DNA of 37,386 bases from contig JAAOMT010000612.1 in the NCBI GenBank assembly GCA_016748015.1, forward strand, positions 1-37,386. The letters are read 5' to 3'. The stretch is from Geosiphon pyriformis uo1. Lineage: Eukaryota > Fungi > Glomeromycota. The position numbers were made by a program, and so were the translations under genes. Numbering within the stretch: position 1 is the stretch's first letter; every line of letters begins with the position of its first letter. Under the pieces are notes generated by a model. That model made no database searches, was not told where the DNA came from, and saw nothing but the letters and a program-made list of their open reading frames with translations. Below are positions 1 through 37,386 of the stretch, one piece after another.

Positions 1-777
1 ACAAGCAGTTTCCCAGCTAGCTACCAAAAGGATATCGACAAGCAGTCATCACCGGGCGACAAGCAGTTTCCCAGCTAGATATCGGTTTCTTCAGTCACTA
101 TTAGTGGCTGTTTTGAAGAAAATTGGCAGCGACAAGCAGTCATCACCGGGCGACAAGCAGTTTCCCAGCTAGCTACCAAAAGGATATCGACAAGCAGTCA
201 TCACCGGGCGACAAGCAGTTTCCCAGCTAGATATCGGTTTCTTCAGTCACTATTAGTGGCTGATTTGCAAACTGTGCAGCATCGTCTTCCATGTTAGAAC
301 GTGACTTAAGATCTTTTTTAATACGATCGAAAATACGAGTATTGTCTTCCAATTTTCTGCAGGTGATTCAAAAAAGTTGTTCGACATTTTCTTCGGAAAC
401 GATACTTGATGTTAAATGTTTTTAAAAAAAAAAAAATTCAACAATCTTTTGGTAATCGACACAAGGGTCACACAGTACAGTACCCCCGAAAAGTAATGGC
501 GGGGTAACTCTTGCGGCGCGTAATTCTTATTATGGTCCGATCAGCTATTGTTAAGACATTTTAAGTAATAATTTGTACGCGCATACATTCCATGCTACTA
601 TTTTTATTTTTTAAAACAAAATTGTTTTGATCAATACAGTCAGGGAGATTTTAAATTTCGTAGATCAATTCTGGAATAATCCACAAAAAATTCTTGTAAT
701 CTAATTGGTGTTTAGCATTATTAGCATAGTGAATTTGATAATACTTTATTGATCAAATACTTCAAATAAAAATCGAA

Positions 778-796
778 AGATGTGTATAAGAGACAG
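778..796 (+). other. Tn5 mosaic end / Nextera adapter (library contaminant)
   Basis: Exact 19-mer AGATGTGTATAAGAGACAG. Its left flank matches sequence ending near 3165 and its right flank matches sequence starting near 1370. Confidence 0.97.
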
Positions 797-1546
797 AATG
801 AGTTCTTGTTGAAAAGATTAGCAACAGAAGAAATCTTTAAGCTCACCCTAATTTTGTCAACAGCTAACCAAGTTTTCACATCTTTGACGAATTTCTCGTA
901 GTCAAAAATGCAATAATTAGTTATCTAGCAGAAATGAGCACAAAAATATTTTCTATTGTATTTTGAAGAAAATTGGCAGCGACAAGCAGTCATCACCGGG
1001 CGACAAGCAGTTTCCCAGCTAGCTACCAAAAGGATATCGACAAGCAGTCATCACCGGGCGACAAGCAGTTTCCCAGCTAGATATCGGTTTCTTCAGTCAC
1101 TATTAGTGGCTGATTTGCAAACTGTGCAGCATCGTCTTCCATGTTAGAACGTGACTTAAGATCTTTTTTAATACGATCGAAAATACGAGTATTGTCTTCA
1201 AAACAGTAGTGAGCTGCAATATTTTCAATCGTTGTTCGACATTTTCTTCGGAAACGATACTTGATGTTAAATGTTTTTAAGAATTTCCGTGCGAACCTTT
1301 GCCATCGATTTTGCACGATCCGAATAAGTAGAGATAGTAGCTTCTCTCTGCATGTTGTATAACAGGATGAATGAGTTCTTGTTGAAAAGATTAGCAACAG
1401 AAGAAATCTTTAAGCTCACCCTAATTTTGTCAACAGCTAACCAAGTTTTCACATCTTTGACGAATTTCTCGTAGTCAAAAATGCAATAATTAGTTATCTA
1501 GCAGAAATGAGCACAAAAATATTTTCTATTGTATTTTGAAGAAAAT

Positions 1547-2361
1547 NNNNNNNNNNNNNNNNNNNNNNNNNNNNNNNNNNNNNNNNNNNNNNNNNNNNNN
1601 NNNNNNNNNNNNNNNNNNNNNNNNNNNNNNNNNNNNNNNNNNNNNNNNNNNNNNNNNNNNNNNNNNNNNNNNNNNNNNNNNNNNNNNNNNNNNNNNNNNN
1701 NNNNNNNNNNNNNNNNNNNNNNNNNNNNNNNNNNNNNNNNNNNNNNNNNNNNNNNNNNNNNNNNNNNNNNNNNNNNNNNNNNNNNNNNNNNNNNNNNNNN
1801 NNNNNNNNNNNNNNNNNNNNNNNNNNNNNNNNNNNNNNNNNNNNNNNNNNNNNNNNNNNNNNNNNNNNNNNNNNNNNNNNNNNNNNNNNNNNNNNNNNNN
1901 NNNNNNNNNNNNNNNNNNNNNNNNNNNNNNNNNNNNNNNNNNNNNNNNNNNNNNNNNNNNNNNNNNNNNNNNNNNNNNNNNNNNNNNNNNNNNNNNNNNN
2001 NNNNNNNNNNNNNNNNNNNNNNNNNNNNNNNNNNNNNNNNNNNNNNNNNNNNNNNNNNNNNNNNNNNNNNNNNNNNNNNNNNNNNNNNNNNNNNNNNNNN
2101 NNNNNNNNNNNNNNNNNNNNNNNNNNNNNNNNNNNNNNNNNNNNNNNNNNNNNNNNNNNNNNNNNNNNNNNNNNNNNNNNNNNNNNNNNNNNNNNNNNNN
2201 NNNNNNNNNNNNNNNNNNNNNNNNNNNNNNNNNNNNNNNNNNNNNNNNNNNNNNNNNNNNNNNNNNNNNNNNNNNNNNNNNNNNNNNNNNNNNNNNNNNN
2301 NNNNNNNNNNNNNNNNNNNNNNNNNNNNNNNNNNNNNNNNNNNNNNNNNNNNNNNNNNNNN
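1547..2361. other. Assembly gap (N run)
   Basis: Run of N. Confidence 1.
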
Positions 2362-2599
2362 AGCTAGCTACCAAAAGGATATCGACAAGCAGTCATCACC
2401 GGGCGACAAGCAGTTTCCCAGCTAGATATCGGTTTCTTCAGTCACTATTAGTGGCTGTTTTGAAGAAAATTGGCAGCGACAAGCAGTCATCACCAGGCAA
2501 CAAGCAGTTTCCCAGCTAGCTACCAAAAGGATATCGACAAGCAGTCATCACCGGGCGACAAGCAGTTTCCCAGCTAGATATCGGTTTCTTCAGTCACTA

Positions 2600-2770
2600 T
2601 TAGTGGCTGATTTGAAGAAAATTGGCAGCGTCGTCTTCCATGTTAGAACGTGACTTAAGATCTTTTTTAATACGATCGAAAATACGAGTATTGTCTTCAA
2701 AACAGTAGTGAGCTGCAATATTTTCAATCGTCCAATTTTCTGCAGGTGATTCAAAAAAGTTGTTCGACAT
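2600..2770 (-). CDS. Possible 5' fragment of a host gene of unknown function (MSNNFFESPAENWTIENIAAHYCFEDNTRIFDRIKKDLKSRSNMEDD...)
   Basis: ATG at 2770 opens a protein-like frame in CpG-retaining DNA. Partial copies at ~260-388 and ~1100-1242. The true structure is scrambled by the assembly. Confidence 0.3.
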   Translation of the reverse strand: MSNNFFESPAENWTIENIAAHYCFEDNTRIFDRIKKDLKSRSNMEDDAANFLQISH

Positions 2771-3536
2771 TTTCTTCGGAAACGATACTTGATGTTAAAT
2801 GTTTTTAAAAAAAAAAAAAAAATTCAACAATCTTTTGGTAATCGACACAAGGGTTCACACAGTACAGTACCCCCGAAAAGTAATGGCGGGGTAACTCTTG
2901 CGGCGCGTAATTCTTATTATGGTCCGATCAGCTATTGTTAAGACATTTTAAGTAATAATTTGTACGTGCATACATTCCATGCTACTATTTTTATTTTTTA
3001 AAATAAAATTGTTTTGATCAATACAGTCAGGGAGATTTTAAATTTCGTAGATCAATTCTGGAATAATCCACAAAAAATTCTTGTAATCTAATTGGTGTTT
3101 AGCATTATTAGCATAGTGAATTTGATAATACTTTATTGATCAAATACTTCAAATAAAAATCGAAACTAACAGTAGAAACATACTTTTATAAACACAAGGT
3201 TTCAGAATCCATAAGGATCCACACAACTTTACATAGTAGTTTTTTATTAAATTGGATTTAAAATTGCATTTTGCTTTATAATAAATGCCAAAGACTTATC
3301 CTGTTTATTTGAATCTCTTACCAGTAAATATAATGAAAGTCAATTAGTAAAATGTAAGACCAAAGAAATTCAAAGATGGCGACATGTATCAGCTAGTGTT
3401 GCAGCAGAAAGAATAACAGAAATAATTAAGTATTTTCCTAAATTAATTATATTACTTGACTCTTTAAACAATTATTCTTTATGTAAAAGATATTATAATT
3501 AGATTGTTGTTAAAAAGTCTTTTATTAAATAAATTA

Positions 3537-4464
3537 NNNNNNNNNNNNNNNNNNNNNNNNNNNNNNNNNNNNNNNNNNNNNNNNNNNNNNNNNNNNNNNN
3601 NNNNNNNNNNNNNNNNNNNNNNNNNNNNNNNNNNNNNNNNNNNNNNNNNNNNNNNNNNNNNNNNNNNNNNNNNNNNNNNNNNNNNNNNNNNNNNNNNNNN
3701 NNNNNNNNNNNNNNNNNNNNNNNNNNNNNNNNNNNNNNNNNNNNNNNNNNNNNNNNNNNNNNNNNNNNNNNNNNNNNNNNNNNNNNNNNNNNNNNNNNNN
3801 NNNNNNNNNNNNNNNNNNNNNNNNNNNNNNNNNNNNNNNNNNNNNNNNNNNNNNNNNNNNNNNNNNNNNNNNNNNNNNNNNNNNNNNNNNNNNNNNNNNN
3901 NNNNNNNNNNNNNNNNNNNNNNNNNNNNNNNNNNNNNNNNNNNNNNNNNNNNNNNNNNNNNNNNNNNNNNNNNNNNNNNNNNNNNNNNNNNNNNNNNNNN
4001 NNNNNNNNNNNNNNNNNNNNNNNNNNNNNNNNNNNNNNNNNNNNNNNNNNNNNNNNNNNNNNNNNNNNNNNNNNNNNNNNNNNNNNNNNNNNNNNNNNNN
4101 NNNNNNNNNNNNNNNNNNNNNNNNNNNNNNNNNNNNNNNNNNNNNNNNNNNNNNNNNNNNNNNNNNNNNNNNNNNNNNNNNNNNNNNNNNNNNNNNNNNN
4201 NNNNNNNNNNNNNNNNNNNNNNNNNNNNNNNNNNNNNNNNNNNNNNNNNNNNNNNNNNNNNNNNNNNNNNNNNNNNNNNNNNNNNNNNNNNNNNNNNNNN
4301 NNNNNNNNNNNNNNNNNNNNNNNNNNNNNNNNNNNNNNNNNNNNNNNNNNNNNNNNNNNNNNNNNNNNNNNNNNNNNNNNNNNNNNNNNNNNNNNNNNNN
4401 NNNNNNNNNNNNNNNNNNNNNNNNNNNNNNNNNNNNNNNNNNNNNNNNNNNNNNNNNNNNNNNN
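3537..4464. other. Assembly gap (N run)
   Basis: Run of N. Confidence 1.
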
Positions 4465-5190
4465 TAGTTAGAAAGTTTGGCTATAAAACAGTCAAAGCTT
4501 CCCAAAGAATTTTTATTTTTAGCCTTTGATAATAAACAAAAAAGTCAAAAAAATTACTTAAATTATAGATATAATACTATTATATTCAATATTATTATGA
4601 GTTTTGTTGCTTTTAATTATGATTAAATTAATAATATTCAAAATATAAATTCTTAATTATATTTTAAACTTCCTGAAAAAAAATATGAGAAATTATTTTT
4701 TTTAACTTTAGATATAATAAATAAAATTCATAAAGAATTTACTAATTATTTTACTATTATTTTAGAAGAGCTTTGTGTGAAAAAAAGTCAAGAAACAAAT
4801 ATAATTAATAAATTAGTACAACATTAAAGCCAAATTGGTTCTCTAAAAAAATGTCCAGCTTGTTAATTATTTAATATTAATAATAAAAAGTGAATTTGTT
4901 TTGTATGTCATAACAAATTACTAACAATTACTGAAATAAATCAATTAAATAAATCAGTTGACATTACCAAAAAACCCATTTATTATTTTTATATATTTAA
5001 AAATACACAATTGTATTCAGAAATTAAGGTTTATATGTCACAATTATATGTTTTTGATCCAATAGCCATAAACTTAAACTCAATTGCCAATGTTCAAAAG
5101 ATTTTTAAGCATATTAAAAAACTATTTGGCATTAAAGATAATAGTTGCAAATAAATTGTAGTAATATATAATAAAGTAGCTTATCATTAT
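4465..5190 (+). pseudogene. Decayed DDE-transposase-like ORF, 5' part (interrupted by E1)
   Basis: One frame with no frameshift: *LESLAIKQSKLPKEFLFLAFDNKQK...CPAC-x10-CFVC...DPIAINLNSIANV...*IVVIYNKVAYHY. It has an FDN acidic motif and a CxxC..CxxC ribbon, and continues in frame at 15139. Confidence 0.65.
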
Positions 5191-6043
5191 TGTTACTTAT
5201 AGAATATAGGAAAGATACTAACATAAATTAGCCAATCAAAAGTAGGCACAGTAAATATGAAATTCCAAATTTTTTTTTAAAAGAATTGCAGAATTCCAGG
5301 AATTTCAGAATTCTCATACATGAATTACAGGATTCCAGAATTCCAGGATTCCTCTCAAAAGAAATTGCAAAATTCCAGGAATTTCAGAATTTTTGGTGTG
5401 AAAAATTAAGAAATTGAGAAATCTCAATTATGTATATATAGTAATAGCATTAGAAGTAAAAAAAACAGATCTTCCAGTTAGATTTCATCTAAGCAACCTT
5501 CCAATTCACAAATATCAATAAATAATTATTTGCTATCTCAATCTACTCTCCACTATCAACACTTCATGTTGATAGTAATTGATACTTAACCATGCTAGAA
5601 CAATAGCTCTTGATCATGGCTATTGATGGGATACTAACTTGCAATTGCTTTTACTTATTTCTTTATTTTCTTTTATTTTTTTGTATTTCTTTTGTTATTT
5701 CTTTGGTTTTACTAAATTGATTAAGGATTAAGTGCTGAGATACAGATATTATAGGAACTGGTAAAAGACCCATAAAACAAGGGTAGAACACTCATAGATT
5801 TGAGGATAGCTTATCAGAAGAATTACCAGTTACCATGCTGAGAAAAAAATTTGACGAAACTGTGGTTTCAGGAAGCTACAGATAAAACCATCAATTAAAA
5901 TCTCTGTCCATTATACAAAGAACTTCACAACAAAACCTTTAAATAAACCACACCTGCAGATATTATCAATGTCAACAAATCAATTAAGCACCAAGTTATG
6001 GGTTTGTTATTTGTTTTGAAACCCCAAATAATCACCTGTAATA
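5191..6043 (+). repeat. E1 5' LTR
   Basis: Colinear with 14282-15134. TATA-like TATATATA at 5433-5440, AATAAA at 5517-5522, hairpin at 5552-5576. Confidence 0.97.
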
Positions 6044-6045
6044 TT

Positions 6046-6061
6046 TAGTGCTCTCTGTGAG
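6046..6061 (+). promoter_or_regulatory. E1 primer binding site (TaGTGCTCTCTGTGAG)
   Basis: Lies 2 nt after the LTR and matches the E3 PBS TGGTaCTCTCTGTGAA. The consensus TGGTGCTCTCTGTGA is complementary to a tRNA CCA end; the tRNA is not identified. Confidence 0.8.
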
Positions 6062-6105
6062 ATATAATTCTACAGAGAACCAGTATCAACAGCAATTATC
6101 TAAAA

Positions 6106-9100
6106 GTGGCAGAATCAAAAAAGATAGGAGCAAACCATTTAGGATTTGCTAAATTCTTGTTCCAACAATACAGCCAATAATTAGAACTAAACAATAACCA
6201 CTTTCTAGCAGAATTCATCTTTAACTTCTACATTAACAATAAAATCACAGACTGCTTAGGAAAAACAGTTAACATTGAATCTGCAAGGGAAAATTTCTAT
6301 ACAGAATTATTTCAACATACCAGCTTACCAAGAAACTACAGTTTCACATCAAATCATCAGAGAAATTAATCAAACTATTGAAAGATATAAACAACAACAA
6401 TTCCCCATTACCTATGCAAACAAAGGCAAAGGAAAGTTACAAACACCAGCAGTAACACCAAAACAAATACAACTATCTACTTGGAAGAAAACTAGAGTTG
6501 AATCACCAACAAACTCATTATACCATTATACATCCGGAAGCACCATCAACATCCCATCAACAAGCACATCCACATTACACACAACATCAACATTTGGACA
6601 ACTCCTATTTCAAAGTAAACAAAAGAAAGCAGAATTATTAGGAACCTACAGTAATTATTTTAAAGAATTTAAATTGTAATCATTAACACCATTAGAATTC
6701 TGATCACTATTACCTTAACCAGATTTTGGAAACACAAGTCCCTGGGAGATAATGGAATCAAAAGAGAAAAAAAAAGAAGAAACTGAAGATCAGGAATTTA
6801 CTTATCAGAACTTGATTACAGTAAATCCAGAAATTGAAACCCCAAATATTCAAATCCAGCAAACTCCGAATAATCTAAACCCTGAGTTAATTAATCAGGG
6901 AAACTTACCTTCAGTAATCATGATCAATCAGCCACCAATTGTACCAATACTGGAACCAATTCCACTACAACCACTGCAGCAACCTATTTAATCACTGCTC
7001 CAACAACTACAACAACTGATTCAACCATCACAACAACAACTTCAACAACCACTACAACAATAAATTATAGCACCAATGGCATATATTTCTATTGCCAAAC
7101 TTGAAAAATTTACCAGCAAAGAGAATGATGCCCAAGTGTGGCTAAACGATATGGAAAAAGCCATCACAGCCAATGAATGAGATGATACTAGAGCCATGCA
7201 GGCCATTCCCTATTTTCTTTAAGATATTGCCAATTCATGGTATTAAAGCTTGGTTAACAAATCCCAAGATTTCAATGCATTCAAACTTGTATTCCTACAA
7301 TACTTTAGCAATAATAATAGTATTAATTGGCTAGTAAACACTTTTACTACTATCAAACAAGAGAAAAATGAAGCAGTCACTACATACTTAGGATGCTTTC
7401 ATAGAAATCTACACCAAATACAAGCAACTCAAGCTGATTATTTTACAGCACCACAAATCCTAAATCAATTCATCAGAAGCCTGCACAATAGCATCCTCCA
7501 ATGCATATGCTCAATGCATCCAGCAGATCTTTAAGTTGCAGTTACCAATGTCAGAAATTTTGAAGCAGCTGAACTCGAAGCTAACCATGCCTAAGCCATA
7601 AATCTAGTAATGAATAGATCATCTGAATTGGATTCCAAATTGAAACAATTCAATAATTTCATTAACCAGAAGCTTGAAAAGTACTTAGCTGACAATCATG
7701 CAATTTATTAACCACCCCAATGACACAATAATTTAGGAATCACAAATCACCCACAAAATCAGTTACATTCCTCATCATCATCCAATCAGTCATGGCAGCA
7801 AGAGACATATATTTGCCACTACTGTGGTAAACAAGGACATTTGAGAATTGATTATCAGTTAAGAATAAAAAACCAATGATCAGAAAATCAATATTGAAAC
7901 CCCAATTACAGGTTTTCAACTCTGAGTTATCAATCAAATACAAAAATATATCAACCAAATTACATACCTATGACACAGCTGCAAATTTATCAACCACCAA
8001 TTTATCAGCCAACAGCACTCATCATTTATCACTCACAGCCCCAACTCATTTATCAGCTGCAGCCTCAGGTAATTTATTAGCCCTAATAAATTCAAACACT
8101 GCTGCAGAACTTATCTCAAAACAGAACACAAGGCCAAGACTGACACAACAAAGCTGGAGATCATTGATGATAGTCTATCAACCAATCTCCAGTTCCATGG
8201 CACAATCATCAGGATCTTAACAATGGAATTTGAACACTGAGAACTCTCAAAACCCAAATGTCCAACACTATTTAAGTCTTCTAGTTACCTTAAAAAACGC
8301 CTCATCTAACAACTGGGAACTCAACCAACACAAACCACTTATCAGCAATATACTTCCAGCCACCATAACCAATAACGAATCATTAGCCACAATTTTTCTA
8401 TTTGAATTAAAAAAAATCACACCAGTTCCATTATTCAGTAGAGCTGGTCTTGACATCAAACCAATCATCACTATGTACACTAATGCAAAGGTTGATGGTC
8501 ATACCATTAAACTGATATTAGACAGTGGATCAACTAATAGCATCATTACATGACAACTCATAAACCAATTAGATTGCCAAGTTGATTACACTGCTAGCAC
8601 TCACATAATCACCACTGATGGGGCAACCAAAACTCCTATTGGCAAAATTAATGACTTTCTTTTTGAAGTTAATGGCATCATCATCCCCATCAAAGTCCTA
8701 GTGATGAAAGCAATTCAATATTAGACATTAGTAAGAAATGACTGGTTATCTAAAACCAATATCATACTTAACTAAACAATACAGGAGTTCTAACTCAGCC
8801 AAAATAACCAACACACATGAGTATCTGTCATGTGTGAACACTTCAAATCTATCACCATGTCATTAAACCCATTTATCAAATTTGAAGAAGAAAAAGAGAA
8901 ACCTATTTGGAAAGCCTATCAAGTCTCTTGGGCCAATGAAGACCACAATGAGCTGCCACCAATACTTTCTTGAGATGATAATGAAAAAGAGAAGAAAAAG
9001 AAAAAACTTATCTGAAGTACCAACCAAGCCTGGGAAATTGACAATAACCAGAAAGAACTAATAAATTAGGAGTGAAAAGAAAATAAAAAGAGAAAAGGAA

Positions 9101-12100
9101 AGAAGAAGGAAGAAGAACCAACACCTAACAGTACCACTACTTATAATTTCTACACTACACCCCAACAATCCACTTATTGCTGCCCAAAACTGGTATGCAT
9201 TGATTGTGACAAGAAATTGTCGTCAATGGGCACTTGTTGTAATGATGATAAGGAGTACACTTCAGCAACCAAATTCTACTGCTGTTCATGTGTTATTAAA
9301 TACTTCAGAAGACCAAAACAAGTTGAGAAATGGGACAATAAACTATGCTTGGCTTGTAGAAAAACTCTTTCAGATGAAGGAATGTGGAACAACATTCCTA
9401 GATGAGGAAGAACATACAATGAAATATGCCAGTATACAATTCTAATCAATGACTGGGTATGCAAGAACACATTAATCGATGACACTTAGAAACAAGCATT
9501 GTGACAATTGAAAGAATATCCCCATGACAAACATGAACTTTGGAGAATAGCATATGTGAAAACAGAAAGTGCAACAACTAGCAAACTCCTAGAAATCAAA
9601 AACAACCTTCTGTTTCTTTCTGAACCCGAATATGTCCAAACCTTCAACATCTTTGGCAACATTGAAGATGACCCAGAAGAATTCCATGAACATTACCAGC
9701 ATTTAGCACCCACTAGGGAAGAACAGAAGCAGCAGTTAGAACAATTGAATACTCAATTATGTCAACATTGCTTAATCCCATGTGACTTTCAATATTGTAA
9801 TAAGTGTGACTTCATTTACAATCCACCAACATGCATGATCTACATGATCCCAGAAGAAAACAAACCAATCAGCAACTGGGTATTGGAATCAGAATCAATT
9901 TTCAATCCTGATTCAAACTCCAACAACAATGACGATGACAAAAATAATGGTTCTAGCTCTGTGCAAAATGGCAACAATTTTAACTCAGATTCAAACTCCA
10001 ATTCAAAACCCAAACAATATATTGCACTTCCTAACTTTACCAAGGAACAAAAAACTTAAATGGTTTAGCGATAATAGTGAGGGTATCATACCAGAACATG
10101 CACATGATACTGATGTAGAGTTTGATCTAAGATATCCAGGAAAAGATGTCATAAAATTGGAACTCTATTTGTGCACCTGTATTAATCTCAAAATAGCATT
10201 AAAAATTCTAGTGACAACAATGGTTCAGTTAGCATTTAAGAGTAGCTTAGCAAAAAAGAGAATCAACATTAAAGGAGAAATAATTGATATAGGATACATA
10301 GGAAATATTATTGCTATGCTACAAAATGACTCAGAAAAAGCATATACTATAGATTCAAATGAAAAAATAGCATAGGCAATATTTTTATCTTTGGTAAAAA
10401 TAGCTCAGTTAGTGTCAATAGAAAACAGGGAAGAATTAGGAATTACTGTTAGAGGGATACAGGGATTCAGATCAATGGATAGAATAGATGTATCAGTTAA
10501 TATAACAGAAAAAGAGGTTATTGACAAAGAAGAAATTATCTCAATCTGTTAATCAATTTCTATTCCATCATATGACCAGTATATGTTAACCATAAAAAAA
10601 AAAGTAAAGAATCAAGCTCAGTTGTTTAAAGCAGAAGCCACTCTTTGTGAATCAGGAAAAATTGGACTCACTAATCTTTACATATCAGCCAAAAGCCCCA
10701 AAAACATCAAAATTCTTATCTACAACACAACAGGAAGTGTTATTGAAATACAAAAGGAAACCATTATTGGATATTTAACCACCAAAGTTGAGGATCAACT
10801 ACCAAACCACATTCCAGATTTTTCACAGCTTTGCAGATATGTGGACATTACATCACAAACTATCTATAAACAAAGTAAATATTATCTGCTCTAACCAGAA
10901 CAATTGAAACAAATAAACATGGGAAATCTAGACCCACTCCAACAGGTGCCAACTCAAGATATTACTTAACAATTTAAATAATATCTTTGCCAGTAAAAAT
11001 GAACTTGGCAGAACTAATATAATTCAGCACCAGATTAAGACTGGAGATACAATGCCAATAAAACAAAGAGCATATAGAGTACCACTAGCTAGTCATAAGA
11101 TTATTCATCAAGAAATCAATCAGATGCTTGACAACAGGCTAATTCAGTTATCAATGAGTCTATGGTCATTACCAGTGGTACTAGTCTGGAAAAAAAATAG
11201 AAAGATCCATTTCTGTGTGGATTATTGAAAACTAATGAAATAACCAAAGATGATAGCTATCCAACTCCAAAAATCCAAGAACTATTTAATGCTTTTAGAG
11301 GAAATAAATGGTTCTCAATACTGGATTTAGATAGTAATTATTGGCAAGTAACCATGGATCTAGCTGACAAAAAAAAACAGCATTTATTACAAGAGAAGAA
11401 AATTTCGAATTTGAAGTCATGTCATTTGGATTAATGAATACACCAGCCACATTCTAACAGCTAATAGAAATTGTGTACACTAGACTACTATGGAAGTCAG
11501 TAATCATATACTTGAATGACACCAATGTGTTCTCAAGAACATTCAATAATCATTTTCACCATCTACAACAAGTATTTGAAAGACTCAGACAAGCAAGACT
11601 GAAACTAAATGCCAATAAATGCTTCTTTGGAAAAACAGAACTAAAGTTCTTGGGACATGTTGTGAGCAAAGACAACATCAAAACAGATTCAGACAAGATT
11701 GAAGTTGTTAAGAACTTTCCAGTACCAAACAATCTTACTGAACTAAGAACATTCTTGGAATTTGCAAGGTATTATTGCTGTTTTATCAAAGACTTTTCTA
11801 AACTGGCTCAGCCATTTTATCATTTACAAACTAAAAATGTAAAGTATAAATAAACAGGAGTTCAACAAGAAGCATTTGACACACTGAGAAGAAAGCTTAT
11901 TTAAGCTCTAGTGTTGATGTATCCAGATCACAACAAACCATTTATTATCACTACTGATGCATCAGGCCAAGCATTGAGAGCAGTATTATCTTAGAAAAGA
12001 CCAAACAGACGAGAACATCTAGTAGTGTATGCCAGTAGAAGCTTAAGTCCAGCTGAAAAAAACTATGGAATACTAGCATTAGAACACTTAGCAATTTATT

Positions 12101-12312
12101 GAACAGTCATAAAATGGAAAAAATACCTGAATCAAAAATTTAAAATATATATGGATTACAAAAGATTGATTTTAATCCAGAAGCAAAAATTCGGAGATGA
12201 TTGCCATGCCAAATAGAAAATAGAACTTTCACTATTTAATTATATAGTACATTATAAAAAAGGAAAAAACAATGGAAATGCTGGCAGATTGTTGTGAATA
12301 AGACAAATCTAA
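6106..12312 (+). pseudogene. gag-pol: E1 ORF1 polyprotein (N-extension, Gag CA, CCHC, protease, Cys-rich domain, dUTPase, RT, RNase H), disrupted
   Basis: CA MAYISIAKLEKF at 7076; knuckle CHYCGKQGHLRIDY ~7814; LILDSG ~8512; dUTPase ~10060-10490; YLND (from YLDD) 11509-11520; RNase H TDAS ~11953. Many transition-derived stops and some frameshifts. Confidence 0.93.
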
Positions 12313-12342
12313 AAACATTTCAACCCAAAAATATAACAAAAG

Positions 12343-13568
12343 ATGAATATACAAAAATACCAACAACTCCAATATTATATAAATACCCAATTGTTCAAGG
12401 AAAAATTATCTCAAAAAGAACAAAACAACATAAAACAGCAATCAAACCATTTTATCAACTATCAAAATATACTTTATCAGAAGAACAAAAAAAATCCAGA
12501 CCAACCAACCAGAGAAAGAGACAATATTATTCAACATACACTTAGACTCAACAGCAGGACATTTTCATAAAGAAGCAATCATAGAAAAAACCAGAAAAAG
12601 ATACTATTGGCCATCAATATATCCAGACATCATCCAATATGTTCAAAGTTGTGATGCTTGTCAAAAAAGAGGTGGAACAAAACCCAGTAAACCATTGAGA
12701 CCAATCAAAGTGGGACAACTATTCAACTATATTAGAATTGACTTAGTCGGACTATTAACAATCACCAGCAGAGGCAACAGATATATTGCAATAGCCATGA
12801 ATTATCTTACAAAATAGCCAGAAGCAAAAACCATTCAAAGAGCAGATGCAGAATCCATTGCCAAATTCATCCATTAAGAGTTGATCTGTCGACATGGATG
12901 TCCAAAAGAACTACTATCAGATTAAGGAACCCACTTTGTGAACAGAACATTGACAGAATTGAGTCAAAGATTTGGAATTAAAAAACCATTGTCATTACCA
13001 TATTATCTACAAACCAATGGATTAGTAGAAAGATTCAATAGAATACTGTGTAAAGCAATTACCAGTTAAGATAAAAGTCATTATTTATCCAACAGAACCA
13101 ATAACTGAAGACAATTTTCAGGAAACATTGCTAAAAAAAACATATGACTTAATGAAAACACTAGAAAACAAATGGTGAAAAGCAGCTGATAACATCCAAA
13201 AGTCACAAGAAAAACAAAAAAAAAGACATGATAATCAACTATTAGACAAACCAGTTGAATTCAAGATTGAAGATAAAGTACTTTTACATCATACCAAAGC
13301 AGAAAAACAATGGAGTGGAAAATTTAATCCCAAATGGGATGGACTATTTTATATAAAAAAAATTCTTGGAAATAGAGCTTATAAATTAAAATGGGACAAC
13401 AAAATCTTAACCAAAGCAGCACATGATGATCAACTAAAACTATATCACCATATAATATCACTATCTACCAGTAATATTCCACAATTAGAAGTATAGAGAA
13501 TACTAGTACAACCAGATAAGATTTCACAAGATCTGAAACCAATTATCATCATTAGACCAAACACGTAA
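12343..13568 (+). pseudogene. int: E1 integrase as a separate ORF (HHCC, DDE, GPY/F; no chromodomain), disrupted, with an internal deletion near 13060
   Basis: ATG at 12343 (MNIQKYQQL); GHFH..CDACQ; IDLVG; SD*GTHF; QTNGLVERFN; WDGLFY. Confidence 0.9.
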
Positions 13569-13598
13569 AATTGAACAATAAAAAGAGTATATAAAGAC

Positions 13599-14267
13599 AT
13601 GGTAAACATGACGGAAGACTTCAGAAAAATGAAAATTACCGACAACATTTACTTACTAGCACAACAACTCTTTCAATTGATTCAACAACAAGAAATGGAA
13701 ATCACAATCAATCAACAAACTATCAAATACACAAACACCAGAAAAAGACCCTGGGATAAAGTATGGAGGAAAACAGAAAACACTGTTAACAAAATAATGG
13801 CAAAAATGAAACTGGTAATAGAAACACAACCCAAAGTTATTCAATATCAAAAGTTGAATATAGAAACCTGGAATTGGTGAACACAACAATTTCCAAGAAA
13901 CTTTTGTTACTTTTACTTGAAACAATATGTAAATATTCAGAATCTATATACAGATAAAACAAAATAATTATTTAACACAACAATACTACAACAACTGGAA
14001 CAATTTGTGAAGAAAAACAATTTAATTACACAAGCAAGAGCTATTTATTGGCTATATACCAGATTTCAAGATCGGCCAGAAATCTTGCTTAACACTAAAA
14101 TGAATACTGTTACTGTCAACCAAATAGAAAAATTGACCAACACCCAATTTGAAGAATTACAAAACAAAATAACACAAATAATTTTCAGAAAAAAAGTTCA
14201 AGAACTATTTAAGAATGGAGAATTAGAGCTAGAAAATTTGAGAGATCTCAATGGAGCTCAATATTAA
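13599..14267 (+). pseudogene. E1 ORF3, ~220-aa accessory protein of unknown function
   Basis: Track ORFs 13599-13880 and 14007-14267 share one frame, split by two stops. Homologous to ORF3 of E3 and E2. Confidence 0.8.
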
Positions 14268-14278
14268 AAAAGAAGAAA
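14266..14278 (+). promoter_or_regulatory. E1 polypurine tract
   Basis: AAAAAAGAAGAAA ending 3 nt before the 3' LTR. Confidence 0.8.
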
Positions 14279-14281
14279 TAA

Positions 14282-15134
14282 TGTTACTCATAGAATATAA
14301 GAAAGATATTAGCATAAATTAGCCAATTAGAAGTAGGCACAATAAATGTAGAATTCCAGAATTCCTTTTAGAGAAATTGCAGAATTCCAAAAATTTCAGG
14401 ATTCTTATACATGAATTACAGGATTCCAGAATTCCAGAATTTTTCTCAAAAGAAATTGCAGGATTCCAGAAATTCCAAGATTTTTGGTGTGAAGAATTGA
14501 GGAATTGAGGAATCTCAATTATGTATATATAGTGGTAGTATTAAAAGTAGAAAAAACAGACCTTCCAGTTAGATTTTATCTAAGCAACCTTCCAATTCAC
14601 AAATATCAATAAATAATTATTTACTATCTCAATCCACTCTTCATTATTAACACTTTATGTTGATAGTAATTGATACTTAACCACACTGGAACAATAGCTC
14701 TTGATTATGACTATTGATGGGATATTAACTTGCAATTGCTTTTACTTATTTCTTTATTTTCTTTTATTTTTTTGTATTTTTTTTGTTATTTTTTTGGTTT
14801 TACTAAATTGATTAAGGATTAAGCACTAAGATACAAACATCATAGGGACTGGTAAAAGACCTGTAAAACAAAGGTAGAACACTCATAGATTTGAGAATAG
14901 CTTACCAGAAGGATTACCAGTTACCATGCTGAGAAAAAAATTTGACGAAACTGTGGTTTCAGGAAGCTACAGATAAAATCATCAATTAAAATCTCTGTCT
15001 ATTATACAAAGAACTCTGCAACAAAACCTTCAGATAAATCACACCTGCAGATATTATCAATGTCAACAAATCAATTAAGCACCAAGTTACGGGTTTGTTA
15101 TTTGCTTTGAAACCTCAAATAATCACCTGTAATA
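14282..15134 (+). repeat. E1 3' LTR
   Basis: 853-bp copy of 5191-6043, differing almost only by transitions. Confidence 0.97.
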
Positions 15135-15138
15135 TCAT

Positions 15139-16157
15139 GCACAAATAATCAAAAAAGACTTTTTTTGGCTTATATTGGTTCTAAATGCTTTTCATAAAAA
15201 AATAAATATGCTAAAAACATTTGTTAAACTAAATTAGAATATTGATATAAAATACTTTGCACAATGTCAAAGATATTAGAGTAAAAGTCAACTACAGTTT
15301 TTTAAAAAATGTTCTAATTATCATAAGTCATGAGATTTTATATGTAATATATATAGGCATGTAATGACTTCTGAATTAATGTAGCTATATGTTGTTTCTA
15401 AAAAAAATTTATTTGTTGAAGATTACTTAAAATAGGTCCAAAATAAAACAAATCTCATATTTAGCTTAAAGTATAAACAAGTTTTATTTTATTTATAAGC
15501 AATTATTAACTTTTATACTGAAGTTTGTTTCAATAAGTTTTTATTAAAACTCGTGACTAAACAAATGTTTGCACTAATTTGGTCTGCTCAGTGTCATTCT
15601 ATTTACTAATTAATTGAAATTGTTGATGAAAAACAATGACTATGATTGAAATTTGAAGTTTGTAAGCTGATTCAAAAAAGAATTGTAATTTTTTAATCTA
15701 AACTTTTAAATTAACATCAAAACCATGATGCAATACTTGAAAAAATTAACAAAATACTCAAATTGTTGATTCTTTCTATATTTTCACAATGGCATTGAGA
15801 AATTATAGTGTATAACTGTATCAAATTTGAGAGATTATATATTAATCTCTTTAATGTCATTGAATATTCTAAAAGTAAAATATACAGATCTTATACACAT
15901 TCTAGCTTTATTGCTGAATCAAATCAATTTCGAGTTCAGATAAAAAAGACACAATTTGTAAATCCAAATGTCTCTAATTGTGTTTTTTGTGATATTGGTT
16001 ATGAATAGATATTAAGCAAAAAAATAAAAAAATTCTGTAAAATTGTATAAATAAAAAAAATAGACTTTTTTATAGTAAAGTGAATTAAGAAAACATTATT
16101 AAATACTTAAAAACCAATTCCAGTAACAAGTAAAGAAGCAAATTATTAAAAAATATA
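15139..16157 (+). pseudogene. Decayed DDE-transposase-like ORF, 3' part
   Basis: Continues 4465-5190 in frame: AQIIKKDFFWLILVLNAFHKKINML...HQNHDAILEKINK... It includes track ORF 15808-16008. Many stops, no frameshift over ~340 codons. Confidence 0.65.
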
Positions 16158-16392
16158 AATGTGTTAATAAAATCACAACTATTATTTATTATTAACTCTC
16201 TAATATCTTTTTTAAGTGATTATGTTTTTAAAACTTATCAAGTTAATTGTGTAACAGTCTAAAAAATATTTTTTAAGAAGTTAGAAATATATTGTATTAT
16301 GTACAGTTTTGTTTACATTAGATTGGATGTATTACTATTTATAATTGGAACTGTGATTAGTTAATACACAATATTTGTATTTGTGAAAGTGT

Positions 16393-17359
16393 TGTTACCA
16401 GTAGAATTTTAGCTATTAATTAACATGAAATTACCCTTATAATTCCTATAATTAATCAGTATATTAATCATTTCAAATTATTATTTATTATTTAATTAAT
16501 TATTACATATCACGATTCAATTAAAATAATCTAATTAGTATAACAGAAAGTAGGATGATTAAATTACACAATACTCTGAACTTTGTAACATTCTAAAAAT
16601 TCGCCAAAATTTACAGAAATTCGCCGAAATTATAAATAGTTCACCCAAATTAATCAATAGTTTAGCAAAATAACTTGTAGTTCATCAAAATGTATCTTTA
16701 ATTCACCGAAAATTGAGCAAAAAGAAAAAGTGCAAGTTCATAGACTAGTACTACAACAAATTGTATAAAAGAAGAGCTTTTTTCTTCAAGAAAATATATC
16801 TTACTTTAGATTTTATCACTAGAACCATTCCTATACACACAAAAAGAAATAAATATCAAATAATTCGAAAAACCAAATTCTTTAATTATTACATTTGAAA
16901 AATTCCCAAAACCCAATTAACATTTCGAAATTGATTAGCTAGCAATTTCAGTAAACTGTTAGTGACTCCAGGCCTGGATAGAAAACGTTTCCCTTGACAG
17001 AATTCTATTTCTTTTACATTTCTTTTATTTTCTAGTATTTTTTTATTACAATCATTAGAGTAGCCTACAGACAAAATTCCTGTAGAAGAGTTGACTTTCA
17101 CAGCAAAGTAACTACACATTTTTAGTGAGCTTCCAGATGAGCAATTCCTGAGAAAGAGTTGACATTTACTACAATGTAACTACATAAAGTAACTGGCAAG
17201 AAATTGGTCATTCCACTTATAAGCCCAGCAGTTCAAATTATAAAAGATAATTTGAAGATAAATTCAGTTATTGGGTTCAACTACTTTTAGAAAACGTGAA
17301 TTTGCAACCAACAGACAGTTACAATATTCAAGAAAAGAGACCAAAAACCTCTGGTAACA
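16393..17359 (+). repeat. E2 5' LTR
   Basis: 9-bp terminal inverted repeat. TATAAAA at 16764-16770, AATAAA at 16848-16853. Confidence 0.98.
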
Positions 17360-17361
17360 TT

Positions 17362-17372
17362 TGGTGCTATCT
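17362..17372 (+). promoter_or_regulatory. E2 primer binding site (TGGTGCTATCT)
   Basis: TGG lies 2 nt after the LTR. One transition from TGGTGCCATCT, which as I recall complements the yeast tRNA-His 3' end; assignment tentative. Confidence 0.75.
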
Positions 17373-17404
17373 TACAAAAATAACACAGCAACAACAAATT
17401 CAAA

Positions 17405-20400
17405 GTGGTGACCACACCAGATGCAACAACTCTAGAGTATTACCAGTCAATTTACACCCACTGCAAGCAAAGATTCAACATCCCAGACGGAATTGAAGTC
17501 ATCAAGAAATCAGTATACCAATATATTAAAAATCGCATCAACAATTATCTCTTTGGAAATTACAACATCTCAGAAGTTAGAGGCAACTTTTACAATAATT
17601 TAATGCACTATTTACAGTTGAGAACTGAAGACCTTAACAATGAAACACTTGTCACTTACTTTCAAAAACTTAATTTTAACATTATCAAGTACTGTGAAGA
17701 AACATATCCAGTACAATCTCAATATTTTATTGATTTTGAATCAGAAACACAAACAAACAACAAAGACAAACAGAAATTGAAGCAATACTCAAGAACCACC
17801 CCAAATACTCCAATACTACCAAAAACAACTGCCAAACACTTGCAAACACCTAAACAAAAAACCAGTGTTAAATTACCACTTTTTATTACACCAATTCTAA
17901 TTTCACTTGTTCAACCACAAATACCAAGTTCACCACTTAAATGTTTCTCCAGACCAGAAGATTATCAGTCACCTAGAAATCCTACTCAACAGCAGGAACC
18001 AATATCAACAAGTGCCAATATTATTGATTACTTACAAGAAAACGAAAGTAATTATTCAGAAAGTCCAGAAAGTGAAGAAACTGAATCAGAACAAGAAGAA
18101 ACTACAGAAAACGAAAAAGTAATGGCAACTGCTTATATTGCAAAAATTCCAGAATTTACTGGTGAAGATAATGATACCAGTCCTCAAGAATGGCTTGACA
18201 AAGTTCAAAAAGCAGGAGATGCAAATAGTTGGATTGCAACAAAAATGCTCAAAGCAATCTCATATTTTCTCCAAGGAACTGTAGGAGAATAGTTTGAAAA
18301 CTTAGAAGAACCATTTGAAAACTGGCAAGCATTTAAAGATGCTTTTCTACAACAATTCACCAACAACAACACTTCTATCACTCTTAGAAACCGCTTTCGC
18401 AATATCAAGCAAGAAACATCTGAAACTGTTATGACCTATCTTGGAAGATTCAACAAACTTCTCAGACGAATTCAACAATTGGAAACCAATGACTACTATT
18501 CCAATGCTCAAATTCTGGATCAGTTTATAGCAGGGTTAAAAGACAAACTGATTAAAAAAGTCTGTCCACATGCTCTAGCAGACTTAGCAACTGCTATTAA
18601 ACATGCAAAGAATTATGAAATAGCTATGGAAGAAGCAAACCACACCAAACTTGTTAACTTAGCTATTGAAGAAACCAGCTCAGCAGCTGAAAAAAAGATA
18701 GACCAACTCACAAAAAAGGTTGAAAGCTATTTTACAAACCAGCAACAACAGCAACAACAACCACAAAAATATCAATCACCACAGCGATACAACCAAAACA
18801 ACTTTGGACCACCATCCAACCACCAACCTCAAAATTGTCACTATTGTGGAATTCCAGAACACTGGAAACGAGATTGTAGGAAACTACAAAGAGACCAACA
18901 AAACAGGAGTAATCAACGTCACTCTTCATCACAACAATTTTATTACCAATCCCTACCACCAACTTATTATTCACCAAGACCACAAATTCAAAACAGCTAT
19001 TATCAACCAGTTCCACAACCAATTCAACAACAATATCAGCAACTTTTACCAATTCAGCAATATCAGACACCATCCACTCAACAATATCAAGTACCAGCAA
19101 AAAGATTGGTTCACCATAACCAATTCACACCTCAAAATCAATTTCAGAATAACAACAACAGAATTAATCCAAATAACCAGTTGGTTTCCCAAAATTCTGG
19201 TCAGCAAAGACCCAATCACTATCACACTTAACCCAGTTATCTTACAATGCTGGAAGATTCAGATTTTCAACAAACTGCACTTTTTTTTTTTTTTTTTTCA
19301 ACACCAAGATCAAACCCTTTCAATCACACCATTCCACCAGCTCAAATTGCCCAAAATGCCAATCTGTCAGATATATTTCCATTTGAATTTAAGGCAAATG
19401 AATCACCATTCTTGCTTAGTAACACAGCAGTCAATGAACAAAAAGCAATCACTGCTATGTACATAGAAGCTACAGTAGAAGGAAAATCTATTTACTTAAT
19501 CCTAGATAGTGGATTTGCTGGAAGCATTATCACTTACCAGTTGATACAACAACTTAAACGAAATGTAGACAGACCAGCTCAAACAGTTATTGTCACCGCT
19601 AATGATATAAAAAAGACTCCAGTAGAAGAAATTAATGATTTCCTCTTTACAATTGATGGAATTACCATTCCAGTTAAAGTTTTTGTCATGGATGCACCCC
19701 AATACTAAGCCCTAGTTGGAAATGATTGGCTTCTCAAGGCCAATGCAAACCTGAACTGGATAACTCAAGAACTTAAAATCTCATACCAAAGACAATATAA
19801 CATAGTACTTGCAATCTGTGGTACCTTTAATAAATGATCAGAAAAAGCTCCAGTATTTAAATTTGAAGAAGGAAAGGAAATGCCACTTACTGAAACCTAC
19901 ATAGCTCTTGGATCACCATCTAATTGGGCTGAGGAAACAGAACAAGAGATTTTTGAAGAATCAAGAGAATGAAAGAAAGTTAGATATTCCACACCAGAAC
20001 CACGAAAAAAACCACCATACATTCCACTAAAATACAAAGATTGCAAAAAGAAGCTTTCATCTATGGGAGCTTGTATTTCTCCAGAAGAGGAATACGAAAC
20101 TCGCACTTGCTACTTCTACAAGGCATGCCATAGAGAACGATTTGGATCCCCAAAGAGAAGTGAAAAATGGGACAACACACTTTGTTTTACATGTGGAGAT
20201 ATGTTACCAGAAGAATGCAACTGGATTGATGTTGCAATGAGAGGAAGAGTATGTGATTAAACTTGTCAATATGCTCTATTAATTTCGGAAAAAGTGAGAA
20301 GAGGAACACCATTTGATGCAGCATACAACAGTGCTCTCAACAAACTATACCATTACTCACATGATGCTGAAATGATTTTTAACTTAGCAATGGCTTTAAT

Positions 20401-23046
20401 TAATGGAGCCACCCAGGAAGATGTCCACTAAATGAAGATGTCCACCAAATGAAAGAAGCTGAATATATTGAGTATACCATGGAACTAGCCAGATTTGATT
20501 ATGAAGATGAAGTAGAAACCTATTACCAAATTGCAAGCCACACATATCTGACCAAAGAAGCTCAAATTCAACGATTAGAGCAAATGAACATTCAATTGTG
20601 TAAAGAATGTGTTATGCCTTGTGATGACCAATGGTGTTTAGAATATTATGCTCTTAACATTCTTTTGCCAGATGAAAATGATGAAAATAAAATCGAATTT
20701 GGAGTATCTGAATTAGCAGAAGAACTACCAACCACTTCCATCTATCTTCTTGAAAAGCAACCACTTCTACAACTTAAATATTTTGACAACCATGGCCAAG
20801 GAATCAGACCAGAAAAAGCACACGAAATTGATGCCGGATATGACCTAAAATATCCAGGAAAAAATACTTTGGTTTTCCAACCAAAGTCCTTGACAAAAAT
20901 CAATCTCAAAATTGCTCTTGAAATACCACCAGGAGCAATGGTTCAAATTGCCTCCAGATCATCATTGGCAAGTAAAAAAATTAATATTAAAGGAGGAGTT
21001 ATAGATACAAGATACACTAGAGACATTATCATTATGTTACAAAATAAGACAGACAAATCATTTAAAATTGAACATGCTGAAAAAATTGCTCAAGCAATTT
21101 ACTTACCTTTAATCAACATTTCGGGTTTACAATCAGTAAACAACAGAGAACAATTGGGAAAAAGTAAAAGAGGAACTCAAGGTTTTGGTTCAACTGGACA
21201 ATTTACAGTTCCAGTAAATATAGCTCTTAATACACAAAATAAATCTCACCAGATTCTTCAACTTCTCCAGCCAATCACCATTTCACCTTTTGGAAAACAT
21301 TACGAAATTTACACTTGCTCAAAACCCACCACTACACAACAAATCTTTGAATTCAACGAACAAATCTGTTTGAAGCATGAAATCTCAATTCCAAACATTT
21401 ATATTCCCAAAGGAATAAAAAAATTTCGAGTTATATTTTACAACCCTAATAATTACCCTATTGTCTTATTAAACAAATTAGAAATTGGAATCATACACAG
21501 CAATATTTTTCAAGATAAAAACCCTCAAATTGTTTCTAATTTCATCGAAATTGTAAAGCACACTTTACTCCCAAATCCAAATATTATTCCCACTACTGAA
21601 AACTACCACTTTCTGGAAGAAAAACTCTCTCGAATTAACATGGTCCCTTAGAACCTCAACAACAAAGACAATTAAAACAATTAATAGCTGAATTTGCAGA
21701 TATATTTGCAAAAGACAACAATGACCTGGGAAAAACGGATATTGTTCAACATCAGATCCATACAGGAGATGCTCCTCCAAAATGTTAGCAAGCTTACAGA
21801 GTGCCACCAGCCAGCCACCAATTCATCAGAGAAGAAGTCCAGAGAATGCTTAATAATGGATTAATTCAACCATCAAGAAGTCTTTGGGCCTCACCAGTAG
21901 TCCTTATCAAAAAAAAAAAATAGAAAAATCAGATTTTGTGTTGACTATTGCCAACTGAACAGTATAACAATTGGAGATGCCTACCCTCTTCCAAGAATTG
22001 ATGACATGTTAGATGCTTTAGGAAAAGCCAAGTTTTTCTCAACTTTGGACTTAGAAAGTGGATACTGACAAGTCGAAATGGACCCAAAAGACCGACCCAA
22101 AACAGCATTTATTACCCAGGAAGAAAACTATGAGTTCAATGTTATGCCTTTTGGACTCTGCAATGCACCAGCAACATTCCAGCGACTCATGAATGTTGTA
22201 TATGAAGGACTCTTGTAGCAATCAGTAGTTGTCTATCTTGATGACACCAATATATACTCACTAAACTTTGAGACTCATCTTATTTACCTGTGAGAAGTTT
22301 TTCAATGATTATGGAAAGCAGGATTGAAGTTAAACATTGAAAAATGTTACTTTGGAAAAACAAGCTTAATCTTCTTCGGACACATTGTTAGCAAAAATAG
22401 AGTCAAACCAAATTCTGGAACAATCAGTGCTATCAAAAACTTTTAAACTTTCAGAAATACCACAGAACTACGAAGATTTGTAGGATTAGCCTCTTATTAT
22501 CGAAAATTTATAAAAGAATTCTCAAAAATTGCCAAACCATTCAATTATCTTACCAATAAAAACGTGCCATACAAATGGACTGAAGAACAACAAAAAGCTT
22601 TTGAAACTCTCAAAACAAAATTGACAACAGCCCCAGTTCTTGCTTACCCAGACTTCAACAAACAGTTTCAATTAGCCACTAATGCTTCACACATAGCATT
22701 TGGTGCTATCTTATCACAATTGAATGAAAATGGCCAGGAACGAGTTATTGTCTATGCCAGCAGAACACTTAAACCAACAGAACTCAAATATGGCTCAATT
22801 GAATTGGAAGCCACTGCAGTTATCTGGGCTCTTAAACATTTTCAACAATATCTGAAGAATAGAAAAGAATTTGACATAATAACAGACAACATTGGTCTCA
22901 AATGGCTCAATAAAAAGAAAACTGAACAAAGCGCCAAACAGTCTTGATGGAATGACTTCCTAGCAGACTACAGATACATTGTACACTACAAACCAGAAAA
23001 ACTACATACCAATGTTGATAGCCTCTCAAGAATGAGACAATATTAA
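17405..23046 (+). pseudogene. gag-pol: E2 ORF1 polyprotein (N-extension, Gag CA, CCHC, protease, Cys-rich domain, dUTPase, RT, RNase H), disrupted
   Basis: CA MATAYIAKIPEF at 18122; CHYCGIPEHWKRDC 18836-18877; LILDSG ~19496; YLDD 22234-22245; RNase H ends ...DSLSRMRQY*. Gag through dUTPase is one frame once the 17-bp duplication at 20417-20450 is removed. Confidence 0.95.
20770..21198 (+). CDS. dut: dUTPase domain within E2 ORF1 (homotrimeric type)
   Basis: All five motifs in order: DAGYDL, ASRSSLA, GGVIDTRYT, IAQAI, RGTQGFGSTG. Confidence 0.93.
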
Positions 23047-23113
23047 TACCAACATCAACACCAATAAAACACCAACAAACTTAATAGCAGAACAAACAAC
23101 AAAACTAACAACA

Positions 23114-24499
23114 ATAGATTCAAAAAACTACAACAACATCAAAAACTATTTGGAGACCCTCACCATGCCAGAAAATTGGTCTCCAAGTGAAAAACATCGA
23201 TTACAATACCAATCCAAACAATATTTTATACACCACAACAAAATCTATTACAAAAATTGTAAAAATCCAAACCAATTATTCAGATTAGTACAGCAAAATG
23301 AAAAAAAAACAATTTTATATAACATGCACACAGATCTGTCTTCAGCACACTTGAGAAGAGATGGAACAATTTAAAGAACTCTTGAACATTATTTTTGGCC
23401 TCACATGCAAAAAGACATTCGACAATATATAGAATCTTATAATAGTTGTTAAAAAAGAGAAGGAATTCGCCTCACAGAACCATTAAATTCAATCAAAGTT
23501 GGACAACCTTTTGACAGAGTTGGAATTGATTTGGTCGGACCATTATCTATCACAACCCAAAGAAATTGCTATATTGCAGTAGCAGTAGATTATCTTACCA
23601 AATGACCTGAAGCTAGAGCCATCCCAAGAGCGGATGCAAAATCAGTAGCAAATTTCATTTATGAAGACATTATTTGTAGACATGGATGCCCAATTGAACT
23701 TTTATCTGATCAAGAAACACATTTTGTGAACAACTTGATACAAGAAATTTGTAAACAATTCAATGTCAAAAGACCTCTATCATCATCTTATCACCCTCAA
23801 ACAAATGGACTTATAGAACATTTCAATAGAACATTGTGTAAATTTCTAGCCAAAGTTTCAACAGACTTTGAGCAGGAATGGGATATCTTTATTCCATTAG
23901 TGTTACTAGCATACAGAACACTAAAACAAGATACTACAAAACACACACCATTTGATCTTACTTATGGAAGGACAGCAATATTATCAATTAATTTCACAGT
24001 GGAAACATACCCAGTACAACCAATCAATGAAGAAAACTTTCAAGAAACACTCCAAAGAAGAGTCTACACTCTTCTCAGTACACTAGAAGAAAAAAGAAGA
24101 ATAGCAGTGACTCACATTGAACATTCTCAAGCTCAACAAAAAGAAAGACATGACAACAAATTACCACTCATTATAAACGAATTTAAAGTTGGAAATAAAG
24201 TTCTCTTACACAGAACTAAGGCTGAAAAACAATGAAGTGGGAAATTTGAAAACAAATGGGATGGACCATTTTATATTCACGAAATTCTAGACAATGGATC
24301 ATACAAGTTAAAACTTGATGACAAAATACTAGCAAAAGTTGCACATGGGGACAGATTGAAACACTATCATTCCAGAAACAATCTTGAACCATTAATTCCA
24401 CAAATTGGTACATATTTCCCTTTAATTAATCCTGAAGACATTCCCTGAAATTTAGAACTAATAATTATAATAGAACAACAACCAAACTTGAACACTTAA
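23114..24499 (+). pseudogene. int: E2 integrase as a separate ORF (HHCC, DDE, GPY/F; no chromodomain)
   Basis: (M)DSKNYNNIKNYLET, with ATA at the position of the E1 ATG; GIDLVG; SDQETHF; HPQTNGLIE; WDGPFYI. Single frame to TAA at 24497. Confidence 0.92.
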
Positions 24500-24642
24500 A
24501 TTTTACAATAATTCTCTAATAAAAACACAAAAACAAAAATAGTAAATAATTACAGAAACACCCAAACCCAAAAACAAATAAAAACCCCATATCCAAAAAT
24601 AATTTTCTTTATTTTCTCTTTTCATAATTAGTCAATTTTATC

Positions 24643-25318
24643 ATGGTTATTTCCCGAAATATTCAACAAATATCCCAAAAGTTAATGTTAGCCTTGAAAA
24701 CACTTCCTGACTTATTCATAATGATTAATGGAAGTCAAATTAATTACATTCAGAAAGAAACCACAGCTCCAGTAGCAAATCATTCACAGAACTATCACCC
24801 CTATAAAAGAAAAACAAGAAGCCACTCTGAAAATAGGTTACCAAGACTTTTGAAACAAGCACTAGAAAAAAATCTTTTAATTGCCCCTATGGACATTCAC
24901 CAAATGCTACAATGCAACAAAAACTTCTACTACTTCTTAACAAACAAAACAATGAATACACCCCTATCTATAAATATTTTCACATTGAAAAGACACTTTA
25001 TGAACGAAAACTGGAACTTGAAACAACAAATATCACTCCTGAAGCTATACAAAAACAAATTCATAATAAATTCAAAACAGCAGCTGGACTAATGAACACT
25101 CACTACAAACTTAGAGCAGCTTTTAGACTCTATGATTTGTTTAATACTTGTGAAAATGTTTTACAGAATCCAATACTGTATCCAATGAAAGTTTAATACA
25201 TTGGCAAACTCACAGAACTGAAATTTTAACAATTCTCAGACCAGATTACGTCAATTATTTTGGATCACTATCTTAATATTACAGATAGTGCTTGGACTTT
25301 GATGGAGCTCAGTCTTGA
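24643..25318 (+). pseudogene. E2 ORF3, accessory protein of unknown function (frameshifted)
   Basis: Track ORFs 24643-25092 and 24912-25196. RAAFRLYDLF...IGKLTELKF aligns with E1 RAIYWLYTRF...IEKLTNTQF. Ends DFDGAQS*. Confidence 0.75.
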
Positions 25319-25326
25319 GAAGAAGA
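25317..25326 (+). promoter_or_regulatory. E2 polypurine tract
   Basis: GAGAAGAAGA ending 3 nt before the 3' LTR. Confidence 0.75.
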
Positions 25327-25329
25327 TTA

Positions 25330-26319
25330 TGTTACCAGTAGAATTTTAGCTATTAATTAACATGAAATTACCTTTATAATTCCTATAATTAATCAGTATA
25401 TTAATCATTTCAAATTATCATTTATTATTTAATCAATTATTACATATCACGATTCAATTAAAATAATCTAATTAGTATAACAGAAAGTAGGATGATCAAA
25501 TTACACAATACTCTGAACTTTGTAACATTCTAAAAATTCGCCGAAATTTACAGAAATTCGCCGAAATTTATAAGAAATTCGCCGAAATTATGAATAGTTC
25601 ACCCAAATTAATCAATAGTTTAGCAAAATAACTTGTAGTTCATCAAAATGTATCTTTAGTTCACCGAAAATTGAGCAAAAAGAAAAAGTGCAAGTTCATA
25701 AACTAGTACTACAACAAGTTATATAAAAGAAGAGCTTTTTTCTTCAAGAAAATATATCTTACTTTAGATTTTATCACTAGAACCATTCCTACATACACAA
25801 AAAGAAATAAATATCAAATAATTCGAAAAACCAAATTTTTTAATTATTACATTTGAAAAATTCCCAAAACCCAACTAACATTTCGAAATTGATTAGCTAC
25901 CAATTTCAGTAAACTGTTAGTGACTCCAGGTCTGGATAGAAAACGTTTCCCTTGACAGAATTCTATTTCTTTTACATTTTTTTTATTTTCTGGTATTTTT
26001 TTATTACAATCATTAGGGTAGCCTACAGACAAAATTCCTGTAGAAGAGTTGACTTTTACAGCAAAGTAACTACACATTTTTAGTGAGTTTCTAGATGAGC
26101 AATTTCTGAGAAAAAGTTGACATTTACTACAACATAACTACATAAAGTAACTGGCAAGGAATTGGCCATTCCACTTATAAACCCAGCAGTTCAAATTATA
26201 GGAGATAATTTGAAGATAAATTCAGTTATTAGAGGTTCAACTACTTCTAGAAAACATGAATTTGCAACCAACAGACAGTTACAATATTCAAGAAAAGAGA
26301 CCAAAAACCTCCAATAACA
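25330..26319 (+). repeat. E2 3' LTR
   Basis: Copy of 16393-17359 with one extra ~21-bp tandem unit and a 2-bp indel. Confidence 0.98.
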
Positions 26320-26667
26320 GTGTCAACTATAAATTCAATGTTTATAATATGATTGTTTCTATAGTGAATAATAATTTTAATATATGTAGTCCAGGAGTTG
26401 TATAAAATATAAATTGCAATTATTGTAACACTAACACTTATATTGTTCAATATAATACTTGGCAAGATTCTTGTCCAAAGCTGCAATGTAAAGATTATAA
26501 GTTAGGCCTTTTTACTGATACATGTTTTGTAAGATCCTAAACTCTATCCAGTTCTATTATTTAAATACATAGTTGAGATATCTACTAGCTGCTAAAAAAA
26601 AGACTACTGTAGAGTTTTAGCAACTACTATTGCTAATTGTTTAATAGTAATAGTTTCCAATACATGG

Positions 26668-27593
26668 TGTTACAGGTGATTCTTTGGGTATTGAGTGAAT
26701 AACAAACCCATAACTTGGTGCTTAAAGCAATGGGTGATGATGATAATCTGAAGGTATTTTATCTGAAGGTTTTCCAATTGAGTTTTTTGTATAATATACA
26801 GAGATTCAATGATAACAGTTTATCAGTAGTTTCTTGAAACTATAGTTTTGTCAATTGTTTGCTCAGCTTAATGGTTGATGATTCTTCTGATATGATATCT
26901 TTTGTAAGTGTATACCAGTACTGTTTCCTAATGTTAGTTCCTCTGTAAGTTCTCCAAGAGTAAATATTGTTTAAGCAAGTTTATTCCTCTGTAAGTTCTC
27001 CAAGAATAAGTATTGTTTAAGTAAGTTTTATTCCTCTGTAAGTCCTCCAAGAGTAAATCCTTTAATCAAGTTAGTAGACAACAAAGAAAATAAAGAAAAG
27101 ATAAAAGAGAAAATAAGAAATAAGCCAAGGCAATTTGCAAGTTAGTATCCTGTCAATAGTCATGATCAAGAGCTATTGTTCCAGTATAGTTAAGTATTAG
27201 TTACTATCAACATGAAGTGTTAATAGTGAAGAATAAATTTGATATAATGAATAATTATTTATTTGAGGATTGTGGTAACTAAGCTAAAAATTCTTGGTGT
27301 CTTTTTTTTTTTTCTGCTTTTAACACTACTGCTATATATACATATTTGAGATTCCTTAATTTTTCAATTCTTTGTGATAGGAATTCTGGAATTCTTGGAA
27401 TTCTGCAATTCCTGATGAGAAAAATCCTGGAATTCTGGAATCTTGCGATTCTTTGTTAGAAAATTCTGAAATTCCTGGAATCCTGCAATTCTTCTGAGAA
27501 GAATTCTGAAATTTTACATTTACTACGTCTATTTCTGATTGGCTAATATCTACTTGCTAATAATAATATACTTCCTATATTCTATGAGTAACA
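26668..27593 (-). repeat. E3 3' LTR
   Basis: TGTTAC...GTAACA ends; copy of 36074-36999. Confidence 0.97.
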
Positions 27594-27596
27594 TTA

Positions 27597-27608
27597 TTCC
27601 CTCTTTTT
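27597..27608 (-). promoter_or_regulatory. E3 polypurine tract
   Basis: AAAAAGAGGGAA on the minus strand, ending 3 nt before the LTR. Confidence 0.85.
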
Positions 27609-28266
27609 AATATTGAGCTCTATCGAAATCTAACTCTTTTAATTCCCTCTCTTGAATTATTTCTTGAACTTCTTTTTCGAGTATTACTTGTGTTATTTGA
27701 GTTTGTAGTTCTTCAAATTGGGCATTGGTCATTTTTCTTAATTGATTACTCGTAACTGTATCTATTGCTGTGTTAAGTAAGATTTCTGGTCAGTCTTAAA
27801 ATCCCATATATAGCCAGTAAATGGCTTAAGCTTGTGTGATCAGATTGTTCTTTCCCACAAATTGTTTCAATTGTCTTAGTATTGTTGTGTCAAATAACCA
27901 TTTTGTTTTGTTGGTGTACAAATTCTGGATATTTACATATTGTTCCAAGTAAAAATGACAATAGTTTTTCAGAAATTGTTGCATCCACCAAGTCCAAGTT
28001 TCTCCAATAAGTTCTTGGTGTAATTTGACTATTTGTTGTTCTTTCATGGCCAATTTTACCTTGGTCATGATTTTATTAACAACATTTTCAAGTTTTCTCT
28101 GTACTTTGTGTTGTGGTATTCTTGCAGTACTTTTGTATCGAATAGTTTGTTGATTGATTGTAATTTCTATCTTCTGGTGTTGGATTAATTGAAAGATTTG
28201 TTGTGCTAATAAATGGATGTTGTCGGTAATTTTTATTTTTCTGCGTTTTTCTATCATGTCAACTAT
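27607..28266 (-). pseudogene. E3 ORF3, accessory protein of unknown function
   Basis: Track ORF 27826-28257 continues in frame through stops to ...ELDFDRAQY*. Clearly homologous to E1 ORF3. Confidence 0.8.
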
Positions 28267-28290
28267 GTCTTTATATATTCTTTCTGTTGA

Positions 28291-29673
28291 TCAATTGGAT
28301 GTGTTGTTATTAATGATGATAATTGGTTCTAGATCTCATAGAATCTTATCTGGTTGGACTAGTATTCTCTGTACTCTCAGTTGTAAAATATTACTGGTAG
28401 ATGATGATACTATATGGTGGTATGATTTCAGTCGATCTCCATGTGCTTCTTTGGTCAAGATTTTGTTATTTAATCTTAATTTGTAAGCTTCATTTCCTAG
28501 AATTTCTTCTATGTGAAATGGTCCATCCTATTTGGGGTCAAATTTTCCACTCCATTGTTTTTCTGCTTTGGTACAATGTAATAGTACTTTGTCTCCAATC
28601 TTGAGTTCAACTGGTTTATTTGGTAGTTGGTTATCATGTCTTTCTTTTTGTTTTCCTTGTGACTTTTGTATGTTATTAGCTGCTCTCTGTTATTTGTTTT
28701 TTAATGTTTCTATTAAGTCATATGTTCTTTTCAACAATGTGTTTTTGAAATTCTCTTCTGTTATTGGTTTGGTTGGGTATTTGCTGACTTTTATTTTCAC
28801 TGGTAATGTTGCTGTTCTACCATATACTAATTCAAATGATGTTGCTTGTATAGTATCTTGCTTCATTGTTCGATAAGCAAATAGTACTAATAATATCAAC
28901 AAATCCCAATCGTTTTGGTTTTCTTGGCTGAGCTTAGCTATTGCTTTACACAATGTTTTGTTGAATCTTTCGACTAATCTATTGGTTTGTGAATGGTATG
29001 GTAATGATAATGGTCTCTTAATTTCGAATCTTTGGCTCAATTCTGTTAATGTTCTGTTCACAAAATGTGTTCCTTGGTCTGATAATAATTCTTTTGGACA
29101 TCCATGTTGACAAATCGAATTCTGATGAATAAATTTGGCAATGGATTCTGCATCCACTCTTTGAATTGCTTTCACCTCTGGCCATTTAGTGAGATAGTTT
29201 ATGGCTATTGCTATGTATCTGTTTCCTCTGCTGGTGATTGTTAATGGTCTGACTAAATCAATTCCAATACAGTCGAATAATTGTCCTAATTTGATTGGTC
29301 CTAATGATTCACTGGGTTTTGTATCTCCTCTTCACTAACAAGCATCACAATTTTGAACATATTGGATAATGTTTGAATACATTGATGGCCAATAGTATCT
29401 TTTTCTGGTTCTTTTCATGGTTGCTTCTTTGTAAAAGTGTCTTGCTGTTAGATTTGAGTGCATGTTGAATAATATTGTCTTTTTTTCTGGCTCTGTAATT
29501 ACTCTGGTTGGTTGCTTTAGATCTCTTCTATTTTTCTGATAAAGTATATTTTGGTAAGTTATAAAATATTTTGATTGTTGTTTGATACTCTTTCGTTCCA
29601 TTTGAGATAAATTCTTCTTGAACTGTTAAGTGTTTATATAATGTTAAAGTTGTTGATATTTTTGTATGTTTAT
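28291..29673 (-). pseudogene. int: E3 integrase as a separate ORF
   Basis: (M)NIQKYQQL, with ATA at 29673; H..H..CDAC; SDQGTHF; ERFNKTL; *DGPFHI. Confidence 0.92.
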
Positions 29674-29735
29674 CTTTTGTTATATTTTTCATTGGTATTG
29701 TTCTGGTTTTGTTATATTTTTGGGTTGAAATGTTC

Positions 29736-32700
29736 TTAGATTTGTCTTATTCGTAACAAACTGTCAGCATTTCCATTGTTTTTTCCTTTCTTATAGTGTA
29801 TAGTATATAGTGTAAGTATATTGTGAGAGTGCCATTTTCCATCTGGATTGGCAACTGTCATCAAATTCTTGCTTTTGAAGTAATATTAACCCTTTATGAT
29901 CCGTGTATATATCAAACTTTTGGCTCAAGTATTTGTTCCACTTCATGACTGCCCAATAGATTGCTAAATGTTCTAGTTCTGGTGTTCCATAGTTCTTTTC
30001 AGCTGGTGTTAGACCTCAGCTGACATATGCTACTGGATGTTCTCTGCCATCTGGTCCCTTCTGAGATAGTACTGCTCCCAATGCTTGGCTTAATGCATTG
30101 GTGGTAATAATGAATGGTTTGTTGTGATCTGGGTAGATCAGTATTGGAGCTTGAATGAGCTTTTTTCAGAATATCAAAAGCTTTTTGTTGACTTTCTGTT
30201 CATTCATATTTTGTATTCTTGGTTTGCAGATTATTGAGTGGTTGAGCTATCTTTGAAAAGTTCTTTATAAAGCATCAATAATAGCTTGCAAATCCCAAGA
30301 ATGATTTCAATTCAGTCACATTGGTTGGTACTGGAAAGTTCTTTACTATCTCTATTTTTTCTGAATCTATTTTGATGCTGTCTTTGCTGACTATATATTC
30401 CAAGAATTTTAGTTCTGTCTTGCCAAAGAAGCACTTTGTTGTATTTAACTTTAGTTCTGCTCTTCTTAGTCTTTTGAACACTTGTTGAAGATGATAAAGA
30501 TGATCATCAAATGTTTTTAAGAATACATTGGTGTCATCCAAGTATACAACTACTGATTTCCACAATAAGCCAGTATAAACAATTTCCATTAGTCATTAGA
30601 AAATGGCTGGGGCATTGGTTAAGCTGAAGGGCATTACTTCAAATTCAAAATTCCCTTTTCTAGTGGTGAATGCCGTCTTCTCCTTGTTGGCTGGATCCAT
30701 GGCTACTTGCCAGTAACCACTGTTTAAGTCTAATGTTGAAAACCATTTGTTTCCACTGAAAGCGTCGAACAATTCTTGTATTCTTGGGGTTAGATAGCTG
30801 TCTCCACGAGTTACACTATTGAGTTTCTTATAGTCCACACAAAATTGGATTTTTCTATTCTTCTTCCGGATGAGTACCACTAGTGATGATCATGGGCTCA
30901 TTGATGATTGAATTAGCCCATTGTTAAGCATTCGGTTTATCTCTTGACAAATGATCTCATGGCTAGCTAGTAGTACTCTGTATGCTCTTTGTTTAATTGG
31001 CATTGCATCTCCAGTCTTGATTTGATGCTGGATGATGTCAGTTCGGCCAAATTCATTTTCATTGACAAAAATGTCATTGAAATTGTTGAGCAACATATTG
31101 AGCTGCATACATTGGAGTGGGTCTAAATTTCCCATGTTCATTTGTTCTAATTGCTCTGGTTGGAGCAAATAACATTTGCTTTGTCCATATATTGTTTGTG
31201 ATGTGATATTAACATATTCACAAAGCTGTAGAAAGTCCAGAATGGTGCTTGGTGATTGATCCTCTATTTCAGTGCTTAAGTATCCAATGGTGGTTCCGGC
31301 TGGTATTACTATGACATTTCCTGTGTTATTATAGATGGGAATTTTGATGTGGCTGTAATTTTTGGCTGGTATATGGAGATTGATGAGTCTAATCTTTTCT
31401 GATTCACAAAAGGTTGGTTTTGCTTCAAAAATCTGATTCTGTTCTTTTACTTCCCACTTTATCCCTACTATGTACTGGCCATATGATGGAATGGAAATTG
31501 TTTGACCTGTTGAGATAATTTTTTCTTGGTCAACTATTTCTTCTTCTGCCATATTTATTAATACATCTATTCTACCTGTTGATCCAAATCTCTGTATTTC
31601 TTTTGCTGTTATTCCTAATTCCTCCTTATTTCCCACTGATATTAACTGCACTATTTTCTCCAGAGACAAAAATATTGCCTGTGCTATCTTTTTGTTTGGC
31701 TCTATGATATAAGTCTTTTCAGAGTAGTTTTGTAGCATAGCAATGATATTTTCTACATATCCTGTGTCAATTATTCCTCCTCTTATATTAATCCCTCTTT
31801 TCGCTAAACTACTCTTAAATGCTAGTTGAACCATTGTTGTTGCTGAGATTTCTAATGCTACTTTCAGATTAATACAAGTGTGTGAATGTGGTTCCAATTT
31901 AATGGCATCTTTTCCTGGATACCTTAGATCAAACCCAGCATCAGTATTATGTGTATGTTCTGACATAATATTTTCATTATTGTCACTATACTATTTTAAC
32001 TCCTGTTCTTTGAAAAGATCTGACAGTGCAATGTATTGTTCATATTTTGGGTCGAAGTTTGAATCTGAGTTGGAATTATTGTCATTATTATCACTAATTT
32101 GAATGAAACTAGAACTAGTGTTTTTGTCATCATCATTGTCGGAGTTTGAATTGGGATTGAATGGTGATTTCAATTCAGATGTGCAGCTGCTGATTGGTTT
32201 GATTTCCTCTGGGATTGTATAGATCATGTATGATAGTGGATCATAAATGAGGTCACACTTATTACAATATTGGAAGTCATAGAGAATCAAACAGTGGTCA
32301 CATAATTGGGTGTTTAGTTGTTCTAAATGCTGCTCCTACTCTTCTCTTGTAAGTGCCAAATTTTGGTAGTATTTGTGAAAATCTTCTGGACCTGTTTTTT
32401 TATCCATGAAAGCATCTGAGTTAGGAATATGAATGATATCGACCAGTTCTGGGGGATTGTTCTTAATTTCCAGTATTTCACTGGGTGTAGCACCTTCTAC
32501 TTTGGCATTGGCCATTTGCTAAATCTTCTCTTCATTGTGGGGGTAACCATCTAAATGATTGAGTGTTCAGTGCTATGCTGCTGTAATCGGGGTACTATGA
32601 CTCATCCAGTTATTAATAAAAATCATGTATTGGCATAAAGTGTTACATATTCCTCCTTGACCAGGAATGTCATTTCACATTCCTTTGTTGAGCAGTTGTT

Positions 32701-35700
32701 TGCCACAAGTGAGACATGGTTCATTGTTCCACTTGCCCTGTTTCTTTGGATAGCCATAGCATTCTTTATGGTATGGCTTACAATAGTAATGAGTTCGCAT
32801 CCAGTGGTCTTTGTCTGGCGTGATCCATGCTCTCATGAAAGAAAGTTTCTTTCCACAGTCTTTGCATTTGAGTGGAATATATGGTGGTTGTGGTAGTGGC
32901 TCATGGACTAAGTATGAACTGGTCCAGCCACTGGTTATTTTGCTGGTGCTGGTAGTCTCTTCCAGTGTGGTTTTTTTCTTTTTTCCTATTCCTAATCGGC
33001 CAGTTCATTGTAGTCGTTTTTTGTTTCCCAAGTTTGGTCAGAGGTCCAGGTAAGTTTTGTTTTTTTTTGTTTTCCTTTGACATTGCCATTCCAAGAAGGT
33101 ACTGGTGGCAACTCATTATGGTCTTGGTTGGCCCACGAGACTTGGTAGGCTTCCCAGGTAGGTTTCCTTATTTCTTTCTTAAATTCGATGAGTGGTTGGG
33201 CGTTACTTAGCTTAAAGTGACCACAAGTGGCTGGTGTTTGAGTATGCTGACCACTAAAGGTTAATTGTAGTTCTTGGGTGGTCCAATTGAGGGTAGTGTG
33301 GGTTTTCAACAACCAATCATTGTCCATGAGAGCTTAATATTATGTGGCTTCTATTGCCAAGACTTTAATGGGTATTATAATATCATTGATTTCAAATGGG
33401 AAATCATCGATTTTGCTGATTAGAGTTTTGGTTGCTCCATCAGCAGTGATTATACAAGCACTAGCAGCATGATCAACTCAGTGACTTAATTGGTCCATGA
33501 GTTGTTGTGTGATAATGCTGCCTGCTGAACTGCTGTTTAGAATCAATTTGATGGAATGGCCATCTACTTTGGCATCAGTATACATTGCTGTAATGGGTTT
33601 CTCTTCAAGGGCGGCTTCACTGAATAATGGGACTGGAGTGGTTTCCTCAAACTCAAATGGAAAGATGGCTGCTAATGTTTTATTTTCAGTGACCATTTCT
33701 GGTGATATGTTGCTGGTAAGTTTTTGAATTGGGTTGGTTTCTAGGTTGCTGGGTTTGGCACCTTTTGGGGTAACCAGGAGACTTAAATAGTTCTGGGAAT
33801 TTGGGTTTTGGGTGGCACCAGTACCTGAATTCCAAGAATGCAATCCTGGTGATAAGTTGGAGGAACTGGGGATTGGTTGGTGGACAACCATTGCTGATCT
33901 CCAGTTTTGTTGTGTCATTCTCGGTCTTTGGGTTCTGTGTTGAGGTAAGTTTTGGGGCAGTGTTTGAATGGTTTGAGATTGATAGATTACTTGTGGCTGC
34001 GATTGATATATTATAGATGGCTGCAGTTGATATATTGCTGGTGGCTGTGGTTGATAAACTGGAGTCTGATATACTGGTGCTTAATAAATTGGCTGCTGCA
34101 TCATTGGCAAGTAAGTGTTTTGATTTTGCTCTTGATTTTGATATTGATTTGGAATTTGGAATCAGTGATTGGGATTTCGATGTTGATTTTCCGATCGTCA
34201 GTTATAAGTGTTGCAGTTGGCTCTTATTTGGCCTTGTTTACCACAGTTGTGGTAGACATGTGTCTCTGGCTGCCACTGCTGATTGCCTGATGTTGAGGAA
34301 TGCACTTAATTTTGGGAATAATTGTAGTTTCTCTGATTACTGTGTCTTTAGAGAGGTTGATAAATGGACTGATGGTTGTTAGCTAAGTATTCCTCAATTT
34401 TCTGATTGATGGTATCACTGATTTGCTTCAATTTGGAATCCAAATCAGATAATCCATTCATTACTAAATTTACAGCTTGAACATAGTTGGCTTCTAGCTT
34501 AGCTGATTCGAAATTTTTGGCATGTGTAACTGCAGCTTAAAGGTTGGCAGGGTGTAATGAGTATATGTGTTGCAAAATGCTACTGTGCAGACCACAAATA
34601 AAATGGTTGAGTATCTGGAGTTCTGTGAAATACACGGCATCAATGGCTTGAATTTGGCATAAGACTCTATAAAAGCATTCTAAGTATGTTGTGACTGCTT
34701 TAGTATTATTCTGTTTGATTGTGGTGAAAGTATTGGCTAGATGATTAATACTGTTATTGTTGCTAAAATATCCCAGAAAGGCAGTTTTGAATTGTTGAAA
34801 TGTTTGTAGTCTGGTGGCTAAACTCTGGTACCAAGAATTAGTAGTTTTTTTGAGAAAGTATAGGATTATCTGTAAGGCTCTGGCATCATTCCAATTGTTT
34901 GCTATGATGGTCTTGGAGATGTCATTAATCCATGCTTGAGTGTTGTCTTCTTTGCTGGTAAAGTTTTCTAACTTGGCAATAGATGTATAGACCATTTGGT
35001 TTATGTTTAGTTGTTATTGTGGCTGCTGTAGTGGTTGTTGTTGCAGTGGTTGTTGCTGAGGTGGTCTTTGTGGCTGTTGGATTTGTGGATTTGGTTGTTG
35101 AAGTGGCTGCTGAATGGGTTTGACTATCAGATCAATTGGTGAGTGATTGATAACAATATTTGGAGGTACGTTTGGTGGATTAATTAAATCGGGGTTCTGA
35201 TTGTTTTGATTTTGCTAAGTTTTAATATTCGGAGTTTCAATTTCTGGATTTTCTATGTTTGGATTTCACGGAGTTTGAACATTCAGAGTTCTGAATTCCG
35301 AGTTTTCTGAGATCAGATTTTGGTAAGTAAATCCTTAATCTTCACTTCTTTTTTCTTCTTCTTCTGATAATTTCTGTAGAGTAGCAGTTCCAAAATCTGG
35401 TTGGGATATTGGTGATCAAATTCCTGATGGTGTTGGGGATTGTGATTTAAATCCTTCAAAATATGTGCCATATGGTCCTAGTAAGTCTTCTTTCTGTTAT
35501 TTGCTTTGGAACTGAAATCTTCCAAATGTTAATGTTGCGTTTGATGTGGACACGTCTGCTGATGAAATGTTAATGGCACTTTCAGGTGTGTAGTAATATG
35601 ATGGAATGGTTGGTGATTCTACTCTGTGTTTCTTCTAACTAGGTAACTGTATTCTTTTTGGTGTTGCTGCTGGTGTTTGTATTTTTCCTTTACCTTTGTC

Positions 35701-36012
35701 TGCATAGGTAATGGGAAATTGTTGTTGCGTGTATTTTTTAATGGTTTGATTAATTTTTCTGATGATTGGGGCGAAACTGTGATTTCTTGGTAAGCTGGTG
35801 TGTTGAAATAATTCTGTATAGAAATTTTCTCTTGCTGACTCGATATTAACGGTTCTTTCTAAACAGTCTGTGATTTTATTGTTGACATAATAGTTAAAGG
35901 CTGATTTGGCTGGGTAGTGATTACTGTTTAATTCTAATTGTTGGCTGTATTGTTGAAACAAGGATTTTGCAAATCCTAAGTGGTTGGCTTCTATAATTTC
36001 TGATTCTGCCAC
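29736..36012 (-). pseudogene. gag-pol: E3 ORF1 polyprotein (N-extension, Gag, protease, Cys-rich domain, dUTPase, RT, RNase H), disrupted
   Basis: GTG at 36012; CA MVYTSIAKLENF at 34995; LILNSS (from DSG) ~33540; dUTPase DAGFDL..GGIIDTGY..FGSTG ~31570-31990; YLDD ~30533-30544; ends RIRQI*. Confidence 0.94.
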
Positions 36013-36055
36013 GTTTGAATAATGTTGTTGGTGCTGGTTCTCTGTAAAATTATAC

Positions 36056-36071
36056 TTCACAGAGAGTACCA
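36056..36071 (-). promoter_or_regulatory. E3 primer binding site
   Basis: TGGTACTCTCTGTGAA lying 2 nt inside the 5' LTR. Confidence 0.85.
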
Positions 36072-36073
36072 AA

Positions 36074-36999
36074 TGTTACAGGTGATTCTTTGGATGTCGA
36101 GTGAATAACAAACCTGTAACTTGGTGCTCAAAGTGATAGGTGACGATGATAATCTGAAGGTATTTTATCTGAAAATTTTCCAATTGAGTTCTTTGTATAA
36201 TGAACAGAGATTCAATGATAACAGTTTATTAGTAGTTTCCTGAAACCGTAGTTTTGTCAATTGCTTGCTCAGCTTGATAGTTGATGATTCTCCTGGTACA
36301 ATATCCTTCATAAGTGTATATTAGTGCTGTTTCCTGATGTTAGTTCCTCCATAAGTCTTTCAAGAATAAGTATTGTTTAAGCAAGTTTATTCCTCCATAA
36401 TTTCTCCAAGAGTAAGTATTGTTTAAGTAAGTTTTATTCTTTTGTAAGTCCTCCAAAAATAAATCCTTTAATCAAGTTAATAGACAACAAAAAAAATAAA
36501 GAAAAGATAAAAGAGAAAATAAGAAATAAGCCAAGACGATTTGCAAGTTAATATCCCATCAATAGCTGTGATCAAGAGCTATTGTTCCAGTATGGTTAAG
36601 TATCAGTTACTATTAACACTTCATGTTGATAGTAAAGAATGAATTTGATATAATAAATAATTATTTATTTAAGAATTGTGGTAACTAAGCTAAGGATTTT
36701 TGGTGTCTCTTTTTTTTTTCTGCTCCTAACACTACTGCTATATATACATATTTGAGATTCTTCAATTCTTCAATTCCTTACAACAGGAATCCTGAAATTC
36801 CTGGAATCCTGCAATTTCTGATGAGAGGAATCCTGGAATTCTGGAATCCTGCAATTTCTCACCAGAGAATCCTGAAATTCCTGGAATTCTGCAATTTTTC
36901 TGAGAGGAATCCTAGAATTTCACATTTACTACATCTACTTCTGATTGGCTAATATCTACTTGCTAATAATAATTTACTTCTTATATTCTATGAATAACA
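36074..36999 (-). repeat. E3 5' LTR
   Basis: 926-bp copy of 26668-27593. Confidence 0.97.
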
Positions 37000-37386
37000 A
37001 TGGCTTTTTGTTACTCTTTTCTATTGAATTTTATTTGCAACATTTTCCACAAGCTAAAGAATTTGGATTATATACAAAAATTTTATTGACTATTAAAATT
37101 GAACTTAGTGTTAATGTTACTATTGTATTATATATATTTATTTTTAAAACATAATATGTTGAGTCTAGATCCAAATTTCCATTTTGTATGATTATATTTG
37201 AATTATGAAAAGCATTCAATATGGATTTATTTGTCCCAAAAAAGTTGATTTTTAATATATTTTTAAAACTATTAATTAAACTTTTGCTTGCTAATACTAA
37301 ATATTGGTCAAATAATGAATATGATTGCTAGTATAGAGCTCTTTTTTAATTGCAGATGCCAAAATTGGTGTGAAAATGTATTTATT

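Follow-up and report, generated by a model that had tools for sequence, protein, structure and literature searches.

The locus analysed here, a window of 37,386 nucleotides from Geosiphon pyriformis (contig JAAOMT010000612.1), raises the question of whether Ty3/Gypsy-like elements with an integrase (IN) set apart from the RNase H (RH) by a stop codon are ruins of ordinary gag-pol elements or members of a lineage with its own expression strategy. The window comprises three decayed full-length LTR retrotransposons of two families, with a common layout: [extension-Gag-PR-Cys-rich-dUTPase-RT-RH] / [IN] / [ORF3]. A previous sequence-only reading had proposed three insertions from two divergent families with 4-bp TSDs, and the LTRs and TSDs bear this out. 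Elements A and C belong to one family (internal identity of 73.6%), element B is divergent (55% to C in RT-RH), and a 5-bp TSD, tried on A, B and C, failed in all three. The structural features are those of Ty3/Gypsy elements (LTRs with TG..CA ends, primer-binding site, polypurine tract and TSD). Transitions account for 95-99% of the LTR-LTR differences, the copies being heavily decayed. Stops and frameshifts break every copy in the window and, since these breaks differ from copy to copy, we infer a single long first ORF.

Element A (plus strand, 5191-15134; LTR pair 90.7% alike) is flanked by TTAT (5187-5190) and TCAT (15135-15138), which differ by one C/T. Its 5' LTR (5191-6043) contains U3 repeats and a TATA near 5432, and ends in TG..TA, the TA likely being a decayed CA. 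After a 2-nt spacer follow a decayed primer-binding site beginning with TGG (6046-6061; cf. 36071-36056 of C) and the broken ORF1, running from the extension to RH (6106-12312; GTG at 6106, capsid ATG at 7076, stop at 12310-12312). The RH-IN spacer of 30 nt (12313-12342) lacks an ATG and holds one further TAA common to A and C. The integrase ORF has its own ATG (12343-13568; deletions of 17 and 134 nt), and ORF3 (13608-14267), whose ATG is common to C, ends at the polypurine tract, upstream of the 3' LTR (14282-15134).

Element B (plus strand, 16393-26319; LTR pair 96.2% alike) has the TSD GTGT (16389-16392 and 26320-26323) and consists of (i) a 5' LTR with TG..CA ends (16393-17359); (ii) a primer-binding site (17362-17376); (iii) a GTG-started Gag N-terminal extension (17405-18121) with four copy-specific ATGs inside; (iv) the region from the capsid ATG to RH (18122-23046; stop at 23044-23046; frameshifts copy-specific), encoding in order Gag, CCHC, PR, the Cys-rich domain (about 20026-20270), dUTPase (20809-21198), RT and RH; (v) an A/C-rich spacer of 67 nt without an ATG (23047-23113); (vi) an integrase ORF (23114-24499) with H2C2, DDE core and GPF motif, its start decayed to ATA; (vii) ORF3 (24643-25349), with one frameshift near 24945, extending through the polypurine tract into (viii) the 3' LTR (25330-26319).

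Element C lies on the minus strand (36999-26668; LTR pair 87.6% alike) between copies of the TSD CCAT (37003-37000 and 26667-26664). It comprises a 5' LTR (36074-36999), a primer-binding site (36056-36071), the broken ORF1 from the extension to RH (29736-36012; GTG at 36012, capsid ATG at 34995, dUTPase at 31960-31577, stop at 29738-29736), an integrase ORF with a start decayed to ATA (28291-29673), ORF3 (27607-28257) and a 3' LTR (26668-27593). Pfam searches identified the capsid, CCHC knuckle, protease, dUTPase, RT, RH and IN (H2C2, rve) of B, as well as the RT and dUTPase of C; the domains of A and the remaining parts of C were read by alignment. The Cys-rich domain gave no Pfam match.

In all three copies the RH C-terminal motif is followed at once by a stop codon (..RQI-stop or ..RQY-stop), and IN starts 30 nt (A, ATG), 62 nt (C, ATA) or 67 nt (B, ATA) downstream; the ATA of B aligns with the first Met in homologues. 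Such a split could be only apparent, with CAA, CGA or TGG codons of an ordinary AUG-initiated gag-pol decayed to stops and an initial ATG lost, and the heavy decay of the copies would fit this, as would the IN of A, which lies in the RH frame behind two TAA codons. Both TAA codons, however, are also present in C, the IN of B is out of frame with RH, and a GTG derived from ATG would go counter to the C>T/G>A decay bias. Metagenome relatives, picked by DNA patterns without regard to ORF layout, also bear on this: an ordinary gag-pol through IN, named beforehand as the outcome that refutes the layout, was found in 0 of the 48 loci in which the end of RH and the start of IN are both visible. Frame offsets of 0, +1 and +2 occurred in 11, 19 and 18 loci, respectively, and therefore a single fixed frameshift or readthrough is excluded. 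Among 119 longer proteins, only two were close (44-45%), both gene models that lack the C-terminal motif of RH, and identity did not exceed 36% in the remaining 117; an IN search of viral contigs returned two loci, both unrelated. The RH/IN split, with IN starting at its own AUG and in any of the three frames relative to RH, is thus a trait of a widespread lineage and not a product of decay; a decayed ordinary gag-pol is very improbable.

In RT-RH trees, the split-IN elements group as one clade (95/82 in the more careful mixture-model tree; SH-aLRT 99 under LG+G4) that lies within the non-chromovirus Ty3/Gypsy elements, has a short stem and, in a FastTree run, leaves one locus (L080) outside. 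The trees had 152, 58 and 38 rows, including 8, 4 and 5 of 61 caulimovirid-like rows, respectively, and mostly unnamed rows rather than GyDB references as outgroups. All named hosts are Glomeromycotina; among these fungi, Rhizophagus irregularis has gene models for IN standing alone. A 99/97 branch separates the clade from the chromoviruses, and the IN of B gave no Pfam match to Chromo, which chromodomain-bearing rows do match, in agreement with the earlier contrast to fungal chromoviruses and the claimed lack of a chromodomain. The clade is nested together with an errantivirus-like row that bears an env (99/97). By descent it is a variant Ty3/Gypsy lineage, having the PR-RT-RH-IN order, a Ty3-type capsid and an RVT_1-type RT, with IN, canonically within pol, fused in none of the loci. 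As to its being undescribed, the literature, searched outside Repbase, has so far yielded no description. The resemblance to caulimovirids, also pointed out earlier, stands as an analogy of expression strategy. Kinship is unsupported, the best tree placing caulimovirids elsewhere, although AU tests of a joint clade gave no rejection (p = 0.37 and 0.62). RT-RH identity to the first row of the clade profile is 28-32% for caulimovirids and 31-45%, mostly above 40%, for Metaviridae-like rows, and the best PDB match of the RT is Ty3 RT (464 bits vs. 312 for CaMV). A further scan for caulimovirid genera yielded three loci, none new to the set.

The first frame opens with GTG at homologous positions of A, B and C, with A at -3 and G at +4. 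Few ATGs lie between the primer-binding site and the capsid ATG (3 in 1034 nt, 4 in 1078 nt and 4 in 762 nt), whereas the stretches of RT and IN used for comparison have 14-24 per kb. In 94 Geosiphon gene models, the column of the GUG contains V in 78, M in 12 and L in 4, counted at the protein level, where the V codon may not be GTG. The internal in-frame Met of the B extension is Met in 0/119, and a conserved Met appears first at the capsid start. Among the 40 of 142 variant rows listed for family contigs, the three out-of-frame ATGs of B are minority states, and there may be a sizeable ATG minority at the GTG site. The extension is homologous between the two window families (23.9 bits vs. 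a best of 8.9 in 500 shuffles) and has a third-position excess, a protein-coding sign. The GUG start is not lineage-wide, because ATG opens the extension in most intact relatives, whose extension profile was not matched by the B extension. The GUG-started, AUG-free extension of the sequence-only reading consequently holds for the two window families, in an ATG-poor form, and not for the lineage.

The same applies to the zinc-finger (Cys-rich)-dUTPase segment of the proposed layout, which is present in the window elements and was not found in relatives: a Cys-rich/dUTPase query gave matches in 0/80 of them, and thus the window dUTPase is likely a local capture. The lineage-wide traits are the separate IN and, usually, ORF3, a conserved, all-helical family of 130-230 aa, absent in 11 of 41 loci with room for it and replaced in about five more. 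No Pfam or PHROG family was found in more than 1/28 ORF3 members; DUF1016_N, which we had presumed to be similar, was rejected as its identity (E = 0.11, one member only). Searches of PDB sequences gave nothing under E = 0.2, Foldseek against PDB and BFVD no match at E<=0.001, VIA a best Z of 5.0, and Atlas matches under 0.9; the absence of such matches does not show a new fold.

The RH stop and the IN start overlap in 10 of the 48 loci (-1, TAATG, twice; -4, ATGA; -8 four times; -14 twice; -20) and are two nucleotides apart in two. Most spacers measure 40-100 nt, and eight gaps exceed 170 nt and hold 2-33 ATGs. Over 27 spacers with lengths of 24-163 nt (2152 nt in total; overlaps, two-base gaps, gaps above 170 nt and one near-duplicate left out) 5 ATGs were observed against 27.5 expected, and none of 1000 shuffles was as low; the IN ATG of these loci has a purine at -3 in 25/27 and G at +4 in 25/27. 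A hairpin of about 40 nt, with a 12-nt bulge and conserved loops, occurs in 24/80 loci, always as a single sense-strand copy, ending a few to about 30 nt upstream of the IN ATG. Twenty of the 24 matches went into its model, in which 97% of cells pair and both sides change in 7 of 10 pairs. It is absent from the window (best E = 0.88); 14 loci gave no Rfam match, and its exact pattern was absent from the viral and prokaryote collections.

With so unusual a layout, a non-AUG start and a stop-and-restart step are likely. We assign a probability of about 0.5 to the reading that this is a clade with a separate IN and a helical third gene, both probably translated from the same RNA by stop-restart. 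Within it, the anatomy, the lineage-wide split, the clade, the ORF3 family and the coding extension of the two window families are borne out by the sequences, and the expression steps are inferred. Some ribosomes would start at the GUG and make the extended polyprotein, most scanning on to the capsid AUG. Past the RH stop, a fraction would resume translation at the IN AUG, which either overlaps that stop or is set off from it by a short AUG-free spacer, with the conserved hairpin as an aid in one subgroup; IN would thereby be kept scarce. ORF3 would be made by the same restart route and likely binds nucleic acid, helping in packaging or translation. IN would enter particles although outside the polyprotein, with reverse transcription and integration otherwise ordinary and resulting in 4-bp TSDs. 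Several observations count against this: reinitiation of the TURBS type weakens beyond about 30 nt according to the relevant part of PMC10275272, less than most spacers and far less than the long, ATG-containing gaps; two restarts after long ORFs would be inefficient without a helper; the hairpin is missing from the window, and ORF3 from some loci.

The main competing possibility, less probable but serious, is that IN and ORF3 are translated from subgenomic mRNAs, produced from an internal promoter or by splicing from a long leader, which would leave the same anatomy. The strong start context at the IN ATG is expected there, AUG-free spacers with good contexts fit a short 5' UTR equally well, and ATGs in some long spacers speak for it. 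The A/C leader contains TACTAAC and a pyrimidine tract, and in one subgroup the spacer repeats the words TAACGG/TAACCC, which we take to be Myb/Reb1-like. RTBV P4, too, comes from spliced RNA, as a section of PMC5902531 states. Against it, no splice acceptor keeps a fixed position (the distance to the last AG before the start varies from 3 to 93 nt, with none within 100 nt in 2/20 loci), stop-start overlaps recur across several branches, and the element best conserved upstream shows the covariation of an RNA structure. That covarying hairpin before the IN ATG could instead point to internal ribosome entry, or to a 5'-trimmed RNA protected or released by the structured element. We consider this rather unlikely: most loci, like the window, lack the hairpin, its model covers 20 of 24 matches, and it could equally assist the reinitiation of the stop-restart reading.

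In retroviruses and LTR retrotransposons, integrase is carried into the particle within the Pol polyprotein. Where IN is a separate gene, its dose and its packaging have to be controlled in another way, a point that intact relatives put within reach of experiment. Several kinds of recoding signal (GUG start, TGA-CTA readthrough context, slippery site and stop-start overlaps) occur in the clade, alongside an undescribed RNA motif and a protein family without assignment. A bolder and distinctly speculative version would be a family-level lineage of reverse-transcribing elements in arbuscular-mycorrhizal-type fungi with a freed IN. A single RNA would serve three genes through leaky scanning at the GUG and serial reinitiation, a structured RNA of an undescribed kind would be used, and an ORF3 protein of unmatched fold would transactivate reinitiation or carry IN into the particle. 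If true, it would offer a living model of how an integrase loss like that of caulimovirids could come about. LTR elements make up 41.2% of the G. pyriformis genome (PMC11952901). Pieces of family B account for at least 120 of the proteins annotated there as "hypothetical", and gene numbers for these fungi are therefore likely inflated.

Among known systems, the closest are the non-chromovirus Ty3/Gypsy elements, the Metaviridae "Branch 2" of Llorens 2009, errantiviruses included (PMC2774666), which share the LTR, primer-binding site, polypurine tract, PR-RT-RH-IN order, Ty3-type capsid and H2C2-DDE-GPF integrase. Passages of PMC3248453 and PMC10224137 describe IN as encoded inside pol in Ty3/Gypsy elements (Metaviridae), whereas here it is an AUG-started ORF of its own and, in the window families, the Gag extension starts with GUG. 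The third ORF of errantiviruses encodes a baculovirus-F-type Env; ORF3 encodes a small soluble helical protein without a match to Baculo_F. Fungal Gypsy elements with dUTPase (Postia PosPlaTy3-5, Phanerochaete and Tuber Tmt1; part of PMC2864245), compared without their RTs in the tree, are described there as having one or two ORFs and IN inside Pol, in contrast to the separate IN of the window; PosPlaTy3-5 likewise has its dUTPase between PR and RT.

Caulimoviridae (RTBV, badnaviruses and CaMV) also have a polyprotein ending at RH, with dUTPase in some badnavirus-like rows, and, in the account given in part of PMC5902531, a non-AUG start, an AUG-free stretch, a polycistronic layout and, in RTBV, leaky scanning. 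They lack LTRs and IN and carry a caulimovirus coat domain and movement proteins, while the window elements have both LTRs and IN. Stop-start precedents named in a section of PMC10275272 are SART1, CHV1, HvV190S and the calicivirus TURBS, similar in the TAATG/ATGA overlaps and, in relatives, in structured RNA near the junction; none of them is an LTR element, and the spacers of the present lineage, known from sequence alone, are often 40-100 nt. Troyka, Odin and lokiretroviruses were dropped as precedents for a separate IN: Troyka has a fused Gag-Pol, and its CG..CG ends, 3-bp TSDs and lack of a GPF/Y motif (PMC12440569) do not characterize the window elements; Odin and Loki keep IN in Pol and have a dual RH (PMC9040795, PMC7947760), with a tether and second RNase H, whereas only one RH closes the polyprotein of the window elements and the tails of the relatives' polyproteins gave no RH Pfam match. 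These groups and the Kuafuorterviruses were reported from animals; like the lineage described here, they are recently described LTR lineages with features of their own.

The window carries three complete but decayed LTR retrotransposons: element A (5191-15134, + strand, LTR pair 90.7% alike, TSD TTAT/TCAT), element B (16393-26319, + strand, 96.2%, GTGT) and element C (36999-26668, - strand, 87.6%, CCAT). As the sequence-only reading had proposed, the insertions come from two families, one comprising A and C and the other B, and all three have 4-bp TSDs; a length of 5 bp, as produced by chromoviruses, fails. In B, Pfam recognized capsid, CCHC, protease, dUTPase, RT, RH and integrase (IN) domains; in C it recognized RT and dUTPase. 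The claimed lack of a chromodomain was borne out for the IN of B, where Pfam found none. The breaks in the first ORF (from its GTG to the RH stop) differ from copy to copy, and the lack of common breaks argues for a single long ORF1. All 120 homologues of the 5' region of B among the matches listed are gene models of Geosiphon pyriformis (57-85% identity), which makes this fungus the probable host; LTR elements are given as 41.2% of its genome in PMC11952901.

Transitions make up 95-99% of the differences within the three LTR pairs. Across positions 5191-36999 the CpG observed/expected ratio is 0.18, and LTR transitions occur equally in CA, CT and CC contexts, which is not the CpA-only pattern of RIP. 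The U3 of the A/C family contains repeats of 39-41 nt (5280-5415, 14370-14506, 27354-27513 and 36760-36919) in which TTCCAGAA/TTCCAGGAA is frequent and which we take to resemble a heat-shock element. A GGAGCTC-like word lies 5' of the polypurine tract throughout the clade (14250-14281, 25300-25329 and 27625-27594 in the window, and many metagenome loci). Tandem and dispersed repeats (unit of ~105 nt; 250-300 nt blocks 99% alike) at positions 1-3170, flanking N gaps at 1547-2361 and 3538-4463, may represent a satellite or a duplication in the assembly.

In A, B and C a stop directly follows the C-terminal motif of RH, and the IN start lies 30 nt (A), 62 nt (C) or 67 nt (B) downstream. The ATA at the IN start of B aligns to the first Met of stand-alone homologues, and 71 of the 120 homologues listed in a length-limited search start in its register. 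The split was tested without bias on DNA, using 80 metagenome loci with related elements (L numbers) found through IN patterns. RH and IN are fused in none of the 48 loci in which the end of RH and the start of IN are both visible (frame offsets 0/+1/+2 in 11/19/18); 10 of these junctions overlap, two have 2-nt gaps, 28 measure 24-163 nt and eight exceed 170 nt. The proposed layout, with a separate IN and usually an ORF3, holds for the relatives as for A, B and C, and mere decay of an ordinary fused gag-pol is excluded as an explanation to near certainty. A search for longer proteins gave 119. Two of these are close, both of them gene models in which the C-terminal motif of RH is missing; the other 117 are at most 36% identical. 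Where a host of IN or ORF3 is named, it is Rhizophagus, Entrophospora, Cetraspora, Glomus, Gigaspora or Geosiphon. The split-IN elements are a real, widespread variant lineage of Ty3/Gypsy elements.

The RH-IN spacers (27 analyzed) contain five ATGs where 27.5 would be expected, and the start codon of IN lies in a strong context. A covarying RNA hairpin of ~40 nt (12-nt bulge, 8-nt loop) ends just 5' of the IN ATG in 24 of the 80 loci (L015, L020, L022, L024-L027, L030, L033, L034, L036, L042, L044, L045, L048, L049, L052, L053, L056-L058, L061, L069 and L070); it has no match in Rfam and is absent from the window. In the hairpin 97% of cells pair and both sides vary in 7 of 10 pairs; slid controls gave 25-56%, a comparison biased in its favour because the structure was derived from the rows tested. 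Mostly together with the hairpin, an acidic Pol tail of 220-340 aa follows RH (L027:4348-5163, L034, L042, L052, L058, L066, L069 and others), ending in a conserved Cys/His-rich domain without a Pfam match. Spacer words of one subgroup resemble Myb/Reb1 motifs. Six of eight loci with an in-frame stop right after the protease have TGA followed by CTA (L021:872, L028:2500, L029:2884, L051:3292, L054:904 and L079:782), which we assume to be a readthrough context, and TTTAAAC, presumably a slippery heptamer, precedes TAG at a -1 overlap in L003 and L018.

At the 5' end of A, B and C, upstream of the capsid AUG, ORF1 is opened by a GTG that has A at position -3 and is followed by G at +4. The following domain of ~100 aa is homologous between the two families (23.9 bits versus at best 8.9 in 500 shuffles) and, when A is compared with C, displays a third-position excess (p 0.036). 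The GTG column holds V in 78, M in 12 and L in four of 94 gene models. From PBS to capsid, 3, 4 and 4 ATGs were observed versus 11.7, 11.2 and 8.7 expected (p 0.002, 0.02 and 0.06); all four in B are copy-specific, A and C have one in common, and the capsid start is the first conserved Met. The claimed GUG extension therefore stands for both window families. It does not extend to the clade, since in most of the 19 relatives whose 5' ends are listed the Gag extension begins with ATG. The extension in L080 (5086-5700) lacks ATG over 207 codons and has a CTG in good context (ACC-CTG-G), possibly an independent non-AUG start. A domain with the pattern H..H..CxxC is common to the Gag N-termini of L007, L008, L018, L027, L028, L033, L042, L046, L051, L052 and L066 and had no Pfam match in the members scanned.

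An ATG-started ORF follows IN in 30 of the 41 loci with room for one, and phmmer links at least ~25 of these, some weakly; the ORF3 profile retrieves 624 cluster representatives at E<=0.001. The window ORF3s match that of L001 at E 1e-7 to 4e-16 (small database) and the core profile weakly (0.006-0.05), yet the places matched are precisely the three ORF3s. AlphaFold gives a confident, all-helical model (pLDDT 94.3, pTM 0.87), without a family or fold match in Pfam, PHROG, PDB, or Foldseek against PDB/BFVD. Arg/Lys and Tyr positions are conserved, and we infer a putative nucleic-acid-binding protein. ORF3 often continues across the polypurine tract into the LTR. Its position is occupied by a NUDIX-domain protein in L017 (1945-2886) and by other unrelated ORFs in L018, L059/L067, L064 and L072.

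Judged from sequence features, expression may proceed, with a probability of about 0.5, from one RNA serving as template for all three ORFs: ribosomes would pass the GUG by leaky scanning and reach the capsid AUG, and IN and ORF3 would be made through reinitiation. Production of IN and ORF3 from a subgenomic mRNA is the main, less likely alternative, and internal ribosome entry at IN is still less likely.

In the literature we found no LTR lineage whose IN has an ORF of its own, as far as the available parts of the sources go (e.g., PMC12440569, PMC11673190, PMC2864245, PMC7947760, PMC9040795, PMC11952901, PMC3248453, PMC10275272, PMC2774666, PMC5902531, PMC10224137 and bioRxiv 10.1101/2021.03.30.436303), nor a description of AMF LTR anatomy. 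The lineage is probably undescribed, as had been suggested, a grading on which the supplements of PMC11952901 and PMC2864245 may bear and which is held down because Repbase, GyDB and the subscription literature lie outside this search.

In RT-RH trees the split-IN rows form a single clade (SH-aLRT 99 with 23 rows, 93 in another run, 95/82 in the careful mixture tree; FastTree places 27 of 28 together at 97), nested (99/97) together with non-chromovirus rows, errantivirus-like ones among them, in trees without named GyDB references. L094 (3214-10908) encodes a chromodomain-bearing Gypsy polyprotein that has Dam-like and C5 methyltransferase domains; such captures have reportedly been published. 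The careful tree sets the clade apart from chromodomain-bearing rows and from caulimovirids, with which a comparison had been called for. AU tests, however, did not reject the union of caulimovirids with the window rows (p 0.37) or with the clade (p 0.62), and these results count against reading the clade as separate from them. The tree constrained to join caulimovirids and the clade is 6.2 log units better than the quick free tree and, by subtraction, ~7 log units worse than the careful tree. Among solved structures, the best relative is the RT of Ty3.

Follow-up and report, generated by a model that had tools for sequence, protein, structure and literature searches.

A conserved GTG codon and a shortage of ATG ahead of the capsid suggest GUG-initiated Gag in Ty3/Gypsy retrotransposons of Geosiphon pyriformis

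The window, a stretch of 37,386 nucleotides of Geosiphon pyriformis DNA analysed here at its full length, raises the question of where translation of Gag begins in retrotransposons that present a GTG, rather than an ATG, at the head of the gag reading frame. Self-comparison of the window revealed three full-length LTR retrotransposons (E1, E2 and E3; Table 1) of two families: E1 and E3 form one family with 70–77% DNA identity, and E2 belongs to another, no blastn match being listed between the two. The three copies represent two families, so they are not three independent cases. Direct LTR pairs, target-site duplications, a primer-binding site (PBS) and a polypurine tract (PPT) are all present, and the 4-bp duplications read TTAT/TCAT (one mismatch) for E1, GTGT for E2 and CCAT for E3. 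Pfam matches and motifs place protease, dUTPase, reverse transcriptase (RT), RNase H and integrase in this order after gag and a zinc knuckle; within E2, Pfam recognized gag, protease, dUTPase, RNase H and integrase. PF03732 (Retrotrans_gag) scored above cut-off in E2 and E3, while PF19259 (Ty3_capsid) and zf-CCHC fell slightly under it. By their LTR/PBS/PPT structure, capsid type and pol order, the elements are Ty3/Gypsy (Metaviridae). No chromodomain was matched among the integrase-end open reading frames scanned, no env was seen in the elements, and no tRNA gene lies in the window. Each of the three copies is damaged by stops or frameshifts.

Other copies of the families were studied through gene-model proteins, using the best 120 of 310, 120 of 189 and 120 of 505 matches. 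These proteins were predicted automatically from dead copies, and all homologs among the matches listed were G. pyriformis gene models; strong LTR expansion is described for the Geosiphon family (PMC11952901, in part). A separate comparison used contigs from one sequencing run, possibly of the window's own sample. Two metagenome scans detected no relative, and a phage search returned nothing.

Table 1. Positions of the retrotransposons and of their features around the start of gag, numbered along the window.
Feature	Position	Strand	Basis or remark
E1, full-length decayed Ty3/Gypsy element	5191–15134	+	LTR pair 90.7% identical; domain motifs in order
E1 5' LTR	5191–6043	+	TATA-like box at 5433, AATAAA 84 nt on; putative U3/R/U5
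Sole ATG past the TATA-like box in the LTR without a decay origin; opens a 7-codon uORF, weak context	5566–5589	+	In three of four E1/E3 LTRs; inverted in the fourth
E1 primer-binding site	6046–6062	+	2 nt past LTR end; TGG-type start in all three copies
E1 A/C-rich leader, putatively non-coding, ends AAA	6063–6105	+	Indel, frame variation, contig depth
E1 GTG, putative long-Gag start	6106–6108	+	AAA-GTG-G; A at -3, G at +4
E1 N-terminal domain, ~100 aa, five predicted helices	6106–6415	+	Interrupted in E1 by one stop and one frameshift
E1 low-complexity linker, Met-poor	6416–7075	+	Length varies between copies
E1 capsid ATG, putative short-Gag start	7076–7078	+	Met in 43 of 51 family proteins among the matches listed; position common to both families
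E2, full-length element, second family	16393–26319	+	LTRs 93.9% identical; Pfam domains
E2 GTG and stop-free 239-codon extension	17405–18121	+	AAA-GTG-G; in frame with capsid ATG
E2 capsid ATG	18122–18124	+	Position; E2-family Met column
E3, full-length element, E1 family	26668–36999	-	LTRs 87.6% identical; Pfam
E3 capsid ATG	34993–34995	-	Position; family Met column
E3 GTG (36012) and 339-codon extension	34996–36012	-	AAC-GTG-G; in frame with capsid ATG; 7 stops

A preliminary description of this DNA had placed the start of Gag at a GTG in strong context, and both the coordinates (6106, 17405 and 36012) and the surrounding letters were re-found. Among the matches listed, the codon at this position is read as Val in 78 of 97 E2-family proteins (Met in 14, other residues in 5), in 80 of 97 E1/E3-family proteins (Met in 10, other residues in 7) and in 32 of 42 further proteins (Met in 3, Glu in 1, 6 unmatched); Met is probably over-counted because gene callers prefer ATG. 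The residue preceding this Val was Lys, Asn, Thr or Met in 70 of 71 and 115 of 117 proteins among the matches listed, the sole use made of per-position entropies, which are biased by the anchor pattern. Since the codons for all four residues begin with A, it is the nucleotide at -3 that appears to be kept, not the amino acid. Among 475 contigs covering E1 positions 6072–6152, compared by depth with contig ends ignored, no alternative letter reached 2% at 6106–6108, and G>A rows appeared at 6109 and 6112. In the corresponding E2 comparison, in which 40 of 219 difference rows were listed, the GTG lay outside the listed rows.

It had also been argued that G>A decay would destroy a GTG and not create one. 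Substitutions in the protein columns are indeed mostly C>T and G>A, the direction that turns GTG into ATG, and the copies with Met at the start codon fit decay. On a quick tree of the E2 family, the 13 Met rows required 13 changes, with a mean of 12.4 when labels were shuffled, and are scattered; the Met share of 14/92 falls inside the G>A background (0–0.34, with a median of 0.09). On the quick tree of the E1/E3 family, the nine Met rows were clustered in one clade (7 changes, equally low in 27 of 500 shuffles). Where the residue preceding these clustered Met rows was visible, it was Asn (4 of 4), and AAC-GTG holds a CpG, a decay hotspot, which would explain the clustering; an AUG-starting sublineage within the E1/E3 family is possible. 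The trees kept 90 of 120 rows (E2 family) and 84 of 120 rows (E1/E3 family), plus E2 and E3, after rows with query coverage below 80%, or with neither Val nor Met at the start, were dropped. Judged from these sequences, GTG is the family state at the putative start of Gag.

The short leader between the PBS and the GTG appears to be non-coding. E1 and E3 differ in it by a 1-nucleotide indel; contig depth fitting the leader is ~10-fold below that fitting the coding side of the GTG (the same 475 contigs); and, counting informative proteins among the matches listed, leader frames onto Val divide 70/6/3 in the E1/E3 family and 17/13/3 in the E2 family. The absence of ATG between PBS and GTG, to which the preliminary description had drawn attention, was re-found, but is not significant alone (0 versus 2.2 expected). 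Above the GTG, the Gag frame meets a stop at a distance of 15 codons in E1, 7 in E2 and 21 in E3, without an intervening Met, which excludes read-through of the PBS from an upstream ATG in the three copies. The one candidate singled out earlier in E2 (17296/26257) lies out of frame, as described, and is a CpG product: the 3' LTR reads ACATG where the 5' LTR has ACGTG. It also overlaps an in-frame TGA.

From the GTG to the capsid ATG there are 970 (E1), 717 (E2) and 1017 (E3) nucleotides, with one frameshift near 6348 in E1. Re-counting confirmed the 3, 4 and 4 ATGs claimed for these stretches. Pooled, the 11 ATGs compare with 28.9 expected from dinucleotide shuffles and 30.3 from mononucleotide shuffles (z -4.6), and none of the other 64 trinucleotides has so low a z in the extension as ATG. 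Past the capsid start ATGs are frequent, again as described, with 48 in the next 1 kb versus 52.7 expected; neither this region nor pol (340 versus 351.6, dinucleotide shuffles) is depleted. Codon shuffles gave a similar picture for out-of-frame ATGs, of which the extension holds 8 versus 18.3 expected (P=0.002), while the controls, capsid (29 versus 27.3) and pol (70 versus 55.0), showed no depletion. Taken per copy, the out-of-frame test was significant for E1 (P 0.009) and not for E2 (0.13) or E3 (0.15); with one copy per family, P was 0.004 (E1+E2) and 0.04 (E2+E3). For these codon shuffles the frame switch in E1 was set at 6310 (the alignment places it at ~6348), which leaves 12 codons off frame, none of which contains an ATG. 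ATG density before the capsid was thus abnormal in the shuffle tests. The family proteins present the same pattern among the matches listed: in the E2 family, 13 of 26,286 residues ahead of the capsid are Met, compared with 118 of 5,303 in the capsid itself. The extension of the E1/E3 family is richer in Met, with 89 of 28,601 residues and one Thr column reaching 19%.

The few ATGs that survive in the extension are probably, for the most part, products of decay. As proposed, no ATG is conserved in frame: where the three in-frame ATGs fall, the family proteins mostly have Val, Ala or Thr, and Met is not a common residue. Three out-of-frame ATGs in E2 are absent from 78%, 98% and 88% of contig depth, and a single out-of-frame ATG is common to E1 (6414) and E3 (35705). 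Five out-of-frame ATGs in E1/E3 are NAT-G pairs, and the high share of G>A in the next residue at four of the five suggests a CpG ancestor, an origin read from protein columns and not from DNA. Overall, NAT-G and NAC-G pairs stand at 7:6 in the extension versus 76:8 downstream (p 0.003).

Similar decay is seen in the LTRs. A TATA-like box lies 77–84 nucleotides before AATAAA and 641–734 nucleotides above the GTG in all three copies; with the transcription start placed by these motifs, the 5' leader would be ~640 nucleotides long. Of the 14 ATGs downstream of the box in the 5' LTRs, 10 read ACG, ACA, ATA or CpG in the sister LTR, one was created by a 9-bp inversion, and two read Thr in family proteins, one of the two being ACG in a contig as well. 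By these comparisons 13 of the 14 appear to trace to CpG decay or inversion, the exception being the ATG at 5566, and the AUG-free run between the TATA-like box and the capsid would then measure 1.36–1.75 kb. The 5' LTRs as such are also depleted in ATG (23 versus 39.4 in shuffles). That the AUG-poor zone extends back into the LTR is a point absent from the preliminary description.

The extension between the GTG and the capsid bears the marks of a translated sequence. Comparison of E1 with E3 gave dN/dS values of 0.14 and 0.24 for the N-terminal domain, 0.36 for the aligned first part of the linker and 0.09 for the capsid, and the N-terminal domains of E2 and E3 are 24% identical over 98 aa (E 1e-8). 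These dN/dS values of 0.14–0.36, together with the identity across families, argue that the extension was translated, and on this sequence evidence it is a coding region under purifying selection. The first residues of the domain align across families, at the GTG in both. An AlphaFold model of the domain in E2 has five helices within residues 7–100 (pLDDT 83). No hydrophobic signal or membrane segment was found in the N-terminal domain (top 19-residue hydropathy -0.02 in E2 and 0.46 in E3). Searches with the domain gave nothing in Pfam below E 0.03, no match among PDB sequences, nothing by Foldseek against PDB or BFVD at E 0.001, and no usable Atlas match. As regards a retroviral matrix fold, the best VIA alignment had a Z of 6.8 (none reached 8) and an rmsd of 4.8 over 111 residues, values within the range of common helical bundles. 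These blanks in fold and sequence searches imply neither a new fold nor absence of the domain elsewhere.

The shared ATG that had been described as opening the capsid (7076, 18122 and 34995) was confirmed. Its Met is kept in ~101 of 110 E2-family and 44 of 55 E1/E3-family proteins among the matches listed, and the two families agree in its placement despite unequal linker lengths.

The long and short forms of Gag that the preliminary description attributed to leaky scanning thus find support in the GTG, its context, selection on the extension, the ATG shortage and the capsid Met. That translation begins at the GUG as such we regard as highly probable from these sequences; that GUG initiation is combined with leaky scanning to the capsid AUG, to give two Gag forms from one RNA, is probable. 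Ribosomes would enter at a cap close to the TATA-like box and travel ~640 nucleotides by scanning, and a minority would initiate at the GUG to make a long Gag with 240–340 extra residues. Most would pass the GUG, encounter no AUG for 0.7–1 kb and initiate at the capsid AUG, yielding what would be the bulk capsid–nucleocapsid–protease polyprotein. The weak start codon would set a low ratio of long to short Gag, both forms would run in frame into protease, and long Gag would most likely be a minor accessory component.

Published work on non-AUG initiation is consistent with this arrangement. Non-AUG starts are described as needing a purine at position -3 together with G at +4, as having ~2–30% efficiency and, being weak, as inevitably leaking to the next AUG (PMC3542737, in part), and from such context, efficiency and leakage a minor long Gag and a major capsid-first Gag would be expected. 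In yeast, start context matters chiefly for non-AUG codons (PMC5666671, in part), a rule that fits the strong context of the GUG and the weaker context of the capsid AUG, and filamentous fungi have conserved near-cognate starts with A at -3 and G at +4 (PMC5487733, in part). No conserved hairpin was found after the GUG (z -3.5, 0.9 and 0.2, with a strong fold in E1 only, in copies that are decayed). A hairpin ~14 nucleotides past a near-cognate codon enhances initiation and is not required for it.

The serious rival is splicing, and it applies to the E1/E3 family only. An LTR exon carrying the AUG at 5566 in E1 would be joined to an AG ending at 6075, so that Gag would have a normal AUG start and the Val would be internal. 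Splicing from an LTR AUG had been listed earlier as something to look for: E2 has no such exon, but E1/E3 does hold an in-frame candidate at 5566. The ATG, intact or inverted, is found in all four E1/E3 LTRs as tabulated; a donor GT at 5575 and the acceptor AG make a joint in frame with Gag (phase checked), which gene model P0179 uses; and 70 of 79 informative E1/E3-family proteins among the matches listed keep the frame of this splice, with leaders of 9 or 10 residues. Yet the joint cannot serve E3 or the leaders of 9 of the 79 proteins, which are in other frames, and E2-family leaders are split among all three. The E2 family, without an AUG exon because both of its post-TATA ATGs trace to decay, keeps GTG at the homologous place. 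Four CpG sites near 5566 show TG in 9–11 of 16 cells, so an ATG in four of four LTRs could also have arisen by decay. Splicing would moreover leave the fixed GTG, the A at -3 and the downstream shortage of ATG unexplained, and we consider it unlikely. A Gag read from an LTR ATG through the PBS, or from an ATG that active master copies carried at the GTG site, is very improbable. Ty1 Gag starts at an ATG in the LTR and reads through the PBS. Some E2-family copies have Gln at the stop 8 codons above the GTG, so that the frame crosses the PBS, and Met is found at the start in 14 of 92 and 10 of 90 proteins (among the matches listed). However, an in-frame TGA is present at 17297 in both E2 LTRs and another lies within the E1 PBS, and the N-termini of the gene models are diverse, the commonest occurring in 17 of 120 and 7 of 120 (among the matches listed). 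Read-through from the LTR is largely refuted by the upstream stops without Met, and the ATG-bearing masters are opposed by the scatter of the E2-family Met rows and the direction of substitution.

Other alternatives accept the GUG and dispense with scanning to the capsid AUG. The GUG might be the sole useful start, with the capsid Met forming part of a protease site and AUGs avoided because of junk products or RNA decay. Gag and protease share one frame in E2 and E3, so protease could free the capsid, and the capsid AUG has a weak -3 context (C) in E1 and E3. Against this, a non-AUG efficiency of ~2–30% (PMC3542737, in part) would bring most ribosomes to the first AUG anyway, this first AUG opens the capsid in each family although their linkers are unequal, and its weak context would be tolerable if, as in yeast, context chiefly affects non-AUG codons (PMC5666671, in part); a GUG acting by itself seems quite unlikely. 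Only a slim chance is given to a long Gag from the GUG accompanied by a short Gag from an internally started RNA or from internal ribosome entry, for which Ty1 p22 and the HIV-2 Gag isoforms are precedents (PMC5408680 and PMC2831325, both in part), since neither route needs an AUG-poor stretch of 1.36–1.75 kb. The shortage of ATG could, finally, follow from the composition in bases or amino acids, or the extension might be a non-coding leader. The extension is A/C-rich and G-poor, its CAT is low (46 versus 69 expected), and the single-copy out-of-frame tests of E2 and E3 fell short of significance; yet the depletion survives both dinucleotide and codon shuffles, the capsid is equally low in CAT (60 versus 96.5) with normal ATG, and the ratio of NAT-G to NAC-G shifts sharply past the extension. 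With dN/dS far below 1, a non-coding leader is refuted, and the probability left to a compositional origin is negligible.

The analogies with murine leukaemia virus (MLV) glyco-Gag and rice tungro bacilliform virus (RTBV) drawn in the preliminary description hold (PMC3542737, in part). In MLV, an in-frame upstream CUG gives an extended Gag, while the AUG form, reached by leaky scanning, is the structural precursor (PMC3542737, in part). The Geosiphon elements differ in having GUG, in being fungal LTR retrotransposons, in their extension of 240–340 residues, predicted to be helical, and in an AUG that opens the capsid itself. The AUG of MLV Gag opens matrix. Because it has no signal segment, the Geosiphon extension is not a glyco-Gag. 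ORFs I–III of RTBV resemble the elements in a non-AUG first start, ~895 AUG-free nucleotides and scanning to a downstream AUG, but RTBV is a plant pararetrovirus with separate ORFs and ribosome shunting (PMC3542737, in part), whereas the Geosiphon extension and capsid form one continuous frame; no uORF-hairpin shunt was seen in the Geosiphon elements. The human gene PEG10, which is retrotransposon-derived, makes a Gag-like protein from an upstream CUG and from an AUG, and a splice variant adds a further upstream AUG, a parallel to splicing from 5566; in contrast to the elements, it is a domesticated host gene and its extension is 34 residues (PMC2800197, in part). In CCDC8, of the PNMA family, whose genes are domesticated from metaviral gag, only a CTG start yields the whole of a conserved N-terminal domain, but CCDC8 is a host gene with a predicted RNA-binding alpha/beta domain, whereas the Geosiphon domain is predicted to be all-helical and belongs to mobile elements; the N-terminal domains of metaviral Gag are described as highly variable and non-matrix (PMC10516033, in part). 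In a comparison by domain order alone, fungal Gypsy elements that have dUTPase between protease and RT, such as PosPlaTy3-5 (PMC2864245, in part), agree with the Geosiphon elements in the arrangement of pol. A mention of 'GUG' in a preprint on S. osmophilus concerns telomerase RNA, not a start codon.

Non-AUG Gag starts are thus already on record in a retrovirus and in domesticated gag genes; a mobile LTR retrotransposon with such a start was not found in the titles and opening lines of abstracts among the open-access papers listed. A GUG kept across families that are 24% identical in the N-terminal domain would show an old, selected strategy in fungal retrotransposons. We suggest, tentatively and as a possibility that is doubtful at present, that the GUG/AUG switch doses an accessory five-helix domain, not assigned to any recognised family, onto a small share of Gag in a fungal Ty3/Gypsy lineage. 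If so, host start-codon stringency would tune particle make-up or copy-number control, and AUG-free genes ahead of the capsid would be a general design of fungal Metaviridae missed by ATG-based annotation. Elements with this GUG/AUG pair offer a clean reporter system for long-range scanning in fungi. Gene callers that seek ATG mis-model the elements, and hundreds of Geosiphon 'hypothetical proteins' are pieces of Gag with invented first exons.

E1, E2 and E3, the three decayed Ty3/Gypsy LTR retrotransposons of the window, are separate insertions that lie densely clustered. About 1.26 kb separates the end of E1 from the start of E2, and self-comparison placed E2 and E3 tail to tail with a gap of 348 bp (26319-26668). 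All three elements carry a Cys-rich insert with multiple CxxC pairs in the protease-dUTPase interval, for which scans of the E1 and E3 ORFs in the insert returned no convincing Pfam match. The reading frame switches between protease and dUTPase in E2 and E3, less clearly in E1; this change may reflect either decay or a programmed shift.

Coordinates of features in the window
Feature	Position	Strand	Remarks
Long Cys-rich insert, E1	9100-9900	+	lies between protease and dUTPase; contains several CxxC pairs
Long Cys-rich insert, E2	19990-20700	+	as in E1
Long Cys-rich insert, E3	33000-32300	-	as in E1
Frame change, E2	20100-20450	+	between protease and dUTPase
Frame change, E3	about 33100-32900	-	between protease and dUTPase
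Micro-inversion (9 bp), E3 5' LTR	36616-36628	-	flanked by short inverted arms
Short tandem repeats, E1/E3-family LTRs	5260-5400 and matching part of E1 and E3 LTRs		upstream of TATA-like box
Short tandem repeats, E2 LTR	16600-16660		upstream of TATA-like box
46-bp repeat, E3 LTRs	26917-27028
Duplicated sequence, 250-770 bp	15-1546 and 2362-3200		flanks two N stretches
N stretches	1547-2361, 3537-4464

LTR comparison revealed that the E3 5' LTR is inverted over 9 bp relative to the other three LTRs of the E1/E3 family. In both families, short tandem repeats precede the TATA-like box; these and the 46-bp E3 repeat are possible enhancer arrays.

The duplication at the left end of the window contains no long ORF and may stem from assembly or scaffolding.

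Among the gene-model proteins of Geosiphon (P0001-P0283), hundreds annotated as 'hypothetical proteins' are fragments of elements such as E1, E2 and E3. First exons of these models are heterogeneous and start at ATGs created by decay, and the Geosiphon gene count is inflated by fragments modelled in this way.

Follow-up and report, generated by a model that had tools for sequence, protein, structure and literature searches.

ORF3 of Geosiphon pyriformis LTR retrotransposons, a selected third gene unlike env that may encode a DNA-binding regulator

Three decayed retrotransposons and their ORF3 copies

Here we describe ORF3, a gene that lies between the integrase and the polypurine tract (PPT) of LTR retrotransposons in the fungus Geosiphon pyriformis. 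The window, by which we mean the whole stretch of DNA analysed (37,386 nucleotides of contig JAAOMT010000612.1), is occupied by three decayed LTR retrotransposons, and every copy of ORF3 within it is broken. The main features are the following:

5191-6042 and 14282-15135, forward strand: LTRs of element 1, 91% identical to each other; the 3' LTR starts with TG at 14282
16393-17359 and 25330-26319, forward strand: LTRs of element 2, 94% identical
26668-27593 and 36073-36999, reverse strand: LTRs of element 3, 88% identical
13572-13574, forward strand: TGA closing the integrase frame, an arrangement of elements 1 and 3, with ORF3 next in the same frame a few codons on
13599-14267, forward strand: ORF3 of element 1 (subfamily A), 222 codons plus TAA, between integrase and PPT, with internal stops at 13878 and 13965
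14266-14281, forward strand: PPT of element 1, overlapped by the ORF3 stop
24500-24642, forward strand: non-coding spacer between integrase and ORF3 of element 2, A-rich and then T-rich
24643-25349, forward strand: ORF3 of element 2 (subfamily B), with a frameshift near 24894 and two stops; it crosses the PPT and stops at 25347-25349, inside the 3' LTR that starts at 25330
27607-28266, reverse strand: ORF3 of element 3 (subfamily A), with three internal stops

By Pfam, the carrier elements encode Gag, protease, dUTPase, reverse transcriptase (RT), RNase H and integrase in Ty3/gypsy order. Their TG...CA LTRs, PPT and Gag-PR-RT-RH-IN arrangement are those of Ty3/gypsy elements (Metaviridae), and they depart from that pattern in that the integrase lies outside the Pol polyprotein in all four elements that could be read, the fourth being a metagenome contig (L001) described below. 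Elements 1 and 3 share about 77% DNA identity and belong to one family (subfamily A), and element 2 is a second family (subfamily B), so the window shows two families and not the three originally claimed. ORF3 identity between the two is about 22-28%.

All three elements have a dUTPase between protease and RT with a Cys-rich segment before it (20404-21651, 9848-10375 and 30890-31990). They also have in common a long frame upstream of the capsid domain (17384-18292, with counterparts at 6260-6679 and 35635-36075), which has no Pfam match and is either an N-terminal extension of Gag or a further gene. The primer-binding sites that follow the 5' LTRs begin TTTGGT or TTTAGT (6043-6055, 17360-17372 and 36060-36072). 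At the start of the contig (1-3165), near-identical repeats surround two N gaps and probably reflect either a recent duplication in tandem or an artefact of assembly.

The original prediction described a sense ORF of about 220 codons between integrase and PPT in all three elements. Its position and orientation hold, and a profile search locates the counterparts at 24643-25346 (forward) and 28233-27580 (reverse); the open frame does not hold, since stops interrupt all three copies and a frameshift also interrupts that of element 2. The element 1 frame contains 2 stops against a mean of 18.0 in shuffled sequences, and none of 5000 shuffles had 2 or fewer. The motif R-A-x2-(R/W)-L-Y-x2-F...K-(L/M)-T-x3-F, found at 14037-14150, is also present in the other two elements, as had been noted from the sequence, with its Arg codon a stop in element 3. 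A database gene model of subfamily A (P0040) has its start 7 codons ahead of 13599. The integrase stop of elements 1 and 3 is followed by ORF3 in frame, with no spacer between them. ORF3 is a real gene, and it is dead at 13599-14267.

Purifying selection on ORF3

Between elements 1 and 3, the dN/dS of ORF3 is 0.26 (bootstrap 0.16-0.40), and the same comparison gives 0.26 for the integrase core and 0.15 for RT. The ORF3 region read in its other five frames gives 0.46-1.52, and the LTR read as six frames gives 0.63-0.80. The figure of 0.26 is likely an overestimate, because both copies will also have decayed after insertion. Transversions in ORF3 stand at 0.060 for 0-fold sites versus 0.263 for 4-fold sites (p=0.0002), a contrast not seen when either of the remaining sense frames is used; of three LTR frames read as controls, one showed a significant contrast of reversed sign. 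ORF3 evolved under purifying selection equal to that on the integrase core, and the absence of such selection, named in the original prediction as a refuting outcome, did not arise.

The ORF3 family and its distribution

Searches for homologues returned 86 and 74 matches, and a joint profile returned 112 representatives. The named homologues were Geosiphon pyriformis gene models in 85 of 86 cases (the remaining one being the window's own), 74 of 74 and 32 of 33. Ten of the 112 profile representatives were looked up, namely eight Geosiphon models and two metagenome proteins, P0202 and P0205, both of them intact. There are at least five Geosiphon subfamilies, which together with the two metagenome relatives are 22-43% identical pairwise in global alignment; the profiles of subfamilies A and B align over 181 columns with a probability of 93%. 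Many diverged copies of the ORF3 region are also found in the DNA contigs of run X1.

For the annotation of the genome it matters that well over a hundred G. pyriformis models named 'hypothetical protein' are in fact decayed ORF3; such models often contain what look like false introns or are merged with adjacent repeats.

Searches by tblastn matched nothing in phages and plasmids, and the viral contigs searched held no relative. In the Atlas, P0205 lies nearest to a 98-member family from Mucoromycota (score 0.94, 176 of 256 features), a lead only, as its recognition falls below the tool's mark; P0002 fell among unnamed clusters only, with low recognition. A closterovirus coat match for P0205 (Atlas 0.93, 156 features, 1 of 30) was set aside, the fold searches giving it no support. 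We found no description of the family in the literature searched. The ORF3 protein belongs to no known family, and the group is known here mainly from Geosiphon.

Protein features and predicted structure

Hydropathy windows reveal no signal peptide or transmembrane stretch in any of ten ORF3 proteins, which bears out the original reading. The highest 19-residue hydropathy among the ten is 0.27-1.29; all ten lack a furin-type R-x-K/R-R site and have 0-3 Cys each. Charge is distributed unevenly: in 13 of 13 proteins the last 25 residues are net negative and the remainder net positive, and for the two intact metagenome relatives the balance over the whole protein is acidic (pI 5.4 and 5.9).

An AlphaFold2 model built from 46 sequences reached a pLDDT of 85.4 and a pTM of 0.68; an earlier fold from subfamily B alone (pLDDT 46.6) was set aside. 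In the model, a helix at 7-20 and a hairpin at 25-38 lead into a disordered basic linker near 38-52, after which come helices at 54-66, 82-95, 100-119, 126-141, 146-160, 164-168 and 177-182 and a long one at 185-220. In outline, the prediction is of an N-terminal helix with a beta-hairpin, joined by the basic linker to a core of six helices, and of a long C-terminal helix that ends in an acidic tail. Residues invariant over the six subfamily columns include Y102, G108, G142, N145, F160, L167 and G181. The segment G142-x-x-N145 connects helices 126-141 and 146-160 and is followed by A-x-x-R/Q-L/I-Y/H-x-x-F, and positions 146-151 vary by subfamily. We take this helix-G-x-x-N-helix arrangement to be a helix-turn-helix layout.

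Fold searches with the model gave no confident relative. Foldseek returned nothing at E<=0.001 against the PDB and viral models, and two runs of VIA gave no Z of 5 or more, the best (Z 4.8) being a designed protein; these searches used the full-length model, so that a known fold for the core is still conceivable. Weaker VIA matches included Spo0J (Z 4.3, rmsd 5.0, 89 aligned), sigma F (Z 3.8, rmsd 2.4, 57 aligned), RptR (Z 3.6) and ParB (Z 3.4, rmsd 3.1, 59 aligned), with scores tied with those of unrelated helical proteins. No known fusogen fold is among the matches listed by Foldseek (PDB and viral models) or VIA.

Scans of Pfam, PHROGs and NCBIfam yielded scattered weak matches only. Glypican (4 of 46 members) and FtsQ (10 of 46), both among the Pfam matches listed, and Importin-5, for which E rose from 0.002 to 0.23 with a wider profile, were judged to be chance matches of amphipathic helices. 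The N-terminal domain of DUF1016 appears among the Pfam matches listed for 3 of 46 members (E 0.02-0.04); its hhalign score against ORF3 is 15.1 versus a shuffled mean of 12-14 and maximum of 20.5, with a probability of 0.5-2%, and the Y-x-x-I-G and G-K turn columns do line up in this weak alignment. A complex prediction with two copies of an intact relative scored 0.01. Neither a fusogen nor a host gene was matched in these searches, and selection, hydropathy and the helical model agree with the original view of ORF3 as a soluble accessory factor and not an env.

The end of ORF3 and the motif beside the polypurine tract

Near the 3' end of the gene lies a short stretch of DNA that is shared by all four elements:

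14253-14267, forward strand: DNA motif adjoining the PPT of element 1, with core GGAGCTCA, retained in all four elements whatever the frame of ORF3
25292-25318, forward strand: 'GAQ-stop' peptide of element 2, in a frame different from its ORF3 and behind two stops

ORF3 had been described as ending in D(F/L)x(G/R)AQx* over the PPT. This is so in elements 1 and 3, and the ending is the in-frame end of ORF3 in subfamilies A, D and E, matched by 60 stored proteins; it is not so in element 2, where the peptide lies in the other frame and ORF3 ends in the LTR. A tail of the type E-L-S/N-L-E-x-x-I-M-L is found instead in 37 proteins, those of subfamily B and the metagenome, and no protein has both endings. 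In the subfamily B models and the two metagenome relatives, ORF3 crosses the PPT into the LTR and reads the motif DNA in another frame, and in L001 the frame with GAQ starts only behind a stop that precedes it by three codons. The two tail types are split by one branch (100/99) whether tails are included or cut, in a midpoint-rooted tree whose long branches meet there and from which one tail was only partly cut.

Because element 2 carries it outside the ORF3 frame, 'D-x-x-GAQ-x-stop' is mainly a DNA motif, and since the shared unit is DNA beside the PPT, it would most simply be a cis-acting sequence, possibly for plus-strand priming or integration. Together, motif and PPT occupy 14253-14281, 25304-25329 and 27594-27621 in the window and 3091-3116 in L001, where the motif merges into a perfect inverted repeat of 5 bp around a 2-nt loop.

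A separate integrase ORF

In the carrier elements, translation of Pol would end before the integrase is reached:

12310-12312, forward strand: stop ending Pol after RNase H in element 1; integrase is a separate ORF with its ATG at 12343
23044-23046: Pol-ending stop after RNase H in element 2
29736-29738: Pol-ending stop after RNase H in element 3
772-799 of L001: Pol stop to integrase start

In each element of the window, and likewise in L001, the stop holds this position directly after RNase H. In L001, a near-intact metagenome contig, RT-RNase H ends at the stop and an integrase, itself interrupted once by a stop, begins at an ATG 24 nt later; a T-rich spacer of 325 nt then leads to an open ORF3 of 230 codons, the PPT and the LTR. 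The integrase is in the frame of Pol in L001 and shifted from it in the window elements, and none of the four has an ATGA-type overlap between RNase H stop and integrase start. Because the stop is shared by L001 and the three window elements, it co-occurs with ORF3 in four of the four that could be read, the co-occurrence that the original prediction had proposed to look for.

On a second metagenome contig, L002, an integrase end and a TATA-bearing spacer come before ORF3, from which an unrelated ORF of 128 codons (425-811) separates them. The extra ORF has no Pfam match and, on comparison, is not a paralogue of ORF3.

LTR repeats and a candidate internal promoter

The LTRs carry tandem repeats that differ between families:

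14350-14477, forward strand: 40-bp tandem repeat in the 3' LTR of element 1, rich in a GGA(A/T)TCC-type motif
25534-25589, forward strand: tandem repeat of a 20-bp unit in the LTR of element 2, with a motif unlike that of elements 1 and 3

GGA(A/T)TCC-type motifs number 8-12 per LTR in elements 1 and 3 versus 1-2 in the others. The repeat motifs are family-specific, those of elements 1 and 3, of element 2 and of L001 (TTGCCCT) all being different. LTR tandem repeats are common in elements that encode no protein to bind them; in element 1, the 40-bp repeat is a candidate target of ORF3. A further tandem repeat, of 46 bp, lies in the 3' half of the element 3 LTRs (26938-27058 and 36344-36462) and is absent from those of element 1.

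In L001, TTGCCCT occurs five times against 0.35 expected. Three of the occurrences precede the TATA box of the LTR. The other two belong to the spacer, which has a TATA box of its own 50-70 nt after them and 126 nt ahead of the ORF3 start. When motifs were taken from the LTR only, none of 1000 spacer shuffles reached the observed count, for a sharing that had been noticed by eye before it was tested. The same comparison is negative in elements 1, 2 and 3, of which 1 and 3 have no spacer, so that the signature is present in one of four elements. It hints that the L001 spacer holds an internal promoter for ORF3.

Proposed function of ORF3 and alternatives

Our preferred reading, to which we give somewhat less than an even chance, is that ORF3 is a DNA-binding trans-regulator that activates its own LTR, working like the Tas protein of foamy viruses. 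The protein would bind the motif of its own LTR and thereby activate transcription or shield the element from silencing. The helix-G-x-x-N-helix turn may act as a helix-turn-helix-like unit that reads DNA, the basic linker may be a nuclear or DNA-contact signal, and the acidic tail could serve as an activation surface. In some lineages, such as that of L001, ORF3 would be made from the internal promoter, and in subfamily A by stop and restart behind the integrase; protein and LTR motif would diverge together. That Spo0J, sigma F and ParB, all DNA-binding helical domains, are among the fold matches is weakly suggestive of such a regulator. A small helical basic protein of this kind could equally bind RNA or integrase. 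The original prediction had offered three functions, and the evidence favours the DNA-binding one; for a translational transactivator there is the co-occurrence with the split integrase and no Pfam match, and the silencing suppressor is taken up below.

An RNA- or ribosome-binding factor through which ribosomes would resume translation of a polycistronic RNA at its integrase ORF and at ORF3, as the TAV protein of CaMV activates reinitiation on polycistronic RNA (PMC5734791), is in our judgement unlikely. It would suit a Pol that stops after RNase H and an integrase with its own start in all four ORF3 elements, as well as the layout of elements 1 and 3, where no more than a few codons of the same frame part ORF3 from the integrase stop. 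However, no caulimovirus protein is among the 25 Pfam families listed of 55 for the 46 members, and there is none for the intact proteins; moreover, co-occurrence of ORF3 and split integrase within one clade is expected from shared descent. The gap after RNase H is also short, 24-30 nt in L001 and element 1, and short stop-to-start distances can permit restart without a viral factor. The L001 spacer, for its part, resembles a promoter and not a restart site.

Slightly harder to credit is an integrase adaptor, with ORF3 carrying the separately made integrase to the particle, the nucleus or chromatin. An integrase outside Pol would have to reach the particle in some other way, its neighbour in all four elements is ORF3, and the long amphipathic last helix and small N-terminal domain of the model could be binding surfaces. 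Against this, ORF3 diverges far faster than its supposed partner (about 28-31% identity, versus 52-59% for integrase, in elements 1, 2 and L001), which is easier to square with a partner that changes, be it a host factor or a DNA motif, than with an enzyme that is conserved.

Fast divergence is compatible with an arms race too, and ORF3 might suppress small-RNA silencing or methylation by the host without sequence-specific DNA binding. Transitions make up 701 of the 790 variant places over the ORF3 region in run X1, and copies so riddled with them would therefore point to strong host pressure. No known suppressor family is among the matches listed, however, and no feature suggests binding of double-stranded RNA, so we hold this to be improbable.

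It is very improbable that ORF3 is a captured fragment of a host gene that hitchhikes with no service to the element. The Mucoromycota cluster nearest to P0205 might fit a host origin; but the selection on ORF3, in the element's own frame, equals that on the integrase core, and the gene has kept its location across subfamilies only 22-43% identical. A degenerate env or other membrane or fusion protein, favoured by env position and sense orientation, is largely refuted and scarcely credible, given the low hydropathy, the lack of signal-like stretches and R-x-K/R-R sites, the 0-3 Cys in all ten proteins and an all-helical, soluble model.

Significance and comparison with known systems

Most extra ORFs of LTR retrotransposons are known without an assigned function. 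Because the unclassified ORF3 family has a confident model, intact members and, in L001, a candidate DNA target, the function of non-env third genes becomes directly testable. LTR elements have expanded strongly in Geosiphonaceae (PMC11952901), an account whose available text makes no mention of ORF3 that we could find. If ORF3 proved to activate in a sequence-specific way or to counter silencing, it would reveal the means by which these expanded elements regulate themselves, and it would provide a small, programmable-looking fungal regulator.

By its position, its retention across copies and the selection on it, ORF3 fits the broad class of sense additional ORFs between pol and the 3' LTR. 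That class is described for plant LTR retrotransposons (aORF-3S, 'env-like'; PMC7264820), which ORF3 resembles in position, sense orientation, presence in family copies and pol-like conservation; it differs in having no transmembrane segment, in being fungal and unrelated in sequence, and in the separate integrase ORF. Closer in genome plan are the dUTPase-bearing LTR elements of bdelloid rotifers, whose non-env ORF3s encode GDSL esterases, DEDDy exonucleases or membrane proteins (PMC5408684). They share with the Geosiphon elements a gypsy-type, dUTPase-bearing genome and a non-env ORF3, in some cases of 210-230 aa, whereas no enzyme family was matched by the Geosiphon protein, which also lacks a membrane segment. 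An 'add. ORF' without known function is also drawn for some fungal Gypsy elements, some of them with dUTPase (PMC2864245), a likeness by description only.

The parallels of mechanism lie further afield. Foamy virus Tas/Bel1 is a poorly conserved 3' accessory protein of 209-308 aa with an acidic activation region; the response elements to which it binds are found in the LTR and also in an internal promoter, and they differ between viruses (PMC3798896). ORF3 is like it in size, poor conservation, 3' position and acidic region, and in the non-canonical expression of Pol in the same genome; it is unlike it in that Tas belongs to a vertebrate retrovirus with env, while for ORF3 the DNA binding and promoter are inferred, the promoter signature being present in one of four elements. 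No homology to Tas appears among the Pfam matches listed for the 46 members or for the intact proteins. The anti-silencing VANC proteins of Arabidopsis VANDAL transposons target tandem repeats that differ between related elements (PMC5735166). Here too an element encodes an extra protein, and family-specific tandem-repeat motifs lie in its non-coding parts; VANDALs, however, are plant DNA transposons with no homology found to ORF3, and the likeness is one of analogy. It is conceivable, if rather doubtful, that this fungal gypsy lineage has an env-less version of the complex-retrovirus plan, with Gag-Pol, a separate integrase and a sequence-specific transactivator of a new family, a parallel to foamy virus Tas that runs from an internal promoter and evolves together with the family-specific repeats of the LTR. 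ORF3 itself would work like Tas or VANC while belonging to neither family.

Follow-up and report, generated by a model that had tools for sequence, protein, structure and literature searches.

Zinc modules recur beside retroelement dUTPases, as in the betaretroviral NC-dUTPase (PMC4531489) and rotifer Juno (PMC5408684). In M-PMV and MMTV, a basic, Gag-derived CCHC nucleocapsid (NC) of ~90 aa lies directly N-terminal to a trimeric dUTPase (PMC4531489, PMC1802613), the reported pI of NC-dUTPase being 8.2-9.0 (PMC1802613), while Juno LTR elements of bdelloid rotifers carry a single Zn knuckle after a dUTPase placed between protease (PR) and reverse transcriptase (RT) (PMC5408684). Fungal Gypsy Pol, too, has been reported with a dUTPase in this place, in PosPlaTy3-5 of Postia placenta and in Phanerochaete and Tuber elements (PMC2864245); the available portion of that source discusses them among chromodomain-bearing elements and mentions no multi-finger domain before the dUTPase. 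Extra conserved domains in Ty3/Gypsy Pol are considered rare (PMC9289625). Here we describe domain X, a Cys-rich stretch of ~215 aa flanked by protease and dUTPase, which we conclude to be a real, apparently undescribed, lineage-restricted accessory domain of Ty3/Gypsy Pol. Elements of this type carrying a dUTPase were already known, and the multi-finger domain is the apparently new part.

The window, that is, the whole analysed stretch of 37,386 nt of contig JAAOMT010000612.1 from Geosiphon pyriformis uo1 (GCA_016748015.1), holds three LTR elements (E1, E2 and E3), all with domain X (Table 1). Their LTR pairs are 88-94% identical and each is flanked by a 4-bp duplication, imperfect in E1. The domain order, Retrotrans_gag/Ty3_capsid followed by PR, RVT_1, rve and SH3_Tf2-1, with RNase H recognized by eye alone, is that of Ty3/Gypsy. 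Differences within the LTR pairs are nearly all transitions (78/80, 36/37 and 107/111), and all three copies show hypermutation and a loss of CpG (o/e 0.09-0.26). The three X sequences are paralogues within one family and do not count as independent evidence on its origin.

Table 1. Features of the three LTR elements and of domain X in the window (nucleotide positions; finger and bundle assignments are predictions).
Feature	Position	Strand	Remarks
Element E1	LTRs about 5191-6044 and 14282-15134	+ (domain X strand)	duplication TTAT/TCAT
Domain X in E1	9184-9825	+	
Element E2, decayed Ty3/Gypsy LTR retrotransposon	16393-26319	+	LTRs 16393-17359 and 25330-26319; 4-bp target-site duplication GTGT
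E2 gag region	17384-19231	+	Retrotrans_gag, Ty3 capsid, one CCHC knuckle
E2 aspartyl protease (PR)	19448-19786	+	shares reading frame with first part of domain X
Domain X in E2 (~215 codons)	20027-20664	+	
Finger 1, CxxC-x24-CxxC	20033-20128	+	basic; predicted LIM-type treble clef; 2 Cys decayed to Tyr in E2
Finger 2, CxxC-x19-CxxxC	20183-20266	+	spacing of TRASH/FCS type; modelled with low confidence; stop codon at 20258
Predicted helical bundle, acidic	20267-20598	+	pLDDT 84-93 over model residues 81-140; 17-nt duplication inside in E2
Finger 3, CxxC-x8-CxxC	20599-20646	+	final Cys replaced by Tyr in E2 (decay)
E2 trimeric-type dUTPase	20773-21198	+	Pfam PF00692, E 3.7e-22
E2 reverse transcriptase (RT), decayed	21702-22404	+	
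E2 integrase core and SH3/GPY-F-like C-terminus	23606-24424	+	no chromodomain match
Element E3	LTRs about 36074-36999 and 26668-27593	- (domain X strand)	target-site duplication CCAT
Domain X in E3	32234-32872	-	

A sequence-only reading of the window had proposed a cysteine-rich motif between protease and dUTPase, and this was indeed found in E1, E2 and E3. Twelve core cysteines define it, of which E1 and E3 keep 11 each and E2 keeps 9, all five lost positions having changed from Cys to Tyr; the E2 copy is further disrupted by a stop codon at 20258 and by a 17-nt tandem duplication at 20417-20450, which shifts its reading frame. The Cys positions are conserved across copies, as that reading supposed: among 363 retrieved proteins, Cys makes up 84-99% of the confidently aligned residues at the 12 core positions, and counting Tyr as well brings this to 97-100%, nearly all losses being Cys-to-Tyr decay. 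An intact metagenomic Pol, P0318, encodes PR (residues 182-271), domain X (341-556), dUTPase (610-737) and RT (from 973) in a single ORF, and retains all 12 core Cys despite 33-50% identity of its domain X to the Geosiphon copies. Its 17 cysteines within the 216-aa domain, against 3 across the remaining 848 aa, indicate that this richness is not due to chance. Two further residues of the motif first proposed are not universal ligands, because the 'MGxC' cysteine is replaced by Trp in one subfamily and by a non-Cys residue in P0318, and the 'YPHD' histidine is missing from the latter. Several subfamilies present differing surfaces on the same Cys scaffold.

A profile search retrieved 446 proteins at E<=0.001; the named relatives among the best 150 of these 446 are all Geosiphon pyriformis gene models, and Ambispora or cellular relatives could sit among the weaker matches. 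Within a set of 359 retrieved proteins, PR lies upstream in 172 and dUTPase downstream in 141, and every one of the 12 others that have long flanks matches elements of the window across 75-100%. No occurrence of domain X outside these elements was seen among the retrieved homologues (best 150 of 446 in the profile listing), nor was there a cellular donor among them, which leaves the original notion of a captured module without support. Related loci were found neither in IMG/VR nor in JGI metagenomes, a search with the P0318 domain (52 candidates) returned P0318 alone, and no RNA run was listed as carrying domain X in the sequencing-run search.

Since neither Pfam nor the PDB provided a match, domain X is not a standard Ty3/Gypsy Pol domain, as first proposed. 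Pfam matched none of the window copies and gave only weak NMD3 matches in 4 of 32 aligned members (best E 0.0046); with single fingers the best E was 0.027, with no LIM, zf-FCS or TRASH match. Sequence searches of the PDB did not match the domain (one reached dUTPases only), PHROGs yielded only dUTPase/dCTP deaminase below E 0.05, and BFVD had no match to domain X. Foldseek comparison of two predicted models with the PDB, one of the checks suggested at the outset, likewise revealed no significant match to a described domain (nothing at E<=0.001, and no CDCA7 chain among the rows listed), and the best hit of a wide VIA search (Z 5.8) covered the helical part only and fell inside the chance range. 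With finger 2 poorly modelled, these negative fold comparisons carry limited weight against any one family, HMZF included. HD-domain proteins, present as weak Foldseek rows, were discarded at rmsd 11-14 Å; the 'HD' of YPHD is not retained in P0318. No description of domain X was found in the literature covered, which lay outside the G. pyriformis genome papers, Repbase and GyDB.

Modelling predicts that the 12 cysteines form three C4 zinc fingers around a helical bundle (mean pLDDT 70, pTM 0.44; finger 2 below 55), and the CxxC pairs and their conservation suggest that these residues bind zinc. Treble-clef-like fingers are a reasonable interpretation: finger 1 superposed on single LIM fingers with rmsd 1.8-2.4 Å over 35-38 residues (five rows, low Z of 2.2-2.8), and LIM chains accounted for 10 of the 45 Foldseek rows shown, at E>3 and none significant. 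In a LIM domain, a C2HC finger is followed in tandem, after two residues, by a C4 finger. In domain X, fingers 1 and 2 are separated by 18-20 residues, the paired architecture and the His-bearing first finger are absent, and Pfam detects no LIM; the nearest counterpart is the second finger of LIM, and the likeness is a weak superposition of finger 1 on single LIM fingers. The proposed TRASH/FCS resemblance survived in part: the spacing of finger 2, CX2C-X19-CX3C, fits the zf-FCS consensus CX2CX14-30..CX3C (PMC4047054), but the FCS signature is missing (T/V/M-C-D/N at the third Cys), as is any Pfam match.

We consider it very improbable that the N-terminal half of domain X is a captured, divergent zf-4CXXC_R1 finger (CDCA7/HMZF, PF10497) sensing methylated DNA. 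For one Geosiphon copy, the top three Atlas matches were PF10497 clusters (0.85-0.86; 160-167 of 256 features in common), both proteins have a Cys-rich region followed by helices, and the spacing from Cys pair 1 through YCxxC to the next CxxC, compared by eye, is near that of the published CDCA7 alignment. However, these scores lie below 0.9 and were not repeated by the domain of intact P0318, whose best score was 0.77 with no family, PF10497 matched none of the 32 aligned copies at a cut-off of E<=10, and the second Cys pair and CxCxxC triplet of CDCA7 are absent; against the 11 signature Cys of PF10497, the N-terminal half has, by eye, 8 invariant Cys in another arrangement. Moreover, the R274/Q275 pair directly after Cys 2 of the CDCA7 HMZF, which reads 5mC (PMC11343034), corresponds in domain X to H/G/N/K followed by K. 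The lead was rejected on the Pfam result, the low and unreproduced Atlas scores and the missing signature residues.

Domain X was kept by purifying selection. Its 0-fold/4-fold transversion ratio is 0.32-0.44, with p<=0.001 for each of the three pairs of window copies, compared with 0.05-0.16 for PR and 0.05-0.43 for dUTPase. It also diverged jointly with its neighbours, as its pairwise identity correlates with those of PR (Spearman 0.83, 56 proteins) and dUTPase (0.77, 43 proteins). A non-functional spacer or passenger insertion, to which the lower conservation of X relative to PR and RT could point, is therefore exceedingly improbable, being already largely refuted by this selection and by the conserved Cys, all 12 of which are present in P0318. 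Between E1 and E3, 0-fold transversions reached 0.119 in X but 0.015 in PR and 0.012 in dUTPase; change this much quicker is easier to reconcile with a host-facing role or with looser constraint than with an internal role that is fixed.

From its position, with PR-X-dUTPase-RT encoded in frame, and by analogy with betaretroviral NC-dUTPase, we tentatively favour domain X as a binding adaptor linked to the N-terminal side of the dUTPase, rather than an enzyme, although this reading falls short of being likely. After protease processing, X would stay on the trimeric dUTPase via a flexible acidic linker and would grip a particle partner, either RNA/cDNA by its basic finger 1 or Gag/RT by the acidic helical part and finger 3; dUTP removal would thereby be held where reverse transcription takes place, as proposed for betaretroviral NC-dUTPase. 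Common to both systems is a zinc-binding module, predicted in X, directly N-terminal to a trimeric dUTPase of basic pI (8.1 in intact P0318, near the betaretroviral values). In contrast to NC, X is ~215 aa long, C4-type, acidic and encoded downstream of PR, and no homology between them was found, which makes the comparison one of analogy only; it differs from Juno in having, ahead of the dUTPase, three predicted C4 fingers together with a helical bundle. Seven of the nine proteins measured have a linker of 42 to 84 aa between X and dUTPase; a protease site may lie within this variable segment, and cleavage there would release X.

Several observations sit uneasily with an adaptor: unlike NC, X as a whole is acidic, Gag has a CCHC knuckle of its own, X changes much faster than PR and dUTPase between E1 and E3, and no such domain is mentioned for the basidiomycete and rotifer elements whose dUTPase is likewise reported to sit between PR and RT.

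If cut free, X could instead serve counter-defence (anti-silencing), binding a silencing or chromatin protein of the host and shielding the element, a possibility we regard as unlikely. Its rapid amino-acid change relative to PR and dUTPase between E1 and E3, the subfamilies that vary in surface but keep the Cys scaffold and the LIM-like fingers, a protein-binding type, would suit such a role. The transition-biased LTR pairs indicate a host that mutates repeats heavily, and LTR elements make up 41.2% of the Geosiphon genome (PMC11952901). Pol products, however, are usually scarce and late, and any protection was incomplete, given the hypermutation and CpG depletion of the window copies.

Rather less probably, X acts as a free RNA-handling protein, be it another chaperone resembling nucleocapsid or a factor for export or packaging in the manner of Rev/CERV. 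It has three fingers, one of them basic, zf-FCS fingers can bind RNA (PMC4047054), and the Gypsy element Cer1 encodes CERV, whose Cys loop is required for genomic RNA export (PMC10309623); CERV, though, derives from the Gag end of Cer1 and has a different architecture. The intact domain in P0318 has a pI of 4.7 and a net charge of -13, finger 1 alone being basic (pI 8.7), which weakens both this role and the general nucleic-acid binding envisaged in the sequence-only reading. It is still less probable that X is a chromatin reader steering integration in place of the missing chromodomain. The integrase C-terminus yielded an SH3/GPY-F-like match only, an acidic surface could suit histone tails, and one Atlas search gave PHD, ADD and zf_VAL1 clusters at 0.76-0.78; yet such values are at chance level in the Atlas calibration and were not reproduced with the intact domain. 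In addition, X lies distant from integrase in the polyprotein, so that processing would part them, and its Cys order does not yield C4HC3, the cross-braced pattern. On the boldest reading, X is delivered from inside Pol, is structurally novel, with three treble-clef-type fingers on a helical bundle, and counters host defence or reads chromatin; it may then have enabled the family to spread through much of the Geosiphon genome in the face of heavy C-to-T attack on repeats, which we hold to be unlikely too.

Collectively, domain X is a well-supported, unnamed domain whose inferred function is unproven. The family has left hundreds of fragmentary gene models, LTR sequence accounts for 41% of the genome, and domain X explains many 'hypothetical proteins' of G. 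pyriformis as retrotransposon debris. As an intact natural copy, P0318 renders zinc content, structure, processing and partners of the domain testable. We know of no transposon anti-silencing protein in this fungal lineage; if X binds a host silencing factor, it would be one. If it rather tethers the dUTPase, it would represent a solution reached independently of betaretroviruses, which met the same problem with NC-dUTPase.

The window carries three LTR retrotransposons (E1, E2 and E3) of ~10 kb each, with 4-bp target-site duplications at their flanks, 88-94% identity within LTR pairs and decay in every one of them. As judged from sequence, the domain order of E2, namely gag (capsid, CCHC), protease (PR), the Cys-rich domain X, dUTPase, a ~160-aa stretch, reverse transcriptase (RT), RNase H (placed by eye) and integrase with an SH3/GPY-F-like end, is that of Ty3/Gypsy. 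The sequence-only reading had placed an unrecognised multi-zinc-finger domain in all three elements, and we confirmed its coordinates at each PR-dUTPase junction. In E2, X shares the reading frame of the protease and has been disrupted twice, once through a stop at 20258 and again through a tandem duplication of 17 nt (20417-20450).

Positions of the retrotransposons and of domain X in the window
Feature	Position	Strand	Detail
E1	about 5191-15134	+	LTR pair 5188-6044/14279-15135
E2	16393-26319	+	LTR pair 16393-17359/25330-26319
E3	about 26668-36999	-	LTR pair 26668-27593/36074-36999
X in E1	9184-9825	+	Cys-rich stretch
X in E2	20027-20664	+	Cys-rich stretch
X in E3	32872-32234	-	Cys-rich stretch

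Other features accompany this layout. A putative primer-binding sequence starting TGGTGCT, which presumably resembles the complement of the elongator tRNA-Met 3' end, abuts the 5' LTR (17360-17376, 6045-6062 and just inside that of E3). Gag has a ~300-aa N-terminal extension before the capsid domain (17384-18292, +), without a Pfam match. The ~160-aa segment between dUTPase and RT (21253-21648, +; residues 738-900 of the intact metagenomic Pol homologue P0318) is kept in E1, E2, E3 and P0318 at 25-32% identity, matches nothing in Pfam and is possibly, at a guess, a degenerate second dUTPase-like beta domain. Between integrase and 3' LTR, E2 holds a decayed frame of ~150-190 codons (24628-25196, +) and E3 an open frame at the equivalent position (27826-28290, -), a possible ORF3, again with no match in Pfam. 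Two assembly gaps (1547-2361 and 3537-4464; 1743 N) gave long ORF calls that are N-run artefacts, and the flanking region 1-3200 is near-identical repeated sequence.

Alignment of 363 proteins to the profile, all gathered by similarity to X, revealed 12 positions that are Cys in 84-99%, and Cys or Tyr in 97-100%, of confidently aligned residues, bearing out the cysteine conservation across copies; the Cys>Tyr replacements are G>A changes, as the decay observed within LTR pairs would predict. The pattern reads CxxC-x24-CxxC, CxxC-x19-CxxxC, ~105 residues and CxxC-x8-CxxC, with all twelve Cys at that exact spacing in 6 of 365 stored proteins. The MGxC cysteine and YPHD histidine, also singled out earlier, are common in Geosiphon but missing in the outgroup P0318. 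The linker from X to dUTPase is ~80 aa and Asn/Asp/Ser-rich in E1/E3-type copies (9890-9990, 32020-32130), and acidic and ~42-47 aa long in E2-type copies and P0318.

Two homologue searches yielded only G. pyriformis gene models among their best matches (120 of 135 and 120 of 168). A profile of X matched 446 of 1.84 billion representatives at E<=0.001, of which the best 150 were listed; 14 proteins were read at full length and 6 looked up, five being from Geosiphon and the sixth P0318 (ENA record, 19-kb contig). The latter is a single, undecayed-looking ORF (PR 182-271, X 341-556, dUTPase 610-737, RT from 973). Its identity to E2 is 62% (PR), 42% (X), 63% (dUTPase) and 65-71% (RT). Those of the other new matches that the comparison covered were 49-97% identical to Geosiphon models, and further members from outside Geosiphon may exist. 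Among 359 proteins, X has PR upstream and dUTPase downstream in 84, PR only in 88, dUTPase only in 57 and neither in 130. Flanks >150 aa occur in 12 of these 130, each of them a match to the elements in the window. PR lies only downstream of X in 8 proteins and dUTPase only upstream in 8, probably where gene models cover two elements. The proposal of a captured module found no backing, as no cellular donor was seen among the retrieved homologues (profile search: best 150 of 446 matches).

Because decay adds transitions, transversions were used for counting. Uncorrected for saturation, the 0-fold/4-fold transversion ratio of X was 0.32-0.44 (Fisher p from 1e-3 down to 1e-6), that of PR 0.05-0.16, that of dUTPase 0.05-0.43 and that of RT 0.22, a sequence pattern indicating that X was functional during diversification of the family. 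At 0-fold sites, change between E1 and E3 is ~8-10x faster in X than in PR or dUTPase. Pairwise identity in X follows that in PR (Spearman 0.83) and dUTPase (0.77), the pairs not being independent, and this co-divergence fits one old acquisition.

Three zinc fingers are predicted, with a helical bundle, also predicted, between fingers 2 and 3. The E1 copy (stops as X residues, 32 sequences) reached pLDDT 63, and the P0318 domain (76 sequences) pLDDT 70 and pTM 0.44, with 59-85 in finger 1 blocks, 43-53 in finger 2, 84-93 in the helical core and 54-73 in finger 3. Foldseek, the comparison proposed earlier, returned nothing significant for these models in PDB or BFVD; LIM chains made up 10 of 45 rows listed for the P0318 model, none significant. 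Upon VIA realignment of 153 Foldseek chains (best 50 listed), 8 of the 50 were LIM chains on residues 1-53, all at Z 2.2-2.9; five of them superposed with an rmsd of 1.8-2.4 A across 35-38 residues, the other three with 3.2-4.6 A. RING and Slp4 fingers scored similarly, which suggests a generic treble-clef finger rather than a LIM member. The helical bundle had no VIA match above chance (best Z 5.8). As for the presumed TRASH/FCS likeness, finger 2 matches the zf-FCS/TRASH spacing (consensus from an excerpt of PMC4047054), but the FCS residues are absent.

What X does we infer from this context. No conserved catalytic constellation was seen, so we take X for a binding module joined by flexible linkers. 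With dUTPase as its constant neighbour, X would serve as an adaptor retaining that enzyme inside the particle, a reading we favour tentatively, by analogy. It draws on the betaretroviral zinc-knuckle-dUTPase fusion, proposed to hold the enzyme where reverse transcription occurs, and on the basic pI of betaretroviral dUTPases (excerpts of PMC1802613 and PMC4531489), the intact P0318 dUTPase having pI 8.1 (decayed copies were left out, as G>A changes inflate values). Points against it are the acidic charge of X (finger 1 basic, remainder acidic, whole-domain pI 4.7), the variability of the linker and how quickly X evolves. The anti-silencing module suggested earlier is unlikely, a free RNA-handling protein resembling Cer1 CERV (PMC10309623, in excerpt) somewhat more so, and an integration-targeting reader more doubtful still.

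When a Geosiphon copy was submitted to a language-model search, clusters of zf-4CXXC_R1, a domain that reads hemimethylated CpG (excerpt of PMC11343034), came out on top (0.85-0.86). However, the intact P0318 domain scored <=0.77 with no family, PF10497 was matched by 0 of 32 copies, and the second Cys pair, CxCxxC triplet and Arg-Gln pair are all absent from X relative to the alignment excerpted from PMC10538959, rendering a CDCA7-like sensor very improbable. An inert spacer is hardly credible, and a minor share of the probability goes to none of these readings.

A dUTPase between PR and RT is known from basidiomycete Gypsy elements (PMC2864245, in part), and from rotifer elements, of which Juno adds a knuckle after dUTPase (PMC5408684, in part); extra domains in fungal LTR elements have been remarked on generally (PMC3248453, excerpt). 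The literature searched, with Geosiphon genome papers, Repbase and GyDB outside its scope, held no published account of X. X is a real, apparently undescribed and lineage-restricted accessory domain within a known element class; the sequence-only observation stands, its interpretation only in part.

LTR sequence makes up 41.2% of the G. pyriformis genome, with similar expansion in Ambisporaceae (excerpt of PMC11952901). Decayed copies of this family underlie hundreds of the G. pyriformis proteins annotated as "hypothetical", whose gene models look spliced. Differences within LTR pairs are nearly all transitions (78/80, 36/37 and 107/111), mostly in CA, CT and CC contexts taking C as ancestral, in LTRs already CpG-depleted (o/e 0.09-0.26). 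The picture resembles hypermutation of a context-free, RIP-like or methylation-driven kind; RIP signatures went undetected in Gigaspora margarita or Mucoromycotina (PMC8647823). Such hypermutation would make LTR-based ages too high.
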